A stretch of DNA of 64,000 nt from Epithemia pelagica. Lineage: Eukaryota > Protista > Bacillariophyta. Shown one piece after another: positions 1 to 64,000 of this stretch. How positions within the stretch are numbered: the first letter of the stretch is position 1; each line of letters begins with the position of its first letter. The notes under the pieces were generated by a model that was not told the origin of the DNA, searched no databases, and saw only the letters and a program-made list of their open reading frames with translations. The stretch is from contig OX337233.1 of assembly GCA_946965045.2 (NCBI GenBank), forward strand, positions 310,001 through 374,000, read 5' to 3'. The position numbers and the translations under genes were made by a program.

Positions 1-500
1 GTAACCTGGCGGACCAGTGCAAGACGTTTCTCACGAGTCATAGACAAGCCATACAATTGTTGTCTCATCGGTTACGCCATATAATCCGTGCTGCATCGGT
101 TGCTTCGCGAAGCGACGGTTGATCGTTGCAGGTTGAGACGGACAAGCATCAAAAGTCATCTCGAATTCATGATGTGATCCATGATGCGGCGGTACGATTG
201 CTGTAAGGTTGCGCAGTGCATGTTGTGATGGTGGTGGGGTGGAACTTGGTATGGCCCACATCGTCCATTGTCGTCGACCCCGTTGTTCTCCACGCCACAA
301 AACATTCCTAGCGTTTCTACCTAGTATCTTTTACTGTCATAAAGATCGTAGGTACAGGCTATAGTGCACGTCCATGACTAACTCCCAGCGGGAGGTAGTC
401 ATAAGAATTCGTGAATGAGAAGTTAGAACACCAAAAGCACGACACATATGCGACCCGACTCCTCACCCCCGCTGGGGACTACACCGTCGCATCGACCACG

Positions 501-595
501 ATGACGGCAAGATGAGGACGGCGACGACTTGACCTTATCAATCAATTTCACCAACATGTCTCTTCAAGAAGCGATGATTGAGGGGTGAAGAAGTG
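501..595 (+). pseudogene. 5' remnant of the LRR-TIR-family partner gene (truncated)
   Basis: ATGACGGC...GACGACTTGACC...ATGTCTCTTCAAGAAGCGATGATTGAG matches the remnants at 4513, 40599 and 55712. Those align to the N-terminus (MTTTT...MPLPETTMD) of the intact gene at 32357. Confidence 0.6.
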
Positions 596-899
596 GAATC
601 TTTGGCTTCTTCCACCAATTGCAAGGCACGGACCAGACGAACCAACTTGTCGGGAGACAAGTGCTTGTTCCATGGCAATTGCGGAAAGACACGCGAATCA
701 ATGCCAGCTTCCAAATACAAAATGGCTTGTTCCACAGCTCGTTTTCCAATTCGATCCCGATCCAGCCAAAGCAGTCCCAACCATTCGGGTGGGAGCGACG
801 GGTCAAAATCGGCTCGTAAAAACAAGCATCGAAAGAGGCTTGCCACCACGGTTACGTCATGCACCCGACACGGGAGAATCAACAGGTAAAGAATCGATT

Positions 900-1900
900 A
901 TGGGAAAGGGTCCCATCGCCCTTCCACATCGACCAGACGAAGATTCGCAACACCAACCAGAATCCAACGAAGAAGAACAACAAAAGTTCTTTAAGACTAC
1001 AGCCGAGACATGATCGGCGCCATTCGTGGTCGTGGTTTTGTTGTTGGTACTGCTGAGTTTGGTACGAGGCTTAAATGCGGTAGTGATCGAAGTCCAACAC
1101 TGCTGCTCGACATTGTTATAATCGTGCAACAAGGTTTGGCGGAACTGTCATTGAGGGGCAAGACATCGCGATGGGGAGCAGCTTGTTTCCAGGCATTAGC
1201 ATTCGAACGATGGGGAGCAGCTTGTTTCCAGGCATTAGCATTCGAACGAGCAATAGTGCGACAGGGAATAGCGGTGGTGGAGGTTTCCTGATTCGTTGTC
1301 GTTGTCGTCGCCGCCGTCAATGCTCCGACTTCCAAGATGGAATTGAACACAGCCGGTTCCACGGCAATAGCGCCGTCAGCAGTTTCGTCCAATTTAGGTA
1401 CTTCTTCATTTGTGGCTGCGTTCGTAGTTCGGAAGGTTGTGGGGTGGCAACGACGAGACTCGATTCCGTGTTGCCGTTCGGTCCATTGCGAGCAAATTAC
1501 CGACCTCATGATATAGAATAGTTGCTGTATTGGAGGAAATATCGAACACGTCGGTGCGAAAGATTCCAAAGGATTCGCAATTGTCCTGTCACCCAAAACC
1601 GCCACGAGCATCGAAAGACGGGGTACTGTCCTCTTGCGCAGGCATTAGCCATAGAAGGACCGGACTCCACACAATTAAACGCATGGTCGGAACGAAGATG
1701 ACCGTCCAAATAAGTCGCTGCGCCATGTTGTTTCAGGCACGCAACCATAATCTTCCACAGCATGATAACTCGACTCATTCAACAGCAGAGAGGCATGGTA
1801 CCATGGGCATCTTTACCCAAAGCCTGGCTCCACTCCTGTTTGCGGTGTCATGCCGGATAGTGTAACTTTCGTTTTCTACTAGTACAACGGTGTACATGAT
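900..1900 (+). repeat. Dispersed repeat unit X (probable decayed protein-coding gene), copy 1
   Basis: Homologous to about 12770-13500, 21120-21930, 37140-37500, 51830-52330 and 62330-63760. Recurring peptide frame IMGKG.IAL...HQPESNEEE...DMIGAIRGRGFVV...FDSVVIVQQGFGGTGIEGQDI, broken by different frameshifts in each copy. Confidence 0.6.
1171..1248. repeat. 39-bp perfect tandem duplication
   Basis: ATGGGGAGCAGCTTGTTTCCAGGCATTAGCATTCGAACG x2. Single copy in the paralog at about 62635. Confidence 0.95.
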
Positions 1901-2013
1901 ATCTCTATAGGTCGCAATGTCACGAAGAAAACAATCCAACTACTGTTTGAGAGTAAAATGATGATGCTATAATTCCACTATTGTTACGACATACATGCAA
2001 TACGTTGCACATT

Positions 2014-3198
2014 TCAAGTTTCATCCTTCCCTTCATCACCACGGTGTGTATCGGGCCTTGCGCGTTTACGAGCTGATGTCGAGGTGGAAAAGTGCGAAAT
2101 GTCAGCATCTCGGATACCCATTCCTTCCCGGAACTGGTACCATTCGTTCTGAGGCTGCTCATAGAGTCGTCGAAAACACCACGTATTCTTGTCCATTAAT
2201 GGGAATGTCGCACAGGTACGATTGTCCAGTCCACCGATCACGGCAACATGATTGGCAACGGTCACCATACTGCAGCACCATCGTTGTTCTTGCAGTCGAC
2301 GAAGATTCCACACGCGGTTGCGAAGCGTATCCAAGACTTGCACACTTAAATTGCCTCGTCCTCCCGCCACCACCAGACAAGATCCCACGGCTACCATTGC
2401 ACAAAAACCTTGAGGGTTGGAAAGCACCGATTCAGAGTGAGTGGTCCAAGCGGACGAGAAGGAAATGACTGTCGTCAAAGAGTCGTCTTTTCTCTCCTCT
2501 GCAAAGTCCAAATACTCCACCGAATCAAGTATTTCGTCACTGTTTCGGCCTCCAACGACAAAGATGCGGTGTCCAACGACTGCGCTGTCTACGTATGATC
2601 GAGGAACAGTCATGGATGGTCCAGCAGTGACAATGTGATTCCTGGTATCAACAATATCCACCGACGACCAATAACGATTGCTGCGTCCACCCATTACAAC
2701 GATGTATCGGTTGTGCACGGCAACAGCACAACATCCCACTCGTCCCGTTGATAATCGACATGTCAATGTCACCCAACTGCATTTACGCGTGCTGCTTATT
2801 GTTAAGGAAGATTGTAGCAAATCATTGGCATCGATTCGTTCAATACAATCCAAAGTTACTCGATTGTATCCTCCCATCACGTACACGCCGCCATTGCAAA
2901 CAACAGCGGCATGTCCAGCACGTGTCTTGTCGATGGATGGTCCTTCTCGCCACTGCTTGTCTGGGTCCGATAGATTCAATACAAGAACGGAATCCGTGGC
3001 ACCTGGGGCTTGTCTGTAACCTCCCAACACGACGACGGTTTGTTCTTGGTTGTTATCGGTAGGATTCAGTACGACCGAAGCATGATAGTAACGCCATCCA
3101 CCCTCAAGAGGAGGCCAGTCCTCGAAATTCCATTCAGGTGACTCGTCTAACAAAACAAGGTCCGACTGCCATGCTTGTTCTCTCAACGTCGTGGGCAT
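2014..3198 (-). CDS. Kelch-repeat beta-propeller protein (K1)
   Basis: About six Kelch repeats (GG doublet, W/Y, R-x-x-H/C motifs). ATG at 3198 (MPTTLREQAWQS); frame stays open to 3366. C-terminal basic tail RKRAR. No BTB or F-box seen. Confidence 0.9.
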   Translation of the reverse strand: MPTTLREQAWQSDLVLLDESPEWNFEDWPPLEGGWRYYHASVVLNPTDNNQEQTVVVLGGYRQAPGATDSVLVLNLSDPDKQWREGPSIDKTRAGHAAVVCNGGVYVMGGYNRVTLDCIERIDANDLLQSSLTISSTRKCSWVTLTCRLSTGRVGCCAVAVHNRYIVVMGGRSNRYWSSVDIVDTRNHIVTAGPSMTVPRSYVDSAVVGHRIFVVGGRNSDEILDSVEYLDFAEERKDDSLTTVISFSSAWTTHSESVLSNPQGFCAMVAVGSCLVVAGGRGNLSVQVLDTLRNRVWNLRRLQEQRWCCSMVTVANHVAVIGGLDNRTCATFPLMDKNTWCFRRLYEQPQNEWYQFREGMGIRDADISHFSTSTSARKRARPDTHRGDEGKDET

Positions 3199-4512
3199 GG
3201 TTCCAAACAATGACTGCAGCGGATTTATGGGGATCGAGACCCTGTCTTGAAAGAGGCACGTAGGTTTGCTCTGTTGTTGTGATTCTGATGGGTGCGGACT
3301 GGAAGCACGACTGACTGCACGAAATGGATGGACCAAAGAGGGGTAGGAGCGTTCGTCACGAGACAAATCGTGACAGTTGCTTCGATCGAGCTGTTGTGGC
3401 TGACACTACTCTTGTTCCACGGTTGACCATTGCATCCTCGTTCGGCGTCTTTTAAGCATCAAAAGTCATCTGGAATTCATGATGCGGCGGTACGATGGTG
3501 GGTTGGAACTTGTACTTGAGATATGGCCGTCCACATTCCACATCGTCCATTGTCGTTGACCCGTTGCTCTCCACGCCACGAAACATTTCTAGCGGTTCGA
3601 ATACCCTTGACTGTTTCTCGTATTGTAGTCTAGTATTAAAGGGGCGGGGTGGAGCCATAGAAACTCCAAATCTTCGTCGGGCGAGAACAGACGGTTTACT
3701 GTAGAGTAAAAAGACCCCCCGGGAAATTTGGAGAGGGGAAAGAACGCTTGCCACATTGCTGGCGTAACTGTAGATAAAAGTTTGGCATATCAATTACTAG
3801 AGTATCTCAATGTCGAAAAAGGGGAATAACGGTGACTTAACCTCCAAAAAAATAAAAGGAGCTAAAAGGGCTAGAAAACAAGGAGGGGTGAAAAAATTGG
3901 CTTGTATCGATGTCACTGACTGTTCTGGGGGCATGCTGTACGACTATCCAGCAAAGAGGTAAATATTTTAAATATGGTGTCGCAGTTCTCCGGGTTTCCA
4001 CTGAAATCCTGGAAAACAAGGATTACCCGGTATTTTTGATTATCTAGCGGTTGTATGACGTAGATATTCCATTCGACTATATGTAACATTGTAACTGAGG
4101 TAATTCCATACGATAAGGAGATTGCGGAAGAAGAAAAGACGGCAAAAATAATGAATGATAGCGATGGGGCGTGGCTACAGAATTCTATTAGTCGTAAGAT
4201 AAGCCAGGTTCTCTGTCAATTTAAACAAACACAAATGATAGATATGTTGCTGGCTTTCTAAGAGAAGATATACTGATGGATTCGAAGCACATACTTCCGG
4301 GTCGAATGATTTCTTCGGGGAACTGCGGACTACGGAGAGACTGCCTCCACCCCGAATTCAAAACATTCGAGGTTCAGGCTTTTTGGTGCAAATCCATAAC
4401 TCTAAGTCGAATCCCCCATCGGGGGTGAGTCACGAGGATTAGTGACTGTGTAGTTTGAACACCAAAAGTACGACATACATGCGACCCGACTCTACTACGT
4501 ACATCGACGACG

Positions 4513-4518
4513 ATGACA

Positions 4519-4571
<53 letters not shown>

Positions 4572-4730
4572 TTGACCTCTCATCGAGCAATTTCACCAAC
4601 ATGTCTTTTCCGGAAACGATGGAAGATGACAACAACCATCAAGTGGCCTCGTCCAATCCGTGGCAATTGAATTGCGGTTGCCAAGATTGATCAACACTCA
4701 AGTCACAGATCAAGGAGCGCAAGTCATTCG
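4513..4730 (+). pseudogene. 5' remnant of the LRR-TIR-family partner gene, head-to-head with K1
   Basis: ATG ACA ACG(n), then MSFPETMEDDNNHQVASSNPWQL and, after a frameshift, LPRLINTQVTDQGAQVI. Compare MPLPETTMDVNNPEMNECDPYQL and LPRLTNTKATDRTAQAI in the intact gene. Confidence 0.75.
4521..4571. repeat. (GAC)17 microsatellite
   Basis: Perfect GAC run; corresponds to an expanded N-terminal poly-Thr of the remnant. Confidence 0.95.
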
Positions 4731-5639
4731 CGAGAGGTTTTGTATGGACCCTCAAGTTCGAATCGACACTGTGGTGGATGGTGGCTGCTCCGTGCCGTTG
4801 CCGTTCTGATTTCTGGATCCGTGCCACTGCGATAGCCTCGTTGGTCGATGTGGGATTTTACTCGCGGCGCATCAGTATATGTGGGCAACTCAACATTGCG
4901 AACCGGTTGGGTAAATCGCACTATTTCGGGCCTTGTCAAGGATTTGATGCACAAGGGTCACTGTGGCAATTTTGTCATGTCATTTGAATCGACACAGTCT
5001 AAAGCCTTTGTCAACACCCATAACGCTCCTGCGAACGGCACATGGTGCGGTGGCTCACTCGATTTACCAGGCATTACGGCATTCACAACAAACAGGAGAG
5101 CCCGCTCGATTTTTGCAACAACAAGGAAATGGCCGACAATGGTGTCTCATCAGTCATAGACAAGGAAGAGCCATATACTCCGTGCTGCATCGGTTACTTC
5201 GCGAAACCATGGAACCGTTGTTGTAGTCGGAATGGCGGGTTGGTGTGTACCGGCCTATCGACATTCCGTACCAGCTTCAACTGCAACAGCGGATGTTGAT
5301 GACGGCCAATGAAGACGTGGACCAAGTCTCGATTCAATCTCTTATTCTGAAACCACGAATCTCTCTTTCTTCAACGTTGTGTGGATAGTTGTCCGTGGAT
5401 CGTCCTCAGTCAAATCCTCTCCAATCAACTCTGGATGGGAGTTCGGCTTTGGAGACGATTGACAAGGTATCATCATCGACTGCTCGCAATGTCTCTTGGA
5501 TGGTTGGACAACAAAGGTTTTGCCGTTCATACCTGTGCAAGGGATCGTGGCACCATCTCCGATATTCAGTACTGATGGCATGTGTATGCAATCCGTGGTA
5601 GACGCCCGGTTGGTATCCGGCTCGATTACTCAAGCTTGC

Positions 5640-6015
5640 GTAGGTCCCGATTGGTACGAGGGTTTCATTACCGATGCCCATGCCGATGGAAGGTATAGTC
5701 TCGATATGTGGACAGGGCAAGTCGCTTTGATCCCCCTACCGTGATTGGAGAAACGATTCAAGTACGAGTCATCGATGACAATAATATGGACGAGAGCAAG
5801 AGACCGAAACAGCTACGTGGGTGGATGAAGATTGTCGTGTGATTGCGGTCGAGTGTAGTCGGACACATGGCAAATCGCGACGCCCCTTTTACAGTCCTGA
5901 CACATGGTGGTATACGACAGAGTTTGAGGCCGGTGAGATTTGGAACAAGATTGAATTTGGTGATATTCAGCACGCTGTCAGAGAAAAGAACGAGGCACGT
6001 CCTCTACAGTCATAG
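5640..6015 (+). pseudogene. Degenerate Tudor/Agenet-like coding remnant
   Basis: GPDWYEGFITDAHADGRYSL and PDTWWYTTEFEAGEIWNKIEFGDIQ resemble W-Y-x-G-x-I...D-G-x-Y...F-D-D-G-E barrel motifs. The paralog at about 41460 reads GPYWHLAVITNVYADGRYL. Motif recognition by eye only. Confidence 0.35.
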
Positions 6016-6386
6016 TGATTGTAGTTTGTTACTGTTGGAGTCCAGCAAAAAAAAGCGACTTGTGCCAAACCATCTCTTGAATCTGATTGGTAGAGGCTGG
6101 CAAAGCAATTCACACAGTGACAAAAACACTCAACACAAAGCACGTCTCTTTTATGTTCTTTGTCTTTTCGTGAAAGTCACGTTCTGCCGGACGCTGTATT
6201 ACATGATTGCATTTCTACTACAAGGATCCTGAATAGGTAAGAATGTCATGCAGAGAACAAGACAATGGTTTAAGAGCAAAGTGATTATTCTATAGTTTCG
6301 CCATTGTAGGGCATACATGCAACATGTTGTACATTTTAGGCTTATCCTTCCCTCGTTCATTACGGTGCGTATTGGACGTGCTTCAT

Positions 6387-6650
6387 TTAGATTTTGATGA
6401 TGACGCGGTGCAGCTCACACAGTGGTCGAAAACACCACGAATTCTTGTCCATTAGTGGTACTGTCGCACAGGTAGGATTCTTGTATCCACCAATGGTGGT
6501 AATTTGATCCGCAAGACTCACTCGACAGCAGCGTTCAAGACGATTTCCAAAGGGTGGGAGATTCCACACGCGGGTGCGGTGCGTATCCAAGGTTTCCACA
6601 GTTGAATTGCGTCGTCCCGCCACGACCAGCCAGGATCCCACAGCAATCAT
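6387..6650 (-). pseudogene. Kelch C-terminal fragment (last two blades)
   Basis: AVGSWLVVAGRRNSTVETLDTHRTRVWNLPPFGNR...IGGYKNPTCATVPLMDKNSWCFR; no 5' part present. Confidence 0.85.
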
Positions 6651-6941
6651 TGCACAAGAACATCATGGACAGGAAAGTGCGAAGTGATCCATGGATGATG
6701 ACTCTGTGTCCTGCAAAGTGCCATGATGCCACCACAAAGTCCCAGATTCTTGTCTCACGACCACGGCAGTGGCTCTTCCACATGTAGAGACAAAAATTTG
6801 GTCTTCCTTCCCCGCCTTTGACAACAAACCAGCACATTCTATCTTGCAACATAATCTTTCAACTTTTGAGTAAACCACTTACTAGCTTCTAGGATTACAA
6901 TCGAACATAGAAAACAAGTCAATGACTTGAGAACAAAACGT

Positions 6942-8273
6942 CTAGTAGGCTTCATCCATCCCTTCATCACCACGGTGAGTATTGGACCTTGCGCGTTTAC
7001 GAGTTGATGTCGATGTAAAGAAGGGTGAGATATCTTCATCTCGGATACCGGCATTTTCAAGAGAATGATACCATCCGTTCGATTGGTGTTCACATAGTCG
7101 ACGAAAACACCACGAATTCCTATCCATTAGTGGCAATGTCGCACAGGAAGTAGTGCGCCATCCACCAATCACGGCAACTTGATTGGCAACAGTCACCATA
7201 CTGCAGCCCCAACGATCTTCTTGCAGTCCAGGAAGATTCCACACGCGGTTGCGGTGCGTGTCCAAGACTTCCACGGTTGAATTGCCTCGTCCACCCGCCA
7301 CCACCAGACAAGATCCCACGGCAACCACTGCACAAGGGCTTCGTCCATTGGAAAGCCTCAACTCCGACTGAGTGGTCCAGGTGGGTGAGAAAGAAATGAA
7401 TGACGAGCCAGTCTGCTCCTTTGTCTCATGATTGTCACAGGGTGTTGCATAGTCCAAGTACTCCACCGAGTCAACATTGCCATGCTCGCCATGGCCTCCA
7501 ACGACAAAGATGCGGTGACCAATAACCGCGCTGGTACAAAATCGTCGTGGAACAGTCATGGATGGTCCCGCAGTAACAGTGTGGTTGTTTGTATCAATAA
7601 TATCGACCGACGACAACGTTCGACCACCGCCATCGCCACCCATTACAAGGATGTATCGGTTGTGAACCGCAACAGCACAACATCCATTTCTTCTCGTCGA
7701 TAATCGACATGTCAATGTCGTCCAACTGCTCTCATGCGTGGTGGTGGTTGTCAAAGATGATCGAAGCAAATCATTGGCATCGATTCGTTCAATACAATCC
7801 AAAGTTACTCGATTGAATCCGCCCATTACGTAAACGCCGCCATTGCACACAACAGCGGCATGTCCAGCACGTGTCTTGTCCATGGATGGTCCTTCTCGCC
7901 ACTGCTTGTCTGGGTCCGATAGATTCAATACAAGAACGGAATCCGTGGCACCTGGGGCTTGTCTGTAACCTCCCAACACGACGACCGTTTGTTCCTTGTT
8001 GTTATCGGGATGATCAATTATGACCGTAGCATGATGCCAGCGCCATTCACCCTCAAGAATTGAGTTGACATAGCCTTGGCCTTGTTTGAATCCTCCCAAC
8101 ACGACGACGGTTTGCTCCTCGTTGTTATCGGTACGATTCAGTACGACGGAAGCATGATAGCAACGCCATCCACCCTCAAGAGAAGGCCAGTCCTCGAAAT
8201 TCCATTCAGGTGTCTCATCGTCTAACAGGACAAGGCCCGACAGCCATGCTTGCTTTTGCAGTGTCGTTGTCAT
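6942..8273 (-). CDS. Kelch-repeat protein (K2), chimeric, with an in-frame 41-aa duplication of blade 1
   Basis: 443-aa ORF from ATG 8273. Segment EGGWR...NSIL (123 bp) is followed by a second, divergent EGEWR...VLGG. Confidence 0.9.
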   Translation of the reverse strand: MTTTLQKQAWLSGLVLLDDETPEWNFEDWPSLEGGWRCYHASVVLNRTDNNEEQTVVVLGGFKQGQGYVNSILEGEWRWHHATVIIDHPDNNKEQTVVVLGGYRQAPGATDSVLVLNLSDPDKQWREGPSMDKTRAGHAAVVCNGGVYVMGGFNRVTLDCIERIDANDLLRSSLTTTTTHESSWTTLTCRLSTRRNGCCAVAVHNRYILVMGGDGGGRTLSSVDIIDTNNHTVTAGPSMTVPRRFCTSAVIGHRIFVVGGHGEHGNVDSVEYLDYATPCDNHETKEQTGSSFISFSPTWTTQSELRLSNGRSPCAVVAVGSCLVVAGGRGNSTVEVLDTHRNRVWNLPGLQEDRWGCSMVTVANQVAVIGGWRTTSCATLPLMDRNSWCFRRLCEHQSNGWYHSLENAGIRDEDISPFFTSTSTRKRARSNTHRGDEGMDEAY

Positions 8274-10306
8274 GGTGACGGCGCTTTACAACGACGTCTG
8301 CTACAACGTCGACGAGAAATGACAGCGAGCGTTCTTGCGTGTAGAGGAGAGAGAGAGAAGGAAAGTTGTGCCTGTCCTGCGTACGATGGTAAAGGGCAAT
8401 CAATCGCACATAGATTTCATGACAAGCCCCCAAAAGTATCTTTTGTGCTGCATTTATATGATACGACACAAAACAAGGGAGAGCGAGAGATCCCAAATAG
8501 TGATGAAGAGGTCCTTTTGAATGATACATTGGTCCACAGATTGGTAATTCAACATCCACAGATCGACAATCCCTAATTTCCAAGTCATCTCGTCCCACGC
8601 CATTCGTGGAACACCATTCTTTCCTTGGTCCTATACAGTCTGTTCACAACGACAGCAACAACAGAGAGAGTGGTCCTCTCTTGACTCTTCATCCAATGAT
8701 TTGAATGCATCGGGTATATAGTGAAGGAAGCAAGGCCACGACATGATGGACCAGAAGGAACCCATTGTGACGCGCTTCCCGTGTTGCATTAACAGCAGAT
8801 GCCTGCATTCGTCTTCTTTGGACCGCTTTCGAGAATGTCACGTGGCTGTGGTTGGACCGCAAAGGTTGGTCCCTTATGTCATTATTGATACCGACTCCAT
8901 CAATCATCATCTTTATGGGAGAGCCAAATCCGTGTCGTGCCGTCTTCGCCGGTTGTCAGTAATGCTCGCGCATGTCGTCCAATGATTGTGGCAGACGCAT
9001 ATCGCACGGGCTCAAGGGCCTCCGTTCGCCAATGGTGGGTGTCAGGACCGGTGCTACATTTGTCAATGGGTGATGTTGTCATCTCGATTGAAAACCACAA
9101 GAGTTCAAGAAGCAAAAGGTGAACCAGAGGAGTCGTCGCTTCGATGCACCTGGCGTCGAGAACGTACAAGAGTTTTGTGTGTCAGGATATGTCAAATTGC
9201 CGGTGTCAAACCACTAATGACGAAAATACACCGTTGCAACAATAGAGGCCGTTGGAAATTGCAGGATGTGACTGACAGATTCGGGAGTTGCATTCCTGTG
9301 GGTCTATTCCAAAAACATCCAGTTCCGCAATTTCTGAAACAGAGGTGGTAGTACAACGGCAAGAACAGGAACAAGACAATCACAGAGTGGCCTTGCCAAT
9401 GCCAGTGTGTTCTCTGAGATGAAACACCGATCGCGAACATGGATACTGACTGTGAATCCAAGCCTGGTAGTAGCTGCAGCGGCGGCAACATTGCAGTTTG
9501 AGCGTGGCTCGATCGATTCTCTGGTGTTTATTGGCCTGGAGCTTGGTCCATTGTTTGACAGCACCCGACAAGCTCTAAGCAATGTCCTTGTCTATGCAAC
9601 GACGGCAACCAGAATGCTTTTCTTCAGTCAACGTGACGCAAGTGTGCTTTCAGCTTCACGATTACACCAAGCCTTGGTCCGAATCCGCGCAGTCTCTCTT
9701 GGAAACAAGTCTTACTCGTCCAACCTTTGGGTGTTGTACTCCACAACCATACCGTGTCATTGTCATGGGTGGGGATCTGCGGCCACGAGAACAGAATTTT
9801 GGATTCACAAAGGAGTGTCGATGAGCACTACTGTCCCAGTAGTCTGAGGGAAGTTTGGTGGCCGTTCTACCCGAAACTTGTGCACAAGATGCTCTCCATC
9901 AGTCCGTCTTACGACTTGTTCTCTTTGCCCAAAAACATGGGCTGCCGAGAGCCAAGATCTTCTATCTGGGTAATCCGGATCATGACAGGTCCCCTGAACT
10001 CAAACCATTCAGTAACTGTCGAGAATGACACCTTGTGCCCATTCACATAAAGAGAGCAACATGCTGTTTTTTTTTTGTTACTTTATGGTACACTACTTTG
10101 AACCACGATATTTAATTCTTCCTAGTTGAGACGAGCGAAAGCCGCAACCTATTATAGGACAATCGGCAACTGCAAAAAGATTGTTCCCAAAACCTGTATA
10201 GTCGACGAGTGTGCCGTGGTGCAGTTTGGAAACTAGGTCACCTGCTCGAATACAATACTCGGCTTAAATCCGCAGAAATCAGGGATTATCAAACTCAAGA
10301 AGATCT

Positions 10307-11077
10307 TTACTTCTGCACTTTCTTTTTCTTGTATGGGTTGCTAACGGCTTTCTGTTGCTGTGGCTCATCCATTGTCGGAATGCTGACCTCCGGTATATCC
10401 AAAGAATTCCAGAACTGGCTGAGCTCGGTTCGCAAGCCTTGGTACTGGAGGAAGGATGGATCAAATAAGACAGCATGCTCGTAGTGTTTCAACCGAGAAG
10501 CTTGGGTATAGTTGTAAGATCCAACCATAGCTCCAGCACTGGTAAGGACCGCTTTGGAATGGAAAAATTCCGAATCGTTGCCGGACAACTTGATGCGGAG
10601 GCGAGCCACAGCGACGCGCCGATGTTCATACTTGCCGACAAAATTCTGCAGACTTTCAATATTCCAGGGAGATGGTCCCAGAACAATGAATATATGTAGA
10701 TTTCAAGCTGTCGGCATCGCATAATGACAGAGCTTATCTATCACAGCAAAGTCCGATAAGAATGGCGCGGATAGAAATACTTCAGAATTCGGCTCGGCCG
10801 CGGCGAGCAAATGAACGAGCGCCACAAAAGGATGGTTCTCATGGGCTATCGACTTGCCTGCTTCTGGGCCAGAGGGGTGGCGGATGCATGTATAAAGCAA
10901 GGTCGGGCGATCATTGGTAACAGCCATCTCACCACTCTGTTTGCCGTCGCCTAGCAGCCATGATTGATCCACAAATTGGTCGTCTCCTTCCCGCACCGTT
11001 TCGCTCTGTCGTTGACGTTCGTACTCAGCGTTGTATTCCCAGTAAGAGGTGTTGAGTTCCAAATTCGAGTCATTCAT
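10307..11077 (-). pseudogene. PLD-superfamily (single HxK motif) nuclease-like gene interrupted by one in-frame TGA
   Basis: ORFs 10703-11077 and 10307-10609 share a frame and are joined by 31 sense codons after TGA at 10703-10705 (about 256 codons in total). Motifs: LVHLLAAA...VFLSAPFLSD, LHIFIVLG, FHSKAVL...MVGSYNYT...HYEHAV, C-terminal NPYKKKK. The Asp of the HKD motif is not evident. Confidence 0.7.
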
Positions 11078-11270
11078 GGTTGTTCCAGAATATTAACTGC
11101 AGAATTTATGAGGATCGGGACAGGTTTGCTTTGCTCCTGTGATTCTGATGGATGCGGACTGGAAGCACGACTGACTTGCCGAAATCGATGGATAGAGAAA
11201 TATCGTGACTGTTCTTGTCACAGATCACGCATTCTTTTCGGAGAAGTTTTTGGATACCGAAATTAACGAC
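11078..11270 (-). promoter_or_regulatory. Copy of the Kelch-gene 5' leader/upstream region in front of the PLD-like ORF
   Basis: CATGGTT...CTGCAGAATTTATGAGGATC...GGTTTGCT...GTGATTCTGATGGATGCGGACTGGAAGCACGACTGAC matches the sequence upstream of the K1, K6, K7 and K9 ATGs (e.g. 3199-3320, 54179-54300). Confidence 0.75.
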
Positions 11271-12769
11271 ACAGAACCACTGGTATGTATATGGCTCCGA
11301 TCTATTTCTCTCTATCCCTGTGTTTTGCATCCATAGATTCTTCGTTCTTCGTGGGCGCTCGTGACTAGAGGATCTCTTTGCAATCCTACTTGTCGAGCCT
11401 CTGCTTTCAATAACCACAACTACTCTTCTTACAAAGGGACCCATGGGATGGTGATGTTGTTTACAGGAAACACGAGATTCCATGTACCAATCATTGCTGA
11501 TCTTTTTGAGGATGAATGCGGTAAATCAGAAGAGTACTCGATATCACCCTGTTTGCATTGGTCCATGGTGGATCGCTCGGGTTTTGTTGCTCATGTAGCG
11601 TTAGGATTTTGTTGCGAAGAAGACAAACTGGAGGGACCACTTGGTTGATCGAGAGAGTCTCACCAACAACGATTGTACACCACCAGCATAAATGTGGGGT
11701 CTTGGGGAGGTAGACAAGCTTGCAGAGGGAGTTTTGTGGATGAGGAATGACGCATCGTCAACGCTTCTGCATCCTCGGTGCTACCACTTTTGTGGAATGG
11801 TCGTTGTTGTTCTCCCTTGTTCCATTTCATTCAAAGCGCCTTCATATGGTTGGTCTTTTTCCTTGCGACAATCTTCGTAGTCTTTCACCAAGAAAAGGAA
11901 GAAGAGAAGTACATGCCTCGTCACTGGCAGAGTCTCATAAATTGCTCGTAACGAACGATTCCATGGTTTCCCATGGAGTGTGGCAGTAGGTTCTATTGTA
12001 GAGTGGTCGTCTTGGCGACGAGAGCAATTGTCAGTTTTGTCCGCTCCTTTTTCGAATAGAGGAAAGAGTGGAACTGCTCGTCTCGGTCGGCGCGCCTGTG
12101 AGCACAGGACAGAATAGTGTGACAGGGCTGGTCTTGGTCGGCGCGCCTCTGCGAGCCATTCCTTTGTCCTCATTCCGCGACCAAGATTTTGGGGGAGGGG
12201 GACTCCACATCAGTTTGGGGGAATATCCATTGAAACGAACGACAAAAAGATAAAAGATACCATCAGCACCGCCGTCGTCGCCGTCTTTGGCTTCGGAGAT
12301 TGACCTTTTCACGCCTTCTGGCAGCCTTTCTGCTGTGACTTGCTCTCATGTCTCCCGTGGAGAAAGACTCTAAAGAAGACTCTAACCAGATGAACGATGA
12401 ACATACTCAATGACAACTTTCATCGCAACAAGCTAGAAATCGTACCTTGGCTTTCGATTCGCAACAGGAGGTCTAGTGCAACAAAAAACAGAACAACAAA
12501 AAGAAGAGCACTAGGGCGATGGTATGCTTCCTCATCCACATGTCTTTCGTGGAACGAGGATCAACAACAAGACCACGCAAATCTCTTTATATTGTGGCAC
12601 CGCATGGCAGTCTGGTCGCCAATTATGTGGACCCTTTCTCGACATGACACCATGAGGACCTGCTGAATCGATCACAAAGTCGCCCCATTGGAGGTAGTTG
12701 CGCCGGTGACGAGGAGCGCAGTACTATGGATTGAAGTATGGAACGCTATTCAACTCCCTCCCGACGCGT

Positions 12770-13500
12770 CCGATTGGAGTAGTGAAGAATTGATCATGGG
12801 AAAGGGTGGCATCGCCCCTTCAAGCCTGCATACGAAGATTCAAGCTGGGTGTTGATGTGGAACGACAAGGCAGCAACACCAACCAGAATCCAACGAAGAA
12901 GAACAACGACAACAAAACAAGTTCTAGTAGACTACAGCCAAGGCATGATCGGCGCGGGTCGTGGTTTTGGTGGTGCTGTACGAGGCACAAACGTTGTAGT
13001 GGTCCATGTCCAACAGTGCTGTTCGACAGTGTTGCAATCGTGCAACAAGGTTTCGGCGGAACTGGCATTGAGGGGCAAGACATAACCTTGCACACTGCGA
13101 TTGTTCTTGTGGATCCCCATGGACTGATACCCATGGACTGTCAACGAGCCACTACGGAGAGACTGATTGCTGGATCGACGCAATCAATTTGCCGACCTCA
13201 TGATAAAGTAAAGTTGCTGTATTGGAGAAAATATCGAACACACGTCGGTGTCACAAATTCCAAAGGGGCATGGGCCATAGAAGGACCGGACCCCACAGCT
13301 TAACGCATGGTCGACCGTCCAAACGAGTCACTGCGCCAAGCGTTGACGGCGCGCAACCATAATCCTCCACAGCATGATAACTCGACCTTTTCAACAGCAG
13401 AGAGGCATGGTCCCATGGACATCTACCCAAGGACTGGCTCCACTATGGTGTAACTTTACAATGGAGTACATGATATCTCAATAATAGTTCGCAATGTCAT
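12770..13500 (+). repeat. Dispersed repeat unit X, copy 2
   Basis: Homology to 900-1900 and 21120-21930; lies 3' of K3. Confidence 0.65.
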
Positions 13501-13558
13501 GAAGAAAACAATACATCTACGGTTTGAGAACTGACATACATGCAATACGGAGCAGATT

Positions 13559-14770
13559 TCAAGTTTCATCCTCTCCTTTATCACCGAGGTGAGTATTGGA
13601 CCTTGCGCGTTTACAAGCTAATGTCGATGTGGAGAAGGGTGAGATATAAGCATCTCGGATACCCATACCTTCAAGAGAATGATACCATCCGTTCGATTGC
13701 TGCTCACAGAGTCGACGAAAACACCATGCATTCTTGTCCATTAATGGGAATGTCGCACAGGTAGGATTGCGATATCCACCAATCACGGCAACTTGATTGG
13801 AAACAGTCACCATATTGCAGCCAACACGGTGATTTCCGAATGGTGGAAGATTCCACACGTGGTTGCGCTTCGTATCCAAGACTTCCACGGTTGAATTGAA
13901 CCATCCTCCTGCAACAACCAGACAAGATCCCACGGCAACCATTGCACAAGAACTTCGTGCATTGGAAAGCACCAAATCAGAATTAGTGATCCAGGTGGAC
14001 GAGAAAGTACTCAATGTCAAGCCAGTCTGCTTCTTTGTCTCTTCATTGTCACCAGGCTTTGAAAATTCCAAATACTCCACCGAGTCAAGATAGTCAACAT
14101 TGTTTTGGCCTCCAACTACAAACATGCGGTGACCAATGACTGCACTGGCACACCATTGTCGTGGAACAGTCATGGATGGTCCAGCAGTGACAATGTGATT
14201 GTTGGTATCAATAATATCCACTGACGACAAATAGCGATGGTTGCAATAGCCACCCAACACAATGATGTATCGGTTGTGAACCGCAACAGCACAACATCCA
14301 TTTCTTGTCGTTGATAATCGGCATGTCAATGTCGTCCAAGGGCTCTCCTGTGTGGTGCTGGATATCAAAGATGATCGCAGCAAATCCTTAACGTCAATTC
14401 TTTCGATACAATTCAACGAACCTTGATTGTATCCTCCCATCACGTAGACGCCTCCGTTGCAAACAACAGCGGTATGTTCATCACGTGCCTTGTTCATGGG
14501 TGGCCCTTCTCGCCACTGCTTGTTCTCGCCCTCCAAAGTCATAACAAGAACGGAGTTGGTAGTATCATATTCTTCGTTGACTCCTCCCAGCACGACGACC
14601 GTTTGTCCCTTGTTGTCGTTGTGGAGTTCCTTTTCGGGATGATCAATTACGACCGTAGCATGATGCCGGCGCCATCCACCCTCCAGCGGCGGCCAATCGT
14701 TTTCATTCCATTCTGCTGTCTCGTCTGAAAGGAAAAGGCCCGACTGCCATGCTTGTTCTTTCAGAGTCAT
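13559..14770 (-). CDS. Kelch-repeat protein (K3)
   Basis: ATG 14770 (MTLKEQAWQSG); frame open to 14968; full set of blades; CKRAR tail. Confidence 0.9.
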   Translation of the reverse strand: MTLKEQAWQSGLFLSDETAEWNENDWPPLEGGWRRHHATVVIDHPEKELHNDNKGQTVVVLGGVNEEYDTTNSVLVMTLEGENKQWREGPPMNKARDEHTAVVCNGGVYVMGGYNQGSLNCIERIDVKDLLRSSLISSTTQESPWTTLTCRLSTTRNGCCAVAVHNRYIIVLGGYCNHRYLSSVDIIDTNNHIVTAGPSMTVPRQWCASAVIGHRMFVVGGQNNVDYLDSVEYLEFSKPGDNEETKKQTGLTLSTFSSTWITNSDLVLSNARSSCAMVAVGSCLVVAGGWFNSTVEVLDTKRNHVWNLPPFGNHRVGCNMVTVSNQVAVIGGYRNPTCATFPLMDKNAWCFRRLCEQQSNGWYHSLEGMGIRDAYISPFSTSTLACKRARSNTHLGDKGEDET

Positions 14771-16823
14771 GTTCACTCTTCCTTCTGTTGACCGCAGCGC
14801 ATTTATGACACTGACTGTTGTGTAGATTGCAGTGGGCTGCTCTGATGGGTGTGGACTGAAGAAGAGTAACCTTACTATACTAGCCCCCAGCGGGGGAATC
14901 AAGAGGATTAGTGACTCAGTGATTAAAACACAGAAAGCACGACACACACGCGACACCCTGACATTCATGCCCGATCGGAGGTAGGAGTTTGAGTACTACA
15001 CGTGGACGTGGAAGCTTTGGAGCCAGTGCTTCTGTTGGATACGAAGCGTATGTTGGCCAAAGAGATTCTAATAGAATCGACAACCAAAACAAAACATAGA
15101 AGTTTAATTCAACCACTGTCGACCCAGTTGTGTCAGTCCAGAGACTGCTTCCTTCCCCTTGATTGTCAAGGAGGGTTCATTCGTTCTTCACAAGACGACG
15201 GACGAGGAATGTCGAGAAGCAGCAACCAACCATGCTCCATTTCCAAAAACAACCATAAGAGAAGCGGACTACAGGGTCCACAAGGTTTTTGGCTTGTCGT
15301 GTTTTTCGTCGTACTGCTTCTCTCATCATCAGACATTGGAATCCACCCGTTTCGTCCTTTTGTCGGATTCATTGACCACAAGAGACCATGAACCAAGCCA
15401 CACAAGGAGCACGACCAACAGATGTCGAAACTCCTGGCTTGTGTGGGAAAGGAGCAATGGCAACACAGTCACTCGATTGTACTACGATAATGCCGACAAC
15501 AACAAGAACAACAACCACAGTTTCACCCAAACAACAACAATGGGAACAGCCGCCCTGCTCGTTCGTTGAGCAGCACGACACGAAGAGCAAATTCAGCAGG
15601 ACCCAAACAACAACAATTGTCGCATGCACAACAGAGGCATCCCGTTTTGTCCTCCCTCTCGTGATTTCCACTGCTAAGGAATGAATGGTTTTGATCGTTG
15701 TAACGAAAACTGATGGACCAAATGACGACTTCCACGACCAGTTGGTTATTTTTGAACACGGCCCACCAGCACCACAAACAGAAACCACCATCATAGTATA
15801 GCACTGCAACTTCTTGTACCGTATCGAGTGACTTGTGGCTCCAAGAAGGAGGAACCAAGCACCACCCATGTCATCAAGAACACGAGTCGATAGCGACCAT
15901 GACACCACATCACAGGCACAAACTCCAGCCACCACCACATGAACCAGAGTGTTATAAAAACCAAATCACAAGCCAACGAACGAAACAAGAAATCATGCAA
16001 GGCCAATAGCCGATGCGGATTCTTCCGCTTTGTAGTAGGGCAAGCACTGATTCCATCCTTTTTTCACCAAAGAGTTGTTGTTAACACCAGCACCGAAGCA
16101 GAAGCAGAACAGTAAGAACATTATCCAGGTTCATATACAGACGAGGGCGATGATGCAACAAGGACTACACATGCTTCTTTACTCAAACCAGACAAGAATC
16201 TCGCCAATACCGCAACCGATTACTGCAGAGAGTCTCCCTCGGCGCTGTTCAAGTATTGTTGGGATGGTAACATATGATCCGCCAATGGTCGTGGTCAACA
16301 GCAAAATTGCGTCGTAGCAACAGCATCCCAAGCCAAGAAACGACAGAATGGAAAATGGAAGACTCTTGACAGTCATAGCACCCGCCATGTCAAGAAACAT
16401 GTATGGATTTGCCCTGTCACGAACAGGAAACTACTCTGCACTATTCAATCGTAATGAACACAAAATGGCGAGGACAAACCGCCCTTGACAACGAGATCGA
16501 TGCGAAACTCTCCCTTTCTGGAATGCACCACTGCTGGATTTGTGTCCCTGCCATATAGCTCCCGATCCATGGACGATGACTCTGCGTCCTGCAAAGTGCC
16601 ATGATGCCACCACAAAGCCCCAGATTCTTGTCTTACCGTCGCTCATCTATGCTGGTGGCATTACCACTTTTGTCGAGACACAAGAATTTGGTCGCTTCTT
16701 CCACGCCTTAGACAAAAAACAAGCACGTTCTATCTTGCAACATACTGTTTCGACTTCTTTTGAGTCTACACTTATAATACTAGGTCCTAGGATTGCAATA
16801 GAACGTAGAAAACAAGTCAACCA

Positions 16824-17846
16824 CTAGAGAAATAAACGGCTAGAGGCTTGATCCTTCTCTTTGTCACCATGGAGCGTATTGGGCCTTGCGTGTTTACCAG
16901 CTGACTTCGATGTGAAGAAGGGTGAGATATCCTCATCTCGGATATCCGCACCTTCAAGAGAACGATACCATCCGTTCAATTGGTGCTCACAGAGTTGTCG
17001 AAAACACCACGAATTCTTGTCCAGTAGTGGTAATGTTGCACAGGTAGGATTGTATCCACCACCAATCACGGCAACTTGATTGGCAACAGTCACCAGACTG
17101 CAGCCCCTGCGGAAATTACGAAATGGAGCGAGATTCCATCCGAGGTTGCGGTGTGTATCCAAGACTTGCACGGTTAAATTCGTCCTTCCTCCCACCACCA
17201 CCAGACAAGATCCCACGGGAACCACTGCACAAGAACTTCGTGCATCGGAAAGCACCAACTCAGAATGAGTGGTCCAAGGGGATGAGAAAGAAAAGAATGT
17301 AGAGCCAGTCTCAGGCTTTGAAAATTCCAAATACTCCACCGAGTCAAGAAAGTCATCATCCTTTTGGCCTCCAACGACAAAGATGCGGTGACCAATGACC
17401 GCACTGGCACAAAAATGTCGTGGAACAGTCATGGATGGTCCCACAGTGACGGTGTGGTGCGTGGTATCAATAATATCCATCGACGAAAAATAACCCATGT
17501 TCCAGCCACCTATTACAACGATGTATCGGTTCTGAATCGCAACAGCACCACATCGTGATCGTCCCGTTGATAACCGACAGTTTAATCTTGTCCAATGGCT
17601 CGCACGTGTGCTGCTTGATGTCGAAGATGATTGCAGCAAATCATTGGAATCAATTCGTTCCATACAATCCAGATTCACTCCATTGTTTCCTCCCATCACG
17701 TAGACGCCGTCATTGCACACAACAGCGGCATGTCCATAACGTCTCTTGTTCATGGATGGCCCTTCGCGCCACTGCTTGTTTGATTCTGCTAAATTCAATA
17801 CAAGCACGGAATTGGTGACACATTGGCCTTGTCCAGTCACGAACAC
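16824..17846 (-). pseudogene. 5'-truncated Kelch gene (K4)
   Basis: Kelch homology begins mid blade 1 (GQGQCVTNSVLVL at about 17834). The EQAWQ/WPPLEGG N-terminus is missing and is replaced by the 3' flank of K5. No ATG start. Confidence 0.75.
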
Positions 17847-18274
17847 TAAGAGTACTCTTCACTACTCAATAGTAGTGGACACAAAATGGCGACCAACCGT
17901 ATTGCCCTTGGCTACGAAATCGATGCGAAACTCGTCCTTTCTAGAGTGCACCACTGTCGGCTTCCGGCGTCCCTTGACGGCAACCGATCCATGGACCATG
18001 TCTCTGTGTCCTACAAAGTGTCAAAATGCCACCACAAAGCCCTGGCACTACCACTTTAAGAGACAAAAAATTGGTCGTTCTTTCCACATCTTTGACAACA
18101 AACAAGCACCCTCTTTCTTGCAACATGTTCTTTCTACTTTTGAGTAACTACCTACTAGGTTCTAAGATTGCAATCGAATGTAGAAAACAAGTCAACCACT
18201 CGAGAAATAAACGGCTAGGCTTCATCATTCCCTCTATCATTTTGGCATGTATTGGGCCTTGCTCGTTTACGAGC

Positions 18275-19414
18275 TCATGCCGAGGTGAAGAAGGGTGAGA
18301 TATCATCATCTCGAATACCCACACCTTCAAGAGAATGATGCCATCCGTTCGGTTGCTGCTCACAGAGTCGACGAAAACACCACGAATTTCTATCCAGAAG
18401 TGGTAATGTTGCACAGGAAGGATTGCGGAGTCCACCAATCACGGCAACTTGATTGGCAACAGTCACCATACTGCAGCCATTGCGGTGATTCACGAATGGT
18501 GGGAGATTCCACATGCAGTTGTGATGCGTATCCAAGACCTCCACGGATGATTCGTATCCTCCAGTCACCACTAGACAAGATCCCACGGCAACCATTGCAT
18601 AACAACTTCGTGCATTGGAAAGCCTCAACTCCGACTGAGTGATCCAAGTGGACGAGAAAGACATGAACGTCGAGCCTATCTCCTTTTCTGTCTCATCATT
18701 GTCAAAGGGTGTTGCATAGTCCAAATACTCCACCGAGTCAAGATATTCATTACCGTTCCAACCTCCAACGACAAAGATGCGGTGGCCAATCACCGCACTG
18801 GCACACCATTTTCGTGGAACAGTCATGCTTGGTCCCTCAGTGACAGTGTGGTTGTTTGTATTTATAATATCCACTGGCGACAAATCATGATCGCTGTAGC
18901 CACCCATTACAACGATGTATCGGTTGTGCACCGCAACAGCACAACATCCATGTCGTCCCTTTGATAATCGACAGCTTAATCTCGTCCAATTACTCGCATG
19001 TGTGGTGCTTGATGTAAAAGATGATTCCAGCACATCATTGGCATCAATTCGTTCCATACAATTCAAACATGAACCTTCAGAGAATCCTCCAATCACGTAA
19101 ATGCCTCCATTGCACACAACAGCGGCATGTCCAGAACGTTTCTGGTGCATGGGTGGACCTTCCCGCCACTGCTTGTTTGATTCTGCCAAGTTTAATACAA
19201 GAACGGAATCAAGCACGCCTTGGCCTTGTTGAAATCCGCCCAACACGACGACGGTTTGTTCCTTGTTGTTGTCGGTATGAGTCAGTACGATCGAAGCATG
19301 ACGCTCTCGCCATCCACCCTCAAGAGGAGGCCAGTTGTTCTCATTCCATTCTGCTGTCCCGTCTGAAAGGACAAGGCCCGACTGCCATGCTTGTTCTTTC
19401 AGTGCCGTGGTCAT
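18275..19414 (-). CDS. Kelch-repeat protein (K5) with premature stop removing the basic C-terminal tail
   Basis: ATG 19414 (MTTALKEQAWQ). Ends PFFTSA*, and the frame after TGA continues ARKRAR. Confidence 0.85.
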   Translation of the reverse strand: MTTALKEQAWQSGLVLSDGTAEWNENNWPPLEGGWRERHASIVLTHTDNNKEQTVVVLGGFQQGQGVLDSVLVLNLAESNKQWREGPPMHQKRSGHAAVVCNGGIYVIGGFSEGSCLNCMERIDANDVLESSFTSSTTHASNWTRLSCRLSKGRHGCCAVAVHNRYIVVMGGYSDHDLSPVDIINTNNHTVTEGPSMTVPRKWCASAVIGHRIFVVGGWNGNEYLDSVEYLDYATPFDNDETEKEIGSTFMSFSSTWITQSELRLSNARSCYAMVAVGSCLVVTGGYESSVEVLDTHHNCMWNLPPFVNHRNGCSMVTVANQVAVIGGLRNPSCATLPLLDRNSWCFRRLCEQQPNGWHHSLEGVGIRDDDISPFFTSA

Positions 19415-21119
19415 GGTTCCACACAATGACAGCAGCGAATTTATGAGGAGGATCGAAAGGCATCAGTTTTGATGCTGTGATGGATGCGGACTGATGGAAC
19501 ATCAACTCAAAATTTTCTGAACTACGCGTGGAAGCATTTGAGCCAGAGTGTCTGTCGTAGGTACGCAATCTTGGGCAAGAGTGGGTCGCACATATAATGC
19601 ATGACAGAACAAAACAGCAGATTCGAATTCATAGATCCAGCAAAACAAGAAAGATGGACAAGACGGCGCATGATCATCATATTTTCTTCGTTGACCAAGT
19701 GTACCGAATTCGAGCTATGGGAGTGGTGCTGTTCTCTTCGAAAGAGAGAATGAAGGACGGCAGGAGCAACAACACTACCAACACAACGTGGTCTCTGCAA
19801 GGGATTCGAATCCATTCCGTGTCATGAAACGTTCGCGTGGTTATCCTTCTCCGTTTGCTCGTCTTGTTTCCGGTCGTCTATGAGCAGCAAAACGGCTGAG
19901 ATCCTGATTGACGCACGACAAAAGGGCAACCACCTCTATTTCCTTTTCGGCAACAACAATAACATCCTCCTTATCAACAACTACCACTACTCGTCCTCCT
20001 TTGGTAGTCGGCTTACCCATACAAGCCATGGAAGCTTGGTGTCTCATGACACAGTGTCACGTGACGAGTATCTGTCATCCCTAATGGTGGAATCCATCAT
20101 CACGCCTCCTCCCAAAATCATGGGATCCTCCAATCCACACAATCAGGAATTGGAATTCGACAAACGGAGAGTGATACAATTCATGACTTCAACAAGACCA
20201 TTTGGTATCATTTCTTGAAACAGGCTCCTCCTATACGTGCGGAAAGCTAATGTCTTTGGGATATTTTCGGTGCCCGCGGATTTGTGATTGGTATGCGCCA
20301 ACCACTGTCCGAACGAGCTTGGTCTGTGAAAGGACAGCCTTGGGAGACTACTGCTCTTATTGGTGGGACACGAGAGTGTCAACGACTCTTGCGCACCGCA
20401 TCCATCCCGATTGGCTGCAACCGTGGGAGACTACATCTCTGGGAGGACCGCAAGCAAATGCGTCTTGAGAAGAGTTTCAACCGTTGGTAGTGCGAGTGGA
20501 GGACGCACAGCAATGGTTTCCTGGTGTGGATGGGATTGGACGACGAACGACGACGCTGGGGCTATTCTTGAGCCACATGTGGAACGATTGTTGGTTCGAG
20601 GCCGTCCAGGGACAGCCACCAAAATACTAGAGGGATGCCCCATCTTGCCCGTCGAATATACTCCTTTGCGCAGAAAGTCTTGGTCCGGAACTCCAAACAC
20701 AACAAGCATGTAATACACACGTTCGACAATGTATACATTGTCACAACTTCTCCTTGAAACAGGTTGAGTGGCAGGCAGTACCTTCCTGGTTGTCGCCCAT
20801 ACTGCTGTCCATTCGAACGCGACCCACACGTTCATTCTTCTTCTTGTGTGGTTCCAGCATATGCGCATCACGGATGAAGATTCGACTCGAACCTGTGGTT
20901 GGAGGTTGAACACCACAACAAGACCTTGTGTACAAAAGCGGGTAAAGGTATGAATTTTCTTTCAACGAGGTCGGAGCGGTAATTCAATAGTGACCTCTCA
21001 AGCTACCCTTGCTCGCTGGACGGGCGTGACCTTGGTTCTTTGTCGGTATCTCTTTCAACCATTGATCGTCTTCAAAGACGACGCTGAACGTTTGGATGCC
21101 TATCGTGTTTGCCGGCTCC

Positions 21120-21930
21120 ACACACCAGTGAAGAATTGATCATGGGAAAGAGTCACATCGCCCTTTCAAGTCTAATACATACGAAGATTCAAGCTGGTTG
21201 TCGGTGTGGAACGACAAGGCAGCAACACCAACCAGAATCCAACAAAGAAGAAGAAGAACAAGCAGTTCTAGTAGACTACAGCCAAGACATGATCGGCGGC
21301 AGTCGTGGTCGTGGTTTTGTGGTGTTGTACGAGGCACAAAGCTTGTACTGGTCAATGTCCAACGCTGCTGTTCGACAGTGTTGTAATCGTGCAACAAGGT
21401 TTCGACGGAACTGGCATTGAGGGGCAAGACATAACTTTGCACACTACGATTGTTCTTGTTGATCCCCATGGACCGATACCCATGGGCTGTCAACGAGCCA
21501 CTACAGAGAGACTGATTGCTGGATCGACGCAAGCAAATTGCTGACCTCATCATAAAGACTTCACAAAGACTAGTTGCTGTAGTGGAGGAAATATCGAACA
21601 CTTCGGTGGCAAAAATTCCAAAGGGTTCTGTCACCCGAAACCACAAGCATCGAGAGACGGGGTACTGTCCTCTCACGTAGGCGTTAGCCATAGAAAGCCC
21701 GGACTCCACAATTGAACGCATGGTCGACCGTCCAAACGAGTCGCTGCGCCAAGTGTTGCAGGCACGCAACCATAATTTTCCACAGCATGATAAGTCGACC
21801 TAGTTAACTTCAGAGAGGCATGGTACCATGGACATCTACCCGAGGCCTGGCTCCACTCCTGTTTGCGGTGTCATGCCGGATGGTGTAACCTTCGTTTTCT
21901 ACTAGTACAAAGGTGTATGTGATATCTCTA
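21120..21930 (+). repeat. Dispersed repeat unit X, copy 3
   Basis: Homology to 12770-13500; lies 3' of K6. Confidence 0.65.
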
Positions 21931-22036
21931 GAGGTCGCAATGCCATGAAGAATACAGTACACCAACTGTTTGAGAGTAAAATGATAATGCTACAGTTCCG
22001 CTATTGTTAGGACATACATGCAATACGTTGCAAATT

Positions 22037-23224
22037 TCAAGTTTCATCCTTTCCTTCATCACCACGGCGTGTATCGGGCCTTGCTCGTTTATGAGCTGAT
22101 GTCGAGGCGGAGAAGGGTGAATTATCAGCAAGTTGGATATTCCTTCCTTCCCGAAATAGACAACATCTGTCGATCTGATGCTCAAAGAGTCGTCGAAAAC
22201 ACCACGTATGCTTGTCCAGTAGTGGTAATGTCGCACAGGCAGAACTGCCAAAACCACTTATCACGGCAACATGATTGGCAACAATCGCCATACTGAAGTG
22301 ATCGCGGCGATTTCCGAATGGTGGGAGATTCCACACACGGTTGCGGTGCGTATCCAAGACGTCCACGGTTGAATCGCCTAGTCCTCCGGCCACTACCAAA
22401 CAGGATCCCACGGTAACCACTGCACAAGAACTTCGTGCATTGGAAAGCACCATATTAGAATGAGCGGTCCAGGTCGACGAGAAAGAAATGAACGTCGAGC
22501 CAGTTTCCTTTTTTGTCTCTTCATTGTCACCAGGCTTTGAAAATTCCAAATACTCCACCGAGCGTCCTGTGTAGCCTCCAACGGAGAAGATGCGGTTACC
22601 AATGACCACACTAGCACAATATGATCGAGGAATATTCATGCTTGGTCCCGCAGTGACAGTGTGGTTGTTTGTATCTATAATATCCACTGACGACAAATCA
22701 TGATCGTTGTAGCCGCCCATTACAACGATGTATCGGTTGTGAACCGCGACAGCACAACATCCAAACCGTCGCGTTGATAATCGACATGTCAATGTCGTCC
22801 AATTACTCGTATGTGTGGTGCTTGCTGTTAAAAATGGTTGTAGTATATCGTTCGCATCAATGCGTTCGATACAATCCAAAGTTGCTGTATTGCGACCTCC
22901 CATCACGTAGACGCCGCCATTGCACAAAACAGCGGCATGTCCTCGACGACTCTTGTTCATTGGTGGCCCCTCTCGCCACTGCTTGTCTGGGTCTGCCAAA
23001 TTTAATACAAGAATGGAATTGACCTCGCCATAACCTGTTCGATATCCGCCCAACACGACGACGGTTTGTTCCGTCTTGTTATCGGGATGATCGAGAACGA
23101 CCGAAGCATGATAGTAACGCCATCCACCCTCAAGAGGAGGCCAGTCCTCGAAATTCCATTCAGGTGTCTCGTCTAACAAAACAAGGCCCGACTGCCATGC
23201 TTGTTCTTTCATCGTCGTGGCCAT
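22037..23224 (-). CDS. Kelch-repeat protein (K6), head-to-head with the intact LRR-TIR gene
   Basis: ATG 23224 (MATTMKEQAWQ); frame open to 23416; HKRAR tail. Confidence 0.9.
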   Translation of the reverse strand: MATTMKEQAWQSGLVLLDETPEWNFEDWPPLEGGWRYYHASVVLDHPDNKTEQTVVVLGGYRTGYGEVNSILVLNLADPDKQWREGPPMNKSRRGHAAVLCNGGVYVMGGRNTATLDCIERIDANDILQPFLTASTTHTSNWTTLTCRLSTRRFGCCAVAVHNRYIVVMGGYNDHDLSSVDIIDTNNHTVTAGPSMNIPRSYCASVVIGNRIFSVGGYTGRSVEYLEFSKPGDNEETKKETGSTFISFSSTWTAHSNMVLSNARSSCAVVTVGSCLVVAGGLGDSTVDVLDTHRNRVWNLPPFGNRRDHFSMAIVANHVAVISGFGSSACATLPLLDKHTWCFRRLFEHQIDRCCLFREGRNIQLADNSPFSASTSAHKRARPDTRRGDEGKDET

Positions 23225-23678
23225 GGTTTCACAAAATGACTGCAGCAAATTTATGGGGATCGAGACACTGTCTTGTAAGAGGCACGTAGGTTTGCTCTTT
23301 CGTTGCGATGCTGATGCTGACGGGTACGGACTGGAAGCACGACTGACTTGACGAAAAGGATGGACCGAAGATGAGTCGCTTTCGTCACAAGACAAATCGT
23401 GACCGTAGCCACGCAATGAAGAAGATCACGCACTCTTGTTCGGAGTACCGTAGAAGTTTTATTGGATACCGGAATAAACTAGCATCCCAAATTTCAAATT
23501 TGAATCGTGACGCCAACCACCAACTGTCATTTCGACGCCGGCCCTTCCAATGGAAGGATTACTTAGACGCGTGGCAGGTGAGACGGGCGGTAGACTTCAC
23601 ACAGTAGAGTTAAGGTTTAGTCTGTCTGCTGTCCTTGTTTCTGCGGACCTCTAATGGCGAATTTGTTCCATCCTGCTA

Positions 23679-25388
23679 CGAGCTCCATCAATCGATATGG
23701 GTAACCGGTAACCGTAGTGGCCCGTGCTTCACGTTTCCGATACTCGGTTGAACTTCCGGCCCTACGAGATTCACTACACCATACATTTTCCTAAAGTAAA
23801 ATGAATTGCCCTCATGCTCTTGCACATTTTGTTGCGAGATTCTTCTCACCAACTGCACCCACACCATCACCATGGTGAGGCGGCGCTAGCACAATAATCA
23901 ACCCGCCTCCTCTACGAGTATGCATATAAACAGCTACTAGTACAGAACATCTATCTAGCTTAGTACATGCTTCTCTGTGTCGTAGGTCGTACAATAGGCA
24001 ATCGTTTCGGTGTTGAGTATGGTGCTGTTGCCGTGCCGTGGTCGCCGAATGTTTTGCCGTTTGGCCGAAACGAGCAGTTGATTGTTGAGTATGTCATTGT
24101 CGTCGGATGTCGCTGTCGTCGCTTGTCGTTGTCGCCGCTTGTCGTTGTTGCCGCTTGCTGTCTTGTCGCATGCCGTTGTCGTCGCTTGTCGTTGTCACCG
24201 CTTGCTGTTGTTGAAGGGCACAGTCTCGGGCAGAGGGTTCGGTGACAGCGAAAAGTTGATTGTTGCGTGGGGGTTGTTGTTGTTGCCGAGTGTTGTTTTT
24301 GTTGTTGTTTGTTCATTCGTTCGTTCGTTCGATCAGTGGCGGTGAGTAGTTGATTGTTGTGTTTGGATTTTTGTTGTCGCCGAGTGTTGTTGTTGTCGTT
24401 CATTCGTTCTTTCGTTCTTTCGTTCATTCGATCGATCAGCTGTGACATCGTCGCCGATTGTTTCGCCATTTGTAGTTGAGCCGCTTGTGGTTGTCGTTGT
24501 CGTCGCTTGTTACCACCAGTGGACGAGGCTTCGATTTGTTGGGTGAGGGCAACGAAAAGACGAGGAGTTGATTGTTTCGTCGCAAGGTAGAAGAAGGAGG
24601 ACGACCACACCATCTTGTCGCCGAGTCTTGCCGCCGAGTGTCGTTGTCGAGTGTTGTTGCCGAGTGTTGTTGTTGTTCGTTCGGTGGCAGCGAGGAGTGA
24701 GTAGTTGGTTGTTGTGTGTTTGGGTTTTGGGTTGTTGTTGTTGTTGCCGAGTGTTGTCGACTCGCAAGGCTCTTCGACCACCGCCCATCAGCTTCACGGC
24801 ATCCCCTCCTTCTTCCACTCAAATTGTGCTGTGGGAATCAGCCGCACCACCGGCACCACCATCGTCTGTCGCAGTAGAAGCAGTCCTTCCACCCACGGTT
24901 CACGTTTGTTTTGTCTGGACAAATCAGCTTTTGTTGCGTTTGAGCCACCAACGGTCGAGGCTTTCCAATGTTGTGCTCGGTCTATAAAGTAACGAGGAGT
25001 TGATTGCTGCATGCGGACGTATGATCGGTGACTTGCTGGATGCATTCTATCGGTTGTCGTCGTCTTCTTCTCAAGGTCACTTCCTCTGTTTCGGATGCCA
25101 AATAAGGAAGACTTCAAAACCTTGCCGTCGGTCCATAAAAAAAGCCAACTCATCCCTGCCCGCCCATTCCCTCACGGTACACTTGATTCTTAGGCATCCT
25201 TGATGGTCGCAAGAGAGCTGGCACCTTTCGTTGGAGGTGCACACCGGCTTGAGTGTGTCATGGTGGTGTTACGCAGTGCAAAATGACCGTAGTGGTGTCC
25301 CTACGAAGTTAGAATCACTGTAGAAAAAACAGTGGGGGTATGAAAAGCACGGGCCACTACGGTTACCCATATCGATTGATGGAGCTCG
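23679..25388. mobile_element. Non-autonomous DNA transposon (Tc1/mariner-like), 1710 bp
   Basis: About 44-bp terminal inverted repeats CGAGCTCCATCAATCGATATGGGTAACC(GGTAACC)GTAGTGGCCCGTGCTT at 23679-23729 and 25345-25388, flanked by TA on both sides. No transposase ORF. Confidence 0.8.
24060..24760. repeat. Low-complexity GTT/TCGT/GTC-rich array inside the TIR element
   Basis: Recurring GTTGTTGTTGCCGAGTGTTGT, GTCGTCGCTTGTCGTTGTC and (TCGT)n motifs. Confidence 0.85.
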
Positions 25389-26046
25389 TATTCCAGGCTC
25401 AGGTCAGTTTCGTCGCCATTTAATTTCGGGATGCGTCGTCCTAGTCGTAGAGTGTGTCGTGGTGAAAAACACAAGCAATATAAAGGGCCAAGGTCATTCG
25501 CTGCTGACATGGCTTGGTACGGTGCAGGCAAACGGTGAACCTCGTTCGGCGTCTTCTACGAAAAGCACCGACAAAAGTAAAGACGAACGAGCATGTCGGT
25601 AAGGACACCGGACCGATTGCTGTATAGGTACGCAATTCGTTGAAAAGCTTCCAGCCGTGGAACACACCGACAGTCGGTCCATCTCGTCCATTGTCGTCGA
25701 CCACACATACTTCGTCTGGCCGTCGAACAGTAACGATGGTTCGTCTTTCGTCTTCTCTCTATCTCCTTTTCTGTCACGTGTTGTGTCACATGTAAGGATC
25801 ACTATATGCCGATGCTGTAGATGACGACACAGAACTGACATTGTCTGTCTGAGAATCCGAACCCCCTCACAACAGGAGGTTGCGAGGAGGTTGCGACTTT
25901 TGCTGCGACCCATGAAGGATTCCTCGCGCTTCGCATACTCATCAGAATAGAGAAGATTGTACGCATTCACATGTTCCCCGCCGAGGTGCTGGAATGGCAT
26001 CACGAACACAAGATCTTTTTGGCCTCTCTGTGCATGATATAGGAAT

Positions 26047-26310
26047 TGTTGAGGATATGTGACCAGGCGACGAGTAGCAGCAAGCAGACGACGAGTAGCA
26101 GCGAGCAAGCAGCGACTCAAGAATGTGATTCGGAAGCAAAGGATCCAAACTTGAATGATGAACATGCCGAAGCGTGGACTTTAGTGCGTCGACGTGGCAA
26201 AAGCAACATTCGGCAAGATGAACAAGCAAGTGTTCATTCTAAGGAGATTACGTAGTTCGATAAGCCTATAAAGAGTTGCTTTTACGGCACGGCTTGTTTG
26301 AGTTTCAACA
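26047..26310 (+). repeat. 5' LTR of copia A
   Basis: TGTTGAGGAT...GAGTTTCAACA, identical to 32071-32334 by eye. Confidence 0.95.
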
Positions 26311-26324
26311 TAATCTCCTTAGAA
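26311..26324 (+). promoter_or_regulatory. Primer-binding-site position of copia A, complementary to its own LTR
   Basis: TAATCTCCTTAGAA is the exact reverse complement of LTR 26237-26250, TTCTAAGGAGATTA. Confidence 0.75.
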
Positions 26325-26371
26325 AGTAAAGCCTTATATCGTATCACAGACTGTGACGGGAACTACGGTAT

Positions 26372-27043
26372 ATGAGCGAGAGACGTGAAGCGCGTTGGCA
26401 AGATATATTGGCTCAATTGGCTCGGCTGACTCTCGAGGAACAAGAAGAGGTACACGCAATTGAAGAGCGCTTTCAACAAGAATACCGAAGAAGAGAAGCT
26501 CAACACCGTCAAACGGTGGCGGCACTTGAGCGTCAACGAGAAACGGATCGTGACAACGCATACGACGAGTGTGAGATTCGGAAGCAACTTGTGTTTGAAA
26601 AAGCTCAAGCAAAACGTGACAGCTTGTTGAGAGAAATCCAACACCTCGACGAGGACAAGACACCTGCCCCAGAACCCCGGTCAACTACACCGGATCCACC
26701 GGAACCATCAAGACAGGCAACGCCCGAAACAGAGGTAAAACAGACAGCTGGGCCAAGATTCCAAAACAGTACGCCTCAATCTCAAACAAGTCATCCAGTG
26801 CAAGTCGCACAGCCTCCTTCAATCGCATCGCAAAGAAACAGCCCCATCAGGTGGATCCCAATTGGAACTAGAGTGTGGGTACTCAATCCCCTCAAATTGA
26901 AGAATCAAGCCTCCACCACCCATCTTGAAGGAGTCATATCGAGACACGGTAGTTTCTACCATTTCATACGCATTTGGAATCCATCTACGGGGAAACACGA
27001 AGAACATCGTCGACACCGAGACAGCCTAGCTGTAGTCGAATAA
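26372..27043 (+). CDS. Additional ORF upstream of gag in copia A (coiled coil, Pro/Ser/Thr linker, small beta-barrel-like C-terminal domain)
   Basis: 223-aa ORF with an E/R/Q-rich helical N-terminus and C-terminal IPIGTRVWVLNP...EGVIS...FIRI...HRRHRDSLAVVE. Its stop is 1 nt before the gag ATG (TAA G ATG). Confidence 0.75.
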   Translation: MSERREARWQDILAQLARLTLEEQEEVHAIEERFQQEYRRREAQHRQTVAALERQRETDRDNAYDECEIRKQLVFEKAQAKRDSLLREIQHLDEDKTPAPEPRSTTPDPPEPSRQATPETEVKQTAGPRFQNSTPQSQTSHPVQVAQPPSIASQRNSPIRWIPIGTRVWVLNPLKLKNQASTTHLEGVISRHGSFYHFIRIWNPSTGKHEEHRRHRDSLAVVE

Positions 27044-27044
27044 G

Positions 27045-30000
27045 ATGTCGACTGGTGGGAACGGCCCTCGGCCGGATGGAGCAGAATCAAGCGGGGGACG
27101 AGGTAATCAAACGGGCGGTCGATCCAATGGAGGCAGAGGACGAGGAGGTCGTGGCAAAAACCAAGGCCAACAATCAAACACTCGCTTTCAGGGCCAAGAA
27201 CCATCGTTGAAAGATTGCGTGTTTGATTACAGTGAAGATCCCCAGTCCAAGCGGTACCTACGCAACGTTGAGTTGTTAGTGGGCTACGTGGGGACATCAT
27301 TTGACTACTACAACCTAGAGTATCAAAAGGCGCTGGAGAAATTGGAACTTAAAGATCCAGAGAAAGCAAAGGTTCCAGATGATCCCACAGACCCCATTCA
27401 GATGGAAGAATGGAAAATGGAGTACAAGGCGAGAAAGGATCAAGTGAAGGCCTATCGCAACTTTCGCGCTTCCTTGTTCAGTGTCATTCTAGGGCAATGC
27501 ACGCCCCTCATGAAGGACAAGTTGCAAGCCAAACCAGAATATGAAGCTATCAACGATGAAAGGGACGGTGTGGCTCTACTCAAGTTGATCAAACAAACAA
27601 CCTTCACGTTTGATTCCGGCCGAATCTACAAGCTGGTCGGTCGCGACAAGTTGAAAGAAGAGTTTTATGGCTTGAAACGCAGAAACAATCAAACCCTACA
27701 CAGCTATTATGAAGTGTTTAGGGCAAAAGTGAAAGTTCTCAATGAGGTCGGTGTGGTGTTGTATGATAAAGATCTCGTGGAGATGATTGCCAAGAAAAAT
27801 GGAAGGGACACTCCAGCATCTATAGATCGTGACGAAGCACAAGAGAGATGTGTGGCAATCCGATTCATTCGAACATGTGGCCATCGCGAGTACGAGGCCC
27901 ATTTGCAAAACATGTTTTTGGACGGACACAAAGATGTGTACCCTGCCACTTTGGCGGATGCAAGGGCAATTCTTGATAACCGCATGACAGGTAAACAGAA
28001 GCAACCGAATCAAAACCAACAAACTCCGACTGAGAATGCCACTGGCATGGCATACCATACACAAGAGTTGGACGACAGCAATGAAAGCCAAGCAGCGTCC
28101 ACATTGACTGGTAACAGCCACATGACAACAAACTCACGACAAACCCAGAGTCGCAATGGGAGTGGCAACAATAGCCGAGGAAGAGAACAAGCGAGTACAG
28201 GCAACGGTCAATCACGAGGTCATGAATCAAATCAAACACAAACCAACAATAATGGTGAATTGAATGAGACCAATGAATCAACCGGCCTGCAGGACACGCA
28301 TCGTGACTCACTTCAATATTCTTTTTCTGCTTCTTCTTCACAGGCTAGCATATCCCCAGAATGGCTACTCCTCGACAACCAATCGACTGTAGACATCATC
28401 CGAGACTCCACCCTCCTCAAGAATATTCACACAGCCGAGCGCCCAATCATGATCCAAAGTCACGCTGGGCGACGTCAAATTTCCAAACAAGGCCTACTCC
28501 CCGGATATGGCATCGTTTGGCATGACCCGAAAGGGCCGGCCAACATCATATCACTCAATAATGCACGCACAAGGTTCTCAATCAAGTATGACAGCGAGAA
28601 CGGGAACACATTCAATCTCTTCGACCGATCTTCAGGGCGACTCAAACACCAATTCCTGCCAAGTCAAGACGGTTTGTTCTATATGGATACGTCAAGAATG
28701 CAGAGTAGTCTCATCACTACGGTTAATGATAATGAATCTGCTTATTCTCAAGACGAAGTCTATAGAGCTAAACTGGCACGATCATTAATGGCCAAGATAG
28801 GTCGTCCATCCACACGTGATTTCGTACACATCATACGAAACAATCTGTTGCCGAACACAACGATCACTGTGGACGACGTCAAGAGGGCCGAGAAAATATA
28901 CGGGCCAGACCTTGGAAGTCTCAAGGGCAAGACGACACGTCGTAAATCGCCTGTGGTTAACTCGTCACAGACCGTACCACCACGGATCAAAGAAGAACAC
29001 AAGGATGTGACACTCACTGTTGATATTCTTCACGTCAACAACATTCCTTTCCTCGCAACGACGTCAAGGAAGTTGCATTTTGGGACTATGGAAGCAATGG
29101 CCAATACCACCGACGATGATGTCATGAACTCGTTGCGCAGAGTGGTTGCGATCTATCGCAGAGGTGGCTTGCGCCCGCGGATGTTGCTCGCGGACGGAGC
29201 TTTCTGTTCCGAAAAGATGAAGACAGAGTTGCAATTGATCGGAGTATTGTTAAACCCAACCGCAAGAGATGAACATGTGGGAGACATTGAACGGTACATA
29301 CGTACAGTAAAAGAAAGAATGAGATGTGTTTATAACACCCTACCATTCAAAGAAATCCCGAAGGTCATGATCATTGAGATGGCCAAATTCGCTACCTTCT
29401 GGCTAAATAGTTTCCCTCATCGGTTGGGGATTTCACAATCAGAAAGCCCACGACTGCTCGTGACGGGAGAACAGGTCGACTTCAACAAGCACTGTCGCTT
29501 CGAATTTGGACAGTACGTCCAATGTCATGAAGAACATGACAACTCGATGGCGCCCAGGACCATAGGTGCTCTAGCATTGAGGCCTACTGGGAATCGTCAG
29601 GGTAGTTATTATTTTTTGAGTCTTGTCAGCGGACGAGTCATAACACGGAACCACGCCACAGCCCTACCGATGCCCCAAGAAGTGATCCAACGTGTGCACC
29701 AATTGGCTAGAGCCCAAAATATGCAACCAGGGTTAGCTTTCGGTAATAGAGATAATCGGATTTTGTGGATGGATCAAGACAACGACCTTTACAACGAAGA
29801 AGACGATGAATCCTACATCAATGATGAACAGGAGGACATCGAGCTACGCTATGATGATGATATGATCGAAGATGAACTGGTGGGTGCCGACAATTCTGAA
29901 GAAGATGTCAACGGCGAACCTGCAATCAACCCGATGTTTGGTCCCGATGACCAACACATGGAAATTCAAGGAGTGGGTGACCCACTAGCCGGAGAACTTG

Positions 30001-32279
30001 ACCTGAACGGTCCGGAAATTGAAGGAGTGGAGGCAGATGGAGAACTGCCAATCCATCCTATGGCAGAAGATGATGGTAGTGCAGTCCCGGAGGAGGCAGT
30101 GATGGATGTGGAGGAGGATGTAGAGGAGAATGAGGGGGAGCTAGCCGGTGGAGAGGATATGGAAGAGGGACAAGACATACAAGACATTGACGCTAATGAA
30201 GGTACCGAAGACAACAGTGCGGCTGATCCGGTACGTCAGCATCATCAACATCAACAACAACAACAACAACAACACAGGTACAATCTACGACCAAATCGTG
30301 AAAGGAGCTACGCGCACCGATATGGGCATTCGTTTGCCTGCATCGATACTCTAAAAGGAGGGCGTTATGATGGAATCCTTCGAGATGGAGTGTTGTTTCT
30401 TGTAGCGAGTGAGGTGAATCAAGCCACACCGCAGATGCCTATGAAAAAGGGCATCAAACTGTTTGGAAACAAGGGAGTGGCCGCCGTGAAGGTGGAAATC
30501 CAACAATTGCATGATAGAGGAGTATTGAGGGCAGTACACAAAACTGACCTCAGCTGGAATGAGGTGCAACAAGCACTAGGTTACCTAATGTTTTTGAAAC
30601 GAAAACGGTGTGGCAAGATTAAAGGAAGAGGCTGTGCCGACGGACGCAAACAACGTGCGTACATAGAGAAGGAAGATTCAGCTTCTCCTACCGTGGCCAC
30701 CGATTCTGTATTCATTACTGCCGTCATTGATGCCCTAGAACGACGTGTGGTTGCTGTGGCAGACATCCCAGGTGCGTTTATGCACTCGGATATGGATCCT
30801 GGCGTCTACATGCGGCTTAATGGACTTATGGCTGAGCTACTCCTAGAAGTCGACCATGAAGCATATGCCCCATATCTAACATATGAGAAGGGCGAGCCGG
30901 TTATATACGTGGAAATGTTGAAGGCTCTCTACGGGACGTTGCGTGCAGCTCGTCTCTTCTGGGAAAAATTGACCGTGGTGCTCAAAAGTTGGGGATTTCA
31001 AATCAACCCCTATGATTCCTGCGTTGCAAACAAAACAATCAACAACAAACAATGCACGGTAACTTGGCACATTGACGATCTAAAAATATCGCATGTGGAC
31101 GGTGCCGTTGTAACCAAATTTATTGAGGACCTCAAAGCAGAGTTCGGCCAGTTGGGAGAAATCTCTGTGTCGGAAGGAACAAGGCACGACTATTTGGGCA
31201 TGTTCTTAGACTATGGAGAGGATGGGGTTGTGCAGGTGGACATGAGGTCCTACCTGGACACCATTTTGATCTCGCTACCGAAAGAATGGATCGGTAAAGC
31301 ACGGTCACCCGCTGCTAAGCATTTATATCATACGGACCCGAACTCTCGAAAACTCAATGAGGAGGAGGCGGATCGATTCCACAGTGTAACAATGCAGCTA
31401 GCGTACATGGCGCAAAGAGGACGCCCAGATATACGCACTGCTGTGGCCTTTTTGAGCACTCGTGTCATGAATCCAGACGTTGATGATCAGAGAAAACTCG
31501 GTCGGGTTCTCAAGTACCTACAATCAACCAAGGATCTGATCCTACGACTAGAGGGTGATGGATCTGGAACACTCTGTTGGTGGGTGGACGCCTCCTTCGC
31601 TACTCACCCAGACATGAAAGGACAGACCGGTGGAGTAATGACTATGGGCAAGGGTGCCGTCATGACTGCCTCATCAAAACAAAAACTTGTGGCGCGAAGT
31701 TCAACCGAATGTGAATTGATAGGCGTGCACGACGTGTTGCCGTCGATGTTATGGAGCCAGAACTTTCTGAGAGCCCAAGGACATGAAGTAAAGAACGTTG
31801 TCCTGCACCAGGACAATCAAAGCAGTATCCTACTGGAACGAAACGGTCGGTTGTCGAGCTCGAAAAGAACCAAACACATCAATCTACGATATTTCTATAT
31901 CACAGATTGCATTCGCCGAAAGGACGTGAATGTGCGTTTCTGCCCGACGGATGAGATGATCGCTGACTTCTTTACTAAACCATTGCAGGGTCAAGCTTTT
32001 TATCGCCTGCGGGATATCATCATGAATGTGGTCCCGAGTAGTAAGTATCACTCCTCGGCCCAAAGGAGTGTGTTGAGGATATGTGACCAGGCGACGAGTA
32101 GCAGCAAGCAGACGACGAGTAGCAGCGAGCAAGCAGCGACTCAAGAATGTGATTCGGAAGCAAAGGATCCAAACTTGAATGATGAACATGCCGAAGCGTG
32201 GACTTTAGTGCGTCGACGTGGCAAAAGCAACATTCGGCAAGATGAACAAGCAAGTGTTCATTCTAAGGAGATTACGTAG
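27045..32279 (+). CDS. gag-pol: Gag-Pol polyprotein of copia A, intact, 1744 aa
   Basis: PR (LLDNQST), integrase (VDILHV, HVGDIERYIRTVKER), RT (KIKGRGCADG, DIPGAF, WHIDD), RNase H (WVDASF, DNQS, RTKHI). Reads into the 3' LTR. No CCHC knuckle. Confidence 0.95.
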   Translation: MSTGGNGPRPDGAESSGGRGNQTGGRSNGGRGRGGRGKNQGQQSNTRFQGQEPSLKDCVFDYSEDPQSKRYLRNVELLVGYVGTSFDYYNLEYQKALEKLELKDPEKAKVPDDPTDPIQMEEWKMEYKARKDQVKAYRNFRASLFSVILGQCTPLMKDKLQAKPEYEAINDERDGVALLKLIKQTTFTFDSGRIYKLVGRDKLKEEFYGLKRRNNQTLHSYYEVFRAKVKVLNEVGVVLYDKDLVEMIAKKNGRDTPASIDRDEAQERCVAIRFIRTCGHREYEAHLQNMFLDGHKDVYPATLADARAILDNRMTGKQKQPNQNQQTPTENATGMAYHTQELDDSNESQAASTLTGNSHMTTNSRQTQSRNGSGNNSRGREQASTGNGQSRGHESNQTQTNNNGELNETNESTGLQDTHRDSLQYSFSASSSQASISPEWLLLDNQSTVDIIRDSTLLKNIHTAERPIMIQSHAGRRQISKQGLLPGYGIVWHDPKGPANIISLNNARTRFSIKYDSENGNTFNLFDRSSGRLKHQFLPSQDGLFYMDTSRMQSSLITTVNDNESAYSQDEVYRAKLARSLMAKIGRPSTRDFVHIIRNNLLPNTTITVDDVKRAEKIYGPDLGSLKGKTTRRKSPVVNSSQTVPPRIKEEHKDVTLTVDILHVNNIPFLATTSRKLHFGTMEAMANTTDDDVMNSLRRVVAIYRRGGLRPRMLLADGAFCSEKMKTELQLIGVLLNPTARDEHVGDIERYIRTVKERMRCVYNTLPFKEIPKVMIIEMAKFATFWLNSFPHRLGISQSESPRLLVTGEQVDFNKHCRFEFGQYVQCHEEHDNSMAPRTIGALALRPTGNRQGSYYFLSLVSGRVITRNHATALPMPQEVIQRVHQLARAQNMQPGLAFGNRDNRILWMDQDNDLYNEEDDESYINDEQEDIELRYDDDMIEDELVGADNSEEDVNGEPAINPMFGPDDQHMEIQGVGDPLAGELDLNGPEIEGVEADGELPIHPMAEDDGSAVPEEAVMDVEEDVEENEGELAGGEDMEEGQDIQDIDANEGTEDNSAADPVRQHHQHQQQQQQQHRYNLRPNRERSYAHRYGHSFACIDTLKGGRYDGILRDGVLFLVASEVNQATPQMPMKKGIKLFGNKGVAAVKVEIQQLHDRGVLRAVHKTDLSWNEVQQALGYLMFLKRKRCGKIKGRGCADGRKQRAYIEKEDSASPTVATDSVFITAVIDALERRVVAVADIPGAFMHSDMDPGVYMRLNGLMAELLLEVDHEAYAPYLTYEKGEPVIYVEMLKALYGTLRAARLFWEKLTVVLKSWGFQINPYDSCVANKTINNKQCTVTWHIDDLKISHVDGAVVTKFIEDLKAEFGQLGEISVSEGTRHDYLGMFLDYGEDGVVQVDMRSYLDTILISLPKEWIGKARSPAAKHLYHTDPNSRKLNEEEADRFHSVTMQLAYMAQRGRPDIRTAVAFLSTRVMNPDVDDQRKLGRVLKYLQSTKDLILRLEGDGSGTLCWWVDASFATHPDMKGQTGGVMTMGKGAVMTASSKQKLVARSSTECELIGVHDVLPSMLWSQNFLRAQGHEVKNVVLHQDNQSSILLERNGRLSSSKRTKHINLRYFYITDCIRRKDVNVRFCPTDEMIADFFTKPLQGQAFYRLRDIIMNVVPSSKYHSSAQRSVLRICDQATSSSKQTTSSSEQAATQECDSEAKDPNLNDEHAEAWTLVRRRGKSNIRQDEQASVHSKEIT

Positions 32280-32334
32280 TTCGATAAGCCTATAAAGAGT
32301 TGCTTTTACGGCACGGCTTGTTTGAGTTTCAACA
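32071..32334 (+). repeat. 3' LTR of copia A
   Basis: Identical to the 5' LTR; ends 22 bp upstream of the LRR-TIR ATG. Confidence 0.95.
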
Positions 32335-32356
32335 GAATCATATATCTATTAAAACG

Positions 32357-35300
32357 ATGACAACAACGACTTTCGACCTCAACGAGCCAATGGACCGCAC
32401 CATGCCTCTTCCAGAAACGACAATGGACGTAAACAACCCTGAAATGAACGAATGCGATCCATATCAATTGCGACGTACCCGGATCAGCCCCAAGATGAAA
32501 CAACGAATGGTGGAGCACTTTGGGAAAGAACCGTTTTTGCCAAGATTGACCAACACCAAAGCCACTGACCGCACTGCACAAGCCATTCTCGATTTTGATA
32601 GAGACGTCAGGGGCAGAGGACGTGCTAATGTGGATTGGTCCAAGCTGTCGCTCCGCCATTCGGATATCGGTGACGTGGGCATTGAAGCGCTCGCCCGTGT
32701 TTTTGTTAAAACGACAACAAACCGAGATCCTGAGCTGAGATTGTATTTCGTAAAAGCCCTGGACGACGAAATGGCGGTTCGGTTGGCGAATGCTATGGAT
32801 CAAAATCCGTCCTGGGAGAAGTTGTCTATTCAGCACTGCAATTTTGGATTGCGTGGATGGAAAGCACTGGTTGGTGCTTTGGGCAACAATCACGTTTGGC
32901 AGGAGTTGGAGCTTGTTAGTACGAACCTTGAAGATGAAGGAGTTGAAGCACTGGCAAAAGCACTGCAACAAAATACCCAATGGACCAACTTCGAGCTCTG
33001 GGACATACAGTTTTCTTCTGTGAATGGAGTCAAAGCCTTGGTTGAAGCCTTGAGTGTCAACAAAACATGGAAATCTTTCCAACTTGAGGTACGATTTGGT
33101 ACACGGGTTCCGAGGATCCGCGACTGTGAAATGGAAGCATTGTCACATGCCTTGCGTTGCAATCAATGCTGGGAAACGTTTAGCTATACATTTCCCTCTG
33201 ATTTTGATGGAGGACTGGGATCCGTTACCAGAACACTGCATGGCAACTCAGTCTGGCGAGTGTTTGATATGGATTTAGAAAAGGCAACACATGTCGACAT
33301 ACTAGCCGAGGCTCTCCGTCGACAAACCTCTTGGAAATATTTTGCTTTGAGTCTCCCTTATGGCACTCCCGACCAAGGGGTGGAAATGTTGGCCAATCTA
33401 CTAAAAACGTCACCAAGCTGGGAACGGTTTGTTTTACATGTGCGAGGTCAAGAAGTTTGGTCATGGCTCAAGGTTGGTCCAGCCATTCTCCAACGGTTGG
33501 AGAAAAACTGGAACTCATTGGTGCTTTGGTTTCCATACTCGAACAACAACCCCATTCAGCACCTGCCCTTTCTGCTAGAGAACCATCCAGACGAAATTGG
33601 AGTGACGGAAGAAACAATTTCAAATTTCTTCCTCACAAATCATGAAAAAGCAACCGATGCCCTGGAAATGGCAGAGTATTTGGGACAATGCTGGCAATCC
33701 ATGGATTTGTGCATGCTGCCATCGAACGAGGCACTCCGTGTCGGTCGACCGTTTACCATTCCTCGAACCATTTCACTTCACCACACGCCACGGTTGACGT
33801 TTCTAGCAGCCCTTGGACTGATCCAGTCAATTCAAGGTGATGGTGCAACGGCAGAGAACATTGACAGCACCAATGCTTCTATAGCATCAGCCGCTCTTGG
33901 ATCTAGACCAAAAGGCAATGTCCATTGGTTTCGTTTGTCGTTGAGTCATCTGGACATTGGGGAGGACGGAGCCAATGCCATTGCGGAGATGTTGCAAAGG
34001 AACACAAACTGGCAAATCTTGGACCTGGCCAATTCGGATCTTGATGATCCTGGTGTAAAGGCGCTGGTAAATGGGATGAAGAGCAATTGTGATTGGCGTT
34101 GTATGAATCTGTCTCATATCAAGATCAGCCAACAGGGAGCACATGATTTAGGAATAGCGTTGTCTCGTAACACCACGTGGTCAAGTTTTTCCGTTTCCAA
34201 CATGCCAATGGTCACTGGTGAAGGAGTGATCGACTTGGTTTGGGGTATCGCGCGTCGATCGTGGCATACTCTTGATCTCGGGTTCACGAACATGTCCGAT
34301 CTTGGTCTCAGTGCGTTGTTACAAGCTCTGACGTCATCAAAGACATGGCGACACTTGCGATTGGCACATACTGATGTTGGAGACGATGGCATGATTTCCC
34401 TGTCCACGGCATTGCAGCAAAATTCCGGGTGGCGTTTGTTTGATGTTGGAAATACGAACATGTCGGATCATGATATGAAACAGGTTTCGAAAGCATTAAA
34501 AAAGAACGTCAATTGGCTTACCTATGATGTAAGCCATAGCAATCAACCGCACCTAGAAGCACAGGCGGTCGCAGGGATCACACATACTAGTCCAACATGG
34601 GAATCAATTCAATACAGGTCGCCCAACCGCCCGTTGTTGTTGGCATCCGGTCGCTCGGAGGTCTCAAACGATCAAGAAGCTAGTACAGTCATCAAGAGCA
34701 ACTGTCAATTGCCATCGGCTACCATGAACAGCAGCGGACAGGGAGAAATTGTTGCGCAAATCGGTAACAAACTGCAGTGTTTGGATACAATTCTCAGGCA
34801 TGCCATTGAATATGGTGCAACGCTGATCGTCGAATTAGATTCAATGTCTTCAATGAGCTTTGTCAAGCTTGGCAAGCGCCTCCTAAAAGTATCTGACGCT
34901 CTTGGAAGGATTAATACGCTCCGACTTCAGATGACATCAGGAAAAGAGGACCTGGAACAGTTGAATCCTCAAAGATTGAAGACAGTTCAAGATATTATGT
35001 CATTTGGAATCGATTTGGCAAAGATGATGCTCGACAAGGTACCTTCTGCAAACCAAAAACCAAAATACCACGTTTTCATTTCGTTTGCCGGGGAAGTTCG
35101 AAAAGAGCTCGAGTTTGACTATGTGACCAGTTTGGAGGATCAGTTGCAAATCGCGGCTGGTGGTGGCAACATACTCAATATCTTTGTGGCAGAAAAAACA
35201 ATGCATGCCGGACACCAATCTTATCCGCTTGTTACCATGTTGACGAACGCTCTTACAGCGCGAGTTGTGGTTTGTGTGACATCGACACACTATGTTCAAA

Positions 35301-35882
35301 AGAAATGGTGTATCGCTGAGCTATTGTGTGCTTTGGCGCGGAACGAGACTGTTTGCCCCTGGACGGGTGTCAGTCGAGTGATTGTGGATGCCTTTCCAGG
35401 ATGTCATTGGGTCCTCCCGTCTTCTCCCGCTACAGCGAGTGCGTCACTTCTAGTTTCGCCAAAGAACCCAATTGATAGACCTATTAGTAGAAGCGCCAAC
35501 AAGTGGCTTGATGATTTCAGTGGTCTGTTCCCAACCCAACTACCAATCATGCAAATTTGTGAAATCACTGGCGAAAATGTGTATGGTAAGTGTTGCAGCG
35601 CAACTTTCGGCAGGAATAATTCATGTGTGACTTCTTGAACTCGACCTAAGCGAATGTCTTGTTTTTGTTGCTACTATGGACTTGAACGGAACAGATTCCA
35701 GATACAAACAGTTGGTTGGTCACATGGAAGAGGTCGCAAAAGAGGTGATCTCTTGTTTAAAACTCCGTCAGGAACACGCTCTCTCAAATAGACGAGAGCG
35801 TCGGTGCAACGACGATGATACCTCGCACCAGGATCCTTCGCCTAGGGAAAGGAAACGACACAAACCTTCCAAGAATGACTGA
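32357..35882 (+). CDS. LRR (RNI/NLRC3-like) protein with C-terminal TIR domain, about 1138 aa; exons 32357-35585 and 35695-35882
   Basis: Two blocks of about 28-aa repeats W-x2-L-x-L-x4-(I/L)-x-D-x-G-x2-AL-x2-AL-x2-N. TIR core YHVFISFAGE...IFVAE...VVVCVTSTHYVQKKWCIAEL, with Glu codon at 35318-35320. Predicted phase-1 intron GTAAGT(35586)...AACAG(35694) joins ENVY to DSRYKQLVGHMEEVAKEVISCL. Basic tail RERKRHK. Confidence 0.85.
35586..35694 (+). other. Predicted spliceosomal intron, 109 bp
   Basis: GTAAGT donor, T-rich tract, CAG acceptor; restores the frame into ORF 35676-35882. Confidence 0.7.
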
Positions 35883-37139
35883 CCATTTGGTACGCATTGT
35901 ACATCATGTCTGTCGCTATGGCAACGAGGAATCAGGTTCCAAAACAAGAGCTGTGTCGCATCAGATGCCAACTGAGGAGAATTCACCCTCGAAAGAACGC
36001 AAAGAACCCTTGCCCCGTGGATGACAGTTTCTTGTCAAATTCAGTGGTAGTCTGCTAAGGATGGCACACCATTTAGCTTTTGCTTGTCACAAACCAAGTC
36101 CGAATACAAACAACTACTAAAGGCTTTGTCTCATACCATAATAAGGGCCATAGATTAGCGTTCCATGAACTCACACCACCTCTAGCCAAAAGGTAGCATG
36201 GGTAGCAGAGACCAAGGCCAAAATCCCGCGCGATCTGGAGCCCGCACGTTCGAATCTCTCAACTAAAACCGAATGCAACGCCCAGCAAAGATACAATAGC
36301 TCTCGATGGGGAGTCATTCCTACCAATGACCCCACAAACACAACAAATGGCCATGGGGGTGTGGCCGCTGTCTGGAGCCGTCGCTCCTCCATCAACAGGA
36401 AAAGTGGACCGATGAGTCGTCGCTTGGATCCATCTGTTTGCATGCTTGCTTGTTTGGCAGGCAACCATTCCAGTGCGAGTGGATGAGGACGGAAATCCAG
36501 AAAAGGACTCCAAGTGTCGTTGTCATTTTGGGAATTGTCGTGTGATTGCGGTCGACTTGGTCGGATCGAAACCCCCTTTCCAGTGCGGACACATGCTGGT
36601 TGTACACGGTATGAGAGTTGGAGAACGGCGAGGTATGGGCTCACTTCTTCCTCTCGCGCAAGTCGATGATGGAGTTTCGGCCATCAATATTGGAAAGGAA
36701 CAGTCTCTGTATACATTGGAAAAATTCAAGCTTTCTCGCTCTCTATTAGTTTACAATGAACCATACTTTGGATACTCTCTGTTCCTCTCTCACCGGGGAT
36801 CATACTTCCTCTTGTTCCTGAAATCCGATCTGCATTCTGCGAGATCCGATCCTGTCCAGAAAAGCCACCACCCATGGATCGTTGAGACATAGGGTGATGG
36901 TGTCTGGTGCACACCAGCGACAGCGTCGTGGTGATTACACCAAAGATCGGAGTGACCCACACTCCACCCGATCAGTGTGATAAGCGAGCCAGATGGTCGG
37001 GCGATTCCACGACAACCAAGAAACAGGTACACGAATTGCCCCATTCCGACACCGACGAGCAAAACCATTCGACCACACAACCGCCTCGGGCGACTCGTGT
37101 TCCAACACGACCATCCATTTATACGGTGGGGGTGGCAAG

Positions 37140-37500
37140 GCTTCCATAATGGCCAAGACATGACCTGCGGCATTCGTTGTCATGGTTGTGTTGTTGGTGC
37201 TGCTCCTGAGTTCGGTACGAGGCACAAAGGATGTAGTGGTCGAGGTCCAACACTGGTTTTCGACAGTGTTGTTGTCGTGCAACAAGGTTACGGTGGAATT
37301 GGCATTGAGGGGCAAGACATTGCGATGGGGAGCAGCTTGTTTCCAGGCATGAGCAATTGAACGAGCAATGATGCGACAGAAAGTAGTGATGGTGGAGGTT
37401 TCCTGTCTCGTCGCAACGTCGAGACTCGATTCCTTGTTGTCGTTCTGGTCCATTGCGACAATTGGGACGACCCTCGATCTGATTTGGTGGGTTCCTCTTG
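37140..37500 (+). repeat. Dispersed repeat unit X, copy 4
   Basis: FDSVVVVQQGYGGIGIEGQDIAMGSSLFPG frame; lies between the LRR-TIR gene and K7. Confidence 0.6.
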
Positions 37501-38127
37501 GACTCGTCATCTTCATTGGGCCATTCCGGCTTGACATCACATGACAAGTGCAGCAACGTATTGCGATTCACATGCAACAGCAACTAGAAGAAGGCATTGC
37601 GATTGGAGCGGTGACTCCTCCGAAAGGGACAACCTGCTCTTGACCAAAATGTCGGAATTGGATATGAGATGGTCCTCCCTCCTTACTCTCATCCAAAGTC
37701 GACCCATTGTCATCTTTCGAGGAAGAACCATTCGAAGCGGACAACATCAGGTCCAACAAGGTTTCGCCTTGGTGTGCTTCTGTTCCTGCTCCTCTCATTG
37801 GTTGTGCCACAGCTACCATTCCATGGACCACGCTGTGTTATGTAGAGAGCCATGGTGCCACCAAGAAGTACCCGATTCTGGTCTCACGACTACACAGTCA
37901 CGGTGGTGGCACTGTCCCACAACTGACAGGTAACAGGTAATGGCCAAAGCGCAGTACCACTTGTAGAACGACGCCAATCGGGTCGTTCCTTCCCCGCCTT
38001 TGACAATAAACAAGCACCTTTTCTTTCTTGCAACATGTTCTTTCTATTTTTGAGTAAACACTTAATACTAGGTTCTAGGATTGCAATCGAATGTAGAAAA
38101 CAAGTCAACCACTCGAGAAATAAACAG

Positions 38128-39353
38128 CTAGGTTACATCATTCCCTCTATCATTTTGGCATGTATTGGTCCTTGCTCGTTTACAAGTTAATGTCGATGTG
38201 GAGAAGGGTGAGATCTCAGCATCTCGATACCCGTGCCTTCAAGAGAATGATACCATCCGTTCGATGGCTGCTTACAGAGACGGCGAAAACACCACGAATT
38301 CCTATCCGGTAGTGGTAATGTTGCACAGGAAGGATTCTCCCATCCACCAATCATGGCAACTTGATTGGCAACAGTCACCATAGTGCAGCCATGGCGGTTA
38401 TGAGTGAATGGTGGGAGATTCCACAAGCGGTTGCGGTGCGTATCCAACACTTCCATGGTTGAATTGGTCCATCCTCCCGCCGCCACCAGACAAGATCCCA
38501 CGGCAACCATTGCGCAAGGACTTCGTGCATTGGAAAGCCGCAACTCCGAATGAGTGGTCTAGGTGGGTGAGAAAGAAATAAACATCGAGCCAGTTTCCTT
38601 TTTTGTCTCATCACTGTAACAGGGTGTTGCGTCGTCCAAATACTCCACCGCGTAAAGATTACCATGCTCATTACAGCCTCCAGCGACAAAGATGCGGTGA
38701 TCAATAACCGCACTGGCACATAATTGTCGAGGAACATTCATGGATGGTCCAGCAGTGACAATGTGATTGTTGGTATCAATAATATCCACTGACGAGAAAT
38801 AGCGATGGTTGTAATAGCCACCCATTACAACGATGTATCGATTTTGAACCGCAACAGCAGAACATCCTGATCGTCCCGTTGATAATCGACATGTCAATGT
38901 CGTCCAATTGCTCTTCTTCGAACTGCTTGATTTCGAAGATGGTTGGAGCAAATCGGTGACATTAATTTGTTCGATACAATCCAAACTTGAATATCTAGTG
39001 TATCCTCCCATCACGTAAACACCTCCATTGCACACAATACTGGCATGTCCTTCACGAATCTTGTCCATGGATGGTCCTTCTCGCCATCGCTTGTTTGTGA
39101 CTGCCAGATTCAATACAAGGACGGAATTGGTGCCACCTAGGCCTTGTTGACGTCCTCCCAACACGACGACGGTTTGTCTCTTTGGGTTGTCGTCGTTGCT
39201 GCTGTCCGTATCGGGATGATTAAGTACAACCGTAGCATGACGATAACGCCATCCACCCTCAAGAGGAGGCCAGTCTTCGAGATTCCATTCAGGTGTCTCG
39301 TCCAACAAAACAAGGTCCGACTGCCATGCTTGTTCTTTCAGTGTTGAGGTCAT
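38128..39353 (-). pseudogene. Kelch pseudogene (K7)
   Basis: ATG 39353; TGG>TAG nonsense at 38559-38561 (frame continues TTHSELRLSNAR); additional 1-bp frameshift near 38225. Confidence 0.85.
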
Positions 39354-39802
39354 GGTTCCACACAATGACTGCAGCGAATTTATGGGGATCGAGACACTGT
39401 CTTGTAAGAGGCACGTAGGCTTGCTCTACAGTTGTGATTCTGATGGGTGCGGACTGGAAGCACGACTGACTGCACGAAAGCGATGGACTAAAGAGGTTCG
39501 TCACGAGACAAATCGGGACAGTTGCTTCGACCGAGCTTTTGTTGTTGGCACTGCTCTTTTGTTGTTCCATCCTGCTAGTACTGGTGGTCAATGGTCGGAG
39601 TCCACAGCATGACACGGGCAAAGGTCAGTTTCGTCGCCCTGTTATGTTCGGGATGGGTCGTCCTAGTACAGTACACAGTGTCTCTCGCAAAGAACCCCAT
39701 CAATACGTCGCTCTTTTCCGCCACTGTCCGAGCCCTGCCAAACGCCCACGAGCTCCGCCAAACGCCCTTGGGAACTAGCATATCACAATGCCGCTCCTCC
39801 GC

Positions 39803-39978
39803 CATCTTCTCGCTTTGCACAACACCAATGCCTGGATGGGCAGTGCCTGCAACCAAGGTTTGATTCCAATCCCCTCTAGTAATAGAACAGCATCTTCTCG
39901 CTTTGCACAACACCAATGGCAGGATGCTCCTTGCCTGCAACCAAGGTTTGTTTCCAATCCCCTCTAGTAGTAGAACTG
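39803..39978. repeat. 88-bp imperfect tandem duplication
   Basis: CATCTTCTCGCTTTGCACAACACCAATG...CCCCTCTAGTA.TAGAAC x2. Confidence 0.85.
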
Positions 39979-40598
39979 CAATTTGTTGCTGGGTGCCATC
40001 AAGAAGAGTTGGCCACCATGTGGCTTTGCGGACCAAAAGTGGGAGACTAGAAGAGTCCTTCTAATAGCAGTCCTTGTAGTATTCTTTTCCAAGAACAAGA
40101 AGAAGGATGACAAAAATGGACAATCCAGTTGCTGCATGCCTTGAAGCGTCAACGGAGAATGCCCGTAACAGTGACGAAGGTGATGTTATTTGTTGTTGTT
40201 GGAATATAGTACAACCATGCAATGAAGGCTCCAGTCTGTCTGGTTGTTGGTTCCGTACGCATAACGAGTCGACGAGAAGCACAGTGGAAACTGCGCTTGT
40301 TCCACGGTTGATCATTGCAGGTTGATCATTGCAGGTTGAGACGGACAAGCATCAAAAGTCATCTGGCATCCATGATGCAGCGGTACGATTGCTGTAAAGT
40401 TGTGATGATGATGGCGGGTTGGAACTTGGTGTCCACATCGTCGTCCATCGCCACGAAACATTTCTAGCGGTTCGAATACCCTTGACTGTGCAAAAGATTG
40501 TAGGTACAGGCTTTTTGGTGAAAATCCCCATCGGGGGTGAGTCACGAGTATTAGTGAATGAGTAGTTTGAACACCAAAAGACATATACATCGACGGCT

Positions 40599-40780
40599 AT
40601 GACGACGACGACGACGACTTGACCTCTCATCAAGCAATTTCATCACCATGTCTCTTCCGGAAACGATGATAGATAACAACAATCATCAAGTGGCATCCTT
40701 CAATCCCTGACAATTGAGTTGCGAGGCACCAGGATTAGCCCCAACTTGAAACAACGAATGGTGGTGCAGCATGAGAGTTT
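40599..40780 (+). pseudogene. 5' remnant of the LRR-TIR-family partner gene, head-to-head with K7
   Basis: MTTTTTT...MSLPETMIDNNNHQVASFNP*QL / LRGTRISPNLKQRMV, compared with LRRTRISPKMKQRMV in the intact gene. Confidence 0.8.
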
Positions 40781-41701
40781 GCATGGACCCGCAAGTTCGA
40801 ATCGCTCCAATCTACTGAGAACAAAGATCGGCAAGAAGATACGAAAACTCTCGATGGGGAGTCACTCTTGCCATTGGGTCACCGTTGCCGCTCCGTAGAC
40901 GTGGCACTACGATTGCCTTGGTCGTAGACATTGGTTTCTCATGAGTCATCGACAATTAAGCCTTGAAATTGTTGTCTGATCGGTTACGCCATATACTCCG
41001 TGCTGCATCGGTTGCTTCGCGAAACGATGGAACTGTTGATGTTGTCGGAACGGCCGACTGACATGCCGTACCAACCTTGCCTTGCTTCAACTGCAACAAC
41101 GGCTGTTGACGGCCTCAATTCAGGCCTCAATTCAATCTCTCATTCCGAAACCAAGAATCTCTCTTTCTTTATCGTTGTGTGGATCTTTGTCCTTGGCTCG
41201 TCCTCAATCAAATCGTCTTGAAACAACTCACGAGGGGAGTTTGGTTTTGGAGACGATTCATGGACTGTTCGGAATGTAACTTGGACGGTTGGACAACCAA
41301 GGTTTGTCCTCCCGTTGGTAACAGTGCAAGGGATCTCGCTGGAACATCGTACCATGGCACCATCTCCGATTTCCATTATTGCTGGCATGTGAAATAGACA
41401 CGTAATATCCAACGACCTTGACCAAATGCCTGGTGGGTATCGGGTTCGATTGCACAAGTTCAAGGAGGTCCCTATTGGCACTTGGCTGTCATTACCAATG
41501 TCTATGCCGATGGACGGTATCTGCTCAAGAATTCAACGAACATGAAGTGGAGAGGGTGAGTCGTTTTGATCCCCCTGTACTGTGATTGGAGAAACTATTC
41601 GGTACCAGTGATGGATGACTATACATCGAGGACAGCCAGAGCACCGAAACAACCACGTGGGTGAATGAAGATTGTCGTGTTTTACAGTCCTGGCAATTGG
41701 T

Positions 41702-44700
41702 TGTTGGAATCTTCAATTGAGTCGCTCTTCATGTCGTGGTCCCGAATCAAGTCAGTCGCACAACGAGACAATGGGATGCAAACCGCATGGGAGGCGGTTA
41801 TAGCTCATCTAGGTCTTGGACCATCTCGATCTCATCTGGCATAACAACATTCTCTCAATCCTAGTCGTAATGCTCACTCTTTCTAAATCACTCAGTTTCG
41901 AAACCCTTTTGCATTACTTCTACGATTACCTTGCTTCTGTGCACAGAGGAGACCATCAGGGCCAATCTAGTGATCCAACATACTAGCTAGTATCGGTGAT
42001 TGCTTCATTGGTCCCCTTATCGATCGAAAGAGCGAAACTCGTGAGCACGGGATCAAGAAATCTGACGCTGTTGAATTGCTGAATCGAAAATCGGGACAGG
42101 AGTCTATCAGAACCACCAAGGTTTGAACTCTCTGATCGTGTGTTGTTGCTTTGTCGATTGTTTGACTGATATCATATCTATCTCATATCAATCATATCAA
42201 AATGGATCTTTCAAGTAGCGACAAGACCTCAACTACGATCAAGGTACCAACCTTTTCAGGAAAGAAGGCTGATTACCCCATTTGGTGGATGCGCTTCCGT
42301 TCTCATGCTCGTGTCCACAACTTCATCGGAGCTTTGTCCGATACACCAGAGAAGGAACTCCCAAGCACCGAACACGAACCAATTGACGAGTCGACAGACA
42401 GCGGAAAAGCCTCCAAGAAAGCACTGAATCGAAACGCCATGGCTGTTGCTTGCCTTAGCATGGCACTCCAAGCCGATGACGATTTGAAACTCGTGATGAA
42501 ATCCATCACATCTGACTGGCCAGGTGGTCGTGCTCACATCATCGTGAAAGGATTGTTCCGAAACTACAAAAGCGAAAACATAGCCGCCAAGATGCGAATC
42601 CGACAAGACGTGAACAAGATCTCCATGAGCAATACCATGAACCCCAAGATTCTTCGCAAGAAGATATCGCAGATTGAGAATCGCCATAACCATGAATTGG
42701 CTGACGACGATCTGGTAGCTATCGTGATTGAGAAAGCCGCACCGATCTACAGCACCATTGTTGCAACCGAACAGCGAGCAAAGGGAAGTGCCCTCACTGC
42801 AGATGACCTCATAGACGCGATGATGACCCAATGGAATCTACATCACGACGAAGATGATGATGGCGAGGATGGCACTGAATCAAGTCTCGATCAGTCCGCC
42901 AGTGGTGGATTGTCACTTCAAGTCACTCAAACAAATCCCGTCTGTCAAGCAGTCGGCGATCCCAATAGTGTTCCTCCACAGCCATTTGTTGTGTGCAATT
43001 TCTGCCAAGAACCAGGACATGGGTACTATCAATGCCCTCTTCGATCCCAAGCATCACAACAAGGAACCGGTACTGCATTGGCCGTTGGACCAGGACAGCA
43101 ACAATACCAGCAACAACAAGGATATCGCCCATACAACGGACAACAACAAGGCCAATGGCGACAGCCATATCAACAAGGCGATCGTCCACGCCCATACTGT
43201 GAGGATTGCAAAGTGTATGGCCATTCAACGCAGCGTTGCTGGGAGAATCCAGCTAATGCGCAATTTCGCCCACCCAATTGGACAAGTCGTCGCAATCGCC
43301 CTCAACAGGCTCCATCTCCAAGTCCTCCAACCAGTACACCAGCTCAAGACATCGCTACTGTTGTTGCGTCTAACACCACAACACGTCCGACAACTCCAAC
43401 CACTCCCAATGGACAGTCGACCCCATCATCAGAAACCCGTGTTGAGATGCTCATGAGCGGCATCGAATTTCCACATGACTTACAACTCCTTCGTGATCCC
43501 AACATCTGGATCGCGGATACTGGTGCTACACAGCACATGACTTCTCATACTCATGGAATCATCAATCTCCGACGACCAGAAGATCCTGTCAGTCTTGTTA
43601 TGGCCAATGATACCACAGAGAGCGCAACGGTAATCGGTGACTTACCAGGCATATGCTGCAACAGATACGGCTGCGAATTGCGGTCTGGTCAAATGTCCGG
43701 TGTCAATATCTTACCATCTACTGCTTTCAACCTGTTTAGCATCTCCAAGATGCTTAAACAGGGATGGTCCTTGAGTGGTTCGTCTGAAGCAATCATAATC
43801 ACCAAGGGAAGTATGAGTGTGACGTTCGACATTGTAATACCGACGCCTGACGGAATGATTTTCTGTTTGTATTTCAAGCGCAAGCAAGAACTTACCGGTC
43901 ATGAGATTTTCGGAGCATTACCTGACATTGGTCCCAAGAAACGACAAACCATGTCACTCCAGGACGCCCATGACAAACTTGGCCACATTGACATCCGCAA
44001 GATCAAACCAATAGTGGAACACCTTGGCTTTCAGTTGCAATCTGGAGAGATGGAGAAATGTGCTGCTTGTGCTGCTGGCAAAGCTCGTCGTAAGAATCTT
44101 CCTCGCTCTGACACTCATGCAAATTCCGAACCAGAAGATCCAAACGTCAATCGCATATACCTCGACATGAGTTCTGTCCGTCCCATCAAATCGCATCCAA
44201 CACCACGCAAGAATCAATGGCGAATGATTGTTCATGGCAGGACTCAACTAAAATTCTCAGCATTCTACGAGTCTAAGAAAGCAATGGTCGAACCGACTTG
44301 TGAATTTCTTCATCGATGGGAATCTAATGGACTTGGGGCGACTCATGTGCGTCTCGATAATGCCGGTGAAAATATTCTTCTTCAGTCGCGTAGTCAGTCT
44401 GCCGACTGGAAACTGAACCTTAACTTCGAATTCACTGCGCGTAATACCCCGCAACAGAACTCGCTTGCGGAAGTTGCAATTTCTACCATTGCTATGAGAG
44501 GTCGAGCCATGATGCATCGAGCAAATGTACCTATGGAATATCGCAGTCTATTGTGGACAACTGCCTTCGACACAGCCACATTATTAGATGGACTTGTAGT
44601 AATCGAACTGGATGGAGTCTCTAAAACACGATACGAACACTGGAGTGGGCAATTGCCCCGATTTGCGCATCATCTACGCACGTGGGGAGAAGCCGGAACT

Positions 44701-47700
44701 GTCAAAACTGCTACGGATACTACACAGAAGCTAGCAGACAAAGGGACCCATTGTATCTTCGTCGGCTACTGTCGAGATCATGCCGGGGATGTTTACCGCA
44801 TGTTTAACCCCCATACCAAGAAACTTCATGTGACTCGCGATGTAATCTGGTTGCGACGGATGTATTTTCTCCCACCGGAAAATCCACCACACTTGATGAT
44901 CACTCCTATACTACCACCTAATTCCAACTGTGATTCGGAGTTGCACCTCGACGGCGAAGACGACGCGTCCAATCGATCTAAGCCCTTTATTGAAGAGCTT
45001 GAAGACGATTCTCCAAACCAAAATATCGCGGACACTCCCATGGTCGAAACCATTGATCAAGCGACAGACGCCGATGAAAATGTGAGCGCAATCACTTCTG
45101 CTACACCTCGACAACATCAAGTCACGCGAACAGGTCGTCATATTCGTCCACCACGACGTCTAATTGAAGAGTATCAATGTGCTGGGATCAACTATAATGA
45201 GTTATCCCTTACACAGTCGGAAATCAACTACTATTCCTCCATGGCCGAACTGGGCCACGAAGACTCCGACTTCAGTGAGCAGCCTGAATCCGACGGCTCA
45301 CATGACCACCATGACTCAAGTGACGATGATTCAAGTAACTACGAAGAGATCCAAGAGGAGTCGAACCTTGACCATCACTCCGACATCAGTGCAGCCTTTC
45401 TTCATGCCGACCTTGTGACCGACATCAGCCATGCGTACCAACAAGTGCCTCTTGACCCCGAATACCAAGCTCCTGAATTCCCTGTTGATTGTGAAGCATC
45501 TGGCATGAGCCCCAACTCATCACCGTTTGCCCGAGAATGTGCACTCGTCGGTGCAGGATTGGGCGGAGGAATTCAAAACACCCGAGAGCTCCATGTTTTG
45601 ACATACGAGGAAGCCATCAATGGACCCGAGCGTGAACAGTGGCTTGAGTCCATTGAAAAAGAATACCAACGGATGATCGACAATGGTGTCTTTATCCCCT
45701 GTGATCCTGTCGAAGTCCCAGCTGATGCCAAGATTCTTAGCAATGTGTGGGCCATGAAAAAGAAAGCAAGTGGTGCGTTTCGCGCACGATTAAATGCCCG
45801 AGGGTACGAACAGGTCGATGGGGAGCACTATGACAGCCATGCCACGTTTGCTCCAGTGGCCTCCGAAATGACCATTATGATCATTTTTGTTTTGATCATA
45901 TTAGCGAATTGGGTAGTCCATGTAATGGACGTCAAGGGCCCATTTCTGCTTGGCGACTTCGAAAAGGATCGGAAGATGTGGATGACCATTCCGAAAGGAA
46001 TGGAGTCCAAATATCCTCCTGGTTGGTTGATCTTCCTTGGCAAGACTCTATATGGCACAAAGCAAGCCGCTCGTGCCTTTTGGAATAAGGTCCAGGAAGT
46101 CATGAAGCTTATCCAGTTCTTGCGCAACCGTGCTGATCCATGCCTCTACTTCGCATGGACTGCATTCGGCCTCGTCATTTGGCTCTCGTGGGTGGATGAT
46201 TTCTTGGTCTGTGGGTCCGAAGCAGGCGTCCTTCACTCCAAAGCAGCTATGAAGGAACACTTCGACTGCGACGATTGTGGTGAATTGACCGAGTACATCG
46301 GTTGTAAGGTTGATCTTGACCGCGAACAGCGCACGTGCAAGTTCTCGCAGCCCGTTTTACTGCAGAGCTTTTCCGACGAGTTTGATGTGCCTTCCACAAC
46401 GCAGAAGTTTGCTACACCTGCAGCTCCTGGGGAAGTTCTCAAAAAGGACGATGGCACGGATGAGTTGAACGCAACACAACAGTCCATGTATCGGAGCGGC
46501 GTCGGTAAATTGTTGCATCTCATGAAATGGTCACGTCCTGACATTTTGAACTCTGTCCGCGAACTCTCCAAATTCATGAAGCAAGGCACTCAGCATCATC
46601 TCAAAGCAATGTATCGGGTGATGCGCTACTGCATGGATACTCCATTGTGCAGTAAGATTCTGCGCCCGGTTGGTTGTTGGGACGGTACCAAGGAAGGATT
46701 TGAGTTTGTTATTCGAGGCCGTAGTGATTCCGACTTTGCCAAAGACCCCGACAAGCGTCATAGTGTCTCAGGTATTTCTGTTTTTCTCCAAGACGCGCCA
46801 ATTTCCGAGTCCAGTCGGATGCAAGATTGTGTAACTCTTTCCGTTAGCGAAGCCGAAATTGTCGCTGCTGTGGAAACAGGCCAACGCATGCTTTTTGGCA
46901 TGCGAGTCCTCGAACAGATGGGATTGACCGTGCAAAAACCCATGATCTTGCAGATGGATTGCAAGGGTGCCATTGCTCTGACACACTCGTGGAGCGTTGG
47001 TGGCCGCACTCGACACATCGATGTGAAATGGCATTTTCTTCGTGAGATGAAGGAGGAAGGCATTATTCATACCGTTTGGCTGCACTCACCTGACAATTCT
47101 GCTGATCTGTTCACCAAGAACCTGCCTGGTCCAGATTTCCGCAAGCATGTCTCTGTCTATTGCTCCAATCTTGATCCTGCTTGTAATGCCGACGACGATC
47201 CTGTTACTCCGACCACCAACAATCAAGGCGCTCACGTTGAACCGCATCATGGATCCGAAACCGCCATGCTTGTTTACCAAGGTCCTCTTCCATTTTGGCT
47301 TAAATGCTTTCTTCACACACGATCATCCAAGTGACTCAGCCCCAACAGAAATCCAGTACACCACAGTGAAACGCCCATTGTCGAACATGCATCAAATCCA
47401 ATCAAACAACAATATCATCAGTCAGAAATCAAAATCAACAAATCGAATTCAAATCGCATCAACATTTATCACTTACACATCATCACGAACATCCGAATCA
47501 GGCAGGGCATCACTTTCATCGTTCATATACACTCACACCATGCACACAAGACGATCTTTCAAAATTTATGACATCAAGGACACTGAAGAATTTGGTTTCT
47601 GTGGACATTCGAGCGACACAATTAGGCAGGGTGTTGGAATCTTCAATTGAGTCGCTCTTCATGTCGTGGTCCCGAATCAAGTCAGTCGCACAACGAGACA

Positions 47701-47910
47701 GTGGGATGCAAACCGCATGGGAGGCGGTTATAGCTCATCTAGGTCTTGGACCATCTCGATCTCATCTGGCATAACAACATTCTCTCAATCCTAGTCGTAA
47801 TGCTCACTCTTTCTAAATCACTCAGTTTCGAAACCCTTTTGCATTACTTCTACGATTACCTTGCTTCTGTGCACAGAGGAGACCATCAGGGCCAATCTAG
47901 TGATCCAACA
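41702..47910 (+). mobile_element. Ty1/copia LTR retrotransposon B, full length, 6209 bp
   Basis: 279-bp LTRs (41702-41980, 47632-47910) with 1 mismatch; 5-bp TSD TTGGT; PPT ATTAGGCAGGG; empty-site paralog at about 5890-5920. Confidence 0.95.
42202..47334 (+). CDS. gag-pol: Gag-Pol polyprotein of copia B, intact, 1710 aa
   Basis: Two CCHC knuckles (CNFCQEPGHGYYQC, CEDCKVYGHSTQRC), PR (IADTGAT), HHCC plus integrase (LDNAGEN, PQQNSLAE), RT (RARLNARG, WVDD), RNase H (SDSDFA, EAE, RTRHID). Confidence 0.95.
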   Translation: MDLSSSDKTSTTIKVPTFSGKKADYPIWWMRFRSHARVHNFIGALSDTPEKELPSTEHEPIDESTDSGKASKKALNRNAMAVACLSMALQADDDLKLVMKSITSDWPGGRAHIIVKGLFRNYKSENIAAKMRIRQDVNKISMSNTMNPKILRKKISQIENRHNHELADDDLVAIVIEKAAPIYSTIVATEQRAKGSALTADDLIDAMMTQWNLHHDEDDDGEDGTESSLDQSASGGLSLQVTQTNPVCQAVGDPNSVPPQPFVVCNFCQEPGHGYYQCPLRSQASQQGTGTALAVGPGQQQYQQQQGYRPYNGQQQGQWRQPYQQGDRPRPYCEDCKVYGHSTQRCWENPANAQFRPPNWTSRRNRPQQAPSPSPPTSTPAQDIATVVASNTTTRPTTPTTPNGQSTPSSETRVEMLMSGIEFPHDLQLLRDPNIWIADTGATQHMTSHTHGIINLRRPEDPVSLVMANDTTESATVIGDLPGICCNRYGCELRSGQMSGVNILPSTAFNLFSISKMLKQGWSLSGSSEAIIITKGSMSVTFDIVIPTPDGMIFCLYFKRKQELTGHEIFGALPDIGPKKRQTMSLQDAHDKLGHIDIRKIKPIVEHLGFQLQSGEMEKCAACAAGKARRKNLPRSDTHANSEPEDPNVNRIYLDMSSVRPIKSHPTPRKNQWRMIVHGRTQLKFSAFYESKKAMVEPTCEFLHRWESNGLGATHVRLDNAGENILLQSRSQSADWKLNLNFEFTARNTPQQNSLAEVAISTIAMRGRAMMHRANVPMEYRSLLWTTAFDTATLLDGLVVIELDGVSKTRYEHWSGQLPRFAHHLRTWGEAGTVKTATDTTQKLADKGTHCIFVGYCRDHAGDVYRMFNPHTKKLHVTRDVIWLRRMYFLPPENPPHLMITPILPPNSNCDSELHLDGEDDASNRSKPFIEELEDDSPNQNIADTPMVETIDQATDADENVSAITSATPRQHQVTRTGRHIRPPRRLIEEYQCAGINYNELSLTQSEINYYSSMAELGHEDSDFSEQPESDGSHDHHDSSDDDSSNYEEIQEESNLDHHSDISAAFLHADLVTDISHAYQQVPLDPEYQAPEFPVDCEASGMSPNSSPFARECALVGAGLGGGIQNTRELHVLTYEEAINGPEREQWLESIEKEYQRMIDNGVFIPCDPVEVPADAKILSNVWAMKKKASGAFRARLNARGYEQVDGEHYDSHATFAPVASEMTIMIIFVLIILANWVVHVMDVKGPFLLGDFEKDRKMWMTIPKGMESKYPPGWLIFLGKTLYGTKQAARAFWNKVQEVMKLIQFLRNRADPCLYFAWTAFGLVIWLSWVDDFLVCGSEAGVLHSKAAMKEHFDCDDCGELTEYIGCKVDLDREQRTCKFSQPVLLQSFSDEFDVPSTTQKFATPAAPGEVLKKDDGTDELNATQQSMYRSGVGKLLHLMKWSRPDILNSVRELSKFMKQGTQHHLKAMYRVMRYCMDTPLCSKILRPVGCWDGTKEGFEFVIRGRSDSDFAKDPDKRHSVSGISVFLQDAPISESSRMQDCVTLSVSEAEIVAAVETGQRMLFGMRVLEQMGLTVQKPMILQMDCKGAIALTHSWSVGGRTRHIDVKWHFLREMKEEGIIHTVWLHSPDNSADLFTKNLPGPDFRKHVSVYCSNLDPACNADDDPVTPTTNNQGAHVEPHHGSETAMLVYQGPLPFWLKCFLHTRSSK

Positions 47911-48115
47911 TTGGTTGTATACGACAGAGTTTGAGGACGGTGAGATTTGGGACAAGATTGAATTTGGTGATATTCAGCACGCTGTCAGAGAAAAGAACGA
48001 GGCGCGTCCTCTACAGTCATAGTGATTGTAGTTTGTTACTGTTGGATTCCAGCAAAAAAAGCGACTTCTGCCAAACCATCTCTTGAATCTGATCGGTAGA
48101 GGCTGGCAAAGCAAT

Positions 48116-48622
48116 TCACACAGCGATAAAAACGGTCAACAAAAAGCAACGCTGTATTACATGAGTGATTATTCTATAGTTTCGCCATTGTAGGGCATAC
48201 ATGCAACATGTTGTACATTTCAGGATTATCCTTCCCTTGTTCATTGCGATGCGTATTGGTCGTGCTTCATTTAGATTTTTGACGTTGACGTGGTACTGCT
48301 CACACAGTCGTCGAAAACACAACGAATTCTTTTCTATAAGTGGTACTGTCGCGCAGGTAGGATTCTTGTCCCCACCAATGGCGGTAATTTGATCCGCAAG
48401 AGTCACTAGAATGCAGCGTTCAAGACGATTTCCAAAGGGTGGGAGATTCCACACGCGGGTGCGGTGCGTATCCAAGGTTTCCACAGTTGAATTGCGTCGT
48501 CGTCCCGCCACGACCAGCCAGGATCCCACAACAATCATTGCACAAGAACATCGTGGATAGGAAAGAACCAAATCAGAATAAGTGATCCATGGATGATGAC
48601 TCTGTGTCCTGCAAAGTGCCAT
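48116..48622 (-). pseudogene. Kelch C-terminal fragment, paralog of 6387-6650
   Basis: SDLVLSYPRCSCAMIVVGSWLVVAGRRRNSTVETLDTHRTRVWNLPPFGNR...CFRRLCEQ. Confidence 0.85.
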
Positions 48623-48847
48623 GATGCCACCACAAAGTCCCAGATTCTTGTCTCACGACCGCACGACCACGGCAGTGGCTCTTCCACATGTAGAGACAAA
48701 AATGTGGTCTTCCTTTCCCGCCTTTGACAACAAACAGGCACATTCTATCTTGCAACATAATCTTTCAACTTTTGAGTAAACCACTTACTAGGTTCTAGGA
48801 TTACAATCGAACATAGAAAACAAGTCAGTGACTTGAGAACAAAACGT

Positions 48848-50065
48848 CTAGTAGGCTTCATCCATCCCTTCATCACCACGGTGAGTATTGGACCTTGCGC
48901 GTTTACGAGTTGATGTCGATGTAAAGAAGGGTGAGATATCTTCATCTCGGATACCGGCATTTTCAAGAGAATGATACCATCCGTTCGATTGGTGCTCACA
49001 TAGTCGACGAAAACACCACGAATTCCTATCCATTAGTGGCAATGTCGCACAGGAAGGATTGCGGAGTCCACCAATCACGGCAACTTGATTGGCAACAGTC
49101 ACCATACTGCAGCCCCAACGATCTTCTTGCAGTCCAGGGAGATTCCACACGCGCTTGCAGTGCGTATCCAAGACTTCCACGGTTCGACTGGGTCGTCCCA
49201 CTACCACCAGACAAGATCCCACGGCAACCACTGCACAAGGGCTTCGTGCATTGGAAAGCCTCAACTCCGAATGAGTGGTCCAGGTGGGTGAGAAAGAAAT
49301 GAACGTCGAGCCAGTTTCCTTTTTTGTCTCATCACTGCGACATGGTCTTTCGAAGTCCAAATACTCAACCGAGTCAAGATTGCCGTCCTCGTTAAGGCCT
49401 CCAGCAACGACAAAGATGCGGTGACCAACGACTGCGCTGCCAAAAAATGATCGAAGAACATTCATGCTTGGTCCCGCAGTGACAGTGTGGTTGTTTGTAT
49501 CTATAATATCCACGGACGACAAATTACGATCGCTGTAGCCACCCATTACAACAATATACCGGCTGTGCAACGCAACCGCACAACATCCTCTTCGTGGCGT
49601 TGATAAGCGACATGTCAATGTCGTCCATTGGATCTCGTGTGTGCTGCTGGTTGTTAAAGATAATTGAAGTATATCCTTGGCATCGATTCGTTCCATGCAA
49701 TCCAAAGATCCTATATTGAATCCTCCAATCACGTAGATGCCGCCATTGCACACAACAGCGGCATGTCCTTCACGACTCTTGTTCATGGGCGGACCCTCTC
49801 GCCATTGCATGTCTGGGTCTGCCAGATTTAATAACAGAACGGAATCGAGACTGCCTGGATCTGCTTGATATCCGCCCAACACGACGACCGTTTGTCTCTT
49901 GCTGTTGCTATCTTTGTCAGTATCGAGATGATTTAGTACGACGGATGTATGATACTCTCGCGCTCCTCCCACAAGAGGCGGCCAGTCATTTTCATTCCAT
50001 TCAGCTGTCTCTTCCAAAAGGACAAGGCCCGACTGCCATGCTTGTTCTTTCAATGTCACGGACAT
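48848..50065 (-). CDS. Kelch-repeat protein (K8)
   Basis: ATG 50065 (MSVTLKEQAWQ); frame open to 50269; C-terminus nearly identical to K2. Confidence 0.9.
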   Translation of the reverse strand: MSVTLKEQAWQSGLVLLEETAEWNENDWPPLVGGAREYHTSVVLNHLDTDKDSNSKRQTVVVLGGYQADPGSLDSVLLLNLADPDMQWREGPPMNKSREGHAAVVCNGGIYVIGGFNIGSLDCMERIDAKDILQLSLTTSSTHEIQWTTLTCRLSTPRRGCCAVALHSRYIVVMGGYSDRNLSSVDIIDTNNHTVTAGPSMNVLRSFFGSAVVGHRIFVVAGGLNEDGNLDSVEYLDFERPCRSDETKKETGSTFISFSPTWTTHSELRLSNARSPCAVVAVGSCLVVVGRPSRTVEVLDTHCKRVWNLPGLQEDRWGCSMVTVANQVAVIGGLRNPSCATLPLMDRNSWCFRRLCEHQSNGWYHSLENAGIRDEDISPFFTSTSTRKRARSNTHRGDEGMDEAY

Positions 50066-51829
50066 GGTTCTTAACGTTTTGACCGCAGAATTTATGTGGA
50101 GTGCGTTTGCGGCTGTTGCGGGAGAGAATATAATAGAAGCATCAGGACTCTTAGAATACACGTGGAAGCTCTGGAGCCCAAATAGCGTCTGTCGTACGTA
50201 CGATATCGCACATAGACTTAATGACAGCACCACCATATAAGATGTATCTTTCCGCCAAAAGATGTGCAAATCCTATTCCCAATAACAAAAACAAAAACAA
50301 ACAATGGACAACATCCAAAAAAACAAGGCGTCGAAGCATCCTCATGTCTTTCTCGTTGACTAGCAAAAGGAAGTTGGGCAAACGACATTGTTCCATCCGA
50401 AAGCCATGTTACATGTTACATCAAAACGACCGACAGCCTTTTATAGAGCCAAGCCAGATGAGGACCCCACTGTCACGACAATTTAGAGAAACCAGCCTTC
50501 GGAATGAACAAAGCCAATTGTGGACGGGTGCATCTGCGGATGGGTCAGGTATGTACAGGATTGGAACAAGCCTCGAGTTTGGTCGACGGCCACTCAGCTG
50601 TGGTAGAACAACGAGTGGGGATGTTGCTTCCACCATTAACCACACACCAACAAGACACCTCCCTACAACGGCCACCACGAGCCAAGCTCTTCCCTGGCTG
50701 CATTTAGCAACCATAACAACTAGCACGACGACGATGGCCCAGCCACCAGACAATAGTAGCAGGACCATTGAGACACAACGACAAAGTCTCAACCACCCAA
50801 ACCACAACAACGGGCAACCGGCAACATCCACACCAACACTCTGGCACTTGCAAGTGGCACTGTTGCACCGAACCAATGACTCCCACCACCACATGGAACC
50901 ATGTTCCTCTTCCGCCTTGCAGCAACATGGCCTCAACTTCTGGTTGGTACCAGATGGTGTGTCTGTCACCACCAATGATGTGTCTTCGGCCACAAGCCAC
51001 CAAAGCATACAAGAAGGAAATCATAGTATCACGATCACAGGTGGCTCGCGATTGGGAGGCAATCAAACAACTCAGAACTAACGAGTCGCACAAGAAAACT
51101 GCAGAGATGTGCACTTTCTTGATTCATGTCTCGAACTGGCTATTCCGCATGGTCCAACAGTCATGATCTTTCGTGGTGACTTTGTGTCCTTGAGCGTTGT
51201 CGACCTCGGTAGACGCCTTTTGAAAATGGCCGACCCACTCATAAGAAACACAATGCTATCCAGATTCGAAGCGCACGTAGAGAGAGAAAGGATGCATCAT
51301 AGAAGCTACCAGCCAAACTTTCCAATACTCTCAAGCGCATGTTGTCGTTTGGTATACCGAGTTGGCCAAAAGTATGCTCAAACTGTCGACTTGAACCAAT
51401 GAAACACCGCAGTATGACTATTTATTTTGTATGCAGGAGAAGGGCAAAAAGAGCAACGGTGCGATACCGTGACCAACGTGGTCGCATGGCAATCCACGGG
51501 CACGAAGAAAGACGCAAAGGAAACATGGACCATCCAGACAAACGACAAACATAATCCATGGCAATTGCGAAGGCAAATATGACTCGATCTCTATAAGTTT
51601 ACAAGGAACCATGCTTTGGATACCCTCTGTTCCTTTCTCACCAAATCGTCCTTCCTCCAGTCCCCAATCTGCATTCTGCGAGATCCGATCCTGTCCACGA
51701 TAAACAAGAAACAGACACGCGAATTGCGCCATTTCGACAGCGACGAACAGAACCATTCAGGCACGACCGCCTCGGGCGACCACTGTTCCAACACGACCAA
51801 CTATTCATACGGTGTGGGTGGCTAGGCTT

Positions 51830-52330
51830 CCAAGACGGCCAAGACATGATCGGCCGCATTCGTGGTCGTGGTTTTCTTGTTTGTGCTGCTGAGTTCAGTG
51901 CGAGGCACAAGGTGGAGATAGAGTACTCTTGTACGACAGTGTTGTTTGTTGTTGTCGTGCAACAAGGTTTCAGCGGAACTGGCATTGAGGGGCACGACAT
52001 CGTGATGAGGAGGAGCTTGTTTCCAGGCATGAACAATCGAACAAGCAATGCTGCGACAGGAAGTAGTGGTGGTGGAAGTTTCCTGACTCGTTGTCGTCGT
52101 CATCAATGCTCACTTCCAAGGTGGAATTGAACACAGTCGGTTCCACGACAATGGCACCATCAGATTCGTCCAATTGGGGTATGTCAGGAAGAGGAAATAT
52201 GACGGCCTTCTTGTTTTGTGGCTGTGTTGGTAGTTCGGGAGGTTGTGGTGTGGCAACGAGAAGACTCGATTCCTTGTTTTCGTTCTGCTCCATTACGACA
52301 ACTTGCAAGATCATGGATCCGATATGGTGG
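51830..52330 (+). repeat. Dispersed repeat unit X, copy 5
   Basis: MIGRIRGRGFLV...VVVVQQGFSGTGIEGHDIV frame. Confidence 0.6.
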
Positions 52331-52960
52331 GTTTTTCTTGGCTTTGTTCTGGAGGAACTTGGCTGTCCTTGTTGCAACTGTCCTCCTGACGAGATGAAAT
52401 CTCAACCACAACGATGGCGATATTGCAGGGTTTGTATCGTGGCCTGTTCAACTTGCAAGGTATCGTAGCAAAGAGAGCCTTGCAAAAAGGGATGCGGTGT
52501 ACGTCCCTGGTCATCAAGTTCCTCCATGAGAGAAGGAAACTTGAACAAGAATCGAACAGCATCAGGTCCAATAAGGTTTTGCCTTGTCGTGTTTCTGCTC
52601 CTGCTCCTCTCATCATTGCTGGACCTTTGGATCCACCCGTTTCGTCCTTTTGTCGGCTTCATCAAACTCGAGACCATGAACCTAAAACAAATCGAGAAGC
52701 TGGACAAAACTCGTCCTTTTTGGAATGCACCACTGTCGGTTCTTGCCCTAGCTGCCACAGTTACCAATCCATGGACTATGTGGCACTGTCCCATAACTGT
52801 CGCGTCATCATACAAGTCGGATTGTTCCTTCCAGCCTTTGACAACAAACAAGTACCTCCTATCATGCAACGTGTTCTTTCTACTTTTGAGTAAACACTTA
52901 CTAGGTCCTAGGATTACAATTGAATGTAGAAAACAAGTCAACCACTCGAGAACAAAATCG

Positions 52961-54178
52961 CTATGTTTCATCAGACCCTTTCTCATTTTGGCGCGTATTC
53001 TGCCTTGCTCGTTTACGAGCTGATGTCGATGTGCAGAAGGGTGAGATATCAGCATCTCGGATACCCATACCTTCCCGAAAATGGTGCCATCCGCTAAGTT
53101 GCTGCTCACAGAGACGGCGAAAACACCACGAATTCCTATCCATTAGTGGTAATGTCGCACAGGTAGGATTGAATCCACCAATCACGGCAACTTGATTGGC
53201 AACAGTCACCATATTGCAGCCATCGCGGGGATTACCAGATGGCCGGAGATTCCACATGCGGTTGCGGTACGTATCCAAGACTTCCACCGTTGAATTGCCT
53301 CGTCCACCCGCCACCACCAGACAAGATCCCACGGCAACCATGGCACAAGAACTTCGTGCATTGGAAAGCCTCAACTCCGAATGAGTGGTCCAGGTGGGTG
53401 GGAAAGAAATGAACGTCAAGCCAGTTTCCTTTTTTGTCTCAACACTGTCACAGGGTGTTGTGCTGTCCAAATACTCCAGCGAGTCAAGTTTGCCATTATC
53501 GTTACAGCCTCCAACGACAAAGATGCGATGGCCAACGACTGCGCTGCCAAAATATGACCGAGGAACAGTCATCGATGGTCCCGCAGTGACTATGTGGTTG
53601 TTTGTATCTATAATATCCACCGACGACAAATAAAGATCGTTGTAGCCACCCATCACAACAATGTGTCGGTTGTGAACCGCAACAGCACAACATCCACATC
53701 GGCCCGTTGATAAACGACATTTCAATGTCACCCAACTGCTTTTACGCGTGCTGCTTGTTGTAAAGGATGATTGCAGCAAATCGTCGTCATCAATTTGTTC
53801 GATACAATCCAATGGACCTTCATCGTATCCTCCCATTACGTAGACAACGCCATTGCACACAACAGCAGCATGCTCGTAACGTTTCTTGTTCATAGGTGGT
53901 CCTTCTCGCCATCGCTTGTTTGGGTCTGCTAGATTCAATACAAGAACAGAATTGGTGCCACCTTGGCGTTGATGCCAACCTCCCATCACGACGAGGGTTT
54001 GTCCCCTGATGTTGTTGTTGTTGTTGTTGTCGTGATCGGGATGATTAATTACGACCGTAGCATGATGATAACGCCATCCACCCTCAAGAGGAGGCCAATC
54101 GTTTTCATTCCATTCTGGTCTCTCGTGGGAAAGGACAAGGCCCGACTGCCATGCTTGTTCTTTCAGTGTCATGCTCAT
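52961..54178 (-). CDS. Kelch-repeat protein (K9)
   Basis: ATG 54178 (MSMTLKEQAWQ); frame open a further 173 codons upstream to 54697; RKRAR tail. Confidence 0.9.
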   Translation of the reverse strand: MSMTLKEQAWQSGLVLSHERPEWNENDWPPLEGGWRYHHATVVINHPDHDNNNNNNIRGQTLVVMGGWHQRQGGTNSVLVLNLADPNKRWREGPPMNKKRYEHAAVVCNGVVYVMGGYDEGPLDCIEQIDDDDLLQSSFTTSSTRKSSWVTLKCRLSTGRCGCCAVAVHNRHIVVMGGYNDLYLSSVDIIDTNNHIVTAGPSMTVPRSYFGSAVVGHRIFVVGGCNDNGKLDSLEYLDSTTPCDSVETKKETGLTFISFPPTWTTHSELRLSNARSSCAMVAVGSCLVVAGGRGNSTVEVLDTYRNRMWNLRPSGNPRDGCNMVTVANQVAVIGGFNPTCATLPLMDRNSWCFRRLCEQQLSGWHHFREGMGIRDADISPFCTSTSARKRARQNTRQNEKGSDET

Positions 54179-54703
54179 GGTTGCAAAGGTTTCCACTGCA
54201 GAATTTTTGAGGATCGAGGCTCTGTCTTGTAAGAGGCACGTAGGTTTGCTCTGTTGTTGTGATTCTGATTGATGCGGACTGGAAGCACGACTGACTGCAC
54301 GAAATCGATGGACCAAAGAGGGGTAGGAGCTTTCGTCACGAGACAAATCGTGACAGTTGCTTCGATCGAGCTGTTCTTGTTGACACTGCGCTCTTGTTGT
54401 TCCACGGTCGGAGTCCAGCATGACGGGTGCCTGTCGTTGTCGTGGTACTGGCTCAGGTCGTTTCGTCGCCCTGTAATGTTCGGGATGCGTCGTCCTAGTA
54501 GAACACAGTGTTTCGTGGTGCCTCTCGCGAAGAACCCCAGCAATACGTCTCACTTTTCTGCCATTGTCCGAGCCCTGCCAAACGCCCTTGGGAACTAGCA
54601 CATCACACAATAGGGCATGTGCTCCTCCGTCATCCTCTCGACTCGTACAACAAGAATGGCTGGCCGGGCAGTGCCTGCAAACAAGGTTTGCTTCCAATCC
54701 ACT

Positions 54704-55438
54704 CTAGTAGTAGAACAACAATTTATGGGCAGGCTTTACGGACCAAAAGTGGGACTCTTCGAGTCTTCTAGTACCGAACAAGAAGAAAGATGACAAAAAA
54801 AGTACAATCCAGTTGCTACCGGCCATGCAGCGTAAGCGGAGAATGCCCGTTACAGTGATAAGGGTGATGTTTTGTTGTTGTTGTTGGAATAAACAAACAT
54901 GCAAGGAAGGCTCCAGTCTGTCTGGTTGTTGGTTCCTTACGCATACCGAGTCAACGAGAAGCAAGGACACTGTGTACAGGCCGTGGATCTTCTTATACGT
55001 GTCGTTGGGGAGTGGTCGACCCTCCGTAAGGGCCACATCGACACGTTCAAAGTCGTACAAGGAACACTGTCCCAACGCCTCCAATGGATTCATGTTGGTT
55101 GTTTTGGGTTTCTTAGATTGGAGGTACAACGACTCAAAGGGTGTTTTCCACACCAACGTGGTGGCATAGCCCTGCAACTCCACCTCATGGTTGTCTGTCA
55201 CAGGTTCCAATTCGGCGTCCTCATACAAGATTTGATTGATGTGACGTTGCAATTGTCGGGCCACACTGGCCACCGTGTCGTCCGAAAAAGCCAATCGGTC
55301 GGCAATCGATCCCATGATGCGCCATTGAGCTGTTGTTGACACTGCTCTTGTTCCACGGTTGACCATTGCAACCTCGTTCTTGTAACCATCAAAAGTCATC
55401 TCGAGCGGTATCGATTGCTGTAAAGTTGCGCAGTGCAT
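54704..55438 (-). CDS. Hypothetical ORF upstream of, and in frame with, K9
   Basis: 244 open codons; central part (MGSIADRLAFSDDTVASVARQLQRHINQILYEDAELEP...) looks protein-like; a deleted paralog is at 40061-40348. No family recognised. Confidence 0.35.
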   Translation of the reverse strand: MHCATLQQSIPLEMTFDGYKNEVAMVNRGTRAVSTTAQWRIMGSIADRLAFSDDTVASVARQLQRHINQILYEDAELEPVTDNHEVELQGYATTLVWKTPFESLYLQSKKPKTTNMNPLEALGQCSLYDFERVDVALTEGRPLPNDTYKKIHGLYTVSLLLVDSVCVRNQQPDRLEPSLHVCLFQQQQQNITLITVTGILRLRCMAGSNWIVLFLSSFFLFGTRRLEESHFWSVKPAHKLLFYY

Positions 55439-55711
55439 GTTGTGATGATGGTGGCGGGGTGGAACTTGGAACTATTAGAGATACGGCCGTCCACATTCCA
55501 CATCGTCCATTGTCGTCGACCCCGTTGTTCTCCACGCCACGAAATATTCCTTGCGTTTCTACCTAGGTAGTATCTTTTACTGTGATAAAGATTGTAGGTA
55601 CAGGCACGTCCTTGACTTCGTGAATGACAAGTAAAAAAACCAAAAGCACGACACATATGCGACCCGACTCCTCACCCCCGCTGGGGACTACTCCAATACA
55701 TCCACGAGACG

Positions 55712-55900
55712 ATGACGGCGATGACGAGGACGACTTGACCTCTCATCGAGCAATTTGACCCACATGTCTCTTCAAGAAGCGATGATTGAGGACAACAACC
55801 ATCAAGTGGCCTTCTTCAATCCGTGACAATTGAATTGCGAGGCCCAGGATCAGTCCCAAAATGAAACGACGAATGGTCGTGGAGCACGTTGGGGAACAAT
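55712..55900 (+). pseudogene. 5' remnant of the LRR-TIR-family partner gene, head-to-head with K9
   Basis: MSLQEAMIEDNNHQVAFFNP*QL / RISPKMKRRMVVEHVGE, compared with RISPKMKQRMVEHFGKE. Copia C is inserted about 360 bp downstream of the ATG. Confidence 0.8.
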
Positions 55901-56285
55901 TCGCGAGAGTTTGCATGGACCCTCAAGTTCGCATCGCTCCAATCTACGGACAGCAAATCTCCACATAAAGATGCGACAACTCTCAATGGTTCGTCATTCT
56001 TGCCAAATGACACCCAATGGTGGCTGCTCCGTGGCACTGCGATTACCTTGGTGGTCTATGTGGCCTTTTACTCTGTGAAGTTATGCACGATCTCCCCGGG
56101 ATCTCACCCAGGACTTTATGCTGACGCAATCTACTCTTCAGGCACACCTCTTTCATACGAATACACAAGACTCATTTAGGAACGACCCATCCATCGAACT
56201 ACCCAAGAATACTATTTCATACGATCAAATTAGGCACAACCAAATTCATTAGTAAGCTCACAATTTCGAAAATATACACCTCACA

Positions 56286-56297
56286 GGTTATGAGCCC
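56286..56297 (+). promoter_or_regulatory. PBS of copia C complementary to the anticodon arm of tRNA-iMet (half-tRNA priming type)
   Basis: GGTTATGAGCCC directly after the LTR is the reverse complement of GGGCUCAUAACC of initiator tRNA-Met. Confidence 0.8.
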
Positions 56298-56420
56298 AAA
56301 TGCACGCTGCATAACGATTGTTGTGTAACGTATACGCGTGTCTCTCGCATGCCGATCTCGTATTAAGTTCGATTTTGTCCACTACTCACAATTCCGGTCA
56401 CTCGATCACAGCAACAAGCC

Positions 56421-57773
56421 ATGGATGCCGCAGCCGCAAACAACCTGGCAAACGCCATTCAAGCTCTCGCCGCAGCGGCTGCTGCTGGTGCTCCTCCTCC
56501 TCCTGCTGCAGCCGCAGTTACCCATGTCTCTCCCTATGAAGGTGATGCTCTCGATCTGTCCACTCGGACCGGAACAGGCTTGTTTCGAAATGGATGCGAG
56601 GCTTTGGACTCCAAGTTCACGGGAAAAGTTGCGGACTTGCATTTGTTCCTCGCCGATTTGCGTACTCGGGCACAAACTTGTCGCTGGGATGCTGCTGGAC
56701 ATGACATTTTGGGATTTATCATCAATGGTACCACGTACAAGCTGTTGGATGACTATGGCAAAATCACAGCTGCCCAAGTCGAAGCTGCACGTGTAACTCG
56801 TTCTGCTGCTGGAGCTGATTTGCGCGCCAAACAGAATGCCCAGATGATGTATGAATGCATCATGAGTTCCATTTCGATCGATGCCAAGTCTGCCCTCGCT
56901 ACGCGTTCCGATCTGGACTTTCACAAGGATGGCCCCAAGTTGTTTCACCATCTCGTCACTGAGCTGTTTACTGCCACCTTTTCGAATGCGCAGGCAACAC
57001 GGGACAAGTTATCTCTGTATCACCCCAAGAGTTGCAAGTATGATATCGTGGAGGTTAACAATTACATCCGCTCCGCTATCAAGACTTTGCGTTCGGCGTC
57101 GACAACAGGTGGGACAATCACGGACCAAGAAATCTTGTATTTTCAGTTTAAGATCTACAAGCGAATCAAAGCACCAGCCGAATGGACTTCCCACATCTTG
57201 TTCTTAGAGGCATCTGTCCACAGCAACCCAAACTACAACCCAGAGACGTTGTACAATGAGGCTCACAGCAAGTATACCAATTTGTTGAATCAGGGCATGT
57301 GGAAGCCGTCCGACCGAACACCCGAAGAACAAACGCTTGCTACGGTTGCTCAGCAGCAACAGTCCTCATCGTCTTCAAGTGGTAAGAAATCAGGTGCCAA
57401 ACGCAAAACTTCGGATGCCAAAACGGATGGCAAGAACAAGGATGGTAAGGAGAAGAAACTCCCACCGTTTGCACACAAAGATGGCAAGCTTGGAGACACC
57501 AAGCAGTGGGATGGCAAGACGTATTACTACTGTCCAGCCAACCACAAACACACACATTGGCACACTCATCCGGTTAATGAGTGCAACACGTACAAAAAGT
57601 GGAAAGCCAACAAAAATGGGGACAACAAGGATAGTGGCGAATCCAACAACGACTCCAATCGGCTGACCGTTGACAAAGAGAAACTCAAGAAAGGGATGGC
57701 AGCATTGTTTCCTTCCGGAGACTTCAACACTGATGACCTTGCTGACGCCCTTGTCGCCACTCTGCACGAATGA
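56421..57773 (+). CDS. gag: Gag of copia C, 450 aa
   Basis: Follows the PBS; variant Zn-knuckle YYYCPANHKHTHWHTHPVNEC; ends in TGA in frame with pol. Confidence 0.85.
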   Translation: MDAAAANNLANAIQALAAAAAAGAPPPPAAAAVTHVSPYEGDALDLSTRTGTGLFRNGCEALDSKFTGKVADLHLFLADLRTRAQTCRWDAAGHDILGFIINGTTYKLLDDYGKITAAQVEAARVTRSAAGADLRAKQNAQMMYECIMSSISIDAKSALATRSDLDFHKDGPKLFHHLVTELFTATFSNAQATRDKLSLYHPKSCKYDIVEVNNYIRSAIKTLRSASTTGGTITDQEILYFQFKIYKRIKAPAEWTSHILFLEASVHSNPNYNPETLYNEAHSKYTNLLNQGMWKPSDRTPEEQTLATVAQQQQSSSSSSGKKSGAKRKTSDAKTDGKNKDGKEKKLPPFAHKDGKLGDTKQWDGKTYYYCPANHKHTHWHTHPVNECNTYKKWKANKNGDNKDSGESNNDSNRLTVDKEKLKKGMAALFPSGDFNTDDLADALVATLHE

Positions 57774-60700
57774 CTCCTTTTCCTATGGCACGCTTATGGC
57801 ATGTTCCTTTCGGTTTGCCCTTGGTTTGTATTTCACACCGTCAGCATGCTGATTGTGGCGTACCATGGGATATGGAAGTTTGTTCAGTGGAGATCCAAGC
57901 CACACCGTTGCCCTAACCAACCGTTTCGCTGTCGTCCTCCTCGCAAACCATGGCGACGTCCGACGCCAGGTAGGAAGACAACAGTGGACGTCACGATTTG
58001 GATACTGCGTGTATTGTTGTGTTTATCAGCCATGCAGCACCCAAGACGGCCAAGAGTCATTGCTGTGCAGGACCCAACTCCTCCAATCTTCTTCTTTCCG
58101 GATCTTGGATGTTACATCACGACCAAGCGGAGCAAGATGACCAAACGAAGAACCGCCGGTGGATTGTTGCCTCTGTTCCTTCCGACCAAGCCTCCGTTTC
58201 CAGCACGAGCACGAATGACGGCTATGAACTCGATCAACGAGTCAGCCCGACAAGTGCCTCAACAAGCAAGGTTTGACACGGACTCTCAAAAGTTTCTGAT
58301 TGATTCAGGTGGTTCGACACATCTGTGGAACAGAAGAAAAGACTTTGTCTCCTTTCGGGTGCTCTCCAAGCAAGAACAAAAGGAAGAACAAGTGTTAGGC
58401 ATCAATGGCAAAGTATCACAACCCATTGGAATTGGACGAATTCAAATCAAAATCGAAGACGACGAGAACAAGGTTCACAAATTACAGTTGGACAATGTCA
58501 GGTACTTACCGAATGCACCGCTCAACATCTTTGTACCTCAAGTCTTCATCCAGCAACGGCTGTCCGAGGGAGACCCTCGTGCAAGTTGTGGCATTACTGC
58601 CACAGGAATAACTCTTCAATGGTCTGACCCTGAAGATGACCAACTGGTTTCCAAATACGTGCCTTTAAACAAAAGCAACGTGGGCATGTGCTTCACTGCA
58701 TCAGGATTTCGAAGTTTCAAGGCTTTCGCTGCATTGTTGGGTATGCCAGCCACCATTTCGGATGACGAATCTGATCAAGAAAGTGAACAACCACCGGATG
58801 ATGACGCTTCCATCATAGATGTCACTCCGCAACCCAAGACTTTGCCTCAGCGAAGTACTCAGACCGATGGCATTACCACCGATTTTGCTACGTCGCCCCA
58901 TGTCATCCCATCCGAGGGAGACAATGAGCCCTTGCTCAAGGCCGATCAAGCATTGCTCATGAAGTATCATGAACAACTCGGCCATTGTTCTTTCCATCAA
59001 CTAAAAGAACTTGCCAAGCTTGGCATCATTCCCAAGAAACTTGCAAAAGTGCCGCCTCCAAAATGCCCCAGTTGCCTGTATGGCAAGGCACATCGTCGTC
59101 CATGGCGAACCCACAAGGTTGACCAGTCCATCAAGCCTGCCACTGTGCCCGGAGCCGTGGTTAGTGTGGATCAGCTAGAGTCAACAGTCCCCGGTTTTGT
59201 GCCACTTGGCAGGGAACAACCAACCAAACGGCGCTATGCTGGTGCCACTGTCTTTGTGGACCATGCAAGTGACTGGACCTACGTTCACCCACAAGTCCGG
59301 CTCACCACAGAAGAAACGCTCGAAGCAAAACACACCTTCGAACGTGTGGCTGAGCAATACGGAGTTCGAATACTCCATTACCACGCCGACAATGGACGTT
59401 TTGCCGACAAGGCATTCGTCGACGATGTCCATGCGGCCCAACAAACTATCACCTTCTGCGGCGTCAGCGCACATCACCAAAATGGGATCGCAGAAAGACG
59501 CATCCGCGATATTACGGAAAGCGCGCGAACAATGTTGTTGCATGCGGCCCACAGATGGCCCAAGGCAATTTCTGCTAACCTTTGGCCTCAAGCTATCAAA
59601 CATGCTGTGAATTGTCGAAATGCATTGCCGCGCAATGGCAAGGACCGATCACCAGTGTCGATGTTTGCCAACACTACCATCGAACCAAACGTCAAACACT
59701 ACCATCCGTTTGGATGTCCAGTTTACGTTTTGGAGACACCACTCCAGAATCAAAAATCCTTCCCAAAGTGGCAAGAACGGACTCGCGTTGGAGTGTTTTT
59801 GTGCCACTCGCCTCATCATGCTGCGTCGGTACCCCTGATTTTGAACACACAAACAGGGATGGTGAGTCCTCAGTTTCATTGTGTATTTGATGATTCGTTC
59901 GACACGGTCAAATACGACACACACAATCCAGGGTTGTGGCAGACGAAAGCGCATTTCCATCAAATTGCTGAAGTAACACACGATGCAACGCACACGGATT
60001 TTCTTTCAACACGACCACAACGACACCAGCACACGACACCTTCGTTGCAGCCATATGGCTCGAACATTCCACAGGCTTTGGTGGAACTCCCCGCTCTTGT
60101 ACATGAGGCAACAGCCCCGTCGCCTGTTACGGAGCCAGTCGAACCAGATCCTCCACCAGCGCCGAACTTCCCTGTCAACATTGCACCAACTGGCCAAACA
60201 AGGACCGGACGCGCCATTCGAGCCCCGTCTCGTTTTGCTCAGGCCGCGTATCATTGTTGTTGCGTGGCACAGCGGTTGATTGATGGGTCCATCGCTGACT
60301 TTCATCCTTTGACTCTGCTGCAAATGGTTGCCACGTCCTTTGCGGATATTCAACAACCTGATGGCTACCCAGATTACATGCCTCTCCATGTGGCGCTTGC
60401 CCAGCCCGACCAAGAAAAGTTTATCGATGCGATGGAACGTGAATTATTGAATCATGCCAAACTGAAGCATTGGCGAATCATTCACCGGTCCCAAGTACCA
60501 CGAGGGGCGAAACCACTGCCCATGATTTGGACACTCCGTCGCAAACGAGACCCAGCAGGAAAGATCAAGAAGTGGAAGGCAAGGTTGTGTGTCGGTGGTC
60601 ATCGTCAAGTGTATGGCGATACGTATTGGACAACATTTGCGCCCGTTGTCTCATGGACAACAGTCCGACTTGTTTTTCTCCTGGCTGTATTGTTGGGATG

Positions 60701-62009
60701 GCATACAAGGTCTCTCGACTTCATCATGGCCTATACTCAAGCCAAAGTGAAGACCGACATCTTTATGGAATTGCCGAAAGGGACGACCATTCTGAATGTT
60801 GACCCATCCAAACATCTCTTGAAGTTGGAGCAAAACTTATACGGACTCAAGGATGGACAAGTGACATGGCACGACCATATCAAAGAAGGATTGTTAGAGC
60901 GAGGTTTTCACCAATCCAAGGTGGATCCATGCCTTTTCATCAAAGGGCAAGCGTTACTTACGCTGTACACGGATGATGCTGCCATTCTCTCACCCAGTGC
61001 TTCTGCCTTGGACAAAGAAATCAAGTCCTTGCAAGAATCTTTCAACCTGACGGACGAAGGGGTGCTGCAAGATTATTTGGGTACCCGGTTCTTCCATCAT
61101 GATGATGGGACCATTGAACTCCAATAGCAAAAGACCATTGGGAACTGCTTGAAATTGGTCGGAATCAAAGATGATGATGAAAAAGTGAAGAAGCATGAGA
61201 CTCCTGCCGAGACAAACAAAATTCTTCATGCCGACCCAGATGGTCAACCCCGCAAGCAAGAATGGAATTACCGAGCAGTGGTGGGCTGCCTCAACTACCT
61301 CCAAGCGATGACGCGGCCCGATCTTGCCTATTCCACCCATCAATGCGCTCGTTTCTGTAATGACCCAAAACTCTCACACGAGCAAGCTTTGAAAAGGATT
61401 TGCAGATATCTCCATGGGACGAAGTCAAAAGGGCTTCTTCTTAGGCCCAAGCTTCAAGAAGGATTCAAGTGTTATGTCGACGCAGACTGGGCCGGAAATT
61501 GGGCAAAGGACCAACCAAACAACCCAGCCGGAGCTTTATCACGAACAGGCTATTTGATCACGTACGCCAACTGTCCCATCGTGTGGGGGTCGAAGATGCA
61601 AACTCTGGTTGCGCTGAGCACAACGGAAGCCGAGATCATTGCCCTCTCAACTGCCCTGCGCGAAGTCATTTTTCTTCAGAATCTTTTGGAAGAATTGCGC
61701 GAACATCATTTTCCCATTCCGTTTACGAAGCCACAAATTAAGTGCCGCACGTTTGAAGACAACGCCGCGTGCATCGAGGTTGCAAATTCAGAACCGAAGA
61801 TTCGTCCTCGTACCAAGCACCTGGCCGTTCGATTGTTCCATTTCCGTGACCACGTCGAACGTGACCGCATCTCCATTGAACACGTTTCATCTCGCGACCA
61901 GCTTGCTGATATCTTTACGAAGCCCTTGCCAAAGGAGCAATTCAAGCGCCTTCGTGACTCAATTATGGGATGGACAGACGCTCCGATTCCGCAGCACGAG
62001 GGAGTGTGA
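57774..62009 (+). pseudogene. pol: Pol of copia C with one in-frame TAG in RT (61125-61127)
   Basis: PR (LIDSGGS), HHCC, integrase (VSVDQLES, ADNG, HHQNGIAERRIR), RT (KWKARLCVGG, LYTDD), RNase H (YVDADW, FEDN, RTKH). ORFs 57801-61127 and 61149-62009 share a frame. Confidence 0.9.
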
Positions 62010-62329
62010 AGTTATGCACGATCTCCCCGGGATCTCACCCAGGACTTTATGCTGACGCAATCTACTCTTCAGGCACACCTCTTTCATACGAATACACAAG
62101 ACTCATTTAGGAACGACCCATCCATCGAACTACCCAAGAATACTATTTCATACGATCAAATTAGGAATAACCAAATTCATTAGTAAGCTCACAATTTCGA
62201 AAATATACACCTCACATACTCGGCTCGATCCGATGTTTGGAGCTATGTGGGCCTTGTCGAGGATTTCATGTACAAGGGTCATTGGTGCAATCGTCATTTG
62301 AATCGACACGGTTACGTCATGCACCCGAC

Positions 62330-63760
62330 ACGGGAGAATCAACAGGTGAAGAATCGATCATGGGAAAGGGTCCCATCGCCCTTACACATCGACCAGACGA
62401 AGATTCGCACCACCAAGAACCAGAATCCAACGAAGAAGAACAAGAACAAGTTCTATTAGACGACAGCCAAGACATGATCGGCGCCATTCGTGGTCGTGGT
62501 TTTGTTGTTGATACTGCTGAGTTCGGTACGAGGCTTAAATGCGGTAGTGATCGAAGTCCAACACTGCTGCTCGACAGTGTTATAATCGTGCAGCAAGGTT
62601 TGGTGGAACTGTCATTGAGGGGCAAGACATCGCGATGGGGAGCAGCTTGTTTCCAGGCATTAGCATTCGAACGAGCAATAGTGCGACAGGGAATAGCGGT
62701 GGTGGAGGTTTCCTGATTCGTTGTCGTTGTCGTCGCCGCCGTCAATGCTCCGACTTCCAAGATGGAATTGAACACAGTCGGTTCCACGGCAATGGCGCCG
62801 TCAGCAGTTTCGTCCAATTGAGGTACTTCTTCATTTGTGGCTGCGTTCGTAGCTCGGAAGGTTGTGGTGTGGCAACGACGAGACTCGATTCCGTGTTGTC
62901 GTTCTGGTCCATTGCGAGCAAATTACCGACCTCATGATATAGAATAATTGCTGTATTGGAGGAAATATCGAACACGTCGGTGCTAAATATTCCAAAGGAT
63001 TCGCAATTGTCCTGTCACCCAAAACCGCCACGAGCATCGAAATTGAGGGGCAAGACATTGCGATGGGGAGCAGCTTGTTTCCAGGCATTAGCATTCAAAC
63101 GAGCAATAGTGCGACAGGGAATAGCGGTGGTGGAGGTTTCCTGATTCGTTGTCGTTGTCGTCGCCGCCGTCAATGCTCCGACTTCCAAGATGGAATTGAA
63201 CACAGTCGGTTCCACGGCAATGGCGCCGTCAGCAGTTTCGTCCAATTGAGGTACTTCTTCATTTGTGGCTGCGTTCGTAGTTCGTAAGGTTATGGTGTGG
63301 CAACGACGAGACTCGATCCGTGTTGTCGTTCTGGTCCATTGTGAGCAAATTACCGACCTCATGATAAAGAATAGTTGCTGTATTGGAGGAAATATCGAAC
63401 ACGTCGGTGCTAAAAATTCCAAAGGATTCGCAATTGTCCTGTCACCCAAAACCGCCACGAGCATCGAAAGACGGGGTACTGTCCTCTTACGCAGGCATTA
63501 GCCATAGAAGGACCGGACCCCACACAATTAAACGCATGGTCGGAACGAAGATGACCGTCCAAATAAGTCGCTGCGCCATGTTGTTTCAGGCACGCAACCA
63601 TAATCTTCCACAGCATGATAACTCGACCAATTCAACAGCAGAGAGGCATGGTACCATGGGCATCTTTACCCAAAGCCTGGCTCTACTGTTTGCGGTGTCA
63701 TGCCGGATAGTGTAACTTTCGTTTTCTACTAGTACAACGGTGTACATGATATCTCTATCG
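62330..63760 (+). repeat. Dispersed repeat unit X, copy 6, with an internal 428-bp tandem duplication (62614-63041 / 63042-63468)
   Basis: Near-identical to 870-1900; both duplicate copies start ATTGAGGGGCAAGACAT. Confidence 0.85.
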
Positions 63761-63863
63761 GTCGCAATATCATCAAGAAAACACTACATCTACTGTTTGA
63801 GAGTAATATGATAATGCTATAATTCCACTATTGTCACGACATACATGCAATACGTTGCAAATT

Positions 63864-64000
63864 TCAAGTTTCATCCTTCCCTTCATCACCACGGTGCGCA
63901 TTGGACCTTGCGCGTTTACGAACTGATGTCGAGGTGGAAAAGCGCGAAATGTCAGCATCTCGGATACCCATTCCTTCCCGGAACTGGTACCATTCGTTCT
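63864..64000 (-). CDS. 3' end of a further Kelch gene (K10), runs off the window
   Basis: NEWYQFREGMGIRDADISRFSTSTSVRKRARSNAHRGDEGKDET*, nearly identical to the K1 tail. Confidence 0.85.
   Translation of the reverse strand, partial: NEWYQFREGMGIRDADISRFSTSTSVRKRARSNAHRGDEGKDET

Follow-up and report, generated by a model that had tools for sequence, protein, structure and literature searches.

The head-to-head pairs of Kelch genes and LRR-TIR-like gene starts in the window, i.e. the whole 64,000-nucleotide stretch of Epithemia pelagica DNA analyzed here, probably arose from a dead fragment of an LRR-TIR gene start that was copied along as a subtelomeric Kelch array grew. One dead gene-start fragment, present as copies, accounts for four of the five partners, so there is only one real partner gene, and a working Kelch/LRR-TIR sensor-executor pair is therefore not supported. 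Linkage of the Kelch and LRR-TIR genes by shared descent is supported.

Organization of the Kelch array

The window belongs to a subtelomeric array that occupies roughly the region 20-385 kb from an end of contig C6 and consists of tandem and segmental copies of a unit. Each unit includes a stand-alone Kelch propeller gene (about 400 aa), with transcription running toward the chromosome end. Every one of the Kelch reading frames, all on the minus strand, matched Pfam Kelch families, with Kelch_1 E values of 1e-23 to 6e-35 over 3-4 stretches per frame, as in Kelch beta-propellers, and a Pfam scan of these frames detected neither an F-box nor a BTB domain. The conserved start M..TLKEQAW was found at 3198 (K1), 8273, 14770, 19414, 23224 (K6), 39353 (K7), 50065 and 54178 (K9).

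Based on Pfam matches and, for most genes, start and stop positions, the open Kelch genes are K1 (2014-3198, 394 aa, Kelch_1 2.7e-26), K2 (6942-8273, 443 aa), K3 (13559-14770, 403 aa), K5 (18275-19414, 379 aa), K6 (22037-23224, 395 aa), K8 (48848-50065, 405 aa) and K9 (52961-54178, 405 aa). K4 (16824-17846) lacks its 5' part, K7 (38161-39353) is a pseudogene with a premature stop after codon 264, and the 3' end of a further Kelch gene (63870-64000, minus strand; C6:373867-374958) runs past the window edge. No LRR-TIR-type partner was found upstream of K2, K3 or K5, and no 5' remnant upstream of K8. Pfam scans of the reading frames between the Kelch genes (23960-24781, 25494-26165, 50221-81, 997-1611 and others) gave nothing meaningful.

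A first look at the genome gave 1214 Kelch candidates, every one oriented toward the contig end; at least 95 loci among these were scored, and the gene count is a lower-bound estimate. Blocks that are 99% identical are common to different contig ends. A search for Kelch homologs gave 609 matches, of which the best 120 were all unnamed ENA proteins with about 62-97% identity.

The sequence-only reading had described K1, K6, K7 and K9 as lying head-to-head with genes that share the start of the LRR-TIR gene, and both this arrangement and the DNA homology of the partners were reproduced. Plus-strand MTTT starts are located at 4513, 40599 and 32357, with the homologous point by K9 at about 55712. 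The start-to-start spacings were the same as those reported, 1315 bp for K1, 1246 bp for K7 and 1534 bp for K9. K6 is separated from the open LRR-TIR gene by 9133 bp, or by about 1115 bp (about 1130 bp in the earlier estimate) once a copia element and an inverted-repeat element are subtracted.

Origin of the LRR-TIR remnants

All remnants are on the plus strand. Those adjoining K1 (4513-4830), K7 (40599-40900) and K9 (55712-56005) were identified by nhmmer and by translation, with DNA homology in addition for K1 and K9. A fifth partner that had been proposed near 501 was also detected (R0, 501-640; nhmmer 513-636, E 6e-17), and its Kelch partner lies to the left of the window. Each of the four remnants runs into a stop within 30 codons: R0 after 10 codons, the K7 and K9 remnants at a TGA at codon 21, and the K1 remnant at stops in the homologous frame. 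Their DNA is 70-78% identical to the LRR-TIR start, with a longest single piece of 115-186 nt and E values down to 1e-27. In agreement with the earlier observation that homology is clear only over the first 60-85 codons, it amounts to about 170-240 nt per remnant and then ends; neither searches with paralog proteins nor sensitive blastn revealed any more of the LRR-TIR gene beyond the remnants (4830-6142 and equivalent segments).

The window remnants were compared, together with 21 more fetched from the same genome (25 copies altogether), with 12 intact LRR-TIR starts. The TGA at codon 21 is common to 20 of the 25 copies, while most of the others are interrupted early by a different stop; the conserved ATG motif is missing from four copies. 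In a phylogenetic tree the remnants formed one group, split from the intact starts with support 100/99, a split inflated by the fact that the 230-nt region used extends partly beyond the homologous stretch. The alignment showed that the remnants share indels, and copies from five contigs agree in their stop, their indels and the point where homology ends. Dozens of copies of the remnant block exist, mutually 88-92% identical and always in array orientation, and the block at 4400-6200 has many copies genome-wide. Since the stop at codon 21 is common to 20 of 25 copies and the remnants form a single group, the fragment had already died when its amplification together with the Kelch unit began.

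These shared lesions bear directly on the idea that a full-length LRR-TIR gene decayed independently and in place at each pair, in a true birth-and-death process. A relic of a different type, a degenerate LRR-TIR 3' piece with stops (linker and TIR start, about 51061-51500, plus strand; tblastn 39% over 66 aa, E 9e-5), agrees with such a process, as do frameshifted and chimeric LRR-TIR paralogs elsewhere in the genome. The relic, the sixth, had been overlooked in the sequence-only reading and is matched by an LRR-TIR paralog as well. As judged from the alignments, however, independent decay of each remnant is largely refuted by the identical lesions on different contigs and by the single, well-supported group, and we regard it as very unlikely. 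What stands of the earlier interpretation is the ancestral block of Kelch gene, spacer and LRR-TIR start, together with gene decay; the separate decay of the partners does not stand, one dead fragment having been amplified instead.

It had also been considered that the shared 5' segment might be a mobile repeat or promoter fragment, with a chance likeness to the LRR-TIR start. The segment is present in dozens of copies and has a (GAC)n microsatellite at its beginning, with the two ATGs at 4513 and 40599 falling inside the (GAC)n run, as could be expected of such a repeat. On the other hand, its frame matches that of the gene start, including RISPKMKQRMV and LPRL.NT..TD..AQ.I, with nhmmer E values reaching 1e-63. 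Orientation and position are constant, flanking terminal repeats or target duplications are absent, and the segment was found inside Kelch arrays only. An origin outside the gene is hence hardly credible.

A dead gene-start fragment carried by the growing array remains the preferred explanation and probably came about as follows. A soluble LRR-TIR family resides inside the Kelch arrays, mostly in the opposite orientation, and in one ancestral unit the Kelch gene would have faced an LRR-TIR gene head-to-head. One copy of this unit would have kept just the first 60-80 LRR-TIR codons and gained the stop at codon 21, after which the dead fragment, along with the spacer upstream of it and an 18-nt motif, would have been copied at least 25 times with the neighboring Kelch gene. 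K1, K7, K9 and the Kelch gene left of the window carry the fossil, and K6 is the only one to face an open LRR-TIR gene.

The open LRR-TIR gene and its surroundings

The sole open LRR-TIR gene in the window (32357-35638, plus strand) encodes 1093 aa, with a TIR domain C-terminal to about 20 ribonuclease-inhibitor-type LRRs (LRR_6 3.5e-15). The TIR match (Pfam PF01582) reached 22.2 bits (E 1.4e-4), above the curated cut-off of 21.3, and covers profile positions 1-84 of 179 only. WCIAEL in the protein aligns with WCVREL of RPS4, thus including the glutamate of the WxxxE helix, and this residue (Glu 988) is invariant across 14 family members, among them those of Epithemia clementina. In an AlphaFold2 model of the TIR domain (mean pLDDT 50) the second half was unmodelled and the first half alone had any confidence; the top Foldseek matches of this low-confidence model were almost all TIR domains (RUN1, RPS4, RPV1 and AbTir), with E values of at least 0.018 and TM scores of 0.27-0.37. 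No membrane span or signal peptide was apparent in the sequence.

The LRR-TIR protein would act on its own, as a sensor by virtue of its ribonuclease-inhibitor-type LRRs and as a predicted effector with a TIR glutamate of the NAD-cleaving type. It resembles the soluble TIR effectors without an NB domain (plant TIR-only/TX proteins, Thoeris ThsB and AbTir) in the WxxxE glutamate, in having its TIR at the end of a sensor-like repeat domain and in the apparent lack of a membrane span or signal peptide. It differs from them in that the TIR follows the LRRs, and its activity is predicted.

A non-coding inverted-repeat element of 1714 bp (23677-25390) is bounded by perfect inverted repeats of about 53 nt and contains low-complexity repeats, and its reading frame has no Pfam match. 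There are also three plus-strand Ty1/copia elements, in each of which a gag-integrase-RVT_2 polyprotein is accompanied by a target-site duplication and a pair of LTRs ending in TG..CA. Copia A (26041-32339, 6299 bp; LTRs of 276 bp, 98.9% identical) ends 17 nt before the ATG of the open LRR-TIR gene and has thus severed the gene from its spacer; its target duplication is 4-5 bp, and the corresponding sites are empty in two 99% identical LRR-TIR paralogs. This separation from the native spacer is recent. Copia B (41699-47911; LTRs of 283 bp, 99.3%; RVT_2 7e-36; duplication TTGGT, 5 bp) lies within the block after the K7 remnant, and copia C (56074-62216; LTRs of 212 bp, 99.1%; RVT_2 6e-35; duplication TACTC, 5 bp) begins 68 nt past the K9 remnant. 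The three young copia elements and the inverted-repeat element show that turnover is ongoing.

The spacer motif that had been reported at four sites was recovered at all of them. The 18-nt sequence CGTCCATTGTCGTCGACC, expected nowhere by chance, matches exactly on the plus strand at 262-279 (251 nt before R0), at 25685-25702 in the native upstream region of the open LRR-TIR gene (356 nt before the gene start when copia A is subtracted) and at 55504-55521 in the K9 spacer, and with one mismatch at 3544-3561 in the K1 spacer. It occurs at 28 sites, all within arrays and all in array orientation, and even LRR-TIR paralogs whose proteins are only about 65% identical retain an exact copy 312-391 nt upstream. 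Together with the divergent Kelch genes at 10 of 14 LRR-TIR starts (see below), conservation at such similar distances counts against the preferred explanation and may reflect selection for a promoter common to both genes; the motif is a putative promoter element of the LRR-TIR gene.

Three sequencing runs were considered as evidence of expression and rejected. Over 30500-36400 they cover genes, LTR and intergenic DNA alike, and since they consist of short unitigs with a depth that follows copy number, they represent DNA.

Kelch and LRR-TIR genes as partners

The repeated pairs had been proposed to form a co-regulated two-gene immune module, in which the Kelch protein senses a ligand, the LRR-TIR protein executes the response, both genes share a bidirectional promoter and the remnants are dead pairs. 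The predicted linkage was found in this genome, where a divergent Kelch gene is located 0.16-2.8 kb upstream at 10 of 14 LRR-TIR starts in fetched loci, with the K6 pair of the window in addition, but not in Epithemia clementina, where none of six LRR-TIR-family loci has a Kelch gene within 10 kb, an outcome that the sequence-only reading had named as refuting the proposal. The uniformly oriented spacer motif, the predicted catalytic-type glutamate and a distinct Kelch 5' flank common to K1, K6, K7 and K9 also speak for such a module.

In contrast, Kelch genes far outnumber LRR-TIR genes, with at least 95 scored loci (1214 candidates) vs about 15 LRR-TIR starts; most Kelch genes lack an LRR-TIR-type partner, and in the window half of them are partnerless. 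The adjacent Kelch genes are 57-70% identical regardless of the LRR-TIR identity, which ranges from 34 to 80%, i.e. the partners do not co-diverge, and the most diverged LRR-TIR paralog has its Kelch neighbors on the same strand. Moreover, the LRR-TIR protein already possesses a sensor-type domain of its own, and the remnants all trace back to one fragment that had died before its copies spread. Because most pairs are one fossil copied, repeated adjacency in a duplicating array is not independent evidence of pairing. We therefore consider the module unlikely, and the claim of repeated sensor-executor pairs was not borne out.

Like the paired plant NLRs (RRS1/RPS4, RGA4/RGA5 and Pik-1/Pik-2), two immune-type genes here diverge from a short spacer (1.1-1.5 kb in the window) in a cluster with duplication and decay, and among solved structures the TIR is closest to that of RPS4, as judged from sequence and the low-confidence model. 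Unlike in those pairs, Pfam detected no NB-ARC or NACHT domain in either partner, one being a bare Kelch propeller and the other containing LRR and TIR only. Nor is there a 1:1 ratio, co-divergence of the partners, an orientation conserved in the deepest paralog, or linkage in the only other species with homologs.

The array is also similar to subtelomeric contingency families that expand through segmental duplications and ectopic exchange (Plasmodium var/rif, trypanosome VSG and yeast families), with hundreds of fast-diverging copies at several chromosome ends, uniform orientation, many pseudogenes and chimeras, young retrotransposons and 99% identical blocks on different contig ends. It differs from them in that the host is a free-living photosynthetic diatom and the Kelch propellers look cytosolic and are not surface antigens. 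We know of no switching or silencing in the Kelch array.

To our knowledge, the innate immunity of diatoms is almost unknown, and a literature search found no published description of a Kelch/LRR-TIR subtelomeric cluster. A lineage-specific cluster of hundreds of variable Kelch genes and LRR-TIR genes of the catalytic-glutamate type is a good place to look for such immunity. It is conceivable, if rather improbable, that the spacer with its invariant 18-nt motif is a putative bidirectional promoter, that the hypervariable Kelch propellers serve as exchangeable adaptors that bind ligands, or as decoys, for a few candidate LRR-TIR NADases, and that the dead starts are kept as a regulatory region of the Kelch genes. 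If a bidirectional promoter and Kelch adaptors were real, the diatom would have an immune system with many sensors and few executors.

The value of the present finding is one of correction, in that it moves the focus from the remnants to the 18-nt motif and the few intact LRR-TIR genes. The LRR-TIR family of the genome has about 15 starts; with few exceptions they are close to a contig end and on the strand opposite to Kelch, and intact copies without the copia insertion are located at C13:3116695-3119973 and C7:349102-352395. Further LRR-TIR matches on C5, C16, C18, C8 and C13:117k may lie outside the arrays.

Kelch genes, spacers and inserted elements

The minus-strand ORFs of the window encode Kelch propellers (Pfam Kelch_1, E 1e-23 to 6e-35), and a Pfam scan of these ORFs detected no F-box or BTB domain. 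The Kelch ATGs, placed by the conserved start M..TLKEQAW, are at 3198, 8273, 14770, 19414, 23224, 39353, 50065 and 54178; K4 is truncated at the 5' end, K7 is interrupted by a stop after codon 264, and a tenth Kelch gene starts at the right edge of the window. GC content is even throughout (46-51%) in the window, which corresponds to C6:310001-374000. The family is very large, with 1214 first-look candidates and at least 95 scored loci at 68-84% identity in the genome (60.5 Mb, 23 contigs), and with 609 clusters in the database search. Kelch loci occupy the ends of contigs C6, C9, C10, C11, C13, C17 and C18, every one directed at the contig end.

The sequence-only reading had described Kelch genes standing head-to-head with LRR-TIR gene starts, and as an observation this was correct, since the Kelch ORFs, the LRR-TIR ORF, the spacings, the inserted elements and the shared 18-mer were all reproduced. 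Plus-strand starts at 4513, 40599 and ~55712 give Kelch-partner spacings of 1315, 1246 and 1534 bp, as described. For K6 and the open LRR-TIR gene, the 9133 bp between the ATGs fall to ~1115 bp (~1130 bp in that reading) when copia A and an inverted-repeat element are subtracted. The 18-mer lies in the spacers at 262, 25685 and 55504, and with one mismatch at 3544, where zero occurrences would be expected by chance. Upstream of K2, K3, K5 and K8 the sequence is unrelated, and no LRR-TIR start was found in it.

Copia A (26041-32339) has 276-bp LTRs that are 98.9% identical, and the inverted-repeat element (23677-25390, 1714 bp) is non-autonomous, with perfect terminal inverted repeats of ~53 nt and a T/G-rich interior of 16-nt periodic repeats. 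The latter is probably also present at the paralogous pair at C6:224775, because the spacing of that pair equals that of the window. All three full-length Ty1/copia elements (26041-32339, 41699-47911 and 56074-62216) lie on one strand; their LTRs are 98.9-99.3% identical and their target duplications clean. The sequencing runs found all proved to be DNA, and in them read depth at the copia A LTR end was ~35-40 times the depth over the single-copy portion of the LRR-TIR gene; the LTR is therefore abundant in the genome.

Directly upstream of the Kelch ATG, K1, K6, K7 and K9 have in common a conserved stretch of ~180-215 nt that is open in frame (…SRASSPHPSESQQQSKPTCL…), and K7 and K9 share ~540 nt (39354-39900, 54179-54717). 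In this subtype the stretch may be a 5' UTR or an alternative N-terminal extension. A relic of another kind, an LRR-TIR 3' piece, lies between K8 and K9; a 286-aa plus-strand ORF (50221-51081), starting just 156 nt from the K8 ATG and without a Pfam match, joins this degenerate relic, and a 68% identical copy of the ORF adjoins a Kelch gene on C17. The last Kelch gene has a 3' flank block that contains a 429-bp unit in direct tandem duplication (62614-63469, 97.7% identity) and that reappears downstream of K1, K3, K6, K7 and K9.

Remnants of the LRR-TIR partner

The homology of the remnants, the short partners facing the other Kelch genes, to LRR-TIR gene DNA is real but short, with 70-78% identity across the initial 170-240 nt; past this stretch no LRR-TIR homology was found, even against the closest paralogs. 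No remnant partner in the window has an open frame. At 4513 the frame from the ATG ends after 20 threonine codons, within a (GAC)n run, and the remnant frames that start at a conserved internal ATG (the counterpart of Met16 in the intact protein) end after 10-29 codons. The block at 4400-6200 has dozens of genome copies, mutually 88-92% identical, all within Kelch arrays and all array-oriented.

To compare the remnants with intact genes, 21 further copies and 14 LRR-TIR gene starts were fetched, and the shared segment was found by profile and then aligned. A TGA at codon 21 is common to 20 of the 25 remnants (TGG in the closest intact gene, C17:3162483), and three others read on to a common stop at codon 30. 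Two deletions, of 2 nt and of 1-3 nt against most intact genes, are likewise common to the remnants. A maximum-likelihood tree, from which the near-identical copies C13a and C6_224k were excluded, puts all 25 remnants and the 12 intact starts on opposite sides of a branch supported at 100/99. The split is inflated, since the 230-nt tree region runs partly past the homologous stretch; the common stop and indels fall inside that stretch. Taken together, the common stop, the common indels and the single remnant group argue that the LRR-TIR partner was already dead when the Kelch unit spread. The four remnants of the window belong to different remnant sub-groups, and the array is thus a mosaic and not a local tandem series.

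The head-to-head arrangement as a proposed functional pair

In the fetched loci, a divergent Kelch gene lies 0.16-2.8 kb upstream of 10 of 14 LRR-TIR starts, the K6 pair of the window being additional. Two starts have no Kelch gene within 7 kb, the sole Kelch gene of the C16 start is distant and on the same strand, and the C20 LRR-TIR, the most diverged (34-45% identity), alternates with same-strand Kelch genes. The equivalent contig in another ENA assembly likewise carries LRR-TIR and Kelch genes on one strand, at the inner edge of an array, next to ordinary genes (CRAL_TRIO, aquaporin). Where all Kelch genes of an array point one way, any opposite-strand gene has a head-to-head Kelch gene by construction, and the Kelch/LRR-TIR spacers are homologous to one another; the arrangement therefore reflects a single event passed down many times and does not count as repeated evidence. 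Adjacent Kelch genes are 57-70% identical to K6, the family background, whatever the LRR-TIR identity (34-80%), except in the youngest duplicate (Kelch 88%, LRR-TIR 99.5%). Judged by these identities, this is not the pattern of a co-evolving pair.

Relatives were also sought exhaustively, in a profile-free search across 1.8 billion representatives, where family-level relatives of the LRR-TIR protein occurred only in ENA assemblies and Epithemia clementina. Of the six E. clementina loci, three hold a full-length LRR-TIR gene, one an LRR-ankyrin gene with a distinct TIR gene close by, one an LRR-only gene and one a TIR-only gene. No Kelch match was obtained within 10 kb of these loci (tblastn, six Kelch queries, E up to 0.1), nor any Kelch domain in Pfam scans of ten neighbouring ORFs at the first locus. 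Such a lack of Kelch linkage had been named beforehand, in the sequence-only reading, as refuting the proposed module. In the LRR-ankyrin gene (JBGMNV010000510.1) ankyrin repeats replace the TIR after the LRRs, and the stand-alone TIR gene lies ~8 kb off on the other strand.

Of the proposal that repeated Kelch/LRR-TIR pairs form a sensor-executor module, the arrangement itself stands, as derived from an ancestral Kelch/LRR-TIR block, but most of the "repeated pairs" are copies of a single fossil that multiplied along with the array. The available sequence evidence goes against an obligate sensor-executor pair. The Kelch array with its LRR-TIR genes is an interesting candidate immune region, apparently undescribed.

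The LRR-TIR family and its spacer motif

The open LRR-TIR gene (32357-35638, plus strand) encodes a 1093-aa protein that has LRR_6 repeats and a TIR at its C-terminus. The TIR assignment draws on a Pfam score just over the cut-off, weak similarity to the TIR of RPS4 (WCIAEL opposite WCVREL), a glutamate unchanged across 14 relatives, and Foldseek matches to a low-confidence predicted model, which were nearly all TIR domains. Among named relatives the closest is a hypothetical protein from the diatom E. clementina (32% identity). Copia A is inserted 17 nt before the ATG, and the site is empty in the paralogs C13:3119973 and C6:224775 (99% identical here), where native upstream sequence directly meets the ATG. 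The gene thus stands 6.3 kb apart from its own spacer and K6, and could be read from the copia A 3' LTR, which has the same direction.

With at most one mismatch the 18-mer has 28 genome sites, all in arrays and all array-oriented. An unselected survey allowing two mismatches placed it 312-391 nt upstream of 7 of the 14 LRR-TIR starts; among the 25 remnants, 16 have it upstream, mostly at 200-253 nt. Shuffled sequences gave 5-7 mismatches at best. It is exact before paralogs of only ~65% protein identity whose flanks hardly align. From these results we infer that the 18-mer is a reasonable candidate promoter element for the LRR-TIR gene.

LRR-TIR matches in the genome amount to ~48 pieces, with ~15 gene starts, nearly all by Kelch-array contig ends and on the strand opposite the Kelch genes. 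The blocks appear to have been traded between different chromosome ends, because twin copies are found on the C6 and C13 ends. A 99% identical copy of the window's LRR-TIR gene and flanks lies inverted at the opposite-type, right end of C13 (C13:3116695-3119973), and a comparable twin consists of C6:142102 and C13:3084680. The paralog at C6:224775-227733 is chimeric, with residues 1-425 and the upstream spacer 99% identical to the gene of the window and the rest 59-63%, which suggests gene conversion or unequal exchange among array members.

What the first reader, a model, noticed from the sequence alone, without database searches (positions are those of the whole stretch)
32357..35882. Soluble LRR-helical-TIR protein with intact catalytic glutamate and no NB-ARC/NACHT or TM segment
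Seen: N-terminal RNI-like LRR solenoid, a helical linker, then a C-terminal TIR with WCIAEL (Glu at 35318-35320). No Walker A motif and no membrane-length hydrophobic helix were evident. Established: this Glu is the catalytic residue of NADase TIRs (SARM1, plant TNLs, bacterial Thoeris ThsB). Plant TNLs carry the TIR N-terminally with NB-ARC, and TLRs need a TM segment. Inference: an unusual LRR-gated TIR enzyme, closest in logic to SARM1, possibly a cell-death or signalling executor in an alga.
Basis: partly seen in the sequence, partly recalled or inferred. Interest (0 to 1): 0.75.

Follow-up and report, generated by a model that had tools for sequence, protein, structure and literature searches.

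The report
Diatom soluble LRR-TIR receptor-like gene
This is a real, intact gene of a diatom family that joins leucine-rich repeats to an immune-type TIR domain with no membrane span and no nucleotide switch; it looks like a new kind of innate-immune sensor, but no function has been tested.

Summary
Window 32357-35882 (+) encodes a two-exon protein of 1,138 residues. It has two blocks of RNI-type 28-residue LRRs, a predicted three-helix bundle and a C-terminal TIR domain. The TIR fold is supported by an AlphaFold model (pLDDT 85.7; VIA-align Z 12.2 to 10 against solved TIR domains). A family-only profile matches the Roq1 TIR at E 3.7e-10. W984 and E988 (codon 35318-35320) form the WxxxE motif, invariant in 39 of 39 aligned sequences (9 copies from this genome, 30 database hits) and aligned to the catalytic Glu of plant TIRs. 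There is no P-loop, NB-ARC, NACHT, SAM or membrane helix. The 109-nt intron is confirmed by 11 paralogs.

The genome holds about 17 loci of this family, 15 within 350 kb of contig ends, inside large Kelch gene arrays. The TIR is under purifying selection (omega 0.2-0.3). LRR block 1 is near neutral (0.65-1.0), with variation concentrated on the predicted binding face. Relatives are few (51 of 1.84 billion representatives) and include Epithemia clementina "hypothetical proteins".

This copy has a very recent Copia insertion 22 nt upstream of its ATG. Enzyme activity and an immune role are inferred only. The scan had already found this family on other DNA of this genome (s1-230447, s1-252263, s1-230569 and others).

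The parts
32357..35585 (+). Exon 1 (1,076 codons plus the first base of a split codon): LRRs, helix bundle and most of the TIR domain
   Evidence: Open frame with no stop. The twin copy on C13 is 99.4% identical. Database proteins P0001-P0009 match at 49-99%.
35586..35694 (+). Phase-1 intron, 109 nt, GT...AG
   Evidence: GT/AG kept in 11 paralogs. Lengths are 107, 108 or 109 nt, and every read-through contains a stop.
35695..35882 (+). Exon 2 (62 codons with the split codon, then the TGA stop): an amphipathic helix that probably forms TIR helix alphaE, followed by a basic tail
   Evidence: 54-86% protein identity in 11 paralogs, kept in frame only if spliced. The alphaE assignment is inferred from TIR topology.
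32624..33556 (+). LRR block 1 (residues about 90-400), RNI-type, about 11 repeats
   Evidence: Pfam LRR_6 and repeat anchors. omega is 0.65-1.0. Entropy at the predicted exposed positions is 1.10 against 0.53 elsewhere, p 3e-7.
33557..33916 (+). Conserved middle region (residues 401-520) with no family assignment
   Evidence: Mean entropy 0.49, as low as the TIR. omega is 0.27-0.39 in pairs whose dS could be estimated. No credible Pfam or ESM Atlas match.
33917..34681 (+). LRR block 2 (residues 521-775), nine repeats of exactly 28 residues
   Evidence: The number of repeats differs between paralogs.
34772..35038 (+). Predicted three-helix bundle (residues 806-894) directly before the TIR
   Evidence: AlphaFold helices at model residues 2-23, 31-54 and 67-90, block pLDDT 86-98. 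Homologous in LRR-less and ankyrin-bearing relatives. Only generic bundle matches in the PDB.
35057..35585 (+). TIR domain, strands betaA to betaE (residues 901-1076)
   Evidence: VIA-align Z 12.2 (SPARTA TIR), 12.1 (AbTir), 10.6 (Hydra TRR-2), 9.9 (SARM1), 9.1 (RUN1) over model residues 97-272. Profile A3 against Roq1 TIR gives E 3.7e-10.
35306..35320 (+). WxxxE motif: W984 (35306-35308) and catalytic-type E988 (35318-35320)
   Evidence: Both residues are invariant in 39 of 39 aligned sequences. They align to WCLEEL of Roq1 and WCVREL of RPS4.
35790..35873 (+). Basic tail RRERR...RERKRHKPSK, resembling a nuclear localisation signal
   Evidence: An RKRR motif (RKRRKP) is present in 9 of 12 paralog exon-2 peptides, and the window copy has RKRHKP. 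The function is inferred from the motif only.
26047..32334 (+). Copia-type LTR retroelement inserted 22 nt upstream of the ATG. LTRs at 26047-26310 and 32071-32334; 4-bp target duplication GAAT.
   Evidence: The LTRs are 100% identical. Pfam RVT_2. The site is empty in the C13 twin and in two further paralogs, with homology resuming exactly at 32335.
22037..23416 (-). Upstream Kelch propeller gene, head-to-head with the LRR-TIR gene
   Evidence: Pfam Kelch_1 E 1.3e-24. One of about 10 Kelch copies in the window.
38223..39455 (-). Downstream Kelch propeller gene, tail-to-tail with the LRR-TIR gene

Best explanation
The gene encodes a cytosolic or nucleo-cytosolic receptor-like protein of a diatom family. 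Its order is RNI-type LRR block 1, a conserved middle region, LRR block 2, a three-helix bundle, then a TIR domain of the plant/bacterial enzyme type.

The proposed mechanism is inferred, not shown. The variable concave face of LRR block 1 would bind a non-self or modified-self ligand. Binding would relieve an inhibited state or bring molecules together, perhaps through the helix bundle, which is always coupled to the TIR in relatives. The assembled TIR domains would then use the W984/E988 site to cleave NAD+ or make a nucleotide signal, leading to defence signalling or cell death.

The family lies near chromosome ends, is mosaic and undergoes birth-and-death turnover, as immune receptor families do. 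This particular copy has an intact reading frame. However, a very recent Copia insertion has separated it from its native upstream region by 6.3 kb, so its expression is uncertain.
For: Shown:
- LRR_6 E 3e-15, and the nearest LRR relatives are NACHT-LRR proteins.
- TIR fold at Z 10-12 with every top row a TIR domain, from a model with pLDDT 85.7 and pTM 0.86.
- Family-only profile against Roq1, PdTIR, RPV1, RUN1 and AbTir at E 4e-10 to 3e-6.
- W and E invariant in 39 of 39 aligned sequences. ESM Atlas neighbours are TIR clusters at 0.94.
- TIR omega 0.20-0.34 against LRR block 1 omega 0.65-1.0.
- Variation in LRR block 1 sits on the canonical exposed positions, p 3e-7.
- 15 of 17 loci lie within 350 kb of contig ends, binomial P about 1e-8. 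TTAGGG arrays were listed at both ends of contig C1, and about 2,700 matches occur genome-wide.
- The gene is embedded in Kelch arrays.
- Intact, truncated and frameshifted copies coexist, and some copies are mosaics.
- No membrane helix, signal peptide or P-loop.
- The helix bundle plus TIR module is kept in relatives that carry LRRs, ankyrin repeats or no sensor domain.
Against: - There is no transcript, protein or activity data.
- The catalytic Glu is necessary but not sufficient for NADase activity. Scaffold TIRs share the fold.
- The single-sequence Pfam TIR score is borderline, and Foldseek E-values were only 0.01-0.1.
- The model lacks exon 2. Residues 209-242 and 265-272 of the model have low confidence.
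- omega near 1 in LRR block 1 could reflect relaxed constraint or gene conversion rather than positive selection. The exposed-position set was fixed from the canonical LRR motif, but after I had seen the data.
- LRR block 2 shows no such pattern.
- Nothing links the protein functionally to the Kelch neighbours.
- The Copia insertion may silence this copy.
Confidence: 0.6

Rival explanations
1. The TIR acts as a scaffold. The protein would signal by TIR-TIR assembly that recruits partners, as in TLR/MyD88/MAL, without enzymatic turnover of NAD+.
For: Structural matches to adaptor TIRs are as good as those to enzyme TIRs: MAL Z 10.4, MyD88 Z 10.0-10.2, TRR-2 Z 10.6. Fold alone does not discriminate between the two.
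Against: The WxxxE pair is invariant across 39 of 39 aligned sequences. The profile is closest to the enzyme-type plant and bacterial TIRs, not to animal adaptor TIRs; TLR1 is only marginal at E 1e-3. The genome's other TIR proteins were not surveyed here for adaptors.
Confidence: 0.15
2. This particular copy is a newly disabled or silenced allele. The family may be functional, but the Copia insertion 22 nt upstream of the ATG uncouples the gene from its promoter, and the open frame survives only because the event is so recent.
For: The LTRs are 100% identical. The site is empty in the 99.4%-identical C13 twin, and the native upstream sequence now lies 6.3 kb away. Many paralogs are already truncated or frameshifted.
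Against: The reading frame, both splice sites and the catalytic motif are intact. A 3' LTR pointing into the gene can supply a promoter. No expression data exist either way.
Confidence: 0.3
3. The family has a non-immune role. It could serve self/non-self or mating-type recognition, or stress-triggered programmed cell death and NAD metabolism, rather than pathogen sensing.
For: Chromosome-end location, copy-number flux and variable surfaces also mark allorecognition and mating systems. Nothing in the data ties the family to a pathogen.
Against: In bacteria, plants and animals, TIR domains with the catalytic Glu joined to repeat sensors act in defence or injury-induced death (established knowledge). 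In the coccolithophore G. huxleyi, TIR genes respond to virus infection (PMC12489294).
Confidence: 0.15
4. The LRR-TIR protein and the neighbouring Kelch propeller genes form a paired sensor-executor module, with Kelch proteins as the variable sensors and the LRR-TIR as a shared executor.
For: A Kelch gene lies within the fetched 6 kb of 8 of 17 paralog loci, head-to-head in 7 of them. The window holds about 10 Kelch copies. Earlier notes of the scan report the same arrangement.
Against: Kelch genes outnumber LRR-TIR loci by far: 969 first-look candidates against about 17 loci. Adjacency therefore follows from both families living in the same chromosome-end arrays and being copied together. 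No co-variation or interaction was tested.
Confidence: 0.15

Closest known systems
Plant TIR-NB-LRR (TNL) immune receptors such as Roq1, RPP1, RUN1 and RPS4
   Same: These are the closest TIR sequences: Roq1 E 3.7e-10, RPV1 2e-8, RUN1 7e-8 with the family-only profile. The SF-x-GE and W-x-x-x-E motifs are shared, and a variable LRR domain is present. The basic tail recalls the nuclear TNLs. The gene family is clustered and fast-evolving.
   Different: The domain order is reversed, with the TIR at the C-terminus. There is no NB-ARC switch. The LRRs are the RNI/animal-NLR type (LRR_6), not the plant-specific type. A three-helix bundle precedes the TIR.
SARM1 (ARM-SAM-SAM-TIR NADase)
   Same: Both are soluble, have a C-terminal enzyme-type TIR and have an N-terminal repeat domain that could hold the TIR inactive. 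Structural match Z 9.3-9.9.
   Different: There are no SAM or ARM domains. SARM1 is not hit by the family-only profile at E 1e-3. The resemblance is one of logic, not of descent.
Toll-like receptors (LRR-TM-TIR)
   Same: The N-to-C order is the same, LRR then TIR, and the TIR fold matches (TLR1, TLR10 and TLR15 at Z about 8).
   Different: There is no signal peptide and no membrane helix. The LRRs are the cytoplasmic RNI type without LRRNT or LRRCT caps. The TIR is closer to plant and bacterial enzyme TIRs.
Bacterial defence TIR proteins (AbTir, PdTIR, SPARTA TIR-APAZ, Thoeris ThsB)
   Same: These give the best structural scores: SPARTA Z 12.2, AbTir Z 12.1. The WxxxE motif is shared. PADLOC and NCBIfam give only weak hits to TIR parts of defence proteins.
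   Different: The gene is eukaryotic, with a spliceosomal intron. The partner domains differ. There is no operon context.
Epithemia clementina hypothetical proteins KAL7561740.1 and KAL7558674.1
   Same: They have the same LRR_6, helix bundle and TIR architecture and pass the Pfam TIR_2 (both) or TIR (the first only) threshold. These are the only named members of the family found.

Membership tests
TIR domain superfamily (Pfam PF01582 / PF13676) | Significant profile match to TIR models or to solved TIR sequences | tested here: met
   For the window protein, PF01582 scores 22.2 bits against a cut-off of 21.3, and TIR_2 scores 22.1 against 28, so it falls short there. Relatives P0023, P0025 and P0026 pass. 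The family-only profile A3 hits the Roq1 TIR at E 3.7e-10 and 19 further TIR chains.
TIR domain superfamily (Pfam PF01582 / PF13676) | Flavodoxin-like alpha/beta fold in the order betaA-alphaA through betaE-alphaE | tested here: met
   AlphaFold model pLDDT 85.7. VIA-align Z 12.2 to 10, with 113-131 residues aligned at rmsd 2.6-3.5, and all top rows are TIR domains. Helix alphaE is not in the model because it lies in exon 2.
Enzyme-type (NADase) TIRs | Catalytic Glu at the start of alphaC, in a W-x-x-x-E context | tested here: met
   E988 and W984 are invariant in 39 of 39 sequences. E988 aligns to the Glu of WCLEEL in Roq1 and WCVREL in RPS4.
Enzyme-type (NADase) TIRs | Glu-dependent NAD+ cleavage or nucleotide-signal synthesis | not testable with these tools
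   This needs a biochemical assay.
RNI-like / NLR-type LRR (Pfam LRR_6) | 28-29-residue repeats matching LRR_6 | tested here: met
   LRR_6 E 3.1e-15. There are 21 anchors, and block 2 has an exact 28-residue period. The nearest non-family hits are NACHT-LRR proteins.
NLR / STAND receptors (NB-ARC or NACHT) | Central P-loop NTPase domain with a Walker A motif | tested here: not met
   No NB-ARC, NACHT or AAA hit at E 0.1. No Walker A pattern. The only unassigned internal stretch is about 120 residues and matches nothing.
Toll-like receptors | Signal peptide, extracellular LRR domain and one membrane helix before the TIR | tested here: not met
   The maximum 19-residue hydropathy is 1.52 and lies inside the TIR core. 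The N-terminus is polar. No dedicated membrane-helix predictor was available.
SARM1 family | ARM repeats plus tandem SAM domains before the TIR | tested here: not met
   No SAM or ARM Pfam hit. SARM1 is absent from the A3 profile hits at E 1e-3.
Thoeris ThsB and other catalogued anti-phage TIR systems | Match to a defence-system model over its full length | tested here: not met
   PADLOC gives only PDC-S66 at 21.7 bits and RT-TIR at 13.7 bits, both over the TIR part. NCBIfam gives retron-TIR at 20.9 bits against a cut-off of 600.

The most novel reading that the evidence does not exclude
Diatoms have an NLR-like innate immune receptor class that works without any nucleotide-binding switch. In it, a hypervariable RNI-type LRR sensor is coupled through a three-helix bundle to a plant/bacterial-type TIR NADase. 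The genes are kept as fast-turnover chromosome-end families next to hundreds of hypervariable Kelch genes. This would be an independently evolved intracellular immune system in a major group of marine primary producers.
Probability: 0.35. Interest if true: 0.85.

Novelty: new variant of a known kind. Interest (0 to 1): 0.66.

Why it matters
Diatoms fix a large share of ocean carbon and are killed by viruses, oomycetes and chytrids, yet almost nothing is known about how they sense infection.

A soluble LRR-TIR with an intact catalytic motif, a variable predicted binding face and a chromosome-end birth-and-death family is a concrete, testable candidate for such a sensor.

It would also show that a repeat sensor and a TIR enzyme can be coupled without the STAND/NOD switch of plant and animal NLRs, without the membrane span of TLRs and without the SAM hub of SARM1. 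That bears on how often TIR-based immunity was reinvented.

I found no paper describing this architecture in diatoms in six full-text searches. The only named relatives are annotated as hypothetical proteins. A 2025 study of the coccolithophore G. huxleyi states that its TIR genes lack LRR or NBS domains (PMC12489294).

Tried and rejected
- AlphaFold on the TIR region with only 12 paralogs gave pLDDT 40 and was unusable. It worked after adding distant relatives.
- The paralog-only profile A1 hit just one PDB chain, PdTIR at E 0.003.
- The larger alignment A2 gave E 6e-22 to Roq1, but it includes a few plant-like sequences. I therefore repeated the search with the family-only set A3 and quote that result.
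- Foldseek gave only E 0.01-0.1, although every top row was a TIR domain.
- The three-helix bundle has only generic matches such as BAG, spectrin and GAT at Z about 8, below the level that means anything for helical bundles.
- The conserved middle region matched nothing.
- The exon 2 profile found nothing in distant relatives.
The planned scan of 10 kb either side of every paralog for Kelch genes, with control regions, was therefore replaced by the 6-kb loci already held and the coordinate list.
- I considered and rejected TLR-like, NLR and SARM1 membership (see the membership tests).
- I considered that the N-terminus might be LTR-derived. It is not: homology to paralogs resumes exactly at the LTR edge.
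- Six literature searches found no description of diatom soluble LRR-TIR proteins or of Kelch arrays near diatom chromosome ends.
Full report
**Gene model**

The window has a 1,112-codon open frame at 32300-35638 (+) with the first ATG at 32357. A gtaagt donor follows codon 1,076 at 35586, and a cag acceptor ends at 35694. The 109-nt intron is phase 1, and the downstream frame runs to TGA at 35880-35882. That gives a protein of 1,138 residues.

Eleven paralogs in the same genome keep GT and AG at the same places. Their introns are 107, 108 or 109 nt, so all three length classes modulo 3 occur. Every read-through runs into a stop. Exon 2 stays 54-86% identical at protein level. This is strong comparative evidence for a real intron.

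Database gene models such as P0001 read through the donor and so end the protein wrongly. As the scan's operators asked, I searched the two exons separately by reference. I did not build or submit the joined sequence.

**Domains**

Pfam gives LRR_6 at E 3.1e-15 and a borderline TIR: PF01582 scores 22.2 bits against a cut-off of 21.3, over residues 903-996 only. The repeat anchors (W-x-x-L-x-L) fall into two blocks. Block 1 covers about residues 90-400. Block 2 covers residues 521-775 and has nine repeats of exactly 28 residues. The nearest non-family LRR matches are NACHT-LRR proteins, so these are the cytoplasmic RNI/NLR type of LRR.

There is no Walker A pattern and no NB-ARC, NACHT, SAM or ARM match. 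The highest 19-residue hydropathy mean is 1.52 and lies inside the TIR core, and the N-terminus is polar.

**Is the TIR real?**

On the single sequence the evidence is weak: RPS4 TIR at E 0.02, and PADLOC and NCBIfam hits of 14-22 bits. An AlphaFold run with 12 paralogs failed, at pLDDT 40. Because the family scans left the call open and the novelty claim depends on relatives, I ran the exhaustive profile search.

That search found only 51 proteins with E of 1e-3 or better among 1.84 billion representatives. The hits split into two groups:
- A close group with a W-P-[ILM]-A-E-L motif. It includes LRR-TIR proteins (P0023, P0025, P0026), an ankyrin-TIR protein (P0030) and many short proteins with a helical region plus TIR.
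- More distant hits with plant-type W-C-L-x-E-L motifs; the one scanned, P0047, has TIR plus NB-ARC, a plant TNL architecture.

With a 39-sequence alignment the model reached pLDDT 85.7 and pTM 0.86. It shows three long helices (model residues 2-90) followed by a beta-alpha domain (97-272).

- Foldseek's top rows were all TIR domains, but at E 0.01-0.1.
- VIA-align gave Z 12.2 (SPARTA TIR), 12.1 (AbTir), 10.6 (Hydra TRR-2), 9.9 (SARM1) and 9.1 (RUN1), with 113-131 residues aligned.
- The search that does not depend on Foldseek gave the same picture.
- A profile built only from family members (A3, 26 sequences) hits the Roq1 TIR at E 3.7e-10, PdTIR at 1e-9, RPV1 at 2e-8 and AbTir at 3e-6. It does not hit SARM1 at E 1e-3.
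- ESM Atlas neighbours are TIR clusters at 0.94.

W984 and E988 (GAG at 35318-35320) are invariant in 39 of 39 aligned sequences. E988 aligns to the catalytic Glu in the WCLEEL or WCVREL motif of plant TIRs.

By TIR topology, the model ends after betaE. The amphipathic helix at the start of exon 2 (YKQLVGHMEEVAKEVISCL) is in the place of alphaE. This is an inference.

**The helix bundle**

The region before the TIR (residues 806-894) is homologous in relatives that have LRRs, ankyrin repeats or nothing upstream. The conserved unit is therefore the bundle plus the TIR. Its PDB matches (BAG, spectrin and similar, Z about 8) are generic.

**Family and genomic setting**

The genome (60.5 Mb, 23 contigs) has about 17 loci with this TIR. 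Fifteen lie within 350 kb of a contig end, with binomial P about 1e-8 against a 22% expectation. Copies created by segmental duplication are not independent, so that figure overstates the significance. TTAGGG arrays sit at both ends of contig C1, the only contig listed, and the genome-wide match count implies many more such ends.

Copies fall into three states:
- Six have a full open frame: this one, and copies on C13, C7, C10, C17 and C20.
- Others are truncated or frameshifted.
- Some are mosaics. For example, the C6:227 kb copy is 99.3% identical to this gene over its first 424 residues and 44-59% identical afterwards.

The window holds about 10 Kelch propeller genes or fragments on the minus strand, plus three Copia elements. 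The Kelch family has 969 first-look candidates, nearly all near contig ends. A Kelch gene lies within the fetched 6 kb at 8 of 17 paralog loci, head-to-head in 7 of them.

**Selection**

Pairwise Nei-Gojobori estimates give omega 0.20-0.34 for the TIR and 0.27-0.39 for the middle region. For LRR block 1, omega is 0.65-1.0 among the closer paralogs.

dS differs several-fold between segments of the same pair, which indicates gene conversion.

In LRR block 1 the framework positions are almost invariant. The canonical exposed x positions have mean entropy 1.10 against 0.53 elsewhere (Mann-Whitney p 3e-7). LRR block 2 shows no such contrast. I fixed the exposed-position set from the standard LRR motif, but after seeing the profile.

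**State of this copy**

Two 264-bp LTRs at 26047-26310 and 32071-32334 are 100% identical and have TG...CA ends. Homology to the C13 twin and to two other paralogs stops exactly at 26046 and resumes at 32335. The twin has the uninterrupted site with a single GAAT.

A 6.3-kb Copia element therefore entered 22 nt upstream of the ATG after the last duplication. The coding sequence is untouched. Whether the gene is still transcribed, from the LTR or otherwise, is unknown.

**Taxon and literature**

The only named relatives are two "hypothetical proteins" of the diatom Epithemia clementina.

Six full-text searches found no description of soluble LRR-TIR proteins in diatoms or of Kelch arrays near diatom chromosome ends. 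A 2025 study of the coccolithophore G. huxleyi reports virus-responsive TIR genes with the conserved Glu. It says they lack LRR or NBS domains and that TIR-based antiviral systems had not been described in microalgae (PMC12489294).

**Relation to earlier notes of this scan**

Earlier readers and follow-up agents noted the same family on other pieces of this genome. They described it as LRR-TIR genes embedded in variable Kelch arrays near chromosome ends, with several broken copies. I tested those claims independently here and agree with them. What this report adds:
- The confident TIR model and the family-only profile result.
- The conserved intron and exon 2.
- The bundle-plus-TIR module.
- The Epithemia relatives.
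- The Copia insertion specific to this copy.

**Verdict**

It remains inference for activity and role, and it should be re-anchored from SARM1 to plant/bacterial-type TIRs.

The most likely mechanism, at confidence about 0.6, is ligand sensing by the variable LRR face that triggers assembly of an enzyme-type TIR.

**Limits**

There are no expression data. 

Noticed in passing
window 26047-32334: A Copia-type element with 100% identical 264-bp LTRs (TGTTG...CAACA), a 4-bp target duplication GAAT and a 1,744-residue gag-pol open frame. The site is empty in the C13, C10 and C6:227 kb paralog loci, so the insertion is very recent and the element may still be active.
   Followed up: yes
window 42202-47334 and 56421-62009: Two further Copia-like elements. 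One has a 1,710-residue open frame. In the other, the 1,108-residue ORF at 57801-61127 carries RVT_2, gag_pre-integrase and Pol beta-barrel matches. The array is rich in transposable elements.
   Followed up: partly
window 2014-54697, minus strand: About ten Kelch propeller genes or fragments, 60-67% identical to each other, all on the minus strand. The genome-wide first look found 969 candidates, almost all near contig ends, and many have in-frame stops.
   Followed up: partly
window 35790-35873 (exon 2): The C-terminal tail RRERR...RERKRHKPSK resembles a bipartite or monopartite nuclear localisation signal. An RKRR motif (RKRRKP) is kept in 9 of 12 paralog exon-2 peptides.
   Followed up: partly
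L030 (G000:C6:223000-229000): This is a mosaic paralog. Its first 424 residues are 99.3% identical to the window gene and the rest only 44-59%, with a frame change at the junction. This is evidence of recent ectopic recombination or gene conversion between copies.
   Followed up: partly
window 35695-35882 versus L021 (C13 twin): The window copy and its twin are 99.4% identical through exon 1, but only 64% identical in the exon 2 peptide. The window's exon 2 is 86% identical to those of the C6:227 kb and C11:3.35 Mb copies, so the 3' end appears to have been swapped.
   Followed up: partly
window 24086-24748: Low-complexity direct repeats (units of 16 and 31 nt, GTCG/TTG-rich) with strong AT skew lie in the region between the upstream Kelch gene and the LRR-TIR gene. 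Their function is unknown, and they overlap minus-strand ORFs of doubtful reality.
   Followed up: no
proteins P0030 and P0045 (metagenome or Logan contigs): Relatives of the same bundle-plus-TIR module carry other sensor domains. P0030 has N-terminal ankyrin repeats. P0045 has the TIR first and LRR_1 repeats after it. The module appears to have been shuffled onto different repeat sensors.
   Followed up: partly
window 33557-33916: A 120-residue region between the two LRR blocks is as conserved as the TIR (entropy 0.49; omega 0.27-0.39 where dS could be estimated). It matches no Pfam family, and its ESM Atlas scores are only 0.81.
   Followed up: partly
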